DNA of 52,351 nt, taken from positions 1-52,351 of the IMG/VR virus record IMGVR_UViG_3300017774_001562. The stretch is one strand, 5' to 3'. Below are positions 1 to 52,351 of this stretch, piece after piece. Made by a program: the position numbers and the translations under genes. Every line of letters starts with the position of its first letter. Within the stretch, counting starts at the first letter, position 1. Source of the DNA: a virus. Taxonomy: Duplodnaviria > Caudoviricetes. The notes below the pieces were generated by a model. That model saw nothing but the letters and a program-made list of their open reading frames with translations, did not search any database and was not told where the DNA came from.

Positions 1-543
1 AGGACCAGCGCCACTATAGTAAGTATGAAACACTACTCCAACCTTAGCAGAATTTACTGCCTTACCTAACTTGCTATCGGCAGGCCAAGCATAGGTTAGC
101 GTATTTGGCGTAGCAGTATAATAACGCTCACCATCAATAGTTTTAGTTGCTACATCTTCATCAGTAAAAAGAAGGTCTCCCTGGACTACTCCTTTGATTT
201 TAAGCTCAGGAAAATACTTGAGACAAAACTTAAGCTTCTTAGCAAGGTCAGGTATCTCACCGTGATTTTTTTCAATATCTTCTTCGGTGAAGTTTACCTT
301 TGGTTCTTTCTTATTAAATACTGACTTAGTGCCCACAAAAAACTGTTTGGATTCTGGATCAATACCACAAACAATAGCAGGCGCACCATCCCACTTGGTA
401 GTAACGGTCACACGACCAGTAGGACGACCACCAAGCTCGTCAATAAAATTCTGTATGAGGTCCTTAGAAGCTACGTATCCGCCATAACCAAAATTGATTA
501 ACTCGTCTTCTAAGTGCTCCAGGTGTTTGTTCTGGGTTGCCAT
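1..543 (-). CDS. Conserved T4-like phage hypothetical protein (DUF6267-like), 3' end off-window, with KxDG nucleotidyltransferase-like motif
   Basis: Not in ORF track because it has no stop in the window. Hand translation from ATG at 543: MATQNKHLEHLEDELINFG...VTTKWDGAPAIVCGIDP...FVGTKSVFNK...GVVQGDLLF, open to position 1. Confidence 0.85.
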   Translation of the reverse strand, partial: MATQNKHLEHLEDELINFGYGGYVASKDLIQNFIDELGGRPTGRVTVTTKWDGAPAIVCGIDPESKQFFVGTKSVFNKKEPKVNFTEEDIEKNHGEIPDLAKKLKFCLKYFPELKIKGVVQGDLLFTDEDVATKTIDGERYYTATPNTLTYAWPADSKLGKAVNSAKVGVVFHTYYSGAGP

Positions 544-565
544 CTATGGGAAAAGGGGTCCCCTC

Positions 566-572
566 TATTTAG
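566..572 (-). promoter_or_regulatory. Late promoter variant CTAAATA
   Basis: CTAAATA on the minus strand about 23 nt before the ATG at 543. Confidence 0.5.
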
Positions 573-590
573 GTTACCCCTATCATAGCA

Positions 591-1001
591 TCAAATGTCG
601 CCGTCTGCTCGGTTTTCTGAATGGAATACGTCGAAAGCACCATCAGGATATCGTGCTGTGAGTTTCATGACATTTGTTAATACAACTTCATTCAAGTCAA
701 CCTCCAACCCTAGCATCGCTTGAGTGAAATACCAATACACATCACCTAGTTCTTTAAGTAAATGAATTCTATTTTCTTCTGTTAATTCTTTACCTTGAAA
801 GACTAACTTCTTAATAATCTCAGTAAACTCTCCTGCTTCAGCAGACATTCCTACAGCAGCAGTCATAAGACGAGCAATAGGAACATCACGTTCGTTTAAT
901 TGCTGTATGCGAGCAATCATTTCTTCGTTGCTTTTAGATGGATAACTTGTAGTGCTATCCACAAACTGAGTATACTTATCTAGATCAACTTGCTTTGTCA
1001 T
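591..1001 (-). CDS. mazG: MazG-like nucleoside triphosphate pyrophosphohydrolase
   Basis: AEAGEFTEIIKK...KELGDVYWY (ExxE...ExxD acidic motif); usual position after gp41 in cyanomyoviruses. Confidence 0.9.
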   Translation of the reverse strand: MTKQVDLDKYTQFVDSTTSYPSKSNEEMIARIQQLNERDVPIARLMTAAVGMSAEAGEFTEIIKKLVFQGKELTEENRIHLLKELGDVYWYFTQAMLGLEVDLNEVVLTNVMKLTARYPDGAFDVFHSENRADGDI

Positions 1002-2374
1002 ACAATAAATTCGGTAAACTTGCTAAATTTGTTTTGTGCTTTTGGTTGCTCTTCATATTCTTCATCATCAATAATAATCGAAGATGTATCGGCAACATCT
1101 ACATTATACAACTTCATCTTAGATCTGTCAACTCCAATCAAAAATCTTTTATTAAAAGTAGGATCGTTATAACGATTTTTTAATTGTTTAACTAAAATGT
1201 GACCATTTTTTTCCAAATCCTCTGTAGAGATGAGAGCAAACATAAAGTCAGCAGTAGCTGGCAAGCCAAAAGACTCACTGGTATCAGTGAGATCGACATC
1301 GCTATTACCAAACCCACTCCTAGTAGTTTGTGTGGCAGTGACAATGGGCACGTTGTGTTCGACCGCCATTCCTCTAAGTTCTTCTGCAATCGCCTTGACA
1401 TATGTATATGAGTTTACAATAGCACCTTTGTATCTAGACGAAGAGCATATATTTAAATAATCAATAAAAATAATTTCTGGTTTAAATGATTTCTTCAATG
1501 ATAATTCATTTAGTAATCCTTTAAAATGACCTGCATGAGCTGCGGCAGTTGGGTATTCTTTAATGATAAGGCGACCTTGTGTTTTCTTACCAATTTCGCG
1601 AATACGAGAAGTAAAAATACTTTCTGGTATAGCACCAATATCTTTAATATTTACATTCAAAAGATTAGCATCGATGCGCTCAGCAATTTTTTCTTCTGCC
1701 ATTTCAAGAGTAATGTATAAAACATTTTTACCTTGTTGCATACAACTAGCAGCACAATGGCACATAAACAATGACTTACCAACACCTGTGCCAGCAAGCA
1801 CAACGTTTAATGTTTTGTTAGGAATACCACCCTTCGTAATAGAATTAAATTTTTCTAAATCAAAAGGAATTTTAGATTCTTTTAAATGATAAAAATCATA
1901 TCTTTCTTCTGCATTTTGCACGTAGTCATGCCCTACATGTTCGTCGAAAGATACTGCCAGGGCCTCTTGGAGTATGGCGGGGATCGCATCTGGTGATACT
2001 TTTGTATTGCCTCCATCTGCGATTTTGATAGACTCCAAGAGGGCAAGATAGATGGCTCTGTCTTTACACCATTTTTCTGTGGTGTCAAGCAACCAGTTGT
2101 GTTCGACTGGGGCATTGGTAAGACTTTGAATAGTCTTAACAGCATTTTGATATACTTCTTCATTTAAATCTTTCCTACTTTCTAAATTAATGATAAGCAC
2201 TTCTGCTGTTGGTAGCATCTCGTAGTTATTTGCAAAATTCCAGACTTCCTCATAAATTATCTTTTCGTGTATCTCATTAAAATAATCTGGTTTAACAAAA
2301 GGCACAACCTTCCTATAAAAAGGTTCGTTACAAAGAAGGTTACGCAGAATTGTTGTCTCTATTCTTTCACTCAT
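998..2374 (-). CDS. gp41: DnaB-like replicative helicase
   Basis: Walker [41 protein letters not shown]. Confidence 0.97.
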
Positions 2375-3380
2375 CTACTACTCCATACATGAATTCTTTC
2401 TTAGCACATTCATCTAAAGCTTGGAGAATTTCTGGAGTAAAGTATTTCTCTGGTTCTTTATAGATGACAGAAGGATATACTGTGCCACCAGCAATCTTAA
2501 CTCTATTACCAACTACTTCAAATACTCCGTGCTTTGATCCAAGTTCAACTAATCCATAATACTTATCAAGACCGCGTGAATCATAATACAATCTTGTTTC
2601 CACTAATGAATTTTCTTTAGTGAAGCGTGACTTCTGTGTCTTGACTTTAATGATGTTACCAATAACTTCAGTGCCATCTTTCTCTTTCTTTTTAGAAAGG
2701 AAAAGAATACTAGAAGCAGAATACTTCAGACCACTGCCACCACCCATTTCTTTAGTTGGCACATAAGCACCAACAACATCATAAGTGTGATTCGTAACAA
2801 TCATAGGAATTTCTGCTTGACCCATCTTGAGTGAAAGAATACGAAAGATGGATTTGATAAGCTGAGCACGAGTCATGTCTTTGGTCTCCTTACCATCGGT
2901 AGCATCTTGTATTTCTTTAGTAGTGGAAAGCATTCCTAATGAATCAAGCACAAAAAGCAAAGGAGGTCTATCTGCTTTTTTTAATTTCATATAAGAATCA
3001 ATAATCTTAATACTCTGAGTACGAAATTCTTGAACGGTAGATACAGGAACAAGTCCCACTCGTTTAATATCTATGCCACGACCAGATAACATATTCTTTT
3101 CAATAGCTGATTCTGTTTCGAAATAAATTACCTGCGCTTCTGGATTATTTTGTAAAAAATATTTTACAATAGAGAGAGAAAAAAACGTTTTCCCTGTGCC
3201 AGTTTCTCCAGCGATAGCAGTAATTTTATTTGATGGCAGACCACCAAAGATACTCCCACTAATAAGAGCATTCAATATGTAGCTACCAGTGTCTACAAAT
3301 GTGTTACACACAGTTGTGTCTTCAACTATATTTGCATGTTCGTTATCCAACTCCTTAATAACAGACTGTAAAAAATTCAT
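2367..3380 (-). CDS. uvsX: RecA-like recombinase UvsX
   Basis: [33 protein letters not shown]; lies between gp43 and gp41. Confidence 0.96.
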
Positions 3381-3386
3381 AATACC

Positions 3387-5879
3387 TCAACTAAAGAAAC
3401 TTGTAAGCGAACCACGACGTTCGTATTGCCATCCAATACATTCTAGCACAGTTTTCAGTGGTTCGAGAAATGATTTTTCAAACTGTGTGGAGTAATCAAC
3501 ATACTTCTCTAAATTAAACTCATTAGGAAGTCTTTGAAAAAAAGCAATAGTATTTTCTCCAATAGGATTTGGAGTTTTTAAATACAAAAATTTAATCTTT
3601 TCTCCTTCTTGAATCAACGGATACTTGTGCTCTAAATTTTTATTTTTTATATGATAGTTATACAGCAAAGCACCACGCACTTGAATAGGGCAACCTTTAG
3701 CATAGACACCATTATTTTTTTTATATTTTTGCAACCCATTACAACCACGAGGGAAAGCAATGTTAAGATAATTCTGCTCCTTAGTGTCACCTTTGATGTT
3801 ATCAATAAATTCAATCAACTCCTCATTATTTTTGGTGATGATAATGGTGTATGCTTGTATGAGCTTATCTCTAAAATAAGAAGGTGTAGAAGAACGTGCC
3901 GTTTCCATACCACAGATTTTCATCTTTGCTGCGTTATAACGCACACCTTCACTATCCCATACGTTGAGAACATAGCGTTTCTTCGCGGTCCAGAAACCAC
4001 GCTCGGCAATATTCTCACGCTTCATTGTCATCATCTGTGCGTAGGCATTGAGGTATTCTGCCAATTCTTTGTAAGAATCTTCAATATACTTTTCAAGTTC
4101 CACCGCACAGATCTTATCAAGGAACGAGACAATGCTTTCAGGAGTTTTCTCTCTGCCTGCGTATATCTTGTCAACCAGAGGACCCAGATTGAGATACATA
4201 GAATCAGTATCAGAAGCAATAACATAGTCAGCACCTTTTGTTTTTAGAATCTTATTCAGATAAGCATTCATCTTATTACCAATCCAGCGAATAGCAAGCT
4301 GACCTGATAGTGTGATTGCTTCAGCGATTTCAAGTTTGTAGTAACGAAAGTGCTCGTTACCAATAGCACCATAGGCAGAGTTAAGTTGAATCTTACGTGC
4401 CATCTGAATGTTGTTACACCGAGAAATCTCTTTCTTCAACTCAATTGTTGGTTTGTTTTCATACTGCTGTTTAGCAGCAAGCATCTTCTTTTTATAGATG
4501 GTGCGATCCTCATATATCTTCTTCATCAGCTTGGGAAGAAACCCCTCGTGCTTGGTGGTGTAGTGCGTCCCATTGGCACACAGAGTCTCCCCTGAGAGGT
4601 CTGAAGTATCAAACTCTTTACCTAGTAGCATATCCACATTGACGCTGCTACGGTGAGGCAGGAGCGTCTCGGGAGAAAGGTTATATTGCATAATCAAATG
4701 CGGATACAGAGAGTTAAGGTCAAATGAAACTACCCAATCATACATACCAGGCACTGGTTCTTTAACATAAGCACCAGCATATTGAGCGTTTTTTGAAGAT
4801 TGATGTTTTGGTGGAATAGCAATCTTCATCTTATCAAGATAGATGTAAATAATATTATCCCACATACGCACCTGAGAATATACATCCTCATAATTTACCT
4901 TAGCATCATACGCCATAGTAAACGCAAGCTCAATCAACTTCATTTTATCTTCTAACTGATCTACAAGACGCACGTCAATTATATTATACTTAACAAACTT
5001 GTCCCAATCTTTAGTATAGAATTCCTTAAAGGTGTCAAACTCAGAGTGATCAAGTTTCTTGGCATCAAGTTCTACAGAAGCAATATGGTCAAGCCTATAT
5101 GATTCTTGGTTGGTATAAGTAAACTTCTTATACAACTCAAGGTAATCTAAACAAGCAACACCTGTAATGTCATACGCAAAGTTTTTACGCCCCTTAATAT
5201 AAATTTCACGACCAGAAACTAATTTCCAAGGAGAAAGTAATTTTGTATGTTTTTCTCCAAGAATACGATTCATGCGATTGCAGATGTATGGAATATCAAA
5301 TAGTTGTACATTCCAACCAGTTACAACATCAGGAGTATTTTCCTGCCACCACTTGAGAAAGCAAGAAAGAAGTTTTGTTTCGTTGTCACAGTGCATGTAA
5401 TCAACTTGTTTGTCTTCATTCTTAAAACTTTTTGATCCCCAAACAATGATACGATTTGTAAAAGAATCACGCAGAGAAATAAGTAGAATCTCTTGATCTG
5501 CGGTTTCAATATTTGGAAAACCATTTTCAGCACCTGTTTCAATATCAAGTGTGAATACTCGGATTAAAGAAGAATCATATTTGATTTCATCAGTTGGATA
5601 TTTTTCATTTATGTATTGATACAAATACCTGGTGTTTCCATGAATTTCAAATTCTTCAACTCCTTCGTATTGATTAACAAATTGTCTACAATCAGCAATA
5701 GTGCCAGGTTGCATACGACGTAAATTTCTACCATCAAGACTTTTATAATCTGATTTTTTGTCTGAAGAAACAAAAAGAGAGGGTTTAAACTCCTCTCTAT
5801 ACATTACATCTGTGCCATTTTCATGAGCACGAATTAAAATTTTATTGCCTACTTGCTCAATATTCTTATAAAATTTCAT
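3387..5879 (-). CDS. gp43: Family B DNA polymerase (unsplit, no intein)
   Basis: ExoI DIET, SFDLNSLYPH, KIQLNSAYG, ASDTDS, KKRY. Confidence 0.98.
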   Translation of the reverse strand: MKFYKNIEQVGNKILIRAHENGTDVMYREEFKPSLFVSSDKKSDYKSLDGRNLRRMQPGTIADCRQFVNQYEGVEEFEIHGNTRYLYQYINEKYPTDEIKYDSSLIRVFTLDIETGAENGFPNIETADQEILLISLRDSFTNRIIVWGSKSFKNEDKQVDYMHCDNETKLLSCFLKWWQENTPDVVTGWNVQLFDIPYICNRMNRILGEKHTKLLSPWKLVSGREIYIKGRKNFAYDITGVACLDYLELYKKFTYTNQESYRLDHIASVELDAKKLDHSEFDTFKEFYTKDWDKFVKYNIIDVRLVDQLEDKMKLIELAFTMAYDAKVNYEDVYSQVRMWDNIIYIYLDKMKIAIPPKHQSSKNAQYAGAYVKEPVPGMYDWVVSFDLNSLYPHLIMQYNLSPETLLPHRSSVNVDMLLGKEFDTSDLSGETLCANGTHYTTKHEGFLPKLMKKIYEDRTIYKKKMLAAKQQYENKPTIELKKEISRCNNIQMARKIQLNSAYGAIGNEHFRYYKLEIAEAITLSGQLAIRWIGNKMNAYLNKILKTKGADYVIASDTDSMYLNLGPLVDKIYAGREKTPESIVSFLDKICAVELEKYIEDSYKELAEYLNAYAQMMTMKRENIAERGFWTAKKRYVLNVWDSEGVRYNAAKMKICGMETARSSTPSYFRDKLIQAYTIIITKNNEELIEFIDNIKGDTKEQNYLNIAFPRGCNGLQKYKKNNGVYAKGCPIQVRGALLYNYHIKNKNLEHKYPLIQEGEKIKFLYLKTPNPIGENTIAFFQRLPNEFNLEKYVDYSTQFEKSFLEPLKTVLECIGWQYERRGSLTSFFS

Positions 5880-6237
5880 CAGTTTCTTCAGTCTCCTGTA
5901 GTTGCTCTGGTGGTATCACATCGATATATGCTTTCAGCAATTCGGCATTAGGACTAAGAATAGTCAAAATATTATCCGAGCTGAAAACAACCTCTCTTTG
6001 ATCAGTATACCACGGCCAACGCTCAAGCGCAACCCTTTTCTGACAGGGTTTGCCAATTAGATCATCTGCAGGTAAATTAGCAATCCACTTTTCTTCTCCT
6101 TCATAAATGTAATCGGTGCCAACCGTAAATGGATTAATCAACTTACAGTCAGGTAATCCCATTTCCACATCTAACTCTTCTACCTCAGCAATAATGGATT
6201 CATTATTCTTCAATAATATCAACCTGGGATTCAACAT
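5866..6237 (-). CDS. Conserved hypothetical protein (small beta-barrel/Sm-like); start probably 6237 rather than 6267
   Basis: GGAG 9 nt before ATG at 6237; RLILLKNNESIIAEV...CKLINPF...RWPWYT; usual gene upstream of gp43. Confidence 0.75.
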   Translation of the reverse strand: MLNPRLILLKNNESIIAEVEELDVEMGLPDCKLINPFTVGTDYIYEGEEKWIANLPADDLIGKPCQKRVALERWPWYTDQREVVFSSDNILTILSPNAELLKAYIDVIPPEQLQETEETDEIL

Positions 6238-6544
6238 TTTTTTCGTCTCCATATAATTCTTCACCAAATTTTTCTAAATAAACTTTTAAAAGATCTTCCT
6301 CGACTTCTCCCAATGTAACAACATAACCATAAGGAATATGAAATTTATTGTCAGCAGAGAAAGGATTCCATTTACTAAAGTTGACACAATATTCAGTTGG
6401 GTTATCTTCTTTAGGATTTACATGAAGAATGTAAGGGCATTTAATAAGCAAGCAAAGATTTTTATTGGTTTCGCTATCTTTAACTTCAGATACACCAGCA
6501 ATAATTCTTTCTCCAATGTTTGTAACTAAAATTTTAAGAATCAT
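6203..6544 (-). CDS. Conserved hypothetical protein (likely paralogue of the downstream ORF)
   Basis: KILVTNIGERIIAGV...CPY...KWNPFS; directly downstream of a sigma70 promoter. Confidence 0.75.
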   Translation of the reverse strand: MILKILVTNIGERIIAGVSEVKDSETNKNLCLLIKCPYILHVNPKEDNPTEYCVNFSKWNPFSADNKFHIPYGYVVTLGEVEEDLLKVYLEKFGEELYGDEKNVESQVDIIEE

Positions 6545-6565
6545 AATATTTTAAAGTGTATTAAT

Positions 6566-6594
6566 ATTATAGCATAAAAAGAAAAGGGAGTCAA
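6566..6594 (-). promoter_or_regulatory. sigma70-type promoter TTGACT-N17-TATAAT with extended -10 TG, driving the gp43-uvsX-gp41 unit
   Basis: Minus strand reads TTGACT cccttttctttttatgc TATAAT; spacer is 17 nt. Confidence 0.85.
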
Positions 6595-6620
6595 GACTGG
6601 ATTTTGCCAGCATCGACTCC
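6576..6620 (-). terminator. Intrinsic terminator-like hairpin after hsp20
   Basis: GGAGTC-GA-TG-CTGG caaaat CCAG-TC-TT-GACTCC followed by CTTTTCTTTTT. Confidence 0.7.
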
Positions 6621-6652
6621 AAGCGACAACAATAGAAAGGGGTAGCCACTCT

Positions 6653-6659
6653 TATTTAT
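6653..6659 (-). promoter_or_regulatory. Late promoter ATAAATA just after the hsp20 stop
   Basis: Exact motif, followed by about 70 nt of non-coding sequence ending in the hairpin. Confidence 0.55.
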
Positions 6660-6663
6660 TAGA

Positions 6664-7107
6664 TTACACTTCTTCTATCAAAAATTGTTTTTTTGATTTT
6701 TCAATGTTATAAGTTATTCTTTTTTGATGCTCTGGAATAATTTGCTGTAATGAAATTGTAAGTAATCCATCTTCAAAATTTACTGTAGATACTTTTACAT
6801 CATCTCCAAGTTGCCATGTATTAATGAATGATCTTTTAGAAAGTCCTTTGTGTAAATATGTTCTGTCAGAATCTCGTTTCTCAACCTTAGAGGTAATTCG
6901 GAGAATGTTTTGTTCTGTAGAGATTTCAATCTCATCTGGTTTAAATCCAGCAAGAGCGATTTCAATTTCATAGTTAGAAGCATCTTTTTTGATTATGTTA
7001 TATGGTGGATAACTTGTGTTATGAGTTGACATTGAGTCAAGACGAGTAAACACACTGTCTAATCCTACTCCAAATGGAGCGTATAATTGCCATGTAGTCG
7101 GATTCAT
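6664..7107 (-). CDS. hsp20: Small heat-shock protein (IbpA/Hsp20 family)
   Basis: YPPYNI, EIALAGF, YLHKGLSKRSF, FEDGLLTI; AAGGAG SD. Confidence 0.96.
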   Translation of the reverse strand: MNPTTWQLYAPFGVGLDSVFTRLDSMSTHNTSYPPYNIIKKDASNYEIEIALAGFKPDEIEISTEQNILRITSKVEKRDSDRTYLHKGLSKRSFINTWQLGDDVKVSTVNFEDGLLTISLQQIIPEHQKRITYNIEKSKKQFLIEEV

Positions 7108-7158
7108 AATTGTTCTCCTTTAATAAGCGAGTGTTATTTGAGACCCCGAAGGCATCTC
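7108..7158 (-). promoter_or_regulatory. Structured 5' leader of hsp20, ROSE-like RNA thermometer candidate
   Basis: C(UUCG)G hairpin (7140-7158), then CUCGCUU-auua-AAGGAG pairing over the SD with a bulged G. Confidence 0.6.
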
Positions 7159-7214
7159 TTAATATTATATATTCTTTTGCAATGAAAATAACCGAGGCGG
7201 TATTCTCTACAAAT

Positions 7215-7349
7215 CTATTCGGTTACTTCGGTCATCAGTATAGTATATCCTAATTTACGATACCAATCCAAATAAAATTTCCCCCATGGAATAATAAACC
7301 ACTCAGCTTTTTTAGCAGGAGTTAAAAATAAAACTCTAACCGTTCTCAT
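7215..7349 (-). CDS. Small hypothetical protein, 44 aa (MRTVRVLFLTPAKKAEWFIIPWGKFYLDWYRKLGYTILMTEVTE)
   Basis: Hand-translated, below the track cutoff; start overlaps the regA 3' end by 14 nt and fills an otherwise empty gap. Confidence 0.55.
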   Translation of the reverse strand: MRTVRVLFLTPAKKAEWFIIPWGKFYLDWYRKLGYTILMTEVTE

Positions 7350-7764
7350 CTGGTTTTTTTCTTCCGATATTATACTTACTTTCTAAAGTCCATTCTTCTT
7401 TTTCTTTGAAAGCTAATACTTTTATTTGATTGAGTGGAGCAACATCACTAATAGCATCTGGAGTGATGAGCGTAACTAATCCCCAATCAGAAAGAAGTTG
7501 AATAATTCTATTTCTACGCTGAAGATCATTTACAGAAAGGTTAGTATTTTTTCCATCAAGAGCAAACAGCTCCTTGAAATGAACGATATAATACTTACCT
7601 TGCTTATGTAAAATATGACATGATTGATAGATAATTTTTTCTTTACGAGAGGCAACTCCAATACGAGTAAGGGTCTCTCTTACTTTTAAGAAATCATCAG
7701 GTTCGTTAAGCGTTACTTCAATCATATCAGATTGATTCCATTTAACTTCAACATCAATAGTCAT
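7336..7764 (-). CDS. regA: Translational repressor RegA
   Basis: PDDFLKVRETLTRIGVAS, QSCHILHKQGKYYIVHFKELFALDG. Confidence 0.97.
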   Translation of the reverse strand: MTIDVEVKWNQSDMIEVTLNEPDDFLKVRETLTRIGVASRKEKIIYQSCHILHKQGKYYIVHFKELFALDGKNTNLSVNDLQRRNRIIQLLSDWGLVTLITPDAISDVAPLNQIKVLAFKEKEEWTLESKYNIGRKKPDENG

Positions 7765-8147
7765 CGTTTTCCACCTTTATTTAATAAACGTTTAATATCT
7801 TCAAGTTGATCCTTAGATAAAATTCTCAATGCTTGTAAAGCTTTATCGGTATTATACCCATAATATTCTTTAACTACTTCGAGATTATCAATCAATGCTT
7901 TTCTTTCCCAAGGACTAAAACGCTTCCTTGGATTGATACTATTTATCAAAAAGTCATACTGCATCTTCTTGTCTAGATGAGGATACATATTCATCTCGTT
8001 TGAAAATAAAATAGTATCGTGAAAAGCAGCAAGACACTTGTTGATAATAAAAGGTGGGTATGCTTTTTCTGATTCATTATCAAGTATTACATTCTTCTTC
8101 GTCTGATTGATAGAAGTCAGATATTCGGATAGGCTTGGTGTTGGCAT
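7761..8147 (-). CDS. gp62: Clamp loader small subunit
   Basis: YPPFIINKCL, NEMN, QYDFLINSI..RKRFSPW, VKEYYGY. Confidence 0.93.
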   Translation of the reverse strand: MPTPSLSEYLTSINQTKKNVILDNESEKAYPPFIINKCLAAFHDTILFSNEMNMYPHLDKKMQYDFLINSINPRKRFSPWERKALIDNLEVVKEYYGYNTDKALQALRILSKDQLEDIKRLLNKGGKR

Positions 8148-8970
8148 AGTTAGTAATCAAAAGTTCTGCGCGGTCTTTTTGCTCATTCATGTAGTCACCT
8201 ACAGAACGCATAGTATAAGTCAAATCCCATTTGGTTTGATAGTAATTTTTATACCACTCCATGAGTGTAGGATTGGTATTATAAGTAATCATCCAATCAT
8301 CTTTGATATTACCCTGAGTCATATAAGCATGAAACTCTTCGTGGTTAAATCCTTTGTGAAGTTCCCCTTTTTTACCATAGAGATTATCTTTAATATCATA
8401 AGGAGGATCAAGGAACCAGAAGGTATTTACTGGTGCTGGCGTCAACATCATATCCCAGTAGTTATTATTAGTAATCTTCCAGTTCTTGATGAGTTTAGAA
8501 TACTCAGGAAGTTTATCAATGCCACGCATAGAAAAGTTGCTGACACTTGCTTGCCGAGAGAAGGAAGATGATTCAGTCAGACCAGAGAAACTACACTTGT
8601 TGATGACATAGAATGCAGCAGCACGATAAACATCCCACGTATTTTCATGGTTGAGTTCATGCTTCATCTGATTAAAGAGCTCACTAGCAAGGTCAGGGGT
8701 ATTGTGTTCTTCTTTGTATCGTTTCAGAATATCATAGAGTTCATCTGATTGGTCACGCAGAATACACCAGAAGGTATACAGAGGATTGTAGAGGTCATTC
8801 ACCCACACAGGAATGTCTGGGTTCTCTTTAGTGAATGCGATAGCAACACTACCACCACCAATGAAAGGTTCACGGTATTCTGTGATATCAGAAGGGAACT
8901 TAGGAAGTAGATATTTGATGGCACGAGATTTACCACCAGGATAACGAAGAGGGGTTTTCAAAGATTTCAT
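8080..8970 (-). CDS. dam: DNA adenine methyltransferase (Dam/D12 class)
   Basis: LRYPGGKS, YREPFIGGGSV, VNDL, catalytic DPPY, ELLITNY. Confidence 0.93.
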   Translation of the reverse strand: MKSLKTPLRYPGGKSRAIKYLLPKFPSDITEYREPFIGGGSVAIAFTKENPDIPVWVNDLYNPLYTFWCILRDQSDELYDILKRYKEEHNTPDLASELFNQMKHELNHENTWDVYRAAAFYVINKCSFSGLTESSSFSRQASVSNFSMRGIDKLPEYSKLIKNWKITNNNYWDMMLTPAPVNTFWFLDPPYDIKDNLYGKKGELHKGFNHEEFHAYMTQGNIKDDWMITYNTNPTLMEWYKNYYQTKWDLTYTMRSVGDYMNEQKDRAELLITNYANTKPIRISDFYQSDEEECNT

Positions 8971-9479
8971 TCAATACTCCAAATAAAGTTCATAATAAAT
9001 GTTTGTTTTTCTTCAAAGAAACTCTTGTCTACAGATTCTCCACCATCCAAGAAAAAATGTTCTGGTTTGGGATCACAGGAAGCAGTGATAGTAGATCCTC
9101 TAACTTTAATATTATAAAGCATAGAAGCTGGAACACAACATGCTTTAAGTTTATCTGGATCAGTAAAAAGGTAATAATCAGCTGGAGTAAAACGATTTAT
9201 GTCTGGTGTTCCATAACAATTCATCACAATTACTCCCCGAACCGCCATCAAACTTTTGTTAGTAAAAGTTACTTTTTTACTCTCGTATGTTTTTTTAAAA
9301 ATATCAAGCAAATCTTTACCAATCATATTGATTCGTGTCAATTGCCCATTGCTATATTCTTGATAGGCAATCTCAATCATTCTTCCCACATCAAAATATT
9401 GGGTGGGATCTGTATTACCAGAAAGAGTAGAAAGAAATTTAGACAAACGATTAAGTTCAATAGTTTTAAAATCAATCAT
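8967..9479 (-). CDS. Hypothetical protein with PD-(D/E)xK nuclease-like motif spacing
   Basis: 4-nt overlaps with gp44 and dam support the CDS; GRMIE...GKDLLD...YESKK...ADYYLF resembles an E..D..ExK active site (function inferred). Confidence 0.6.
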   Translation of the reverse strand: MIDFKTIELNRLSKFLSTLSGNTDPTQYFDVGRMIEIAYQEYSNGQLTRINMIGKDLLDIFKKTYESKKVTFTNKSLMAVRGVIVMNCYGTPDINRFTPADYYLFTDPDKLKACCVPASMLYNIKVRGSTITASCDPKPEHFFLDGGESVDKSFFEEKQTFIMNFIWSIE

Positions 9480-10420
9480 TTGAACTTACACTCCACCATG
9501 ATTTCGGTTAGACAAGCGAGAAGATTAATTTCTTGGTCCGCAACAAAGGCAATCTGGTATTGATACTTAGCAAGCACCAACACAGCAGGAGGAATAGAGG
9601 GTCCTTCAATAACTTCAACTAGTGCATTATATATTTTACGAATAATAATATTTGGGTCACTATCCATATTATTAACTACCCATTTTCGCACAGTAGTAAA
9701 TTCTTTATTTTTCATTGCACGAATTAAATCATCTAAATTGATATCAGCGATATCACAGAGCACAGCAGTGTCAAGTGATCCACCTGCTGAATGACGCTGT
9801 GCTTCGTTGATAAGACGCCGCCAGTCTGGATAGTAACGCTGAATCAGTTTGACCACCACCTTATCCTCATAGGTCACACCAGAGGTGCCTAGGATGCTCT
9901 TGAGGCGGTCAAAGAACTGTGCCTGTAACTTCTGCTCCTCTCCCTTCTTAATACGAAAATCAACGACTGTACACCGAGAATGAAGAGGCTCTACAATTTT
10001 ATTAATGAAGTTACAGGTAAAAATAAAACGACAGTTGCTATGAAATTCTTCAATAAAAGTACGAAGAGATAACTGTACATCATGTGTAGTATTGTCTGCC
10101 TCATCAATAATAACAACCTTGTGTTTACCACCGCTTGTCATACTGATAGTAGAAGCAAACTGCTTGACACGGGTTCTAATAGTATCAAGAAAACGACCTT
10201 CATCTGATCCATTGATAACAATATAACTCAAGTTAAGTTGTTGACACAATGCTTTAGCAACAGTAGTCTTACCAACACCAGGAGGACCAGAGAGCAGAAG
10301 ATTAGAAATCTCTCCTTGCTCAATGAATCCAGTAAATACTTTCTTTAACGAAGTAGGGAGGATACAATCTTCAATAGTATGAGGACGATATTCCTCCACC
10401 CACAGGAAGTTTTTCATCAA
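9476..10420 (-). CDS. gp44: Clamp loader large subunit (AAA+)
   Basis: LWVEEYRP, GPPGVGKTT, IIDEAD, LHSRC. Confidence 0.97.
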   Translation of the reverse strand: MMKNFLWVEEYRPHTIEDCILPTSLKKVFTGFIEQGEISNLLLSGPPGVGKTTVAKALCQQLNLSYIVINGSDEGRFLDTIRTRVKQFASTISMTSGGKHKVVIIDEADNTTHDVQLSLRTFIEEFHSNCRFIFTCNFINKIVEPLHSRCTVVDFRIKKGEEQKLQAQFFDRLKSILGTSGVTYEDKVVVKLIQRYYPDWRRLINEAQRHSAGGSLDTAVLCDIADINLDDLIRAMKNKEFTTVRKWVVNNMDSDPNIIIRKIYNALVEVIEGPSIPPAVLVLAKYQYQIAFVADQEINLLACLTEIMVECKFK

Positions 10421-11079
10421 GGCTCCATAGCAATATAGTAAGTCAAATCAAAGTTAGTATGTTTCCATTCGGTAATTGAATGTTTAGATGCACCTACGTT
10501 ATAATCACCCGATAGCAATCTAAGATTTTCTACTTTGAGATGAAGATTATGTTTTCCATCAAAATCACCGTTTACAGTAATATCATAAACATGCGATGTA
10601 TCATTTTCTAAATCTCTAACAGATAATAAAATCTCTTCATCTGTATCGATAACAAAATCGGGAAGTTTATATACGTTAGATGCTTTGTTGAGTGATAAAA
10701 TATCGTTTGCTGTCAAAGAAAATGTAATATCAGATCCTGGATAATTTACCTTTTTATCAGGAGCAGTCTTAAGTGTAATTTCAGGGTCACTAAAATAATA
10801 TTTGACACGACTACGGCCAGATTTAATAGTAAGATAATCTTCATTATCAAATACTAAACTAGGACTGTCAAATAAAGACAACCCAGCAAGAAACTGACTA
10901 AGATCATAGATAGCAAACGTTTGTGGAAAAGTTTCTTCTATTGTTACAAAAGAAAGAATATTTTCTTGATTGCTAATAGTGCGAAGAATGTTTCCTTCTT
11001 TGATTACAATAGAAGTATTGATTGTGCAAAAGTTTTTGAGAATGTCAATAGTAGTTTTGGAAAGTGCAACAGTGCTCAT
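10417..11079 (-). CDS. gp45: Sliding clamp
   Basis: LKNFCTINTSI, FAIYDLSQFL, YYFSDP, YYIAME; synteny. Confidence 0.95.
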   Translation of the reverse strand: MSTVALSKTTIDILKNFCTINTSIVIKEGNILRTISNQENILSFVTIEETFPQTFAIYDLSQFLAGLSLFDSPSLVFDNEDYLTIKSGRSRVKYYFSDPEITLKTAPDKKVNYPGSDITFSLTANDILSLNKASNVYKLPDFVIDTDEEILLSVRDLENDTSHVYDITVNGDFDGKHNLHLKVENLRLLSGDYNVGASKHSITEWKHTNFDLTYYIAMEP

Positions 11080-11387
11080 AATTTAAATTCAGAAAGACCG
11101 TTTTCGAGACGGGTGTAATGTTTATCAAAATGAAGCAGCAGCATGGCGTAGTGTATTACCTTTAGCAAGTCACGTTTGTTATGACCATCCTTATCACCGT
11201 AACGACTGCCATACTTAAGAATATTAGCTTGACAGAAATCTGGTGCCAAGTCTTTTGCTGCGATCAAATCAATAGTTTGGATTTCTTTATAGGCATCGTT
11301 ATGCCCACAGTAGTGACTGCTATATGTGCCAGATACATAATCTTCAATATCTTTAAGGATTTTATCTTCAGTATATTTCCATTGCAT
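11076..11387 (-). CDS. DUF3310-like protein (T7 gp1.7-related family)
   Basis: SHY...QTIDLI...FCQANILKYGSRYGDK...DLLKVIHY. Confidence 0.75.
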   Translation of the reverse strand: MQWKYTEDKILKDIEDYVSGTYSSHYCGHNDAYKEIQTIDLIAAKDLAPDFCQANILKYGSRYGDKDGHNKRDLLKVIHYAMLLLHFDKHYTRLENGLSEFKL

Positions 11388-11389
11388 AA

Positions 11390-11593
11390 TTAATTTTTCC
11401 CCATAATGGATTCTATCATATCATAATAACACGTAAAAGGATCATAGTCAAGTGTTAGTTTATTTTTATACCTATGACCAATATAACAACAGACTTCCTC
11501 CATACTATGAGTTTGACATATTTTACATTTTATTAAAAAAAGATTACCATCCTTTAAACGCACAAGTGTATTACGAGGAAGATCATCAAACAT
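11390..11593 (-). CDS. Small hypothetical protein (start probably MFDDLP at 11593)
   Basis: The internal ATG overlaps the upstream stop by 8 nt, and the ORF ends 2 nt before the next gene. Confidence 0.6.
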   Translation of the reverse strand: MFDDLPRNTLVRLKDGNLFLIKCKICQTHSMEEVCCYIGHRYKNKLTLDYDPFTCYYDMIESIMGKN

Positions 11594-12677
11594 TTGTCTC
11601 GATGATTTCAACAACATCTTCATTAATAGAAGCATCAATCTTAGAGTAGAGCTCTAAGAAGGATTGTTTAGTCTCATCATCAAAACGAGCAACACAAACA
11701 TCAATTGCTTTTTTACGTTTACCAAAAATACCAAAGGCACGAATGATATGAACTAAGCGACGAGTAGAGATGACTTCATCAACTCCACCATCATAAAAAG
11801 TTTTGCGTATAATATCAGCCCAAGCAACTAGGCGATCAACAAACTCAGCATCATAGCAATTAATTGATTCTGCTACTTTTTTAAGAATAGAAGTCTCAAC
11901 TTTGACATTAGGATATGCTTGCTCAAAAGTTACAGGGAAACGCTCAAGGAAAGCTTCGTTAAGCATATTAGTGCCAATGAAGCGACCGTCCTCACTACCC
12001 TTACCTTTTGTGTTAGCCGTAGCAACTATATTAAAACCAGCAGTAGGTTTCACATATTTACCAATCTTCTTCAGAAAGACACCTTTACCTTCTAGGACTG
12101 ATTGAAGGCAAAGGATTTTATTAGATGCGAGATCCACTTCATCGAGAAGTAGGATTGCGCCACGCTCAAGGGCTTGGATGACTGGTCCATTGTGCCACAC
12201 TGTTTCGCCATTAACAAGGCGGAAACCCCCAATAAGATCATCTTCATCAGTTTCAATAGTAATGTTTACACGAATCAATTCACGTTTAAGTTGAGCACAC
12301 GCCTGCTCCACACTAAAAGTTTTGCCATTACCAGATAAACCAGTGATGAAGATAGGATAATATTGCCGACTAGAAAGGATTTTTTTAACGTCTGGAAAAT
12401 TCCCGAACGGGAAAAACGTAGGGTCTTTAGTTGGAATAAGGTTGAATTCTTCCCGAACGGGAACAGGCATAGAGATCACAGCAGGTTGATTAAATACTTC
12501 TTCAAGTTTTTCTACAGCAGTTAAATGCCATAGACCACGTTGAATTTTAAATGATTTTAATTCTTTAGCTAGAGTTTGGTATCCAATACCAGATTCTGTA
12601 GCGTAAACGTGAAGGTCAGCAGCAGTCACCACCTGACCAAAACGATCAATGAGTGGAGAGACTTCAAAGTTTTTCAT
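11586..12677 (-). CDS. cobS: MoxR/CobS-like AAA+ ATPase
   Basis: GLSGNGKT, LLLDEVD, ATANTKGKG, NEAFLERF, ISTRRL. Confidence 0.9.
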   Translation of the reverse strand: MKNFEVSPLIDRFGQVVTAADLHVYATESGIGYQTLAKELKSFKIQRGLWHLTAVEKLEEVFNQPAVISMPVPVREEFNLIPTKDPTFFPFGNFPDVKKILSSRQYYPIFITGLSGNGKTFSVEQACAQLKRELIRVNITIETDEDDLIGGFRLVNGETVWHNGPVIQALERGAILLLDEVDLASNKILCLQSVLEGKGVFLKKIGKYVKPTAGFNIVATANTKGKGSEDGRFIGTNMLNEAFLERFPVTFEQAYPNVKVETSILKKVAESINCYDAEFVDRLVAWADIIRKTFYDGGVDEVISTRRLVHIIRAFGIFGKRKKAIDVCVARFDDETKQSFLELYSKIDASINEDVVEIIETNV

Positions 12678-12700
12678 GGTGAGTTGTTTTGTATGTAGTT

Positions 12701-12729
12701 ATTATAGAGGAAAAGAGGTGAAAGCGCAA
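12701..12729 (-). promoter_or_regulatory. sigma70-type early promoter TTGCGC-N17-TATAAT
   Basis: 17-nt spacer, in the intergenic gap upstream of the cobS-like gene. Confidence 0.75.
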
Positions 12730-12745
12730 GCACTCATTGATTAGA

Positions 12746-14872
12746 TTAACTGATGAGTGAAGCAAAAGAAGTTAGCATTTTCTTATTGACTCCTTTCTTA
12801 GCAAGTGATTTCGTAAAGGCAGCACCGATTTGTTTATTGGTAGCATTCTCATCTACATCAAAATCAACAGAAGAAGAAAGATTATCAAGTGCCATTAGAT
12901 ACAAAGATTGATAACCCATAAAATCAACTAGCTCAACAGACTTAGATTTTTTCCATTGCTTTTGAATATTTTCATAAGAAATTTTAGATTCTCCATTGTT
13001 ACATATATTAGAAAGATTTCTCCCACTAATAAGACGAATGCCAATCAGATTAATGTCTGGGTGACGATCACGAATACACTGAAGAAAGATTGAAGTAATC
13101 ATATCTGCTTGATAACTTGAAGATTTAAAACGAGGATATACACGACCAGTCTTACGGTCACGCAGCACACAATCATTATCAATATAATTTCTACCAATTT
13201 TTACATAAGATCCACGCTTATACTCCATAAGATAGTTAATGGATTGAGCTTCACCATCAGTCAAAATAACAACATTAGTTTTTTGGACTTTATTACGTTT
13301 TTGAAAGTCTGGAATAAGCACAGTCAAAGCAATCACAGATTCATTTAAAGGAGTGCCAGACAAAGCATAACCAGGCGGTTGACTGTAATTAATAAAACTT
13401 TTAAAACGACTGTAATCACTATAACCATAAGTAAGACGCCAGAAGTTTTTAAGTTGTGCTTCAAGATCTTTACCATTACGATTATTACTAGTGACCATAT
13501 TCAGAAGACGAAAGTTTTCTTCCACATTAACGTAACCAGAAACTTGTTTATGATGTGCGTAAGATTTATCACGTGTCATTGTAGTATAATCAAATGATTT
13601 TGAATACCAGTAATCATTAGTGAAAGCGTAGATATCAAAAGGAATTTGGACTTTTTTACAAAACCAAGCAAGGTTAAGAAGTTGTTTGACAGTATCATGT
13701 AAACAACTACCCATAGATCCAGACCAATCAAGAATAAAAATCATACCGTGATTTTTACCATCAGGCACTATATTGATTTTTTTGAATACATCTTCATTCC
13801 ACTTGTAGGTATGAAGTTTTTGCGTATCAAGAATACCAGTCTTCGCAGTGCTAGAGCGAGCGTATTGATCTGCTGATTTACGCATCTCAAACTCTTTCAC
13901 CAGATAGTTTACCTCACGTTGAGCTTCACTGCGAAACTCTAGATACTGTTTATCAGCATCAGTAAACAACTCAGCACATTGCTCGCCATATGTTTCACTA
14001 CAATCTTTCATCACCTGTTTATTAGAAATAACAAACGTATTCAAATCTAGTGGTGGTATCTCAACATAGTCAATTGATCTAGAATGAGAAGAATTAAGTT
14101 GTCTTTGTTTTTCAGAGAATGCTTTATTAGTTTCAGATTCTAGATTATTGATGCCGCCAATATCACTACCAGCGCCAGAGACATCGGGTTGCTCATCAGC
14201 ATCTTCAGGTTGACTCTGCCCCTCACTCTGCCCCTGACTCTGTCCTTCACTCTGCCCCTCAGTTGAATCACCACCAGATTGAGTAGTCTCGTCGGTGTTA
14301 ACATCTGCCTGAATCTTTTCCAACTCTTGCTCCCGAGTATAGGCAAGAATCTGACGAGCAGCTTCCACTACCTGTGCGAAAGTTTCTGCTTGTGAAACCA
14401 TATCGGATAGTGTTTTTTCTTTTTCGTTAAAAGGAATTATCATACCAGCGTGAAGACCAATCTTAAAGTAAAGATTGATACGATCAATTAAGGTATAACT
14501 ATCCATATCACGATCACCTATTTCAAAGAAATCTTGAGTATGTAACTCTTGATAAGCATCATAAAAGTTACGAGCAAGGCCAGGAAACTTACGCTTCATC
14601 ATCTTTTCAATACGAGCATCCTCTACCACGTTAAGGTAGGACTGTGGCACTTGATGATCTTCACCCCACTCGTCTGGGGTATACAGAGCGTGACCAACCT
14701 CATGACCCACCAGCATGTCGTATACGTTGGGTGACGCTATGTCCCACATAGGTAAGGTCAGCACACGATCTTTTATATTAAACATAGCAGTCTCAACCTG
14801 ACGATGCTCCACGATAAGATTTTCGGTTGCTAGCAGGCGGGCTAAGTTGCCCTTGACTTCCATATTCAGCAT
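12746..14872 (-). CDS. CobT-like protein: N-terminal HExxH metallopeptidase-like domain, acidic linker, C-terminal VWA domain
   Basis: VGHEVGH and NVVEDARIE; MIDAS LDWSGSM, GTPL, ILTDGE; adjacent to a MoxR ATPase. Confidence 0.88.
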   Translation of the reverse strand: MLNMEVKGNLARLLATENLIVEHRQVETAMFNIKDRVLTLPMWDIASPNVYDMLVGHEVGHALYTPDEWGEDHQVPQSYLNVVEDARIEKMMKRKFPGLARNFYDAYQELHTQDFFEIGDRDMDSYTLIDRINLYFKIGLHAGMIIPFNEKEKTLSDMVSQAETFAQVVEAARQILAYTREQELEKIQADVNTDETTQSGGDSTEGQSEGQSQGQSEGQSQPEDADEQPDVSGAGSDIGGINNLESETNKAFSEKQRQLNSSHSRSIDYVEIPPLDLNTFVISNKQVMKDCSETYGEQCAELFTDADKQYLEFRSEAQREVNYLVKEFEMRKSADQYARSSTAKTGILDTQKLHTYKWNEDVFKKINIVPDGKNHGMIFILDWSGSMGSCLHDTVKQLLNLAWFCKKVQIPFDIYAFTNDYWYSKSFDYTTMTRDKSYAHHKQVSGYVNVEENFRLLNMVTSNNRNGKDLEAQLKNFWRLTYGYSDYSRFKSFINYSQPPGYALSGTPLNESVIALTVLIPDFQKRNKVQKTNVVILTDGEAQSINYLMEYKRGSYVKIGRNYIDNDCVLRDRKTGRVYPRFKSSSYQADMITSIFLQCIRDRHPDINLIGIRLISGRNLSNICNNGESKISYENIQKQWKKSKSVELVDFMGYQSLYLMALDNLSSSVDFDVDENATNKQIGAAFTKSLAKKGVNKKMLTSFASLIS
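14213..14260. repeat. 4 x 12-bp tandem repeat (EGQS)4 in the VWA protein linker
   Basis: actctgcccctc / actctgcccctg / actctgtccttc / actctgcccctc. Confidence 0.9.
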
Positions 14873-14895
14873 TTGTTTCTTTTGACGTTAGACCT

Positions 14896-14924
14896 ACTAT
14901 ACGACAAAAGGGACGCCAAAGCAA
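14896..14924 (-). promoter_or_regulatory. sigma70-type early promoter TTGCTT-N17-TATAGT
   Basis: 17-nt spacer, upstream of the VWA gene. Confidence 0.65.
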
Positions 14925-14928
14925 CCCC
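14906..14928 (-). terminator. Weak terminator-like hairpin after gp46
   Basis: GGGGTTGC tttg GCGTCCC TTTT. Confidence 0.5.
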
Positions 14929-14935
14929 TAATAAA

Positions 14936-16660
14936 TTATTCTGATGTTTCCTCAGTGACATATGAGAAATTCTTATGCTTGTCGAATCGTAAACAACGAC
15001 TAAATTTATCTGCCATATTATCACGATGAGAAATTACAAATACATTTGTCTTATCATCAAACGTTTGTAGAATCCAACTTAAGTCACTGTTGCCAGATTG
15101 ATCTAATGACCCATCAAAAATCTCATCTAGAATAAGCAAATTAGTATCAACACTATTTTTAAGTTTAGCAATAGAGCGCCAAGTAAGCAACAGAGCGATA
15201 TCAATCCTAGCTTTCTCTCCCTCACTGAAAGATTCATAACTAAACTCATCTCTATAGCGTGATTTGATTACTTCTTCAAAGTTTTCATTTAACATAAATG
15301 ATGTGGAAAACTCCATCTTATCAAGATAATCATTGATAAGTTTATTCATTGTCGGTAAATATTTTTTGATGATCCTCGTTTTGATGCCCGAGTCTTTGAG
15401 GAGTTGCGATGCGGTGAGTAAGCAATCCTTTTCTTCCTTTGTTTCTGAAACCGTTTCTTGGATTCGCTTGCCTTTCTCGTCGAGTGATTTAAGAATTGAA
15501 AACTGCTCCCGTTGATTGACATCCGAATCCCGCAGTTTTCTGATGTCGTCGTCCAACTCCTCAATTCTTCTATGAAGTGATTTAATGTCATTCGTTAAAT
15601 GTTTATTTTTTTGATTGAGATCATTAATTTCATCAATCAAAAGAATAAAGGTATCTTCTTGACTTTGGAGATCGGAAAGTTGTTGTCCCAAATCAGACAT
15701 AGCTTTCTCCACCTCAACAAGTTTATCCGAGAGAAGCGTGATCTTCTCCTGTTTAAAATGCTCCTCAATTGATTGCCCACATGTCGGGCACGAATCATTC
15801 TGCTGAAAGAATACCTTTTCTTTGTTATGTAATTTTTGTTTTGATGTAATTTTATTTCTGAGCGAATCAACCTTAGTGATCGTTGCCTTAATTTTCTTTG
15901 TGTCTGAAATGGCAAATGTCTTTTTGTTGATTGCCTCGTCGTTATTGATGATTTCTGTTTCATGATTTAATGCTTCAATTAGCAAAGTTTCCTTTCGTTT
16001 TTCTTTTTCTACAATATCTTCTTTATTCTTTTTTTCTAGGTCAAGCATAAAATTCTTTTGCATATCAATTTTTTCTTTGATAAGCGATAAATTATATTCG
16101 TGATCTTTTAATTCATCATTAATAATTTTAAATTTTTCTTTTAAGTTGACATTCATTGTTGAAAAAATTTGAATGTCAAGAATATCTTCAATGATTTCTC
16201 TGCGAGCTGACAAAGACAAACGCATGAAAGGAATAAAAGTTGATGACCCCAGCAATACAATTTGAGTAAATGATTTATAATTCATTTTCAAAATAGTCTG
16301 CTCAAAATGTTTCTGTTGATCTACAACAGAAGCGTCTTGATTTAATGTTTCGCCATTTTGATAAATTTCAAACTTCGCTGGTTTTATGCCACGCACCACT
16401 TTGTATTTATTATTACCGACATCAAATTCTAACTCAGTTACGCAATCAGTTTGATTAATTGAATTAAGTAATTGAGGCTTATTAATTTTTCTAAATGGTT
16501 TGGCAAACAAAGCAAAAGTGAGAGCATCTAGAATGGTGCTTTTACCAGCTCCATTTGCTCCCACAATAATTGTGCTTTTTTCTTTTGTTAATTCAACTTC
16601 AGTAAATTGATTCCCCGTTGAGAGAAAGTTTTTCCATTTAATCGTCTTGAAAATTATCAT
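14936..16660 (-). CDS. gp46: Rad50/SbcC-like recombination endonuclease subunit
   Basis: GANGAGKS, zinc hook CPTC, FSEGEK, LILDE, VISH. Confidence 0.97.
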   Translation of the reverse strand: MIIFKTIKWKNFLSTGNQFTEVELTKEKSTIIVGANGAGKSTILDALTFALFAKPFRKINKPQLLNSINQTDCVTELEFDVGNNKYKVVRGIKPAKFEIYQNGETLNQDASVVDQQKHFEQTILKMNYKSFTQIVLLGSSTFIPFMRLSLSARREIIEDILDIQIFSTMNVNLKEKFKIINDELKDHEYNLSLIKEKIDMQKNFMLDLEKKNKEDIVEKEKRKETLLIEALNHETEIINNDEAINKKTFAISDTKKIKATITKVDSLRNKITSKQKLHNKEKVFFQQNDSCPTCGQSIEEHFKQEKITLLSDKLVEVEKAMSDLGQQLSDLQSQEDTFILLIDEINDLNQKNKHLTNDIKSLHRRIEELDDDIRKLRDSDVNQREQFSILKSLDEKGKRIQETVSETKEEKDCLLTASQLLKDSGIKTRIIKKYLPTMNKLINDYLDKMEFSTSFMLNENFEEVIKSRYRDEFSYESFSEGEKARIDIALLLTWRSIAKLKNSVDTNLLILDEIFDGSLDQSGNSDLSWILQTFDDKTNVFVISHRDNMADKFSRCLRFDKHKNFSYVTEETSE

Positions 16661-16926
16661 GTATTTGTAGGAGGTATTATAAAATCGTTAGGAGTAACTA
16701 TAGTGTAACAGTACCCTTTATTCTCGCATATTTTTGATGCTATGTCAATGTCTGTTTCGTTAATTTCTAATTCGGGTAAGTTAGTATCAGTATCGTTATC
16801 AATAAGCAATCCTAAATATCGCTCAGCATCCTCTTCTTCTTCAAAAAATAAAATGACATGTTCTCCATCTTCTGATATCACAGAATAAACTCCTTCTGGA
16901 TGATCCTGCAAGCAGATTAAAAACAT
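16657..16926 (-). CDS. Conserved hypothetical protein (DUF3110-like)
   Basis: EGVYSV...FEEEEDAERY..LL...FIIPP; between gp47 and gp46. Confidence 0.75.
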   Translation of the reverse strand: MFLICLQDHPEGVYSVISEDGEHVILFFEEEEDAERYLGLLIDNDTDTNLPELEINETDIDIASKICENKGYCYTIVTPNDFIIPPTNT

Positions 16927-17976
16927 TCATACTACCTCACAACTTTCAATATATAGTGTCTTCATCAGGTTTTTGAGTTTATCTTTATTGACGGTTAACT
17001 CTACTTCATCAATATATTCATTAAGAAGAGTTAACGTATCTTTAACTTCAAGGTTTTCTTCGGTATCTTCAGTAGTATCGTTAACTAAAGTTTCTATAAT
17101 CTTTACATCATGAGGTTGTTGAGAAAAGATTGTATCAACAAATTTTTCAAATGCTAGATAATCTTTTTTACTATCTACTATAATCTTGACAAAAGAATTT
17201 TTACAGATACTGGTATCGAAGCTGAGATGAGAATCAGTAGAATCATTGTAATAGATTTTCTGGAAAATCTCATAAGGGTTCTTGACCCGCTTGAGTTTAT
17301 TTGTTTTTGGTTCATAGAGATGAAATCCTCGCTCGTCTTTATAATCATTCCAAAACATCTGATAAGGATTACCCAAGTAAGTGATATTACCTTTGGATGA
17401 TTTATGATGAAAGTGACCTGAAAATACTTGTTTAAATTTAGAGAAGATTTCTGGTTTCATACCACCTTCGTGTTTCATACCAGAATTTACTTCAAATCCA
17501 TCCAACTCCAAATGACCCATCACAATCTCAGCACCAGTATCTTCAAGATGCCTTAAGGCATCATCATGGTTGTTTGAGTTGATCCAAGGCAACATGAGAA
17601 TTTTAGTGCCGTCTATCATCACTGTCTCTGGTTCAGCATAGATCATGATGTTATTAAAATCTTTGAGTAGAAGCTCTGGTGAATTAATCTCATTTGTATT
17701 CTTATAATAGACACAATGATTACCAAGTATCATATGAACAACGATACCCATATCTTCAAGACGCTCAAAGTAGTTACGACGCACACGATTCCACACACTA
17801 AAATCAATGCCCTTGCGATTATCAAACGTATCCCCAAGATCAATGATTGTTTTGATGTTATGTTTTTCGAGAGTTGGAAAGAAAACATCATCATAAAACT
17901 TTTGGAAGTATTCCCAAAAATTGACACTACCTTTTCTTCCATCGAGATGCTGGTCGGTAATCAAAGCTACTGTCAT
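16927..17976 (-). CDS. gp47: Mre11/SbcD-like recombination endonuclease subunit
   Basis: TDQH, LGDTFD, GNH, MGHLE, SGHFH phosphoesterase motifs. Confidence 0.97.
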   Translation of the reverse strand: MTVALITDQHLDGRKGSVNFWEYFQKFYDDVFFPTLEKHNIKTIIDLGDTFDNRKGIDFSVWNRVRRNYFERLEDMGIVVHMILGNHCVYYKNTNEINSPELLLKDFNNIMIYAEPETVMIDGTKILMLPWINSNNHDDALRHLEDTGAEIVMGHLELDGFEVNSGMKHEGGMKPEIFSKFKQVFSGHFHHKSSKGNITYLGNPYQMFWNDYKDERGFHLYEPKTNKLKRVKNPYEIFQKIYYNDSTDSHLSFDTSICKNSFVKIIVDSKKDYLAFEKFVDTIFSQQPHDVKIIETLVNDTTEDTEENLEVKDTLTLLNEYIDEVELTVNKDKLKNLMKTLYIESCEVV

Positions 17977-18506
17977 CGTTTAGATCTCATTTCAAGAGTT
18001 TCCTTAATACTATTCATATCTGATGATATACCATTATATCCTATCATATCACCAGTGTGACTGTCCATATGTAAAACTTCATCAAACCCAGATCTTTCTA
18101 ATATCTTTGATTTGATTTCTAGTTGTTTCTTTTCTTTTGAAATACGACGCAAGAAAGCAAAGTAAATAATTTGTGTGAAATAAGCAAATGGATTAGTAGA
18201 TTTTCCTGGATCAAAGTTATGAATATATTGAAGACAATTTTCTATGCCATCACATATCATATCTTCTCTAAACATATAATTAACAAAGTTTGGTTTATAT
18301 GATAAATGAGTAGCAATCTTTAAAAAACACTCTCCAATATAATGAGGTACTCGTGGTTTACCTTCCCAATTCTTTGACCTATCTTGTTTGTCTGGATACC
18401 TGTCATTCTTTTCAAAGAAATCTTGCTCCACCATTTTACGATAGACCATTAAAGAATCTAAAAAATCTCTGTTGTTGACGTAGTTTTCAGTTTTTCTTTT
18501 TGCCAT
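17973..18506 (-). CDS. gp55: Late-transcription sigma factor
   Basis: YVNNRDF, KIATHLSYKPNFVNY, NPFAYFTQIIYFAFLRRI. Confidence 0.96.
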   Translation of the reverse strand: MAKRKTENYVNNRDFLDSLMVYRKMVEQDFFEKNDRYPDKQDRSKNWEGKPRVPHYIGECFLKIATHLSYKPNFVNYMFREDMICDGIENCLQYIHNFDPGKSTNPFAYFTQIIYFAFLRRISKEKKQLEIKSKILERSGFDEVLHMDSHTGDMIGYNGISSDMNSIKETLEMRSKR

Positions 18507-18527
18507 TTAAATTAATTCTTTACCTGT

Positions 18528-18556
18528 ATTGTAACATAGAATCATAAATTTATCAA
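18528..18556 (-). promoter_or_regulatory. sigma70-type promoter TTGATA-N17-TACAAT (extended -10) for gp55-47-46
   Basis: 17-nt spacer with TG before the -10. Confidence 0.75.
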
Positions 18557-18561
18557 GTGGC

Positions 18562-18590
18562 TTGACAGACCTAGCAAATTGCTGTATAAT
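18562..18590 (+). promoter_or_regulatory. Perfect consensus sigma70 promoter TTGACA-N17-TATAAT, antisense orientation
   Basis: ttgaca gacctagcaaattgctg tataat. Confidence 0.85.
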
Positions 18591-18615
18591 TAACGATGTG
18601 GAGTTTCAAAGGTGT

Positions 18616-19008
18616 TTAGCTTCTATTATAAAGATCTTCAAGTACTCTACGAGCTTCTTTGATTGATGCTAAATATCCTCTTTGATCCTTAACATCAACT
18701 TTCGTAGAGTAATCATTGTCATTTTCTTTTAACAAATATTTTATATAAAACTTTTCTATCTTAGAATCTAATTGAGTTATAGTAAGAATATGATCTTTTT
18801 TTATTATAAACATCTCATCATAAGTTGCCGATATCCAACTTTCAAAAGTAAAGCCTTTTGCGTTTCCACCTTTGCTTCTTAAGTCTATAGTATTTACTTT
18901 ACGAGGATTTTCAATTATTAATACATCTTCATCTGCATCGTAAGAAACTTTTGCTACTATCTCTTCACCTGACATTAATTTTATTGATGCATAAAATTCT
19001 TCTTCCAT
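18616..19008 (-). CDS. Conserved hypothetical Sm-like protein between uvsW and gp55
   Basis: FYASIKLMSGEEIVAKV...IENP...W; standard cyanomyovirus synteny. Confidence 0.8.
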   Translation of the reverse strand: MEEEFYASIKLMSGEEIVAKVSYDADEDVLIIENPRKVNTIDLRSKGGNAKGFTFESWISATYDEMFIIKKDHILTITQLDSKIEKFYIKYLLKENDNDYSTKVDVKDQRGYLASIKEARRVLEDLYNRS

Positions 19009-19010
19009 GA

Positions 19011-20474
19011 TTACCTTATGTTAATTTTTATAATTTCATACTTGAAGTTTTCTTCTTTATAAATGTTGATTCTTTCGTCTAAATGTTTTAACGTATAATT
19101 TTTATGAGGTTTTTCAGATATATCATCAGCAATATCATAAAGAGTAGCTATCTCTTTTCCTTCTCCTTTACGCAATACTCTACCAATAGACTGTAAATTT
19201 CTTACTCTTGACTTTGATGGAGAAGCAAATACAATATTGTGTAATCTTTTAATATTAATACCAGTGCTGAATGTGCCGTAAGAAGCAATAATAATAGCAT
19301 CAGTTTCTTGCTCTGTGATACTCCTAATTCTTTCTCTTTCCTCTGTATCCACTCCACCATAAACAAAGAAAACTTTTCTTTCTTTACTTACGCTACTATT
19401 TATCTTGTCATATAAAGGCATTCCATGACGCTCAACATAATTAAATAAGACTAATGTATTTCCTTTTAAATCTCTTACTAAATTTTTAATTAAATTATTA
19501 CGTTTTTGATTATCTATTAAATAATCAATTTCTTCTTGATAAGTAAAAAACATTTGTGATTCATGTTTTAATAAAAGAATTTTGATTTGAAACTCGGATA
19601 AATGTCCTTCTTTAATTAACTTATCTGTTTTTGTAACTTGTGCACAAGGACCAAATAATCCTTCAAGCACCCACTTGTGTGTAGCAGATCCATCAAGTGT
19701 ACCAGTAAAACCAAATCTATATTTTGCTTCGTGTAGTTTTGTCATAATACTAATTAAAGATTTTGATTTGAATAGGTGCGCCTCATCTCCTATTACGCAT
19801 TGAAAATCATCAAAATATCTTTTAGGAAATTTATAGATTGATTGCCATGTAGAAATAATTACTTCTTTATCTGTATTCTTATCTTTACCACCATATACTT
19901 TTTTACAATGCGCTTCTACATCCCAACCATAATCATCAAAGTCAGAATACATTTGCTCAACTAAAGATGTTGTCGGCACAATAATTAAAATACGTTTGTG
20001 ATTAGCAATATAATATCGCACCAAAGAATAAATCATTAATGACTTACCAGACGCTGTTGGGGATAACAAAAGTTTTCTATTATTTTTTAAAGCTTCGTAA
20101 ACTGCTTTATATTGATAGTCTCTTGGTTTATGTTTTACACAAATTTTATCCATAAAATATTTTACGCCTTCCAAAGATACTAATTCATCTTTTTCATCAA
20201 CGCTACCGTAAAATTTATTGTCTTCAAAACATAAATCATAATTTTTAAAAGATGCCCATTCTCTTAGATGATCTGCCAATCCACAATATAATTCTCCATT
20301 GCCAGGAGAATATAATCTTACTTTCCCATCCCACATTTTATTTCTGTAAAGTGGCATAAATTTAGCATTAGGAACATCAAACATAAAGTAGTCTGACAAT
20401 TCCATATGTATTCCAGGGTCTGCAGAAATTTGTAAAAAGACTTCGTTTTTCTTTTTAACTACAATTTTATCCAT
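19011..20474 (-). CDS. uvsW: SF2 RNA-DNA/DNA-DNA helicase UvsW
   Basis: PRDYQ, SPTASGKS, DEAH, QSIGRVLR. Confidence 0.97.
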   Translation of the reverse strand: MDKIVVKKKNEVFLQISADPGIHMELSDYFMFDVPNAKFMPLYRNKMWDGKVRLYSPGNGELYCGLADHLREWASFKNYDLCFEDNKFYGSVDEKDELVSLEGVKYFMDKICVKHKPRDYQYKAVYEALKNNRKLLLSPTASGKSLMIYSLVRYYIANHKRILIIVPTTSLVEQMYSDFDDYGWDVEAHCKKVYGGKDKNTDKEVIISTWQSIYKFPKRYFDDFQCVIGDEAHLFKSKSLISIMTKLHEAKYRFGFTGTLDGSATHKWVLEGLFGPCAQVTKTDKLIKEGHLSEFQIKILLLKHESQMFFTYQEEIDYLIDNQKRNNLIKNLVRDLKGNTLVLFNYVERHGMPLYDKINSSVSKERKVFFVYGGVDTEERERIRSITEQETDAIIIASYGTFSTGINIKRLHNIVFASPSKSRVRNLQSIGRVLRKGEGKEIATLYDIADDISEKPHKNYTLKHLDERINIYKEENFKYEIIKINIR

Positions 20475-20947
20475 TAGTTACCGTTGATGAATTTTTCCCA
20501 TTCGATGGCATTTTTGATTTGAAAAGACCTGTTTGATATCATTTTAAGAATATTATCTAAGAAGAATAAAGCTTTGTTGATAAACTCAATTTTCATTTCT
20601 ATAATAATTAAATCTTCATCTGCCTCTAGATAAACTCTCATTTTCTCTGATGTCTTAATAGATTGTCCAAAAGGTTTTTCTTTGTATATCTCTGGGTCTG
20701 CTTCTCCTTGATAGTATTCTCGTTTTTCTTTTAACTTTATACGATACTGAAATTCCATTGCCGTTTTTTCTGTTGAGAAATCTGTATAAAAATTTAAGTA
20801 TTTGTTGTGTTGATATGGAATATCTAAAGAAATCTGTGCTAGGTCTGCTGAGTATTGTTTGTTTTTAAATTCAAAGTCTATGTGTGAGTCTGTTTCCCAT
20901 TCTGATTTAACATGATTAAAAAGTGTTTTCAAATGATCAAATTTCAT
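20474..20947 (-). CDS. uvsY: Recombination mediator UvsY
   Basis: SLDIPYQHNKY, YYQG, RSFQIKNAIEW. Confidence 0.9.
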   Translation of the reverse strand: MKFDHLKTLFNHVKSEWETDSHIDFEFKNKQYSADLAQISLDIPYQHNKYLNFYTDFSTEKTAMEFQYRIKLKEKREYYQGEADPEIYKEKPFGQSIKTSEKMRVYLEADEDLIIIEMKIEFINKALFFLDNILKMISNRSFQIKNAIEWEKFINGN

Positions 20948-21459
20948 ATTTTTATATTACGTTTATTTCTAATTTCAAAAGAAGTATATTTAAATGATGC
21001 TTCAGCAGTAAAATATTCTACATCTGTATCAGATACATCAAATCTAACATCAGATAAAGATATTGGAAAAAGATTTTCATAAGAAACATATGCAGCAATA
21101 TTAAAATTACTTGTTGTGATTTCTAATCTTCCTCCAGAATATTCTGCTTCTGAATTACTATGCTCTTCGTATAACCCATTTTTCTTAATCCAATTTTGAA
21201 TAGTCATATAATTTTTTAATTCTTCATCGATAATAAATGTTAAATTTAAATCACCAGTTTGTATTCCTCCAGAAGCGGCGATAGGAAAACTTCTAAACCT
21301 TGTTGGCACTTCAGTATATGGTAATGTTATGTCAGGAATATTTGCTCGTTGACAGAAAAAATCTACGCCTGCAAATAAATCTAATTCCATTTTAAATCCT
21401 ACTGGAGCAAGAAAATTTCTATTTTTAGGTTGCTCCGAATACCACTTAGTCTGTCCCAT
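20944..21459 (-). CDS. gp3: Tail tube terminator / tail completion protein
   Basis: NRNFLAPVGF, FFCQRANIP, FIIDEELKNY, FPISLS. Confidence 0.9.
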   Translation of the reverse strand: MGQTKWYSEQPKNRNFLAPVGFKMELDLFAGVDFFCQRANIPDITLPYTEVPTRFRSFPIAASGGIQTGDLNLTFIIDEELKNYMTIQNWIKKNGLYEEHSNSEAEYSGGRLEITTSNFNIAAYVSYENLFPISLSDVRFDVSDTDVEYFTAEASFKYTSFEIRNKRNIKI

Positions 21460-21472
21460 AATCTTTTATTAT

Positions 21473-21479
21473 TATTTAT
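21473..21479 (-). promoter_or_regulatory. Late promoter ATAAATA for gp3
   Basis: Lies between the gp23 terminator and the gp3 start. Confidence 0.75.
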
Positions 21480-21485
21480 TCGCAT

Positions 21486-21513
21486 AAAAAAAGACCCCCT
21501 TTCGGGAGTCTTT
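21486..21513 (-). terminator. Intrinsic terminator after gp23
   Basis: AAAGACTCCC GAAA GGGGGTCTTT followed by a T run. Confidence 0.9.
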
Positions 21514-21530
21514 GAAACCAACAAACTGAA

Positions 21531-22922
21531 TCAGTTAATGTTGGTGATTTGTACTCTTCTGTAGTACTGGTTTGAATTTGCATTCATTGTCTCGCCTGTA
21601 GGAGCAGATCCAAAAGCACCGTCAACGGTAACGAATGGGTTAGCAACCATGCCATAGCGAGTCTTGAATCCGATCTTAGGCTGGAAGGTGTCCTGACCGA
21701 TACTACGCACCATCTGAAGGGGCACGTAAGGGCAATAGAATAAACCAGCGTCATAAGGTGAAGTGCCCTTGTAACCCATCACGTAGTAGTGCTTAGAGGC
21801 ATTACTTTGAGTATATGAAGGACCACCGAATGGATCGATGTATACTTTAACACGACCGTTGAGTGTGCCAGCAAATACGTTTCCAGTGTCATCAACATTC
21901 ATTGAAGTGCTGAGAGCAGGAGCGTAATCTAAAGCGCCAGTTAGGTTAAGAGCTGAAGCAACGTCTGCTGAGCAGATGATGAAGTTGCCTTTTCCTCTAC
22001 GTGTTTCTTGAGCGATAGCATTAGCATCGCGATCAATTTGGAATAAAAGACCTTTGAATTTCTCTGCCATCCAACGACCGTTGGAATCAACATCGAGATC
22101 AAATACACCAGGAGTTGCAACGTTGTGCTGAGCACCTTTCTTAGCAACGAAATAAACGGTGCGAATAATTTCGCGGTTAATTTCGGCAAGAATCTCTGAA
22201 GAGAGAATGTTAGCAAGCTCTTGCTCAGCATCAAGACCATGAATTGCCTTGAGGTCTTGTGCAAGCTCAAGGGTGTATTCTGCCTTGAGTGCTCTTGATT
22301 TTGCAGTAACCGAAGTCTTTTCGATACTGAATGCCATCTCGCGGAAGAGAGCTCCAGATTCGCCAAGTCCTTCAGACTGAGCACGAGTTAACTTAGATCC
22401 GAGCTCATATGTGCCAGGGCTAGAATCATTAAGAACTGCAGGGTTGTTACCCTCCATGTCTCCACCAGTGCCAGCCTGGTTACGCACACTGTAAGCGCCT
22501 TGGGAAGCATCTGATCCACCAGAGAAACCTGCATCAGGCTCGTTGTAGAATGCTTCTTCGCCTCCTTGATTCTCATACTTCGCTTTCATAGCGAAGATAA
22601 GTCCAGTAGGACCACTCATTGGTTGTACGCCACAGATATCATATGCAACGAGGTTAGGCATTGCTCTGCGGATTAAGCTAATAAGCACAGGATCAAAACC
22701 AGCGATAGCGCCAGTACCTGATGCAGCACCTGTCATGTTTGTTGCGCCTGCAAAGTTTACGCCAACCTCATTGAGGATGCCGCGCTCTTCACGCATGAAT
22801 TTTTCTTGATTTTCTAAAAGGACAGCGGTAACAGCTTTTCTGTGTCTATCAGCAATCTCTGAGACTCCTGAATGATTGAGAACAGGTGCCCACTTTTCCT
22901 GTAACATTTCTGCGTTAAACAT
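21531..22922 (-). CDS. gp23: Major capsid protein
   Basis: EKWAPVL, LIRRAMPNLVAYDICGVQPM, SRALKAEYTLELAQDLKAIHG, FQPKIGFKTRYG. Confidence 0.99.
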   Translation of the reverse strand: MFNAEMLQEKWAPVLNHSGVSEIADRHRKAVTAVLLENQEKFMREERGILNEVGVNFAGATNMTGAASGTGAIAGFDPVLISLIRRAMPNLVAYDICGVQPMSGPTGLIFAMKAKYENQGGEEAFYNEPDAGFSGGSDASQGAYSVRNQAGTGGDMEGNNPAVLNDSSPGTYELGSKLTRAQSEGLGESGALFREMAFSIEKTSVTAKSRALKAEYTLELAQDLKAIHGLDAEQELANILSSEILAEINREIIRTVYFVAKKGAQHNVATPGVFDLDVDSNGRWMAEKFKGLLFQIDRDANAIAQETRRGKGNFIICSADVASALNLTGALDYAPALSTSMNVDDTGNVFAGTLNGRVKVYIDPFGGPSYTQSNASKHYYVMGYKGTSPYDAGLFYCPYVPLQMVRSIGQDTFQPKIGFKTRYGMVANPFVTVDGAFGSAPTGETMNANSNQYYRRVQITNIN

Positions 22923-22976
22923 TTTAAACTCCTATTGGATGTTTGGAAAAAATTGGGTTGATAATAATATTATAAT

Positions 22977-22984
22977 TATTTATA
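22977..22984 (-). promoter_or_regulatory. Late promoter TATAAATA for gp23
   Basis: Exact T4 late consensus in the intergenic gap. Confidence 0.85.
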
Positions 22985-22993
22985 TTATCAGTG

Positions 22994-24124
22994 TTATGAC
23001 CAGCGAGCAATGGCAGACATGTAGGACTGCATTGAAGGTGACAGGTCTTGACCTTCACCATCTACTGGGGTTTCGTCTACTATTTCTTTAGTAACAGATT
23101 TAGGGAAATATGATTCCTTGAGAGTTGAAAGTTTTTTAACAAAATTTTCTTCAGAAACAAACTCAATGCCTTCTGCTAACGAAGCTAGTTTTTCTTTTTG
23201 TGTATCAGCAAGACCTTCAGAAATTTGATTTAAAATTACAGTTTTGCTAGATCCAGAAAGACGATTATGTAATTCAATATTGCGCTCAAGCTGTTCGGTC
23301 AGGCGCTCCTCCATTTCACAAAGTTCGGTATTCAATGATTCGACAACATCTACTTTGTCATCAGGAATATCGAGATAGTTATCTTCAAAAACTGATTTAA
23401 GACCTCTCATAAAGTTCTCAGCAATTTCTAGCTTGAGACCTGTATCGATGGCAACTACATTTTCTTCTACCCAATTTTGAATAGCGTAGTTGAGGACTTC
23501 ATCTACTTTTCCAGAAAGAGAAACTTTAATGGTTTCTACTTCTTCGGAAAGTCTGGTTGTGTATTGCTCTTGGATTGAATTTACTTGCTCTGCAATTTTT
23601 GATTTAACTGCAGCTTCAAAGATTGTTTTTGCTTTTTCTTTGAATGTTTCTGAAATTACTTCTCCTTCTACAAGAGCTTCGATGTCATCATCAGATGAAT
23701 AATCGATTTCTTCCATACCAAATACTTTGGTATTGTTAGGTCCACCTGGAATTTGATAACCCGATGATTTCATAGAAGGCATTGGATCTTGATGAGTGTC
23801 ACGAGTTACATGACCATCAGCAACTTTTTTGTTGTGTGATGCTGCCTTAGCACCAGGGTTGCTTTCTCCTTCTGGTTTTTCAAAAGTAGATCCACCATCA
23901 TCTTCTGTTGATTGACCAGGCACAACTGAAGTTGGCACGGTTGGCATTGGATCTTTTCCGTTTGAAGCATTAGCATTTACTGCTGTACTTGATTGACCTG
24001 TTACTGGTTTCATGTAACCGCTAGCGGTTGCATTACCAGGTACAACAGAGCTTCCAACTGATGGCATCGGATCACCAGTTTCAGCAATAAATTCCCCAAA
24101 CTTTTCGTTTAACATATCGGACAT
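22994..24124 (-). CDS. gp22: Prohead core scaffold protein
   Basis: FKEKAKTIFEAAV, QKEKLASLAE, LKESYF; between gp21 and gp23. Confidence 0.93.
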   Translation of the reverse strand: MSDMLNEKFGEFIAETGDPMPSVGSSVVPGNATASGYMKPVTGQSSTAVNANASNGKDPMPTVPTSVVPGQSTEDDGGSTFEKPEGESNPGAKAASHNKKVADGHVTRDTHQDPMPSMKSSGYQIPGGPNNTKVFGMEEIDYSSDDDIEALVEGEVISETFKEKAKTIFEAAVKSKIAEQVNSIQEQYTTRLSEEVETIKVSLSGKVDEVLNYAIQNWVEENVVAIDTGLKLEIAENFMRGLKSVFEDNYLDIPDDKVDVVESLNTELCEMEERLTEQLERNIELHNRLSGSSKTVILNQISEGLADTQKEKLASLAEGIEFVSEENFVKKLSTLKESYFPKSVTKEIVDETPVDGEGQDLSPSMQSYMSAIARWS

Positions 24125-24164
24125 CTTTGGCTTCCCCTATACAGGTATACGATTATTCTACAAT

Positions 24165-24171
24165 TATTTAT
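24165..24171 (-). promoter_or_regulatory. Late promoter ATAAATA for gp22
   Basis: Motif in the intergenic gap. Confidence 0.75.
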
Positions 24172-24176
24172 TAATT

Positions 24177-24821
24177 TTATAAATTAAACATAAAGTCTTT
24201 AAAGACTTTTAGTGATTTTTCTTCTATATTTTTTTTAGAAGATTCAGAAATGTACTTCTTATATTTAGCAACTTTTGCTTCCTTTAACAAACCATTATCC
24301 CAAATCCATTCTTTTCCTTCCATAATTCCATTCACAAATGCATCAGGTGCGGAAGGATCTGCTACAATATCAGCGGCAGTTGCGAGCATAAAATCGTCAC
24401 GCACATAACTAGCACCATTTCTTTCTTCCATAGATCCCATACCTCTAGACGAAACACCTAATTTAACACCAGACTCTAAAAGAGACTTAGCAATACTGCC
24501 CATGGGTGTTGATAAAATTTGTGCTTTGCCAATAAAATTACTACCTTCGGATCTAAGAGAAATAATTTTATGAGAAACTCTATCTAAATTTACTGTAGGA
24601 CCATCTGGATGTCCTAATTCACCAAGAGCACGACCAGCAGTAACATAATGCTCGTTATATCTACTTACTTCTCGCTCTAGTATATCGAAAGGATATACAC
24701 GGCCATTACGATTTTTGATATCTCCTTGAAGAAATACTCCTTCAATATAAAGATTTTTAACGCCGTTTTTTTCTTCTACTAATACTTCTATATCTTCAAT
24801 ACTTTCTGTGATTAGTTTCAT
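24177..24821 (-). CDS. gp21: Prohead protease
   Basis: KNRNGRVY, ALGELGHP, GVSSRG, DIVADPSAPDA. Confidence 0.97.
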   Translation of the reverse strand: MKLITESIEDIEVLVEEKNGVKNLYIEGVFLQGDIKNRNGRVYPFDILEREVSRYNEHYVTAGRALGELGHPDGPTVNLDRVSHKIISLRSEGSNFIGKAQILSTPMGSIAKSLLESGVKLGVSSRGMGSMEERNGASYVRDDFMLATAADIVADPSAPDAFVNGIMEGKEWIWDNGLLKEAKVAKYKKYISESSKKNIEEKSLKVFKDFMFNL

Positions 24822-25012
24822 TCTTCGTTACCTTCTTCTGGAGTTTCATTATCTAATTCTTCTCCAGCAGAAGCGAAGAAAGATTGTGCTAAAATTTCTT
24901 TGTAAGATTTCATAGCATCTGATGCTTTTGAATATAAATGATCGTTGATTTTATCCATTGCATCTAGTTTGTTTCCAGAAGCAATAGCATTAACAATATC
25001 AATAGTTTCCAT
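24818..25012 (-). CDS. Small acidic prohead core protein (gp67/gp68 position)
   Basis: 64 aa between gp20 and gp21; ATAAATA at 25034-25040 upstream. Confidence 0.75.
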   Translation of the reverse strand: METIDIVNAIASGNKLDAMDKINDHLYSKASDAMKSYKEILAQSFFASAGEELDNETPEEGNEE

Positions 25013-25032
25013 ATGATTTAACCATTAAATAA

Positions 25033-26664
25033 TTATTTATCCGAACTACTACTTACAGATGCTTTTGGTGCTGCAGGTGGTGGAGGTGGCGTTGCGGAAA
25101 TCTCTAGTGCTTGAGCATTCATTTTATTGGTGTGTACTGGATCACTAGTCATTCCACTTCCAATATCAAGTTTCATTTGTTTATCAATTTCTTCAAATTC
25201 TATATCTGATTGTCTTAGAATTTGCTTTCTTACATATTCAATAGAAAAATATTTTCCAACAAAAGGATCTACTTTCATTAAAATATCGAGACGAGTATTC
25301 ATTAACTCTGCGTCTCTTAATTCAGAAAAATGATTATCAAAAAGAAAATCATACTGAATGTTTTCTTCCATATCTTCCCAGTCTTCTGGTGTGATAATTC
25401 CTTTTAAAATTAATTGTGTTTTAAGAATATCATGAAAAATAAAAGCAAATTTTTTGCGAAGTCTACCGACAAATTTATTAAACTTTAATTCATCTCTAAG
25501 TACTTCTGTAGTTTTTCCAAGATTAAATCCTTTGTTATCATCGGTAAGGCGAGAGGGTGGTAAGTTGAGAGAGTTGTATAGTTTCTTTTTAAAATACTCA
25601 ACATCTTTGAGCTCGCCTAAATTTTGACCACCTGGAAGTGTAGTGATTTCTGTTCCTCTACCACCTTCACGACGAGGTAACCAGAAATCTTCAAGCATAC
25701 TCATATGCTTTTTATCGTCACGGATTTCTCCTGTTTGTGCATCGTATACCAGTTTGTTACGATAACGATTCATTGTCTCTCTTAAGTATTGCTCTGCTTT
25801 TACTTTAGGTAAATTGCCAACATCAATATAAAAAATTCTTCTTTCTGGAGCACGAGACATTCTATAGATAACCAAAGAATCTTCAATCATACGTATTTGA
25901 TTGAGTGCTTTGATTGATTTATGTAAATAACTAAGATTCATTTTTTTGTTTAAATCCATCAATCCACATGGAGCGAATGTGATAGAGTCAGCAGCAAATC
26001 TCATACCACCTTGCATTGGATCTGGTCCACCAGCAAAGCTAATAAATCCTTTTGGATTATACAGATAATATTCTACAAATTCTCCAAAGTCATAAGCATC
26101 AGCAGTTTGCGCTATATCTCCTCTGCTTACTAGTTGTTGACTATTTCTTTCTCTATCTTGTATTCTTTGTTTTACTTTTTTAATTTTAAGTGGATCAATA
26201 AATCTTAATTCGGTGATACCTGCTTTTGGATTTGCTAAATCTACTACTTTATGATAATAAGATCTTCCGTCAACATACCAACCACGAAATATTTCATGTC
26301 CTTTTTTATCAAAATTTAAAAGTTTTTTTACATAATTAAATTCTGTTCTGATTTTATTTTTAATTCCGTCACCAACTTCTAAATTAGATAACTCAATAGA
26401 AACTGATGATTGATTTTCATTACTCACAATTGCTTCGTTAACGATTTCGTCTACCGCACTATCAACTTCTGGATGCAATGCCATATCACGATAGCGCCTA
26501 ATAAGATCAAACTCATTACGCGCTATTCCTTCTATGTCTACATAATGACCAAAATAACCACCAGCAACTGTAGCCACTCCATCATCTTGGCTTGGTGGAA
26601 TTGGCGATTGTCCTTTTGGTTTTGAGACAACCCCATTAATCGAAAATCCAAATAGTTGACTCAT
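25033..26664 (-). CDS. gp20: Portal protein
   Basis: WYVDGR, RAPERRIFYIDVGNLPK, EDFWLPRREGGRGTEITTLPGG. Confidence 0.99.
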   Translation of the reverse strand: MSQLFGFSINGVVSKPKGQSPIPPSQDDGVATVAGGYFGHYVDIEGIARNEFDLIRRYRDMALHPEVDSAVDEIVNEAIVSNENQSSVSIELSNLEVGDGIKNKIRTEFNYVKKLLNFDKKGHEIFRGWYVDGRSYYHKVVDLANPKAGITELRFIDPLKIKKVKQRIQDRERNSQQLVSRGDIAQTADAYDFGEFVEYYLYNPKGFISFAGGPDPMQGGMRFAADSITFAPCGLMDLNKKMNLSYLHKSIKALNQIRMIEDSLVIYRMSRAPERRIFYIDVGNLPKVKAEQYLRETMNRYRNKLVYDAQTGEIRDDKKHMSMLEDFWLPRREGGRGTEITTLPGGQNLGELKDVEYFKKKLYNSLNLPPSRLTDDNKGFNLGKTTEVLRDELKFNKFVGRLRKKFAFIFHDILKTQLILKGIITPEDWEDMEENIQYDFLFDNHFSELRDAELMNTRLDILMKVDPFVGKYFSIEYVRKQILRQSDIEFEEIDKQMKLDIGSGMTSDPVHTNKMNAQALEISATPPPPPAAPKASVSSSSDK

Positions 26665-26685
26665 TTTAAAACATTACTGATATAC

Positions 26686-26692
26686 TATTTAT
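26686..26692 (-). promoter_or_regulatory. Late promoter ATAAATA for gp20
   Basis: Motif about 22 nt upstream of the start. Confidence 0.7.
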
Positions 26693-27279
26693 TAAACAAT
26701 TGCACCGCTTCCTGTAGCAGTTGTTCCTGCTTTAGCAGTCCAGTATTGAATTTGGAATTCTACAGTAAAATCTTCAATTTGATCATTACTATCGTAAGCA
26801 AGATCAATTTGAGAAATATTAGTTGGGAAACAACCTTTAAACAAATATTCTCTTAATATAGAACCAGCATCTGTAGAATCTCTTTCTAGTTGCTTGACTG
26901 TTAAATCAGCCATGTAACCAGTACTTGAACTATCTGTTAGGAAAGCAGCAGCAGTATTTGCTTCATGCTTATTAATATTTTCCATCCATTTTTCAAATCC
27001 ATGACGGATTGTGAAATTTCGATCAGCAATAAATGTAGCAGTCCAAGTATCGAATGTTCTATCTCCTGCAATTTTTACTGTTCTTCCTCTAAATGGGACT
27101 TCTATAACACCCAAATTAGAAGCTGGAAGTGCAGCAGATTTGCAAAGCAAATCTACGGTATCTGAAGTTGGTGCTGGAGTCAGGCTTCCTGGATAATTAA
27201 AACTTACTAGGAATAAATTATTTTTAACTCCTTGTTTTACTGTGTTTAAAAATGTACTTACGCTACTAGTGATTGCCAT
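26692..27279 (-). CDS. gp19: Tail tube protein
   Basis: CKSAALPAS, PFRGRTVKIAGDRTFDTW, FPTNIS, IEDFTVEF. Confidence 0.97.
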   Translation of the reverse strand: MAITSSVSTFLNTVKQGVKNNLFLVSFNYPGSLTPAPTSDTVDLLCKSAALPASNLGVIEVPFRGRTVKIAGDRTFDTWTATFIADRNFTIRHGFEKWMENINKHEANTAAAFLTDSSSTGYMADLTVKQLERDSTDAGSILREYLFKGCFPTNISQIDLAYDSNDQIEDFTVEFQIQYWTAKAGTTATGSGAIV

Positions 27280-27311
27280 TGTTTTTACCTTTTGTGATGA
27301 TGTTTATAAAG

Positions 27312-28970
27312 TTAAACTTGTCCTGTTACTTCAGCAAACGAAGTGCCTGTCTTGGTAGCAACGAATGTAATGGTGATATAATTAATTGATCTTGATGGCT
27401 TTACATAAATTTCAGCAACAAATTCATTTCTATCAATTACATCTGGTGTGTTGTTTGTATCATCACAAACAACCAAATAATCAGTAACACCACGTTTTGC
27501 TTGTACTTCAGTCATGTAGGTATTAACAGTAGTGAAGAATGAATTTCGTGTAGTTGTATCGTTTAACTCAAACAATACTGTTTTTGCAACAGATCCAATT
27601 CTTCTTTCAAGCGCAAGGAATAAACGACGCACGTTAATTCTATCAAAAGCACTTGGAGTACTAAGAGCAGTTTTATCTCCAAACAACACAATTCCTTGAC
27701 CAGGAAATGATGTGATTGGATTAATTCTGTTTTGATATAATTCGTCTCTATCAGTTTTAGATGGAGTGTATGCTAGTTTAATAGCATTTCTTAAATTTCC
27801 TCTTTGAAGTCCAGCGGGTGAAAACCAATCTTCAAGAGTTGCTGATGTTTGCACACACAATCCAGCAACATCTCCGTTACAAGGAATGTAACGATATACG
27901 TCATTGTAACGATCATAGATATACTTATATCCACTATCAAACACTGCGTATGAAGTGCTGGTTACATTACTGAAGTATGCAATGATTGCATCTTTTTGGG
28001 CAGAAGAATCTGACAAACTAACAAATGACCTATAGGGTGAGATGAAAGCAACACAATCTTTTCTGTTTGCAGCAATTGAAATTGCTTTTAATGCTTTAGT
28101 TTTTGTTGCATCTCCTGGTGTTGCTCCATAAGAAATACTACCACCACCAAGAATAAAGTCAATTGCGATATCTTCGACATTTTCAAACTTTGCATATGCT
28201 GCTTCTAAAGCAGAAGTTGCTGCTTGATATCCGTCTGCTCCTCCATCCAAAGAAAAATCTAAATCACCTGCGGCAACCGTTTCGTCAGCAAAAACATATC
28301 TTGATCTTCTATTAATGACATTAGGATAGAAGTTTGTTTCTCCTTCCGAGTTTACTGCAGTTGCAACTCTAGAAGTAAATGTAAAACTTTCTAGTAATGT
28401 GCCTGGAGTACCTGTAACAACACCGCCTTCATCGATAACTACAACGTGGCAAGTATCTGTGTCTACTGGTCTTGTTGCAATAGAAGACCATTTAGAAGTT
28501 GCATGATATGTTGCAGTTAGATAAGCAGTTGATGATATACTACCATCAATAGTAGATACCTTAAGTGAACTACCCCATGTGCCAGCAGTGCGAGCAGCAA
28601 ATTTATATGTTGTTGTTCCTTTCTGTGCTTCAAAATCCGAGAAAGAAGTAATTAGTGGAGCATTTGGAGCTTGTGTATCATAGTCAGTAACAGCATTTTT
28701 TAATGCTGAATCTGCAACTCTAACTACTTGAAGTTGTCCACCGTAACTTAAAAATGTTGATGCAACATACCAGTCTTCAAAATTATTTCCATTTGGTCTT
28801 CCAAATGTATCGACTAATTGTTTTTCTGATGTTATTGAAGTAATTACGTTTACTGGTCCTTTTTCAAAGACGCCAACAATAGCAGCAGTATTTGCTTGAG
28901 TAGCTACTGCTACTGAGTTAGTTAAATCGCGTTCTCTTAATACAATTCCAGGTGATACTTGACCAGCCAT
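27312..28970 (-). CDS. gp18: Tail sheath protein
   Basis: SPGIVLRERD, WFSPAG, GDKT..SAFDRINVRRLF, CDDTNNTPDVID. Confidence 0.97.
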   Translation of the reverse strand: MAGQVSPGIVLRERDLTNSVAVATQANTAAIVGVFEKGPVNVITSITSEKQLVDTFGRPNGNNFEDWYVASTFLSYGGQLQVVRVADSALKNAVTDYDTQAPNAPLITSFSDFEAQKGTTTYKFAARTAGTWGSSLKVSTIDGSISSTAYLTATYHATSKWSSIATRPVDTDTCHVVVIDEGGVVTGTPGTLLESFTFTSRVATAVNSEGETNFYPNVINRRSRYVFADETVAAGDLDFSLDGGADGYQAATSALEAAYAKFENVEDIAIDFILGGGSISYGATPGDATKTKALKAISIAANRKDCVAFISPYRSFVSLSDSSAQKDAIIAYFSNVTSTSYAVFDSGYKYIYDRYNDVYRYIPCNGDVAGLCVQTSATLEDWFSPAGLQRGNLRNAIKLAYTPSKTDRDELYQNRINPITSFPGQGIVLFGDKTALSTPSAFDRINVRRLFLALERRIGSVAKTVLFELNDTTTRNSFFTTVNTYMTEVQAKRGVTDYLVVCDDTNNTPDVIDRNEFVAEIYVKPSRSINYITITFVATKTGTSFAEVTGQV

Positions 28971-29007
28971 ATTTATCTCCCTATAGAAATCATTTTTGAT
29001 CTACAAA

Positions 29008-29014
29008 TATTTAT
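29008..29014 (-). promoter_or_regulatory. Late promoter ATAAATA for gp18
   Basis: Motif in the intergenic gap. Confidence 0.75.
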
Positions 29015-29064
29015 TAAAAAGATGATTTCAAAACACTGAAATTTGCATGAACTATGCACGAACA

Positions 29065-29292
29065 TTACCAATTAGGATATCTTTCTTCAGGAAGATACTG
29101 TCCATTTCGCAATGATATAATTCTTTGCGCTGCACAAGTCTTACATTCGTAAGAATATGAAGATGGCAAATGTTTTTTTAACTTGCGAATAGGATAATAA
29201 TCTGATAATAAATCTTTAACTTCTTTGCAGATACTACATTTTCTTTCTTTGAAAAGTAAATGCGACAAAGAAACTTGATCTTCTAAATCCAT
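29065..29292 (-). CDS. Small zinc-finger hypothetical protein
   Basis: CxxC (CSIC) and CxxC (CKTC); start overlaps the gp17 stop. Confidence 0.8.
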   Translation of the reverse strand: MDLEDQVSLSHLLFKERKCSICKEVKDLLSDYYPIRKLKKHLPSSYSYECKTCAAQRIISLRNGQYLPEERYPNW

Positions 29293-30956
29293 CAGTAATT
29301 CATCATATATGATACGTCTGTAGCTACATCTCCATATTCATCTAGATGCCAAACATCTCCATTTTCATCAACAAATTTAGATTCTTCGTCTTCTAATCCA
29401 TTCGAAACAAATCCAAATGGTGCCATATCTTGTTCTATTTGATTTGCTTGATCATCATATATTCTTTTCCTGACATCATTATCAGTCATTTCTTTAAAAT
29501 ATGGTTGCACTGCTAACCACGCAAATATAACTAAACACATTACTAAGTCATCATTGTGACCGTCATCTGCTTCAAACGATTGATTTTTTTGAATGAATGT
29601 AGTTAACTCACTAATGATTTCGTAATCAGTAATTATTAACTTATCATCTTCAATCAAAGTTTTTAAATTTGAGCATCCAATCTTCTTAGTTACCTTAGAC
29701 ATCTTCAAACCTAGTTGCGATTTAGTGCCAGAGAATCCTTGGCCTACAATCTGCCCTGCTCTGCCACGCATAGCGCACATCAATACATTTGGATATTCTA
29801 AATCGTAGTGAAGAATATTACCAACTTGCTCTCCAATATCGTTTATCTCAATAAGAATATATGCTTTGTTATAATTTCGAGCAACTTGATCTATAATATT
29901 GGGAAATAAAATTGGTTTAATTTCGTTATTTCGATACTTAGCAACTATTTTCCAAGGCAAAGTAGTTATATCAAACACAACAAAAGCGGAGTAATCATTG
30001 CTAGTACCTCGCGAAACATCAACCGTTATGATATAATCTTTTTCTGCAATTACTTTTTCATATACTTTAAGACCTTTATTATTATCTTGTATGGGGTCTT
30101 CAAAAACCATAGATCGTAACTTAGCTGCAGATATAAGAGTATCAACTGACCCTAAAAATTCGCATTCAAACTCCTGAGTAAATTGACGAGCAGAAGTATT
30201 TCTAATTGTTTCTTCTCTCCAAGCTGCATCTCTACCAGGCACTTGAGACCAGTGTACTTCTAACGGCACGTAACCATTTTTGCCACGCTCAGCATCGTGC
30301 CACAACTTGTAAAACATATTCATACCCTGTGGGGTAGAAATAATAATAACCTTTGTCGTCTTACCAGATGAAATAGTAGGATACACAGAACTAAAAAATT
30401 GCTCTGCGATATGATTAGGAATAAACGCAAACTCGTCAAGGAAAATAATATTGAATGAGTTTCCTCTAACAGCGCTAGAAGACGTTGATGCAGCAATAAT
30501 TTTACTATTATTTTCTAACTGCATAGATCCTTTATTCCATTCCAAAACTCCCATTTGCATCCACTTGGGGAGATTTTCATACGCTAGTTGCAAACGAGAT
30601 AATAATTCTCTGGAAGTTTCTGCCTTGTTTGCTAGAATAGCAATCTTCACATTGTCGTTAAACAATGCATAATGTAATAGATAAGAAATAACAGTAGTTG
30701 ATTTTCCTGTTTGCCTAGGCAACTTTGCAATATTAAATCTATTATTATGAAAATTATCAATTAACTTTTCTTGAAAGTCATACATTTTAAATGGTACAAG
30801 ACCCTCATCAAGAGAAACAATTTTCATATATTCTCTAGCAAAATACACTGGATTATCTTTACATTTGATAAATTCCTGTATTTGTTTTTTTGTGAAGTTA
30901 ATTGATGTATTTGCTTTTTTTAAATTTGGATTACCCAAATAAACTGCATCATTCAT
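29292..30956 (-). CDS. gp17: Terminase large subunit
   Basis: PRQTGKST, FLDEFAF, ISTPQG, DVSRG, DDLVM. Confidence 0.98.
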   Translation of the reverse strand: MNDAVYLGNPNLKKANTSINFTKKQIQEFIKCKDNPVYFAREYMKIVSLDEGLVPFKMYDFQEKLIDNFHNNRFNIAKLPRQTGKSTTVISYLLHYALFNDNVKIAILANKAETSRELLSRLQLAYENLPKWMQMGVLEWNKGSMQLENNSKIIAASTSSSAVRGNSFNIIFLDEFAFIPNHIAEQFFSSVYPTISSGKTTKVIIISTPQGMNMFYKLWHDAERGKNGYVPLEVHWSQVPGRDAAWREETIRNTSARQFTQEFECEFLGSVDTLISAAKLRSMVFEDPIQDNNKGLKVYEKVIAEKDYIITVDVSRGTSNDYSAFVVFDITTLPWKIVAKYRNNEIKPILFPNIIDQVARNYNKAYILIEINDIGEQVGNILHYDLEYPNVLMCAMRGRAGQIVGQGFSGTKSQLGLKMSKVTKKIGCSNLKTLIEDDKLIITDYEIISELTTFIQKNQSFEADDGHNDDLVMCLVIFAWLAVQPYFKEMTDNDVRKRIYDDQANQIEQDMAPFGFVSNGLEDEESKFVDENGDVWHLDEYGDVATDVSYMMNY

Positions 30957-31188
30957 AATCTTTTAATTTCTCCATGTCTCTCTCAAATGATTCCAATGCT
31001 TCAAATCTTTTTGCCCATCCATCACCTTTTGTGGTGCCTTTTGCTGGGTTAATACATTCATCTGATTTAACCATGTCACACACCAATGATGCTAATTCTG
31101 TTTCATTCCCAAGTTTAGCAGTGCCAGACCAATAGTGCTGGCCCCATATCCAGCAAGCACCACATTTAGAACATTGTTTAGTATCCAT
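30949..31188 (-). CDS. Small Cys-rich hypothetical protein
   Basis: CSKC...QHYWSGT...LVC....CINP; overlaps the gp17 start. Confidence 0.75.
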   Translation of the reverse strand: MDTKQCSKCGACWIWGQHYWSGTAKLGNETELASLVCDMVKSDECINPAKGTTKGDGWAKRFEALESFERDMEKLKDYE

Positions 31189-31189
31189 A

Positions 31190-31279
31190 TTATTTAATAA
31201 ATGCCTCAGATAAAGCCCAGTAAATACTGGTAAAAATAATTGCGTATAATGAAAGAGCAGTAATTAATATATTGACCAT
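31190..31279 (-). CDS. 29-aa single-TM peptide (MVNILITALSLYAIIFTSIYWALSEAFIK)
   Basis: Hand-translated; fits the gap with 1 nt spare on each side. Confidence 0.6.
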   Translation of the reverse strand: MVNILITALSLYAIIFTSIYWALSEAFIK

Positions 31280-31280
31280 A

Positions 31281-31580
31281 TCAACAATTCCATGCTCTTA
31301 GTGATTTAGATAGACGGTCTTCGCCAGTGTTATTACTATCTTTTTGTCTCTTACGCATTCCTTTCATACGAGCACAAAATGATTTCCTGCGAGGATTTCC
31401 AACCTTCTTTGAAGGTGCTTTAAGGTCGCTTCCAGGATTTGCTTTCTCGTATGACTTTCTACCTTTTTCATTCAGACCACCTTCTGAATTCTTACCAGAC
31501 TTTTTTGTCCAGGCAGCACCCTCTTCCAAAGAAGTTTCGTATGCGTTGAGCTGCTCTCGTAACTCGGTAAACGTTTTCAT
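31281..31580 (-). CDS. Basic hypothetical protein (DUF6321-like)
   Basis: AWTKKSGKNSEGGLNEKGRKSY...RRKSFCARM...SLRAWNC; the MKTF..L..E type N-terminus suggests a processed head protein. Confidence 0.8.
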   Translation of the reverse strand: MKTFTELREQLNAYETSLEEGAAWTKKSGKNSEGGLNEKGRKSYEKANPGSDLKAPSKKVGNPRRKSFCARMKGMRKRQKDSNNTGEDRLSKSLRAWNC

Positions 31581-31852
31581 CCTTGATAAGAAACAGCAAC
31601 AGCTCTCACATCGTCATTAGAAGCAAACATTTTTTGAGTAGTAAGTTTTCGGATTACTAAAGATTCACCTGGAGCAATACTGAAAGTTGCTACCGTCGTT
31701 GGTGATGCTTCTCCATCGGTAATTGATACCAGGTGTGGTGTATTTCCTCCAGCATCGTGAAACACACGAACTTCAGTAGCACCTCCAATAGTAGAAGCAG
31801 CACCAGTTGTTACGGGTAGAGCAATTTCAGTTCCTAAAATTTTAAGTCTCAT
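31577..31852 (-). CDS. Hypothetical late protein
   Basis: 91 aa, beta-rich; ATAAATA at 31873-31879 upstream. Confidence 0.75.
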   Translation of the reverse strand: MRLKILGTEIALPVTTGAASTIGGATEVRVFHDAGGNTPHLVSITDGEASPTTVATFSIAPGESLVIRKLTTQKMFASNDDVRAVAVSYQG

Positions 31853-31875
31853 ATGATATACCTTTTATGTTATAT

Positions 31876-32280
31876 TTATTCTTCTACCTTTCCACGCTTA
31901 AGCATTTGTTGAAGGTCTGCAGTGCTTCCTAAAAAAATTGCATTGTTAGTTACAGAAGTTGGACTTTTTTTAGACTCATCTTTGTTTAAATTTTTCATCT
32001 TCTGTTGCAGATCTATTAATTTATCAGCTATGTCTGAGACTTGTTTTATAGCGTTTACAGCAACCTCATACGCTCTTGGGTGCCCTGATTCTTGTGCAAC
32101 CTCTAATGCGCCTTGCACCGCTTCCTGCCCCTTGCTGAGAAGGTTATACAATTCTCCTCTTGTATAATTATAATCTTTTTCTATATCGTGATTTTCTGTA
32201 GTAATAGGTATAATTTTTTCGTCTAATTTTGCTGTTTCTATATCAAAAATCTCTTCCATATTATTATTAAATTTACTCAT
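31876..32280 (-). CDS. gp16: Terminase small subunit
   Basis: DYNYTR, HPRAYEV, NNAIFLGSTADLQ. Confidence 0.93.
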   Translation of the reverse strand: MSKFNNNMEEIFDIETAKLDEKIIPITTENHDIEKDYNYTRGELYNLLSKGQEAVQGALEVAQESGHPRAYEVAVNAIKQVSDIADKLIDLQQKMKNLNKDESKKSPTSVTNNAIFLGSTADLQQMLKRGKVEE

Positions 32281-33077
32281 AGTAATGTTATACCTTCATT
32301 AAATCCAAAATCATCATCTGCAGTAAGTAATAACGTATCAGTATTGTTTATTAGACCATCATTATTAATATCTGTTAATGCTTCTGGTTGGACTGTATAT
32401 CTTATAGATCGTTTATGTACTGCTAAATTACCAAGTGAAGTATCAACAATTGCTTTGCGAATAATATCAGCGTTAACAACTGGACCGTAAAGATAACTTT
32501 TTGCTGTAAATTCTAAAGTGTATACTATGCTTCGTCTTACTATAAAGTCATCTTCGTATTCATCATCATAATTAATAGAATTTAATACATAAGCAATATC
32601 TCTACTTTCGTCCATCTCTGGAATCATTTCAATAGTAATATTGAAAGATGGTTGAAAGTATGGCAGAATTTGTTCTATAATTTGCAAAGCATCGTCTTGT
32701 GATTTTGATATAATGCCTAATTGAAATCCAATATTATAAGGCACTGGCATATATTGTGTTTTTACTCCAGTGCTAGATCCAGATTCTTTTAAATATTTTA
32801 AAATTGGACTTGTTTTTCTAGATGGATCATAATTTATTGAAGTCATTTCAAACGAAATTCTTGGTAATGTAATACCAACTTTACGACCTACATCTGGATT
32901 TTGCTCCAATCTAGCTAGGTATTTATTTTTTGGGCCATAAGCAATAGCAACTTTTTGACGCTCAATTTCCACACCAGACTGTGGATCTTTTTTAATTATT
33001 TGAATGTTATTAAACAGTGTGCCAAATCCAACAACTGTTTTTTTAATACATGAATGATAAAAATGATTACCTAACAT
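32277..33077 (-). CDS. gp15: Tail sheath stabiliser / completion protein
   Basis: GFGTLFNNI, LPRISFEM, QIIEQILPYFQP, YLYGP. Confidence 0.95.
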   Translation of the reverse strand: MLGNHFYHSCIKKTVVGFGTLFNNIQIIKKDPQSGVEIERQKVAIAYGPKNKYLARLEQNPDVGRKVGITLPRISFEMTSINYDPSRKTSPILKYLKESGSSTGVKTQYMPVPYNIGFQLGIISKSQDDALQIIEQILPYFQPSFNITIEMIPEMDESRDIAYVLNSINYDDEYEDDFIVRRSIVYTLEFTAKSYLYGPVVNADIIRKAIVDTSLGNLAVHKRSIRYTVQPEALTDINNDGLINNTDTLLLTADDDFGFNEGITLL

Positions 33078-33991
33078 TAGAATGATCCTCCGATATCTCC
33101 AAATTCACCAAACGGATTTCCTTCCTCAAAATCAATGAGATCGTCTGCCGAATCTTCAAAATATTTATTTTGTGCAAAATCATTATTTTCTAACTCTATA
33201 TCGATTGTAGAGAAACTATCAACAACATGTGTAGCACCACTGGTTTGCCCGATTAAACTGACATTAAGTGCTAGATTACCATTTATATATGTTAGTTTTA
33301 ATAATCGTTGTGCTGGTTCCCAATCAGCAACAGTAGCCGTTACTGTAACGGGAGTAAGTGAATTTGGTGGCGTATATGTTTGATTAACTTTTTCTTGTAT
33401 ATTATAATTGCCTGTGCCATTAACTTTTAAATATACAGGAAATGCATATGCATCTTGGTTATTTTTACTAATGCTATCAAGATTTGCATTTCCTGTTTCA
33501 AATATTGCATTACCTGCTTCATAAATTTCTGCTGTCATTGTAAAGTAATAAATTTTTCCTAACTGGTAGAATGGTGATTCTCTTTCTACAAATTTAATTT
33601 CATAAAAATCATCAGTTAAAGAATAATAAATTAAATCTCCTTCGTTTGGTCTTGATGGCACTTTTAAAGTGATTTCTTTACTTACCACATCTTCCCAACG
33701 ACGTTGAGAAACAATAAACGTAATTTCATCAGTAACTCTCAAACCAAACTTAGAAATAAATTCTGATTGTGCACCAAAACCTTCTACGTTTACAAGATAC
33801 ATTTCAATTAAATATGCTTCTTTAAATCGAGACATTACTACGTCTCCTAAAGATCTATCAATGAGCATTTGACGAGGAATATAAAAAACCTCAGCACCAA
33901 ATAATTTTAATTGCTCGTCAACTAAATCTTGTATTAAAGTTTGCTCTGGCGATATTCCACCGTGTTGTGGAAAATATACACTTTTTGCCAT
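33077..33991 (-). CDS. gp14: Neck protein
   Basis: SKFGL, RPNEGDLIY, PFYQLGK, NPFG. Confidence 0.94.
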   Translation of the reverse strand: MAKSVYFPQHGGISPEQTLIQDLVDEQLKLFGAEVFYIPRQMLIDRSLGDVVMSRFKEAYLIEMYLVNVEGFGAQSEFISKFGLRVTDEITFIVSQRRWEDVVSKEITLKVPSRPNEGDLIYYSLTDDFYEIKFVERESPFYQLGKIYYFTMTAEIYEAGNAIFETGNANLDSISKNNQDAYAFPVYLKVNGTGNYNIQEKVNQTYTPPNSLTPVTVTATVADWEPAQRLLKLTYINGNLALNVSLIGQTSGATHVVDSFSTIDIELENNDFAQNKYFEDSADDLIDFEEGNPFGEFGDIGGSF

Positions 33992-33992
33992 A

Positions 33993-34805
33993 TTAACCTG
34001 TCAAAAAGTTTGGTGGTAATTCATATTCCGATTGCATTTTGTTTTCAATATCAGCAATTTCCGCTTTTCCTTCTTCGTATAATTTTTCTCCATTGAGAGA
34101 AACTCCACCAGGAAGTTGCACTCCATTAAATTTGATAAGGTTTTGCCCCCATTGTTTTTTAATTTGTGCAGAAATATAACGTTTTAAAAAACTATCATTA
34201 AATATTTTTACATAATCATTTGGGTTGAGTGCTCGATAACATTCAACAACAATGATTCTATCTTTGGTGATAGTTTTAGGTTCATAATCAATATACAAAC
34301 GATTTTGACGTTTGGTATATCGCAACTGAATCATAGACCCAGTATTTAAAACCATATCTAATGTTTCCAGATATGATTTCGTCATGTAATAGTTTAAAAT
34401 ATCAAGCGATCCAAATGCATAAAGATCATTAAGAAACATTTGATATTCGATACCAAACAAATCACCACGAATAGAAGAAGAGACAAACGAAAATAATCTT
34501 TCTACTCCAATAATATGATCTGGCACTTCTAAGTAATTATTACGCTCTTCCCAAGTATCACCATTCGAAGAAGTGGTGATAGCATTACTTGTTTGAAATC
34601 TGGTTACATCTGCTTCAGTAAATTTATGTTTAAGAAACATTTTTTCAACGCCATCCGAATGTCTCTCATTGAAATACTGCAAAGACATATCAATAAGATC
34701 TTCAATCTGATCTTCATCAACGTTAATCTCTAGAACAGGAGCTCCCAATCTACGAAGACAATATTCTTTTAATTCTTCTCTTGTAGCTGGTTGAGATTTT
34801 GACAT
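33993..34805 (-). CDS. gp13: Neck protein
   Basis: YCLRRLGAPVLEINV, KKQWGQNLIKF..VQLPGG. Confidence 0.95.
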   Translation of the reverse strand: MSKSQPATREELKEYCLRRLGAPVLEINVDEDQIEDLIDMSLQYFNERHSDGVEKMFLKHKFTEADVTRFQTSNAITTSSNGDTWEERNNYLEVPDHIIGVERLFSFVSSSIRGDLFGIEYQMFLNDLYAFGSLDILNYYMTKSYLETLDMVLNTGSMIQLRYTKRQNRLYIDYEPKTITKDRIIVVECYRALNPNDYVKIFNDSFLKRYISAQIKKQWGQNLIKFNGVQLPGGVSLNGEKLYEEGKAEIADIENKMQSEYELPPNFLTG

Positions 34806-35146
34806 TAACTAACTCCAGGAGTCACTGTTGCAATACCTTCGATAACTCTACGTTTATCTCCAGTGCTGGAAATAATAACTAGATCATAAACATATCTTCC
34901 TTGCTTCAACAATCCAGTAGCTGAATTTGATAAAGATAATTTAATTTTTCCTGCCGATCTATTTGTAAAAGTAACTTGTAAGTTACTAAAACTTGTTGCT
35001 GTGTAAGATTTTTTTAATTTCGATACTGCGGTATACGAAGTTAAATTTAAAGGAACGTTAATATTGTTATATACAGGAATAATAAATTCTTCTGATTCGA
35101 AATTAGTACCTTGCTCTATAAGCAAATTAGTTGGTATTGCTGCCAT
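34805..35146 (-). CDS. Hypothetical virion protein (BppU-N/Ig-like); start probably 35146
   Basis: GKIKLSL..T..L..GRYVYD...RVIEG..TVTPGVS; a TATAAATA lies inside the track's longer 5' extension. Confidence 0.75.
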   Translation of the reverse strand: MAAIPTNLLIEQGTNFESEEFIIPVYNNINVPLNLTSYTAVSKLKKSYTATSFSNLQVTFTNRSAGKIKLSLSNSATGLLKQGRYVYDLVIISSTGDKRRVIEGIATVTPGVS

Positions 35147-35172
35147 AGTTAAAGTAATACTAAATCCATAAT

Positions 35173-35180
35173 TATTTATA
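35173..35180 (-). promoter_or_regulatory. Late promoter TATAAATA for the neck-gene operon
   Basis: Exact consensus just after a terminator. Confidence 0.85.
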
Positions 35181-35186
35181 AACAAT

Positions 35187-35211
35187 AAAAAAAGAGGGGG
35201 TTTCCCCCCTC
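35187..35211 (-). terminator. Intrinsic terminator after the 2,604-aa gene
   Basis: GAGGGGG GAAA CCCCCTC followed by TTTTTTT. Confidence 0.9.
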
Positions 35212-35231
35212 AAAATATATGTATGAAAGAA

Positions 35232-38200
35232 TCAAGCTTGTGATTCAGTCCAAGTGATACGTGCAGTAACTTGAGTTTGACCGAAGTTAGTTGAAATTGT
35301 AGAAGGTACTGTAGTTACAACTGCAAGAGTTAGAATATCAGGACCGTTGGGGAATACATAGTCACCACCGAGAATGCAATTACCCATTTCAACTAGTTCT
35401 TCTAGTGCTTGTGTAATAGAAGCACCAGCAGCAGCACGGAATTCGAAGATGCTAATACCACCAGTAATGGTATCAACCGATTGTCCTGTATGCTTAATGA
35501 TTTGGCATAATGAAGGAGCACCGTAATTAGTGAAGTATGCTGACTGTGATAAGTTACCATTCAAAATCAAACGAATTGAAGTAGCATCTGTTCTTGCCGC
35601 AATTTGCGCTCCAGAAGAGTTAACTTCTCTTGGTTGAGCAACTAGACCACAAGAATTCAACTTTAGAATCATTCGGTTAATGAGATCTCTCTCACCGATA
35701 GGTCCAACAAGTGAAGTATCAACCGATGGAGCAAGGCGAATTGAAAGAATAGGCACAGCAATTCCAGAAGAAGATCCAGGTACGTTAACAGTATCAGATC
35801 CAGCAGATCCAGAAGCAACAGTAAAGAGATATGCTTTATCATCTTCAAACTTACCATCCATAATTACAGAAGCACCCCAATGGTAGAGTGAAGGAGCGTA
35901 AGTAGGATTATCTCCATTTTCAATTTCATAACGAGCAGGTAAGTTACCTGAGCGTAAGTAGGCTTCGTTTTCTTTATTATTATGCACGAAATCATGCACG
36001 TAGGTTACGATACCATTTTGATCTTTGAATCCAAAGCGAACCTTACCAGCGCCATACCAGGAATAATCCATGTATGCCATCTGCATTTTATTAATATTAA
36101 ATTTAAGTCCTGTTACACCATTACCATCACACTTGTCAATATTCCATTGTGTTTGTGGAATACGTAGATCTTCAGTTTTTGTCATAATAATTTTTGATCT
36201 AGTTGTGCCTCTATATGAAGGTGTAATATGAATAGAAGTATTAGAATCAACTGCAGTAACTTTATAAGACATACCACGAATTACAACTTTATCATTAATA
36301 GATAATTGCTTTGTAAACCTAGTATTAAGTCCAACAATAGCGTTACTCTTATATGTGGCGGAAACAGTTCCTCCCAGTTGAGAAGTTGAATTTCTTCTTA
36401 CACAATGTAATTGCTGACCATCATATTCAAAAAACATACCGTTTTGGTCGTCAAACATACCAGCACGAACTTTAGCATCACTCCATTCGTAAAGGAATAG
36501 TGCAGGGAATCCACTAGGATTTAAATCAGATGGGACACCATTAGTAGCATAGCGGAATGTAAACTGATCAATAACACTTTGCACAGTGAAGAAAAGTCCA
36601 CTGGATGGAGTAGTATACGGAGTTACAACACCACTTGTTACTTCCACATCTTGAATCATAATTTTATTAGATGTAGATAGTTTATGTGGTTTTCTAGTTA
36701 CAACTGTAGCATATGTTGTTCCGTCGTGAGTGATATTAGAAACATCAATTGATGGACTAAAGTTAATACCAGTTGAATACTGTAAACCTTTACCTGATTG
36801 ATAACGGAAGTATCTTCTTGTTTGTCTAGTAATCGTTACTCCAGGCGCTCTCGCAGGAGAAATTTCAACACCACCGTCAAATGATCTATGAAGATTGAGA
36901 CAATCTGGTCTTACAAACAGTTGAGTTTCATAGACAAATGGTATTGCCTGTAGAATACCATCTCTGATGTTGGAAGTATTTTGGTTTAGGTAGTAGTTTG
37001 CTCCACTTAATACACTATCTGCTGAAAGCACACCAGTTGATTGATAACGAATAAACGAGCTAGAGCAATAGGTAGCAGCAACCAAGTAGTGATTGAAACC
37101 TTGACCTGTTGAACTTAGATCAATAAATTGGAATGTGAGAGAGTTTGCTAGGGTAGTAGCAAGACGAATTACATCATCATTGATTTTAATTACGAAATAA
37201 GTAGAACCTTCAGTTAATCCACCAATAGCATTACCAATACCAAAACCAGCAGAATAATAAACTTTAACACCAGTATTTAATCCGTGATTTGGAATATAAA
37301 TTTCATCTCTTTCCGCTGAAATAACTGGAGTTAATAGACCAGATACTGCAGTTACGGTTGTTTGCGGATTGAAAGTAATCTGACGAGTTGGGTATGGGTC
37401 AGAAACAATCATATCAGAATCATTGTTTACTGCGACAACATTCATTTCAAATACATAACCTTCATACTTTTCAAAACGATGTGCAGTACCAGTACCGTTT
37501 CCAGTAGGAATAAGTTGATCAACTCCTGTACCAGAAGACCCACCAATAAATGCACCAGCAGCAGAACTATGAATAGTAAATTCACTAGCATTAATTACGT
37601 TTATATAATATAAAGTATTAGCTGTCATACCTGTGTATGGCAGTTGAGGAAGTTGAGAGACATATTCCTGCCAGTTGCCATTAGTAGCTTGGTGCCATCC
37701 GCCTTGAGCATCTAATTTATATACAACACCATCACCAGTACTTAACCCGTGGTTGCTGATAGTAAAAATACCAGTAGTAGTATTTGCAACAGTAGTGCCA
37801 GAAAATACCAAAGTTTTGATTGGCATTTTACTAGACAACTTAACTGTATCTCCACCTCTATATTGAGCAAGGAATTTGGTTGTATATGAGGGGAGTGGTG
37901 AAAGAATCATCCAGTTAACGTTTGCTTGACCGACAGAATCATTCACTGGTTGCTGAGCTGCGTTAGCAACGAAAGATGTAGATCCTGGAGGTGTAGCACC
38001 AGCGACCGACATATAATGGTTGTTTCTGAATAGAACTACGTCACCATATACATAAGAGTCAGAGTTATTCCATTCACCTTTAAAGGTTGTACCTCTCATT
38101 GTTGGGTTTGTAACCTTAAACTGGTGAAGTGTGCTTGTGCCAACTCCCAGGATGTCAACAAGGTCAGTGTTTGTGTAAGCACCTACCCAGGTATTGTGTA

Positions 38201-41200
38201 ATGAGAATTGATTTAATGCTTGACCAGTTGCTGCTCCACCTTTTCCAAGTGTGTTTGTGTTTACGTTGTTGCAAATAAAATATTGTCTACCAGAAACTAA
38301 ACCATTAATTTGTCTTCCATTACCCCATACTTGATAAACTACTCTGTCGCCAGTAATAAAACCGTGTCCATTAAATACAATTCTATCAGTCGCTGCTAAT
38401 ATATTAGAAACTGAAGAAGCATTTACAATAATGTCTCTAGCAACAATTGTAGCAAGACCATTACCGAGAGACTCCCCTGTTATTTGAGAAGTAGTTAAAG
38501 TATGTCCAGCATTTGTTGTTCCTGTCGTTGAATAATTCTGAATTGCAATCCCATTAACAGCATCTTGCTTAGTATAAGCAAGTTGGAACATATCAAGGTT
38601 TCTACGGATAGCATAGTAAGTGCCAGAAACAAACGAAGATCCAGCAGGACTTCCGCCAGTTGTGGTGTTATTAACCGTTACTGATCCAACAGTTGATGAA
38701 ACAACTTTAAATGTACCGTTATAACCGTTAACAGAAGAACCACCAACCGTAACACCATAAACATTTACAGTTTGATTGGGGACAATATCAAATGGTGAGA
38801 ATGAAAGAGTAGCAAAATTATAAGTTACTGTAGTTCCAGTTGTTGTAATACTAGTAATTTGCAAATCATATAAAGCATTATAACCAGCTCTTGGGTTGGT
38901 ATTTCCAGAAGATCTACCAATTTCAAAAATAACTCCATTCTTAGAGTAATTAACTCTTGTGCCAGTTGTTAATCCGTGGTCTTGATAGAAAAATGTTCCT
39001 GTCTTTAAATCTGTATTTTTAGCAGGGTCAAACGTGATAACACGATTATTAATAGTATTTCCTGGATCGAATGTCATTTTATAATCAGACACCGTAGAAG
39101 CATCATAAGAACCGTCAATTGTTCCAGTTGATGAAACATTTACTAATTTATGGGTGCCACTTGCCGTTGAAGCAAGAGGTACTGAATCATAGTATTGCAC
39201 AAAAGACCAACTGCCAGTGCCAACGGCAGTAATATCAATTGGAAATCCAGCAAAAGCAGCAGCTCTAGAATGTGCCAATTTAAAGTTATTGGCATCTATA
39301 GGAATAGCAAAATAAAGTTGAGCGTTTGCTGCTTGGCTGGTAACATTAATAAGAGTGTTATTAATTGTTCCTGATGTCGATAAAGCAGAAATAGCAACAG
39401 TTTCGCCAATTCTTAAACCGTGATTAGTTAAGCTCCATGTATCAGTAGTAGCATTAGCAGATGCGACCAGCACACTGAATGACCGTGGAGTAGAAGTATC
39501 TCTTACTTGTAATTGGAAACTTCCAAATACACGATATAGAGTAATTTCTGCTGGAATTGCAGTTGCAGTTGTGCCTGCATATCCTCTTTGTACGGTAATA
39601 GTATTTCCACTTATTCCTGTAATTAACAATCTTTCTCTTAAATATGCACCAGTAAATAATGTATTTCCAATCTGTAAAGAACTACCAATAGTAGTGTTTA
39701 AAGTTAATACCGTAGCATCAGCATCATGATTAATTGTAGTGAATAATCCAGTAGCAAGTATTGTGGAATCACTTACATTTCTCACCGAAAATAGATTTCC
39801 GTTGACAAGACCAGGAGCACCTGTATAAGCACTACCAATTTCTGTTGCTCCAGTACTTTCGTAACGAACAACATCTCCTTCAACTAATGTTTGTGATTCT
39901 ATAGGTAAGAAAATTCTATTGCCAGCAGGATTAGCAACCGCAGTATTTGCAAATTTTACTTTGGTAACACCATATGGACCACTGACTGAAGTAGTTGCCT
40001 GTGATTGCGTACCAGTAATTGTCATTTGAACTGTTGGTTGTCCAGTTGGAAGAGTTGATGCACTATAAGTTTGCACTTTAAAAATGTCATCAGTAGTGGG
40101 CACCATATAATAAATAGTGCCACTACTCAATCCTGAAATTGCAGTTGATTGTGTTAATGTAGCATTAACTCTAGGCCAATTGACTCCTGTTATATCAGTA
40201 ACATAGTCAAATAGAGGTCCAGGGAATCCAGTAGTAGCAGGGAAAACTGCTTGTGTATCTGTAGTACCACCAGTGAAAGAACCAGAAATACTATAATTAG
40301 TTCTCTGTCCAGAAATACCACCGTGATTTGGTAGATAAAAACTATTCGAATATTGGTTTTCAGAAATTCTTATACAAATAAATTTACCACCAGCAGCAGC
40401 ACCAGAAGTAGCAGCACCAGTAAAATTAATTGATGATCCTGTTTCTGAAAGTGTTAGTGAAAATTCTCCAACGTTAGATGGACCTAAGTTAACTAATGTT
40501 CTCGCAAAATATTTTTGGAATGAAGAATAAGTGTTTGGAGTTTCAGTTGTGCCACTAGGCATTGCAGATCCTGTACCATTTTTAATAATAATTTCTGCTT
40601 TCTCTGTCATGTAAGTAGGCAAATTAGCATATGCTGTTAACACTCTATCGCGTCCACCACCGCTACCGCCAGCAGCTGCTGTAAATTGACTTACTGTAAA
40701 TCCAGGTTGAATTTGATAAATACCACCCGCCCAGGTATTAGCAGTTGAGAAGTTTACTCTCGTTGTTCCTGTTGCTCCATATGGACCTTGACCAGAAACT
40801 GATTCTGCTGTGCGAAGTTCAAATACATCTTTGTTGGTTGGCTCTGCGTAGTAAATTACCGTTGCAGATGCAGATTCTACAGGAGCATTAGCGCCGCCAG
40901 TCCAAGTGTTACCACCACCAATAAACATAATCGGTACACCAGATACCAAACCATGGTTTTTAATAAAAATTCCATCTGATGAAATAGTTTCACGAGTAAA
41001 CATTTTTCCAGTTATCGAGCACCAATCGTGTATAGAAACGCGATTGTGATTTAACCATGAAGTGGACCCATCGTGAATTTGAGCACGAATACCTGAGCGG
41101 AATACTTTAACTACAGCTGCTCCTACAGTGCCACCTATAGTAAGTGCAGTAACTGCAACGGATGGATTTGTTGAAGATAAAGTAATTGAAGTAGCAGTAA

Positions 41201-43046
41201 CAGCAGACACGAAATAATTTGTGTTAATCGCTACGCCTGTCAATGACCCTACATTACTAAACCTTACAACCGATCCAACACGAGTTGGCAAATCTCCATC
41301 ACCAAGATTACTTAAAGTAGATACAGTTAATGCTGATCCACTAGCAGCAGTGATTGTTGGTGAAAAAGTATTCTCAAAAGTTTTATTTCTAATAAGTGTG
41401 TTTGTAGTAGCAGCAGTTCCTGATAATGAATAAGTTACTGAAGCAGTTTGATTTACAAAAGAAGCTCCATTGCTATTTGTTGGACCTTCCATAATGAAGA
41501 AGGTATCAGTTTCTCTCCAGTTTTGACTTGTAAATCCAGGAGCTTGTGGCACTGCCTTAACAACATAAACACCATCTAAACTAGAAATGCCAGTATCACT
41601 TAGCGTAATTTGACGCTCTGGGAATATTCCCATCTGCTTATTGGTTTTTCCGTTGAAAGATATTCTAATTTCAGATTGTCCGTTAATGGTCTGAATACCA
41701 TTGATATTTGTTTCAATATCATAACCTCTGCTATTAAATAACGAGAATGTTAATGTGCCAGTTCCAGCAGCAGCAAAATCAACCAAATTAGTGTTATTAT
41801 AAGCATCTTGTGGGTTTGATGCTAGTTTAAAATTATCTGCATCAATTACGTTAACATAAAGGAAAGATGAAGCTTGCGCTCCTGTTCCATTATTGTAGAT
41901 GGGAAGAGATCCCGCAGCAATATTAAATCTACCAGTAGTAACTGCGCTAATAGTTGGGTGTGATCCAGTAGATCCTAAGTATGTAATTGGGTCGCCTGTT
42001 ACCAAACCATGGTTAGGAATAGTTATAAAATCAGTAGAAACACTAATTGAAGTAGCTGCATCAATTACACGAAGAGATGTACCAACGTGGAAAGGTTCAT
42101 ATGGATTAAAATCGCCAGTGTCAAGACCATAAGAAATTCTATCTTCAACATTACCACCACTAGTAATTGATCCCGCAGAAAATGTTACTGATTGATTTGC
42201 TAAGGTGTTAGTCAAATAGAAAGGAGATCCAACTTTAAATCCATGCTTATATGGAGTAGTAACGGTCAATCTACTACTAGTAGCATTGTCGGTAACTACA
42301 GGACCTTCATCAATAGCAACACTATTGTCAGTAGGAACTTGCGATTGTACGTAAAAACGACCAACAGTAATAGTTACATAAGCAGTATTAATACTTACTG
42401 GCACCGCAGCAGATCCTGGTTGTGTGCTTCCTGTTATAAAAGTAAAGGTTAAATCTGTTGTTTTGCGTACTAAAAATGTGCCTTCTGCGGTAACACTATC
42501 CAAACCACGAACATCAATAGGAATACCAGAAGTTAATCCGTGTGGAGAAGAAGTTGTTACTGTAACATTTTTAGTCCCATTACAGGTTACATCTACAATA
42601 TTTGATAAAGGAGTATCTCCTGTTATTGAATAATATCCAGGAATATTATTCACTCTTTCTAGTGTTTCCCACTTGGTTGCTTGAAGACCATATTCGAAGT
42701 CAGTATCAATAAGAGTATTTGGCTCTGATATACGGAATTTGGATACTGGGTCAAGCAGAGTATCTACTGGCTTAATTTCAACACCATCTTCCTCAAGGAA
42801 AATTTGTAGAACGTCAGAGTTTGACATTCCAGTGGTATCATAGTTTAGAAAAACTATAGTTTTATCAGTTAGTGCGTTGTATTGCACCGCAGTTGCTTTC
42901 AGCGCAGCATCACCAACGTTATAGATAACGATGTTTGCCGTCGCGTTATTAATTAGAAGTAATCTTTTGAAGTTGACATTACCATTTAATGTAATCTGCT
43001 TGGCAGCTTTATCAAATGAATAGTCAAATGCTAATTTTCTTGCCAT
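35232..43046 (-). CDS. Giant virion structural/appendage protein (2,604 aa) with about 11 xHG(L/F)xxG repeats
   Basis: T/S/G/N-rich; repeated NHGLxTGDxVxY modules; C-terminal RQTRRYFRYQSGKG...YSWYGAG domain; in a late operon. Confidence 0.85.
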   Translation of the reverse strand: MARKLAFDYSFDKAAKQITLNGNVNFKRLLLINNATANIVIYNVGDAALKATAVQYNALTDKTIVFLNYDTTGMSNSDVLQIFLEEDGVEIKPVDTLLDPVSKFRISEPNTLIDTDFEYGLQATKWETLERVNNIPGYYSITGDTPLSNIVDVTCNGTKNVTVTTSSPHGLTSGIPIDVRGLDSVTAEGTFLVRKTTDLTFTFITGSTQPGSAAVPVSINTAYVTITVGRFYVQSQVPTDNSVAIDEGPVVTDNATSSRLTVTTPYKHGFKVGSPFYLTNTLANQSVTFSAGSITSGGNVEDRISYGLDTGDFNPYEPFHVGTSLRVIDAATSISVSTDFITIPNHGLVTGDPITYLGSTGSHPTISAVTTGRFNIAAGSLPIYNNGTGAQASSFLYVNVIDADNFKLASNPQDAYNNTNLVDFAAAGTGTLTFSLFNSRGYDIETNINGIQTINGQSEIRISFNGKTNKQMGIFPERQITLSDTGISSLDGVYVVKAVPQAPGFTSQNWRETDTFFIMEGPTNSNGASFVNQTASVTYSLSGTAATTNTLIRNKTFENTFSPTITAASGSALTVSTLSNLGDGDLPTRVGSVVRFSNVGSLTGVAINTNYFVSAVTATSITLSSTNPSVAVTALTIGGTVGAAVVKVFRSGIRAQIHDGSTSWLNHNRVSIHDWCSITGKMFTRETISSDGIFIKNHGLVSGVPIMFIGGGNTWTGGANAPVESASATVIYYAEPTNKDVFELRTAESVSGQGPYGATGTTRVNFSTANTWAGGIYQIQPGFTVSQFTAAAGGSGGGRDRVLTAYANLPTYMTEKAEIIIKNGTGSAMPSGTTETPNTYSSFQKYFARTLVNLGPSNVGEFSLTLSETGSSINFTGAATSGAAAGGKFICIRISENQYSNSFYLPNHGGISGQRTNYSISGSFTGGTTDTQAVFPATTGFPGPLFDYVTDITGVNWPRVNATLTQSTAISGLSSGTIYYMVPTTDDIFKVQTYSASTLPTGQPTVQMTITGTQSQATTSVSGPYGVTKVKFANTAVANPAGNRIFLPIESQTLVEGDVVRYESTGATEIGSAYTGAPGLVNGNLFSVRNVSDSTILATGLFTTINHDADATVLTLNTTIGSSLQIGNTLFTGAYLRERLLITGISGNTITVQRGYAGTTATAIPAEITLYRVFGSFQLQVRDTSTPRSFSVLVASANATTDTWSLTNHGLRIGETVAISALSTSGTINNTLINVTSQAANAQLYFAIPIDANNFKLAHSRAAAFAGFPIDITAVGTGSWSFVQYYDSVPLASTASGTHKLVNVSSTGTIDGSYDASTVSDYKMTFDPGNTINNRVITFDPAKNTDLKTGTFFYQDHGLTTGTRVNYSKNGVIFEIGRSSGNTNPRAGYNALYDLQITSITTTGTTVTYNFATLSFSPFDIVPNQTVNVYGVTVGGSSVNGYNGTFKVVSSTVGSVTVNNTTTGGSPAGSSFVSGTYYAIRRNLDMFQLAYTKQDAVNGIAIQNYSTTGTTNAGHTLTTSQITGESLGNGLATIVARDIIVNASSVSNILAATDRIVFNGHGFITGDRVVYQVWGNGRQINGLVSGRQYFICNNVNTNTLGKGGAATGQALNQFSLHNTWVGAYTNTDLVDILGVGTSTLHQFKVTNPTMRGTTFKGEWNNSDSYVYGDVVLFRNNHYMSVAGATPPGSTSFVANAAQQPVNDSVGQANVNWMILSPLPSYTTKFLAQYRGGDTVKLSSKMPIKTLVFSGTTVANTTTGIFTISNHGLSTGDGVVYKLDAQGGWHQATNGNWQEYVSQLPQLPYTGMTANTLYYINVINASEFTIHSSAAGAFIGGSSGTGVDQLIPTGNGTGTAHRFEKYEGYVFEMNVVAVNNDSDMIVSDPYPTRQITFNPQTTVTAVSGLLTPVISAERDEIYIPNHGLNTGVKVYYSAGFGIGNAIGGLTEGSTYFVIKINDDVIRLATTLANSLTFQFIDLSSTGQGFNHYLVAATYCSSSFIRYQSTGVLSADSVLSGANYYLNQNTSNIRDGILQAIPFVYETQLFVRPDCLNLHRSFDGGVEISPARAPGVTITRQTRRYFRYQSGKGLQYSTGINFSPSIDVSNITHDGTTYATVVTRKPHKLSTSNKIMIQDVEVTSGVVTPYTTPSSGLFFTVQSVIDQFTFRYATNGVPSDLNPSGFPALFLYEWSDAKVRAGMFDDQNGMFFEYDGQQLHCVRRNSTSQLGGTVSATYKSNAIVGLNTRFTKQLSINDKVVIRGMSYKVTAVDSNTSIHITPSYRGTTRSKIIMTKTEDLRIPQTQWNIDKCDGNGVTGLKFNINKMQMAYMDYSWYGAGKVRFGFKDQNGIVTYVHDFVHNNKENEAYLRSGNLPARYEIENGDNPTYAPSLYHWGASVIMDGKFEDDKAYLFTVASGSAGSDTVNVPGSSSGIAVPILSIRLAPSVDTSLVGPIGERDLINRMILKLNSCGLVAQPREVNSSGAQIAARTDATSIRLILNGNLSQSAYFTNYGAPSLCQIIKHTGQSVDTITGGISIFEFRAAAGASITQALEELVEMGNCILGGDYVFPNGPDILTLAVVTTVPSTISTNFGQTQVTARITWTESQA

Positions 43047-43070
43047 TTTAGTTTAATCCTCGTTTTAAAA

Positions 43071-43970
43071 TTAGAATCCGAATGTTAAAGCATAAGTCAG
43101 AGCTATACCCTTGACTGCCGCGATTTGAGCTGAAACGTTTGTTGTGTTATCACCTTGAGCAAATAATTCCCAGAAAGCGGGTGCTTGCTCGGGATCCCTT
43201 GCTCCACCATTAGCAATGGTGTATTCTTGAATATTTATAAACGCACTAGCGTTCTTAAATACCACATCACCTATAGCATAATCAGTAACTGCACTCCATG
43301 TGCCTCTCCACTTGAAACCAGATTGCACAAAATTCCATTTTGTTGCATCTGACGAAGGCACGATATTAGTGCTGCTAGTAATAGCAACATAAAGTGATCC
43401 ACCATATTGCACTACATCACCAGGCTTGTAAGCAGTTCCGCTTACCCAATATCCTTGAGGATATAATCCCTTAATTAATAATCCCCAATTTGTTGCACTT
43501 GATCCTGGAATAATATTTGTGTTTATGGTTTTTGATATAAATGTATATCCACCATATGAAACAATATCTCCATCTTGATATTCTGTTGTGCTACTCCAAG
43601 TATCTTCGAATTTTAATCCTTCAAGATAAACCGAGAATTTTGATTCTTCAAATGTACCAATTGATAAGTGTGGAGTAACACAAACATAAATGGTGTTACC
43701 ATAGGTAACCAATGAATTTAATTTATAGAATGTATTTGACGCCCAAACTCCTTGAGTTTCGTATCCAGGAACATGTAAGTTCCATCTTGTTGGAGTTGCT
43801 CCAATATCATTTGTATAAAATGCTGCCTCAGATGCGGCAGACGTATGGTTTACAACGCAAACATATGTGTTGCCACCAAATTTCACAATGTCATCAATTT
43901 CGAAAGCTGTGGTAGCAGCCCAAGCGCCTCTCCAATTAAATTTTAATCTGCCTAATCTGAAATCTGCCAT
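43071..43970 (-). CDS. Virion protein made of CBM5/12-like repeats
   Basis: Five repeats of GxWxxxxxYxxxDxVx(Y/F)xG; MADFRLGRLKF N-terminus. Confidence 0.8.
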   Translation of the reverse strand: MADFRLGRLKFNWRGAWAATTAFEIDDIVKFGGNTYVCVVNHTSAASEAAFYTNDIGATPTRWNLHVPGYETQGVWASNTFYKLNSLVTYGNTIYVCVTPHLSIGTFEESKFSVYLEGLKFEDTWSSTTEYQDGDIVSYGGYTFISKTINTNIIPGSSATNWGLLIKGLYPQGYWVSGTAYKPGDVVQYGGSLYVAITSSTNIVPSSDATKWNFVQSGFKWRGTWSAVTDYAIGDVVFKNASAFINIQEYTIANGGARDPEQAPAFWELFAQGDNTTNVSAQIAAVKGIALTYALTFGF

Positions 43971-43982
43971 ATTAATTACCTA

Positions 43983-44363
43983 TTACTTAGGACCTGTGTA
44001 TGTGAAGTTGTTGTTTAATCTTGCGACGATATAACCGTCTTCATCAATAAAATATCTTATTTTTTTGTCAAGAAATTTATACTGTTGATATTTATCGTTA
44101 GCATCATTTAAATCTCCCAATCCATTAATATTGTTTCTTTCTCTTCCTAGTGGAAAAGGCAAAACATAATCCTCATCTAACGCAGCGAATTCTCCATCAA
44201 TAGGTTCTTCGTGTACGTTGATAGTAATATTAGAAGTAGTATCTTCTAAGGTATAAATTAACATACCATCAGATGTTCTTCTAAAGGCGTGAAATTCTAG
44301 AAGATCAAATTGACTTCCAGATCCTCCACCACCACCAACTAAATTACTTAAATTAATAGCCAT
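43983..44363 (-). CDS. Hypothetical virion-associated protein
   Basis: FHAFRRTSDGMLIYT...YFIDEDGYIVAR; tightly packed in the fibre operon. Confidence 0.75.
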   Translation of the reverse strand: MAINLSNLVGGGGGSGSQFDLLEFHAFRRTSDGMLIYTLEDTTSNITINVHEEPIDGEFAALDEDYVLPFPLGRERNNINGLGDLNDANDKYQQYKFLDKKIRYFIDEDGYIVARLNNNFTYTGPK

Positions 44364-44364
44364 T

Positions 44365-46884
44365 TTAGTATACCCTCCAATAAATTCCTGTCCAAACTAT
44401 ATCAATATTTACTCCAGAAAAATCTAAAATTAATGTATTATCTATAGATCCAGTGCTTACCAAAAATGATTTTGCTCCAGATAAAATAGTAGCGGGAATT
44501 AATGCCCAAGTATTAGCACCATCAGCAAGGCGAACAATGTCGCCTATATTAGGATTTACTGGTAAATATAAGGACAGTAATCCATAAGAAGTATCAATAA
44601 TATAATTTTTATTTGATTCTAATTGAGTGTTAGTAGTGTTAAAAACGCCAACACCAAAATAAGGCGACGAAGTAGTTGAAACTGTTTTAGTGCCAAATAA
44701 AATATATGTATTTACTCCTGCAATATTAACCAAACTAATTGATGTGGAATTTAATGTAGTTCCCAATTCAAATGTTGGTAGGTTAAATACATTCCAATTT
44801 ATTGCATCAACCGAACGATATGAGAAACCTTGATTGTCAAGTATTAAAAATGCTTGAGTAGCAGTAGAATATACAAATGAATTAACCGTATTAATATTGG
44901 TTGGATTTACTACTAAATCTGTCCAGACAATGCCATTAGACGATTGTTTAATTACGACATTATTATTGTTTAAATCATCAATTACCGCTAAAAATCCAGT
45001 GCCATAAGGTTGTAAGAAAACTTTTTTTGTTCCACCGATATTTAATCTTTGAGTCCAACTATTACCATCACTACTTGAAATGATATCACCAACACTTCCT
45101 CCAGCAAGAAAAATTCCATTATTGTATGTAAAAGAATTAACAACTGATGATATATTACTGGTTCTTAACGTAAATGTAGTTGCTCCTGTAGAAGAAGCAA
45201 TTTCTCCAAAACTACCACCAATCAAAGCTATTCCGTTTGCATAATGTGACGCTGTAATGGATGCTCCAGATGCTCCAAATGGACCAGATGCAGCAGTCCA
45301 CCCAATTCCATCAGATGATGTCAATAAAGTATTACTTTCTGCTCCCGCAAAAAAGAATGAATTTCCAAAAGATACAGTGTTTATATTGTTTGCAGTTACT
45401 TGTGTTGAAGAATTCCAATTTGTTAAATTAGACGAATATGAAATTTTGCCATTAGTAGAAACTACTACGTGTCGTGGAGTTGTATTACTGTTATTGAATG
45501 AATATGCCTTAACTACAATTTGACTGGAAATAGAAATCGTTCCACCCATGCCAGTATGATTACTACATCTGTAATATATTGTAGCGGGATAGGAAGAATT
45601 AGGAGTTATTCTAGTATAAGCTCCTGCAGAACCTGGAGTTCCAACTACAGAAATTTCCCCAGCATATCCAGAAAAAATTGTACTATTGTCAATAGAAAAT
45701 CTGAATGGATGGTTTACATTTGATGCATTTGATTGATCAAAAGTATAAACACTATTTGCTTCTAAAGTTAAACTGGGTTTCTGAACACCATCTACATAGA
45801 ACCCACCAGCGGTGCCATTTGGTACAGTAACAACATAAGTAACGTTATTCACAGGAAATATTGATTTTTCCTGTAATGTAGATACAGACGAAGGAATTGC
45901 TGCTTTTAATTCCCAACCAATTAAAGATCCTCCAGTTGAAGTAGTTAATAACTCGTCCCATCTACCTGCACTTGTGTTATAAACTTTTGCGCTATTTGTA
46001 AAAGTATTCCAAACTAACTGCCCATCAACAGGATTTACTGGATCAGAAACTACATTGATATTAATTTTATCGGTTGTTACTGCTCCTGTTGATAACTCAG
46101 TTGTGCCTACTGCACCGTTCGCAATTTGAGCAGAAGTAACTGCATCATTGGCAATTTTATTAGTTGATACTGATGAATTAGATAATTCTGTATTGCCAAC
46201 TGCACCAGATGCAATTTTATCAGCAGTAATTGCATCATCAGCAATTTTAGCGGTTGTTACATTACTGTCAGCAATTTTAATTGTGGTTACATTACTATCA
46301 GCAATTTTACCAGTTGTTACATTACTGTCAGCAATTTTAGCAGTTGTTACCGCTAGATCTGCAATTTTTAAAGTAGTAATATTTAAGTCACGAATTTTTG
46401 CAGTTGTTACTGCTTCTCCTCCAGGAACACCACTTAACTTGGTAGTAGTAACTGCGCCATCAGCAACATCTGCAGCGATAATAGTGCCATCGGCAATTTT
46501 ATCTGCTGTGATAGAACCATCAGCAATTTTTATCGTAGTGACTGCTGCATCTCTAATAGTGCTTGTAGTTACACTATCTGTTGCTGGTTTGTTTAGTGAA
46601 ACTCTATCACCAAGAATAGCAAAAAATACTGCTGAAGATGAAGGAGCAATAGCAAAGGTAATTATATTACCTTGAATTAAAAAGTCAACTTTTGGATTTA
46701 ATTGACCACCATTTAATATTGCTTGAAATAAAAGTTCTGTATCAGGATAAACAGCTTCACTATCAATAGTTAAATAGAATTGAGTTGTGGTTCCATTAAA
46801 TCCAACACCACCACCAACTCTTTGGAGTGGAGTATCAAGTTTTCTGTTGTCTGTCCTAGTAGGACTAATTCCTAAGTATGGCAT
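44365..46884 (-). CDS. Modular tail-fibre-like protein: decamer-repeat shaft, cupredoxin-like domain, Asp-box propeller, gp34/gp10-like C-terminal domain
   Basis: VTTAKIAD repeats; NHPF...YYRCSNHTGMG; SSDGxxW Asp-boxes; YIIDTS...LPVNPNIGD. Confidence 0.82.
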   Translation of the reverse strand: MPYLGISPTRTDNRKLDTPLQRVGGGVGFNGTTTQFYLTIDSEAVYPDTELLFQAILNGGQLNPKVDFLIQGNIITFAIAPSSSAVFFAILGDRVSLNKPATDSVTTSTIRDAAVTTIKIADGSITADKIADGTIIAADVADGAVTTTKLSGVPGGEAVTTAKIRDLNITTLKIADLAVTTAKIADSNVTTGKIADSNVTTIKIADSNVTTAKIADDAITADKIASGAVGNTELSNSSVSTNKIANDAVTSAQIANGAVGTTELSTGAVTTDKININVVSDPVNPVDGQLVWNTFTNSAKVYNTSAGRWDELLTTSTGGSLIGWELKAAIPSSVSTLQEKSIFPVNNVTYVVTVPNGTAGGFYVDGVQKPSLTLEANSVYTFDQSNASNVNHPFRFSIDNSTIFSGYAGEISVVGTPGSAGAYTRITPNSSYPATIYYRCSNHTGMGGTISISSQIVVKAYSFNNSNTTPRHVVVSTNGKISYSSNLTNWNSSTQVTANNINTVSFGNSFFFAGAESNTLLTSSDGIGWTAASGPFGASGASITASHYANGIALIGGSFGEIASSTGATTFTLRTSNISSVVNSFTYNNGIFLAGGSVGDIISSSDGNSWTQRLNIGGTKKVFLQPYGTGFLAVIDDLNNNNVVIKQSSNGIVWTDLVVNPTNINTVNSFVYSTATQAFLILDNQGFSYRSVDAINWNVFNLPTFELGTTLNSTSISLVNIAGVNTYILFGTKTVSTTSSPYFGVGVFNTTNTQLESNKNYIIDTSYGLLSLYLPVNPNIGDIVRLADGANTWALIPATILSGAKSFLVSTGSIDNTLILDFSGVNIDIVWTGIYWRVY
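46060..46578. repeat. About 17 x 30-bp (10-aa) repeats, VTTxKIADxx
   Basis: Near-identical units tcagcaatttta....gttacattact at about 46238-46350, more diverged on the flanks. Confidence 0.9.
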
Positions 46885-46895
46885 AGCACCTCGTA

Positions 46896-47228
46896 TTAAT
46901 TAGTAATTTCTAAAAAGCTTAATAATACATCCATGCCACCTGCAGTATCGCATTTTGCCTTTACAACATCACCTACTTCCAACACAATTTTTTGCCCCGA
47001 CAATACTTCAAAAGAAGATCCAGTTGGAATGGGAATATTTTTAATTAGATTTGCGTCAGATCCTACTGCTTTATCAATGATAATATCAGCAACAACAGAT
47101 GAGGTTGCAACACACGCTAGGTTTAGACCAATAATAATTGATACTGTGCTTGCTGGACAAGTATAAACCGAAGTTAAACTTGTTCCTACTGCTGCACCTA
47201 CTTTGGATTTGAATGTATTTGTTGCCAT
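46896..47228 (-). CDS. Small beta-rich fibre-associated protein (MANTFK-type)
   Basis: MATNTFKSK...VYTCPA...IPTGSSFEVLSGQKIVLE.GD...SFLEIT. Confidence 0.8.
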   Translation of the reverse strand: MATNTFKSKVGAAVGTSLTSVYTCPASTVSIIIGLNLACVATSSVVADIIIDKAVGSDANLIKNIPIPTGSSFEVLSGQKIVLEVGDVVKAKCDTAGGMDVLLSFLEITN

Positions 47229-47231
47229 TTA

Positions 47232-47501
47232 TTACCCCAATGCGATTGATAACGCCAACACATCCTCAACAAAAACAGGTGTTACCCACGATAGATCTCC
47301 CGATCCATTCGTTTGTAATACCTGTCTAGTGTCTCCTGCGCTAGATGGAAACGTCAATGTGTAATTAGCAGAAAGAGCAGATGGTGCCCTAAGAGAAACA
47401 GAATTTTCTCCATTAATGGATAATTCTTTTAACTCTAAAGTATTTTGGTTTTGTACTACGACGCCGTTTTTAACGACGAACGCCTTGTTTGACGTTGCCA
47501 T
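47232..47501 (-). CDS. Miniature fibre-like protein with C-terminal ALSIALG tail
   Basis: KAFVVKNG; YTLTFP...QVLQTNGSGDLSW fibre module. Confidence 0.78.
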   Translation of the reverse strand: MATSNKAFVVKNGVVVQNQNTLELKELSINGENSVSLRAPSALSANYTLTFPSSAGDTRQVLQTNGSGDLSWVTPVFVEDVLALSIALG

Positions 47502-47539
47502 GAAGGATCACTCTCCCCTTCTGCTAAATTTTCTATATG

Positions 47540-47547
47540 TATTTATA
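47540..47547 (-). promoter_or_regulatory. Late promoter TATAAATA (leftward fibre operon)
   Basis: Exact consensus. Confidence 0.85.
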
Positions 47548-47565
47548 CCAAAAAAAAATTAAAAC

Positions 47566-47573
47566 TATAAATA
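47566..47573 (+). promoter_or_regulatory. Late promoter TATAAATA (rightward fibre gene)
   Basis: Exact consensus 27 nt before the ATG at 47601. Confidence 0.85.
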
Positions 47574-47600
47574 TGTTTAAGGAAAGAATAGAGAGACATA

Positions 47601-50600
47601 ATGCCGCCAAACGCCAGTCAATTTCCGTGGTCAACAGTTGAGAAAGTTGCTGCAAATCTTTTAACTAATGGTTTTCATAGTGGAATTAGTTTTGCTTATG
47701 ATTCATTAAATTCTAGAATAAACGCAACTGCTACTGGTGGTAGTGGCGGTGGATCTATAAATTTAACTAATTTAAGTGTATCAAGTCAAAGCGCATCAGG
47801 ATCTGGATCTTTATCATTTAATGATCAAACTGGAGTATTTACATTTACTCCCCCAAATTTATCTACTTACACTATAAGAAACGCTGCAGAATCTTTTACA
47901 TCACTTCTTGTAAATACTAGTGTTTCTTCATCAACAACACTAACAGATAGTATTAGTAGTTTAACTGGAGTAAATCCTGTTGCTTTTCCAAACGGAATAA
48001 CTCCTTTAAGTTTAATAACTACTGGTCCTCAAGGAAGCGCAGGAAGCGCAGGGCAGTATTTGACAAGCACTGGAGGTGGACTTTCGTGGGTCACACTATC
48101 AGCAATTACTCAAAATACTTCTGCTACATTAGCAAATTTAGTTATTACTGGTAACCTAAATGTTATTGGCACTACAACTACAACTAATCTTACTACATTA
48201 AACGTTACTAATAGTCAACTTGTTTTAAATGATTCTGTTGTTGGAACACCATCGTCAAATGCTGATATAATTGTAAACAGAGGATCTTCAACTGACACAG
48301 CAATTAGATGGAATGAGCTTACTGATAGATGGGAATTTACAAACGACGGAACTACTTATGTAAATTTACCTACTCCATCAGAGTATAATAATTACAATTC
48401 TTTAATAAACCGACCCACAATTCCAGCAGCACAAGTTAATTCTGACTGGAGTGCTACTGGTGGTATTACTGCTATTTTAAATAAACCCACTTTATTCAGT
48501 GGTAATTATACTGACCTAACTAACACTCCCACCATACCAACGTTACTTAGAAATTTTTCTGATGTTTCGGATGCAACTCCAACAATAGGAAATATTCTTC
48601 GTTGGGATGGCACTCAATGGGCTCCTGCATCTGCTGCTGGCAGTGGAGGTGGTGGCGGCACTATGATTGGTCCTGTTATTTCTACTGATAAAGCAATCAC
48701 TAGATTTAATGGATCTACTGGATTAGAAGTTCAAAACTCTTTGGTTATCATTGCTGATGATGGAGCAATTACTGCGCCACGAGTAAAAAATCTAATACCA
48801 TTTTATCATCCAACTCTTGCTGAATTTTCAACTGCTTCTGGAAACGAAGGAGCTATAGCATATTCGGAATCTGGCGGTGCTCTTTATTATTCACACAATA
48901 GTAGTTGGACTAGTCAAAGAATTGTAACTACTAATAGTTCTACGTCATCAGATCTACAAGTACTTATTGGCAATTTCCAAAAAACATATTCCACATCAGC
49001 ACAAGATGTTGTAATTAATAGCGTTAATCAATCAGATAGAAAAGCATTACGGTTATCTGATTCTGCAGGAACAAATAGTGATATTATTATCAAAGTAAGT
49101 TCTGGACTTAATATCTCTAGGTCTACTAATGAATTAACTTTAAGTGGAAGAATTTATAATTTTACTACTGAACTTGCTACAGGTAATCAAATAAAAGTAA
49201 GACTACAAGAAATTGGTATTGCAACGGTAAACACGGATATTACTTTTGTTGGAGCAGATGGATTATTAATTGAGAGAACAAATCCAACTACAATTACTTT
49301 TAGAGCACCGCCAACTGTAGTAACACAATACACAGATGCGTTTGCTAAAGATGCAGCAGCATTAATGCTTATTAATGGTAGTAAAGTTGGGATTACATAT
49401 ACTTATGATAGTGTTAATAAAGTTATCAATAGTGTTGTATCTGGTAGCGGTAGCGGTAGTGGAACAGTAATCACGTATGATTTGACAGGTAGAAATACGA
49501 ATAGTAACAATGCAATTATTGATTTAATTCCTAGTTCTGGACTAACAGATACTATTGAATTTGCTGGTAGTGCAGGAACAACTGTAAATTGGGATTCTGG
49601 AAACAAAAGAATTACAATTGGTAGCGTTGCGCCAGTGCAAGCAGATTGGAATCAAACCAATAATACATCACTCAATTTTATTCAAAACAAACCAACTATA
49701 CCAACTCAATATACTTTACCAACTGCAACCACAAGTATTTTGGGTGGAGTTAAAGTTGACGGATCTACTATTACTATTAATGGTAGTGGAGTAATAACTG
49801 CTGCCGCTGGTGGGTATACATTACCAGTAGCAACAGCAAACACTTTAGGTGGTATTAAACTTGGATCTGGATTATCAATAGACGGTAATGGAGTTGTTAG
49901 CTCATCTGGAGGAAATGCGCTTCTACCTTCAATACAAACCGTATCAGGAACAACGGCATCACTTGCTACAGATGCATATACAGAATTAAATATTGTTGGG
50001 CATGAAACATATACAATATATAAAATTAATGCAAGCAAAGAATCTTGGATCAGAATATACACTGATGATGTTTCTCGTGATGCTGATATTACTCGTAGTG
50101 AAGGTCAAGATCCATTAAGTGGCAGTGGACTTATTGCAGAAATCAGAACAGCAAATGATAATGATACTGTTTTAATTACTCCTGGTGTATTAGGGTTTAA
50201 TAATGATAGTCCCAGAACAAATATAATATATTTAAGCGTAACAAATAGAAGTGTTTCTCTCACTCCAATTACAATAACGTTAACAATACTGGGCGGTAGT
50301 GGTATTACAAATACTGGAGGAAGCAGTGGTAGTAGTTATACTTTACCAACTGCAACCACAAGTATTTTGGGTGGAATTAAAGTTGGTGCCAATCTAAGTA
50401 TAGATTCAGTAACTGGTATTCTTAGTGCAAATACTGGATCGTATACTTTACCAACGGCATCGGTAAATACTTTGGGTGGAGTTAAAGTAGATAATACTAC
50501 TATTACTATAACCAGTGGTGTTATTAGTACTACCCCATACTCACTACCAACTGCTACTACTACTGTTCTTGGTGGTATCCTGATTGGATCTGGATTGAGT

Positions 50601-52351
50601 ATTACCAATGGAGTTGTTAGTGCTACTAGTGGCATCAGTGATATTGTAGCGGACGTTACTCCACAACTTGGTGGCAACTTAGATACACAGACATTTGATA
50701 TTACTGGAGGAACTTCATCAACAATTGAACTTCAAGGTCAATCAAGCAAGTTAAGATTCCATTTTGATACGCTTGCTAGTTTGCCATCCGCTTCAGATTG
50801 GCACGGAATGTTTGCTCATGCTCATGATACAGGAAAAGCATATTATGCTCATAGTGGTAATTGGGAACCGTTAGCAAAACTTTCTGATTCTGATACGCTT
50901 TATACTAATACGATGTCACTAGGTCTTAATCATGATATTGGTAAATACTGGACCAAAATTGAAATGTCGGATGGCAATATCAATACTCCATCATTCATTC
51001 ATTCATTAGTATATTGTGGTAATGGAATTGTTCTTGCTGGATCTGGTTTCGGTTTCTATGGCGCTAACGGCGGAATTTATAAGTCTACGAATTATGGGAT
51101 TACTTGGACGCTAACCTCCCTCAACTCTATTTCTATTAGGTCATTAGCTTACTGTGGAAATGGAATTGTTCTTGCTGGATCTGGTGGTCAATTTAATCAG
51201 GGAGACATTTATAGATCTTTTGATTATGGTGCTAGCTGGTCCCCAATTGAAATGGGTGCGGATTTAGAAGCAATCTGTTCATTAGTATATTGTGGAAATG
51301 GTATTGTTCTTGCAGGAGGTGGCACCTACGGTTCTCAAGATGGAGACATTTATAGGTCTACAAATTATGGTGCTAGCTGGACCAGAACTTTAGATTCAAT
51401 CCATAATTCAATTACTTCATTAGTATATTGTGGTAATGGTATTGTTCTTGCGGGCCCAGCTGGTCTTACAAATGCAGGAAACTTTATTAAAAGGTCAACT
51501 GACTTTGGTCTAACTTGGACTGATATATCGGTTGCTCCCAGTGGCACCTTACAAGAAATTGGTTCATTAGTATATTGTGGTAATGGTATTATTCTTGCGG
51601 GTGGTGGTAATTCCAGTAATTTTGGTTACAGTACTAATGATGGAGACATTTATAGGTCAACTGACTTTGGTCTGACATTTACTAAAATTGAAATGGGTGT
51701 AGGACTAGAACATATTAGTTCATTAGTATATTGTGGTAATGGTATTGTTTTTGCTGGAAGTGGTGGCAGCTATGGTGGCGACGATGGTTCTGGTAGTAAT
51801 GATGGAGACATTTATAAGTCTAATGATTATGGTAAGACATTTACCAAAATTTATGATCCTGGTGCTGAAATAACACAAATTTATTCATTATTATATTGTG
51901 GTAATGGTATTGTTATTGCTGGAAGTGGTAAAAGTGCTACTAGTAATGGAGACATTTATAGGTCTGATACTGGTGGAGTTTTTACTGATACCCCAACAGC
52001 ACAAGTTAATTCTAACTGGACTGCTACAACTGGTCTAGCACAAATACTTAATAAACCAACTCTATTCAGTGGAAGTTATACTGACTTAACTAATAAACCA
52101 ACAATTCCTGGAGCGTATACATTACCAATCGCTACTGATACTGTCCTTGGTGGTGTAAAGGTTGCATCGGGTTCTGGTTTAAATGTCGATGCCTCTGGAT
52201 TTATTAGTGCTACTGGTGGCGGTGGTGGTAGTGGTATTACTGATATTGTATTAGATTTAACTCCTCAACTTGGAGGAAATCTAGATTTAAATAGCAAAAA
52301 TATTACTGGCACTGGAAATATTGATGTTACTGGAGATATTACTGGGAAAGG
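47601..52351 (+). CDS. Large modular tail-fibre protein, more than 1,583 aa, 3' end off-window
   Basis: Absent from the track because there is no stop in the window. Hand translation of sampled segments in one frame: MPPNASQFPW..., TGVFTFTPP, AQVNSDW..NKPT, YTLPTATTSILGGVKV, TPQLGGNLD, SLVYCGNG repeats. Confidence 0.88.
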   Translation, partial: MPPNASQFPWSTVEKVAANLLTNGFHSGISFAYDSLNSRINATATGGSGGGSINLTNLSVSSQSASGSGSLSFNDQTGVFTFTPPNLSTYTIRNAAESFTSLLVNTSVSSSTTLTDSISSLTGVNPVAFPNGITPLSLITTGPQGSAGSAGQYLTSTGGGLSWVTLSAITQNTSATLANLVITGNLNVIGTTTTTNLTTLNVTNSQLVLNDSVVGTPSSNADIIVNRGSSTDTAIRWNELTDRWEFTNDGTTYVNLPTPSEYNNYNSLINRPTIPAAQVNSDWSATGGITAILNKPTLFSGNYTDLTNTPTIPTLLRNFSDVSDATPTIGNILRWDGTQWAPASAAGSGGGGGTMIGPVISTDKAITRFNGSTGLEVQNSLVIIADDGAITAPRVKNLIPFYHPTLAEFSTASGNEGAIAYSESGGALYYSHNSSWTSQRIVTTNSSTSSDLQVLIGNFQKTYSTSAQDVVINSVNQSDRKALRLSDSAGTNSDIIIKVSSGLNISRSTNELTLSGRIYNFTTELATGNQIKVRLQEIGIATVNTDITFVGADGLLIERTNPTTITFRAPPTVVTQYTDAFAKDAAALMLINGSKVGITYTYDSVNKVINSVVSGSGSGSGTVITYDLTGRNTNSNNAIIDLIPSSGLTDTIEFAGSAGTTVNWDSGNKRITIGSVAPVQADWNQTNNTSLNFIQNKPTIPTQYTLPTATTSILGGVKVDGSTITINGSGVITAAAGGYTLPVATANTLGGIKLGSGLSIDGNGVVSSSGGNALLPSIQTVSGTTASLATDAYTELNIVGHETYTIYKINASKESWIRIYTDDVSRDADITRSEGQDPLSGSGLIAEIRTANDNDTVLITPGVLGFNNDSPRTNIIYLSVTNRSVSLTPITITLTILGGSGITNTGGSSGSSYTLPTATTSILGGIKVGANLSIDSVTGILSANTGSYTLPTASVNTLGGVKVDNTTITITSGVISTTPYSLPTATTTVLGGILIGSGLSITNGVVSATSGISDIVADVTPQLGGNLDTQTFDITGGTSSTIELQGQSSKLRFHFDTLASLPSASDWHGMFAHAHDTGKAYYAHSGNWEPLAKLSDSDTLYTNTMSLGLNHDIGKYWTKIEMSDGNINTPSFIHSLVYCGNGIVLAGSGFGFYGANGGIYKSTNYGITWTLTSLNSISIRSLAYCGNGIVLAGSGGQFNQGDIYRSFDYGASWSPIEMGADLEAICSLVYCGNGIVLAGGGTYGSQDGDIYRSTNYGASWTRTLDSIHNSITSLVYCGNGIVLAGPAGLTNAGNFIKRSTDFGLTWTDISVAPSGTLQEIGSLVYCGNGIILAGGGNSSNFGYSTNDGDIYRSTDFGLTFTKIEMGVGLEHISSLVYCGNGIVFAGSGGSYGGDDGSGSNDGDIYKSNDYGKTFTKIYDPGAEITQIYSLLYCGNGIVIAGSGKSATSNGDIYRSDTGGVFTDTPTAQVNSNWTATTGLAQILNKPTLFSGSYTDLTNKPTIPGAYTLPIATDTVLGGVKVASGSGLNVDASGFISATGGGGGSGITDIVLDLTPQLGGNLDLNSKNITGTGNIDVTGDITGK
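49710..50385. repeat. Dispersed near-exact repeat pair (49710-49758 and 50337-50385) among YTLPxAxxxxLGGxK repeats
   Basis: 39 identical bp tatactttaccaactgcaaccacaagtattttgggtgga, one mismatch, then 9 more identical bp. Confidence 0.88.
50940..51970 (+). repeat. Seven tandem Asp-box/BNR propeller blades
   Basis: tcattagtatattgtggtaatgg-type cores at about 51003, 51141, 51279, 51417, 51564, 51720 and 51885. Confidence 0.92.

Follow-up and report, generated by a model that had tools for sequence, protein, structure and literature searches.

A probable overprinted gene within the Rad50-like gene of T4-like cyanomyoviruses, in a mixed set of nested +1-frame ORFs

The 52,351-nt stretch of viral DNA analysed here (the window) is the replication and recombination module of a T4-like cyanomyovirus, and comparison with its relatives indicates that one of eight small ORFs nested in its core genes, A46, is a genuine overprinted gene and the one clear case among the eight. 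As a whole, these ORFs likely form a mixed set in which A46 is genuine, C47 is a probable gene and B46 a possible one, three ORFs of gp41 and gp43 are not established as genes and two are chance ORFs. All eight had been put forward in a preliminary description and were found exactly where it placed them (8/8), on the minus strand and at an offset of +1 relative to their host gene (8/8). The host genes, also on the minus strand, encode a DnaB-like helicase (gp41; 998-2374, 458 aa, Pfam DnaB_C), a family-B DNA polymerase (gp43; 3387-5879, 830 aa, Pfam DNA_pol_B and DNA_pol_B_exo1), a Rad50/SbcC-like (SMC) ATPase (gp46; 14936-16660, 574 aa, Pfam AAA_23 and SMC_N), which contains A46 and B46, and a Mre11/SbcD-like metallophosphoesterase (gp47; 16927-17976, 349 aa, Pfam Metallophos), which contains C47 and a chance ORF. 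Each was compared with 13 to 61 unique IMG/VR relatives, these being contigs assembled from metagenomes; trees were computed from whole genes in spite of evident mosaicism.

A46 (15637-15963, minus strand) would encode a 108-aa product with a pI of 12.0 and 31 K+R against 2 D+E, predicted by AlphaFold2 to form one long helix (residues 19-94, mean pLDDT 78.8). In the host-frame alignment, the zinc-hook motif of gp46 (CPTCGQ) lies within the overlap. Of the 64 IMG/VR loci detected with an A46 peptide alignment, 63 retain the ATG, the 108 codons and the stop and the 64th is cut by the end of its contig; the bounds are identical in all 42 unique close gp46 sequences. The frame is open in 41/41 gp46 homologues having at least 65% identity and in just one of 17 at 40-55% identity, so that A46 appears clade-specific; its range is narrower than that of gp46, with distant homologues mostly closed and protein databases devoid of relatives. 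Openness alone is weak evidence because A46 has only ca. 9 potential +1 stop sites. Synthesis of A46 by programmed ribosomal frameshifting was considered and rejected: in 42/42 sequences the invariant ATG is preceded, at a distance of 1 to 5 codons, by a +1-frame stop, and no slippery heptamer was seen by inspection between the two.

The distribution of substitutions argues that A46 is very probably under selection at the protein level. Changes at four-fold sites number 1.6 per site in A46 and 6.5 over the remainder of gp46. With tree-free pairwise comparisons, the synonymous observed/expected ratio falls from the A46 ATG on (1.20, then 0.51, then 0.16) and reaches minima of 0.16-0.25 over 15 codons; constraint is absent from the middle 40 codons (pairwise ratios of 0.9-1.19, column-swap z of 1.1) and lifts only partly past the A46 stop (0.53-0.70 to about position 15520). 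At 15970-15940, changes at host codon positions 1, 2 and 3 amount to 4.0/1.4/2.1 and 3.5/1.6/1.4, which inverts the profile found outside (1.56/0.74/5.81). Over A46 codons 1-23, differences that are synonymous in the host frame and nonsynonymous in the alternative frame (SN) total 47.6, compared with 223.8 for the remainder of gp46, while those of the opposite class (NS) total 130.1 against 6.7, corresponding to NS/SN ratios of 2.74 and 0.03, respectively. In these same codons, 91% of the gp46 nonsynonymous differences are synonymous in the alternative frame versus 18% elsewhere. Alternative residue 17 is Leu in 42/42 sequences via three codons, at a place where gp46 displays six different residues, and alternative residue 23 is Arg in 42/42, again via three codons, where gp46 has K, S, Q or T. 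The +1 omega is 0.18-0.25 where the host omega is 0.67-1.41, with a +1 background of ca. 2.5 and a lowest value outside the nested ORFs of 0.55 (in uvsX). Finally, the column-swap z for amino-acid identity in the alternative frame reaches 7.0 for A46 and ranges from -3.0 to 0.1 in six control regions. In the C-terminal part (15774-15640), the phase of variation is uninformative because all three codon positions are nearly invariant.

We propose that A46 arose de novo in a single clade of T4-like cyanomyoviruses with no cultured member so far, in the +1 frame of the part of gp46 that encodes the coiled coil and the zinc hook, and that it has since been maintained by purifying selection on its own protein. 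Translation would begin inside the gp46 message, at the invariant ATG of position 15963, and the product would be an extremely basic, mostly helical protein of 108 aa for which a function such as nucleic-acid or protein binding can be envisaged. In the first third of the overlap the new frame would dominate over gp46 because the latter tolerates almost any residue there, and the synonymous sites would freeze around and after the zinc hook because both frames are conserved in that part.

The second overprinted gene of the set is probably C47 (17178-17348, minus strand), located in the Mre11-like gp47. Its product would be of about 56 aa, this being its length in the window, with 46-57 aa in most relatives and 96 aa in some that have an upstream start; the first ATG occurs at 17348, 17315 or 17465 and is absent in 1/46, and the stop lies at 17175, 17178 or 17223. 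The synonymous difference inside relative to outside is 0.30 in sequences with the ORF (n=40) and 1.19 in those without it (n=6). Four-fold sites display 3.8 changes per site against 8.8 outside, the NS class totals 36.2 against 5.3 and the column-swap z is 7.1, but the +1 omega (0.56-0.59) is not below that of the lowest control (0.55, uvsX). The peptide combines a basic N-terminus with a hydrophobic C-terminal helix; its maximum Kyte-Doolittle hydropathy over 19 residues is 2.41, at residue 35, and AlphaFold2 predicts helices at 2-19, 30-44 and 47-55. Membrane insertion may be envisaged as its function. An embedded spanin of the Rz/Rz1 type was considered for C47 and rejected, the N-terminus being polar and basic, the hydrophobic helix C-terminal and the host gene a metallophosphoesterase.

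B46 (15346-15591, minus strand; 81 aa, pI 11.5), the other ORF of gp46, is a possible gene, with the balance tilting somewhat against it. Both its ATG and its stop are retained by 39 of the 42 unique sequences, its column-swap z is 5.2 and the stop-avoidance test gives P=0.0012. The pairwise synonymous observed/expected ratio is 0.80, with a drop limited to about the first 25 codons, and this constraint is also found in the three relatives in which the ORF is broken (0.49 vs 0.48), which counts against B46.

None of the three ORFs discussed next is established as a gene, and the likelihood that each is one decreases in the order in which they are given. For the gp43 ORF at 4031-4234 (minus strand, 67 aa, GTG start), a coding role is unlikely: the frame is open in 13 of 24 close relatives, the GTG is kept in only two of the eight closest, the synonymous observed/expected ratio is 0.71 and drops locally to 0.40, the NS class totals 23.1 against 7.3 and the column-swap z is 3.7. 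It is rather less likely for the gp41 ORF at 1933-2163 (minus strand, 76 aa), which is open in 52/60 close relatives and, at 65-75% identity, in 24/35 homologues (3.3 expected). There, the synonymous ratio is 0.82, the column-swap z 5.7 and the frequency of T at four-fold sites 0.16 versus 0.53 outside; the SN class (219 vs 234) and a +1 omega of 0.8-2.8 argue against a gene. The most doubtful is the other gp41 ORF, at 1192-1401 (minus strand, 69 aa, hydrophobic), which is open in 47/60 close relatives and in 28 of the 35 homologues with 65-75% identity (1.3 expected). Near synonymous saturation, 11 of 25 lineage clusters have one member or more with the frame open, and in 9 of them all members do. 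This ORF shows no local synonymous reduction (pairwise observed/expected ratio of 1.00, column-swap z of 2.3) and its SN class is 296 against 234; the peptide sequence is therefore not conserved. In this ORF the frame is kept open, and avoidance of stops is the sole signal.

This avoidance is seen in all three ORFs with L/I/V codons ending in TA, which would create a +1 stop when placed before a purine. Their frequencies before a purine and before a pyrimidine are 0.02 vs 0.35 in 1192-1401, 0.10 vs 0.43 in 1933-2163 and 0.04 vs 0.37 in 4031-4234, compared with 0.21 vs 0.19 outside ORFs, the pyrimidine contrast resting on ca. 4-9 sites per ORF. No such avoidance before purines affects the A-ending codons of other four-fold boxes, and resampling at sites that are stop-safe in the window gives P=0.0002 for 1192-1401 and P=0.004 for 4031-4234.

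The two remaining ORFs are chance ORFs and are extremely improbable as genes. The first, at 5321-5548 in gp43 (minus strand, 75 aa, TTG start), is open in 3/24 close relatives and has a synonymous ratio of 1.03, a pairwise ratio of 1.05 and a column-swap z of -1.7. The second, at 17730-17942 in gp47 (minus strand, 70 aa), occurs only in the window and in the relative that is 99% identical to it; at 96% and 92% identity, the relatives carry ACG where the ATG should be, as well as two stops each, the pairwise synonymous ratio is 1.10 and the column-swap z -2.0. For these two, the dual coding advanced in the preliminary description is contradicted by stops in close homologues and by the lack of any synonymous drop. 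The longest +1 ORF of the window, 147 aa in gp23, served as a negative control and is pure chance, being open in 1/18 and 0/41 relatives with a synonymous ratio of 1.11. In the control gene uvsX, two +1 runs of 63 and 57 codons are conserved open, the window itself having no uvsX ORF longer than 35 aa. In the antisense -0 frame of gp43, 16 of 153 windows are excess-open in distant relatives, and antisense control ORFs are mostly at their expected openness.

The codon switch that the preliminary description reports over most of the eight ORFs, an abrupt change of the host gene to C/G-ending codons, is real over most of them and is not uniform. In the window, the host GC3 inside and outside is 0.39 vs 0.26 for 1192-1401, 0.41 vs 0.25 for 1933-2163, 0.41 vs 0.32 for 4031-4234, 0.48 vs 0.28 for B46, 0.40 vs 0.29 for A46 and 0.36 vs 0.30 for C47, but it is flat for 17730-17942 (0.33 vs 0.31) and reversed for 5321-5548 (0.23 vs 0.33). 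Across relatives, G+C at four-fold sites is 0.54-0.55 in both gp46 ORFs and 0.27 outside. As had been cautioned, stops are naturally scarce in the +1 frame, with a frequency of 0.063 versus 0.121 in +2. Taken alone, the window contains a modest surplus of +1 ORFs over chance: the four host genes, whose choice for this count is post hoc, have 8 of at least 56 aa where 3.2 are expected after gene-wide synonymous shuffling (P=0.002) and 4.3 after shuffling within 40-codon blocks (P=0.028; 500 shuffles each). Over 45 genes of the window, the +1 frame has 16 such ORFs and two antisense frames have 17 and 18.

Searches with the nested peptides gave no homologue or family match in PHROGs, Pfam, a 5.8-billion-protein search, PADLOC and the ESM Atlas. 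Within 22 nt upstream of the three best ORFs no Shine-Dalgarno-like motif was detected, and 11 of 22 ordinary genes checked have none either. Assembled RNA-library contigs cover the region, such contigs carrying no frame, strand or transcript-end information.

Three other readings of these data have been weighed against that of a mixed set. That all eight ORFs are by-products of composition (a stop-poor +1 frame, G+C- or T3-rich patches, shared descent), none of them coding, is the least probable and deserves very little credence. It draws on the comparable numbers of long ORFs in the +1 and antisense frames, on the small excess left once local codon usage is kept, on the 147-aa ORF of gp23, demonstrably due to chance, and on the conserved-open runs of uvsX and of the gp43 antisense frame, and it fully accounts for 5321-5548 and 17730-17942. 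It fails on A46, with its four-fold drop in changes at four-fold sites, its changes mostly at host position 1, its host amino-acid changes nearly all silent in the +1 frame and its alternative residues that are invariant while their own codons vary, and it fails on C47, where constraint is present only where the ORF is kept. Slightly less remote, and still very unlikely, is that the constraint in gp46 and gp47 reflects a nucleic-acid or host-frame feature, such as a structured RNA, a regulatory or recombination signal inside the gene or a conserved cluster of rare codons pacing gp46 translation near the zinc hook, the open +1 frame being frozen alongside. The near-invariance of 15774-15640 at all codon positions, the constraint extending past the A46 stop, including in the three relatives without B46, and the use of rare C/G-ending codons in the constrained patches would fit, as would the depletion of T in 1933-2163, which goes with little drop in rate as expected from a codon-class preference. 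However, A46 codons 1-23 vary in +1 triplet phase and in an overwhelmingly +1-silent manner, which a structure or signal would not produce. The constrained patches display no RNA fold signal (z of -0.90 and -0.81 vs -0.84 and -2.05 in controls; no significant fold over z of -0.9 to +0.65) and no Rfam match, promoter-like sites are not in excess (13 vs 9.7 expected), and the C47 constraint is gone in the clade without the ORF even though the gp47 protein is conserved there.

At the other extreme, six or more of the eight ORFs could be translated, as a hidden +1 layer including gp41 and gp43, which is improbable as well. Frame-specific stop avoidance in the three ORFs of these genes, together with its resampling P values, the openness of 1192-1401 in distant homologues and lineage clusters, the column-swap z values of 1933-2163 and 4031-4234 and the unremarkable antisense controls would favour it. 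Against it stand the unreduced synonymous rate and high SN class of 1192-1401, stops in close relatives (13/60 for 1192-1401, 8/60 for 1933-2163 and 11/24 for 4031-4234), the poorly kept GTG of the latter, the few sites behind the pyrimidine contrast, similar openness in uvsX and a gp43 antisense frame, and two ORFs clearly broken in the closest relatives. Both gp41 ORFs are kept stop-free across lineages near synonymous saturation, and it is conceivable, if rather unlikely, that the core replication genes of T4-like cyanomyoviruses hold a broader reservoir of +1 proto-genes of which A46 would be a matured example; what selection would then preserve is translation through the frame, or a loose physicochemical character (e.g. 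hydrophobic peptides), and not sequence. The mixed set remains the preferred reading. The local synonymous constraint and conserved +1 starts and stops anticipated in the preliminary description are borne out strongly for A46, well for C47, partly for B46 and weakly for 4031-4234 and 1933-2163, but not for 1192-1401. These sequence comparisons support at most one to three overprinted genes, all in the recombination genes gp46 and gp47; the hidden layer supposed to run through replication and recombination genes is partly supported and is not established over all four genes. Co-expression with the replisome and roles as basic or membrane proteins may be suggested for their products.

Judged from its sequence, A46 has the features of an overprinted same-strand nested gene, being nested in the +1 frame with conserved bounds, a synonymous drop in the host, apparent purifying selection in the alternative frame and a narrow range. 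Viral genes of this kind have been reviewed (PMC8227390, PMC3494269). In general, they share with A46 an alternative-frame ORF lying wholly inside an older, widely conserved gene, a range narrower than that of the host gene, an odd, very basic composition and synonymous constraint on the host. The cases on record come mostly from small viruses with RNA or ssDNA genomes, whose genome size is under pressure, whereas A46 occurs in a dsDNA myovirus with contigs of up to about 190 kb among its relatives, within a recombination gene of the Rad50 type, and spans the zinc hook.

Among phages, Rz1 of lambda is a small gene situated wholly inside Rz, in the +1 frame of the same strand, with its own start codon; its product is a lipoprotein carrying a signal sequence and a lipobox cysteine, and the gene is embedded in its functional partner within the lysis cassette. 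C47 resembles Rz1 as a small nested peptide with a hydrophobic segment and differs from it by a C-terminal hydrophobic helix, by having no N-terminal signal and by a host gene that encodes a nuclease subunit and not a lysis function. In phiX174, whose ssDNA genome is tiny, E lies within D and B within A, with functions in lysis and scaffolding; these genes, which start internally, are same-strand, fully nested and in another frame like the ORFs described here, but bear no relation to them in sequence or context. Gene 30.3', already cited in the preliminary description, is nested out of frame in 30.3 in the T4 genome annotation, and it provides a precedent for an out-of-frame nested ORF in a T4-type genome, in another host gene and with no sequence relationship to those found here.

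All 45 long ORFs of the window (G+C content 35%) lie on the minus strand, including gp41 (998-2374; DnaB-like helicase), the RecA-like uvsX gene located between gp43 and gp41 (2367-3380), gp43 (3387-5879; family-B DNA polymerase), gp46 (14936-16660; SMC/Rad50-like ATPase) and gp47 (16927-17976; metallophosphoesterase). The preliminary description had proposed a set of overprinted genes inside four of these hosts, i.e. the older genes that hold a nested ORF, and the coordinates of its eight nested ORFs were exact, all sharing the strand of the host at a +1 offset: 1192-1401 and 1933-2163 in gp41, 4031-4234 and 5321-5548 in gp43, 15346-15591 (B46, 81 aa) and 15637-15963 (A46, 108 aa) in gp46, and 17178-17348 (C47, 56 aa) and 17730-17942 in gp47. 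The accompanying switch of the host to C/G-ending codons was recovered only in part, host GC3 being raised inside six of the eight ORFs, flat in 17730-17942 and lower in 5321-5548. The 45 genes together contain 16 +1 ORFs with 56 aa or more, a number matched in two antisense frames. The four hosts contain 8 such +1 ORFs versus 3.2 expected from gene-wide shuffling of synonymous codons (P=0.002) and 4.3 from shuffling within 40-codon blocks (P=0.028; 500 shuffles each), in a test limited to four genes picked post hoc. Taken from the window only, the case for nested genes is weak and comparison with relatives was therefore needed to decide.

Among cultured phages, the nearest are myoviruses of Synechococcus and Prochlorococcus, which match in fragments only and at only 70-76% nucleotide identity; their gp46 identity is ca. 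56% among the 30 best-scoring records listed, with one further record in the 60-80% band. Closer, uncultured relatives are numerous in IMG/VR. For each host, homologous genes were taken from IMG/VR loci, identical nucleotide sequences were collapsed, and codon alignments and FastTree trees were built. To be kept, a homologue needed a best tblastn segment spanning 90% or more of the query (85% in distant sets), and had to run to a stop codon, to be within 10% in length and to be free of N. The "close" sets (at least 72% amino-acid identity) comprise, with the window included, 61 unique sequences for gp41, 13 for uvsX, 25 for gp43, 42 for gp46 and 46 for gp47, to which 60 sequences of gp23 at 68% or more were added as an extra control. 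Per-position Fitch counts, residue-level alignments, the 12/14 openness of uvsX and the close-relative counts for 17730-17942 derive from smaller first sets, and the pairwise synonymous, omega, four-fold, substitution-class, column-swap and distant-openness figures from the enlarged ones; sequences L125-L128 were omitted from one gp46 analysis and the survey of further window genes used at most 40 sequences per set. The measures were openness of the +1 frame, Fitch counts (synonymous and per codon position), a pairwise observed/expected synonymous ratio computed without a tree, an omega-like ratio for each frame, change at four-fold sites, and single-nucleotide differences classed by their effect in both frames, either host-synonymous/+1-nonsynonymous (SN) or host-nonsynonymous/+1-synonymous (NS). 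In the column-swap null, a host column with an invariant residue was exchanged for a column of the same residue elsewhere in the gene, leaving tree and host protein unchanged. The relatives are metagenomic assemblies and their genes are mosaic (L125-L128, for instance, are 73% identical overall with a typical A46); the use of whole-gene trees would make Fitch counts too high locally, not too low, and no tree enters the pairwise measures.

For A46, the predicted synonymous constraint and conserved bounds were both borne out: its ATG at 15963, its TGA at 15637 and its 108 codons are kept in all 42 unique close sequences, and four-fold sites show 1.6 changes per site versus 6.5 elsewhere in gp46. 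An IMG/VR search with the A46 peptide alignment returned 64 loci, 63 with the 108-codon ORF intact and one cut by a contig end, and among 17 gp46 homologues at 40-55% identity just one has the frame open. The pairwise synonymous ratio falls from 1.20 through 0.51 to 0.16 at the ATG, is back at 0.9-1.2 midway through the ORF, and is again 0.21-0.46 from 15772 to the stop. In the early part of A46 the phase of variation is flipped, with 4.0, 1.4 and 2.1 changes at host positions 1, 2 and 3 compared with 1.56, 0.74 and 5.81 outside, and the omega of the +1 frame is 0.18-0.25 while that of the host is 0.67-1.41; the +1 background is ca. 2.5 and the lowest value outside nested ORFs 0.55. Over the first 23 codons the SN class drops to 47.6 (223.8 in the rest of gp46) and the NS class rises to 130.1 (6.7), so that 91% of gp46 amino-acid differences are silent in the +1 frame there, versus 18% elsewhere. 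Individual +1 residues stay the same across several synonymous codons at sites where gp46 carries up to six residues. The column-swap z is 7.0, six control regions ranging from -3.0 to 0.1. The overlap takes in the zinc hook of gp46 (CPTCGQ), and on its C-terminal side the two frames are both conserved, with hardly any change at any of the three codon positions.

Such a substitution pattern is what purifying selection leaves when it acts on a +1-frame protein, and it would not result from shared ancestry, a cluster of rare codons or a signal in the nucleic acid. The constrained patches showed no RNA fold signal (z values of -0.90, -0.81, -1.53 and +0.65, versus -0.84 and -2.05 in two control stretches), and Rfam at its gathering threshold had no match between 900 and 18100. 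A46 appears to have arisen de novo over the part of gp46 that encodes its coiled coil and zinc hook; it is kept in every sampled member of the clade, and in some of the overlap the residues of gp46 are free to drift. With a +1 stop just 1-5 codons upstream of its ATG in 42/42 unique close sequences, A46 is unlikely to be made as a frameshift fusion. Independent internal initiation at conserved ATGs of the gp46 and gp47 messages would most likely account for the putative A46 and C47 products. No Shine-Dalgarno-like motif was found upstream of the nested starts, a motif also absent from 11 of 22 ordinary genes checked, and a sigma-70 promoter scan of 15300-17600 gave 13 sites for 9.7 expected, none positioned for A46 or C47.

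C47 is probably a real nested gene as well. Its strongest point is an internal control provided by presence of the ORF: the synonymous difference inside relative to outside C47 is 0.30 where the ORF is kept (40 sequences) and 1.19 in the six sequences with +1 stops. The synonymous dip (0.37-0.76) runs from ca. 17352 to 17184, near the ORF bounds, four-fold change is 3.8 per site versus 8.8, the NS class is 36.2 versus 5.3 and the column-swap z is 7.1. At 17241, where host positions 1, 2 and 3 show 3.4, 1.6 and 1.4 changes, the +1 peptide is constant and gp47 residues vary. The constraint anticipated for this ORF was found. Its weaker points are a first ATG and a stop that shift among relatives to give 46-57 or 96 aa, a +1 omega (0.56-0.59) no lower than that of the lowest control window, and marginal stop avoidance (P=0.053).

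Function may be proposed for A46 and C47 from composition only. The predicted A46 product has 31 K+R versus 2 D+E and a pI of 12.0, and AlphaFold2 modelled it as a single long helix (residues 19-94; mean pLDDT 78.8, pTM 0.35). The predicted C47 peptide is basic in its N-terminal half and carries a hydrophobic helix at its C-terminus (maximum hydropathy 2.41), in a model of three helices. Arbitrary sequences that are basic or hydrophobic also yield predicted helices of this kind; the A46 model would be compatible with a real protein as weak evidence, and that of C47 likewise, with little weight.

The situation of B46 is less clear. Its ATG and stop are kept in 39/42 sequences, the exceptions (L125, L127 and L128) having 6-7 stops each with A46 intact, and it shows a column-swap z of 5.2 and stop avoidance (P=0.0012). 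The expected constraint is present in the overall synonymous ratio (0.80) and lies over ca. the first 25 codons (0.53-0.61), but it is just as strong where the ORF is missing, in three sequences (0.49 versus 0.48), and the other 57 codons are almost free (SN class 187 versus 224). B46 is a possible nested gene, somewhat less likely than not. In the segment 15520-15640 (minus strand), from the A46 stop to early B46, synonymous constraint of 0.53-0.70 runs on past the A46 stop, also in the three B46-broken relatives, and is accounted for by neither ORF; its RNA fold is not significant (z -1.53). What constrains the sequence directly 3' of the A46 stop may be something other than B46.

Two of the proposed genes were contradicted by close relatives, which carry stops without any synonymous drop. 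ORF 5321-5548 is open in only 3/24 of them, with a synonymous ratio of 1.03-1.05 and a column-swap z of -1.7, and 17730-17942 has ACG for ATG and two stops in relatives of 96% and 92% identity (ratio 1.10, z -2.0). The three further ORFs of gp41 and gp43 remain unproven. At 65-75% identity 1192-1401 is open in 28/35 homologues (1.3 expected under a codon-resampling null), 1933-2163 in 24/35 (3.3) and 4031-4234 in 11/30 (0.7), by stop avoidance specific to the codon pairs that create a +1 stop; conditioned on the per-site state of the window, this avoidance holds for 1192-1401 (P=0.0002) and 4031-4234 (P=0.004) and is lost for 1933-2163 (P=0.26). Conservation of the host protein as its cause was rejected, the unsafe fraction being 0.23 in the most conserved third and 0.31 in the least conserved. 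The synonymous constraint predicted for them is mild in 1933-2163 (0.82) and 4031-4234 (0.71) and absent from 1192-1401 (pairwise ratio 1.00), and stops occur in 8/60, 11/24 and 13/60 close relatives, respectively. In 1933-2163, T at four-fold sites is 0.16 versus 0.53, which could equally be a conserved codon-class preference. Owing to these stops, the little or no constraint, the similar openness of controls and the possible codon-class preference, the three ORFs are not counted as genes; they serve only as the starting point of a bolder and unlikely reading, a wider hidden set of +1-frame ORFs in core replication genes.

The controls led to conserved openness against the codon-resampling null being downgraded as strong evidence for most ORFs. 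Excess-open windows in distant relatives make up 5/55 of the uvsX +1 frame and 16/153 of the gp43 antisense -0 frame. In uvsX, two conserved-open +1 runs were chosen from all sequences, making their P values circular: stop-free runs of 63 (3168-3347) and 57 codons (2430-2600; both minus strand) are kept in 12/14 close relatives, and the former is open in 51-70% of distant relatives versus 12-17% expected. The window has a +1 ORF of at most 35 aa there and alternative-frame identity is at or under the null (z -3.0 and 0.1), which shows that +1 openness can be conserved without a conserved peptide. The longest +1 ORF of the window (21941-22384, minus strand, 147 aa), in the major capsid gene gp23 (21531-22922; Pfam Gp23), is open in 1/18 relatives of at least 85% identity and in 0/41 more distant ones (ratio 1.11, z 0.1); it arose by chance, and length alone says little here. 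Antisense ORFs mostly fit the null (e.g. 0/54 versus 1.7 expected, 1/13 versus 0.3). The synonymous ratio dips to 0.45 and 0.62 at the ends of uvsX, at the gp41-start overlap and the region downstream of gp43, and the pairwise method therefore detects known overlaps.

Other spots of the minus strand were recorded during the survey. In gp43, a synonymous dip (0.47-0.51) at 4394-4440, outside any nested ORF, occurs where the polymerase is almost invariant (ca. 0.1 changes each at positions 1 and 2) and could stem from the choice of codons at a catalytic motif. Within a 708-aa gene (12746-14872), a G+C-rich patch at 14113-14346 has a host-synonymous class of 62-123 versus ca. 190 gene-wide, with the +1 frame open in 60-100% (10 sequences, few relatives), and its 68-aa +1 ORF, 14140-14346, is a possible further nested-gene candidate. 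Near the 5' end of a 177-aa gene (17973-18506), host-synonymous differences at ca. 18363-18452 fall to 78 and 20 versus 218 gene-wide (39 sequences) without a rise of the +1-synonymous class; this looks like a constrained element. Between gp47 and gp46, the DUF3110 ORF (16657-16926) has a homologue at this place in only two loci among those compared, and RNA-library contigs of four runs, with loose ends, start to diverge from the window exactly at 16660; the gene looks like a mosaic insertion differing among relatives.

The nested peptides had no significant match in PHROGs (best E 0.15) or Pfam (best E 0.11), none in PADLOC and no usable match in the ESM Atlas, and none of five candidates scored when A46 was compared, at "near" lengths only, with 5.8 billion proteins. 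Metatranscriptome contigs from four lake-water/freshwater runs cover parts of 14936-17976 at 90-99% identity, and as assemblies without transcript start or end, strand or frame, with DNA carry-over possible, they are not read as expression.

If translated, A46 would be an unannotated phage protein co-encoded with a Mre11/Rad50-type nuclease, and as such a candidate for modulating host defence, recombination or the processing of DNA ends. It would also give a clean natural example of protein birth within an essential gene, and would show that hidden genes can be recovered from metagenomic phage contigs by comparing codon phase. ORF length or a GC3 shift alone cannot reveal them, as the 147-aa gp23 ORF is false and the 56-aa C47 probably real. 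Full-text search, with subscription journals outside its scope, found no nested genes in cyanophage gp46, gp47 or gp41. Overlapping genes are a textbook trait of tiny viruses, and to our knowledge they are rarely documented in large dsDNA phages and never called by annotation pipelines. The nested genes considered here would be instances of overprinting, an already known phenomenon, by genes without family, database or literature match, for which we take the closest phage analogies to be Rz1 within Rz of lambda, 30.3' of T4 and the nested genes of phiX174.
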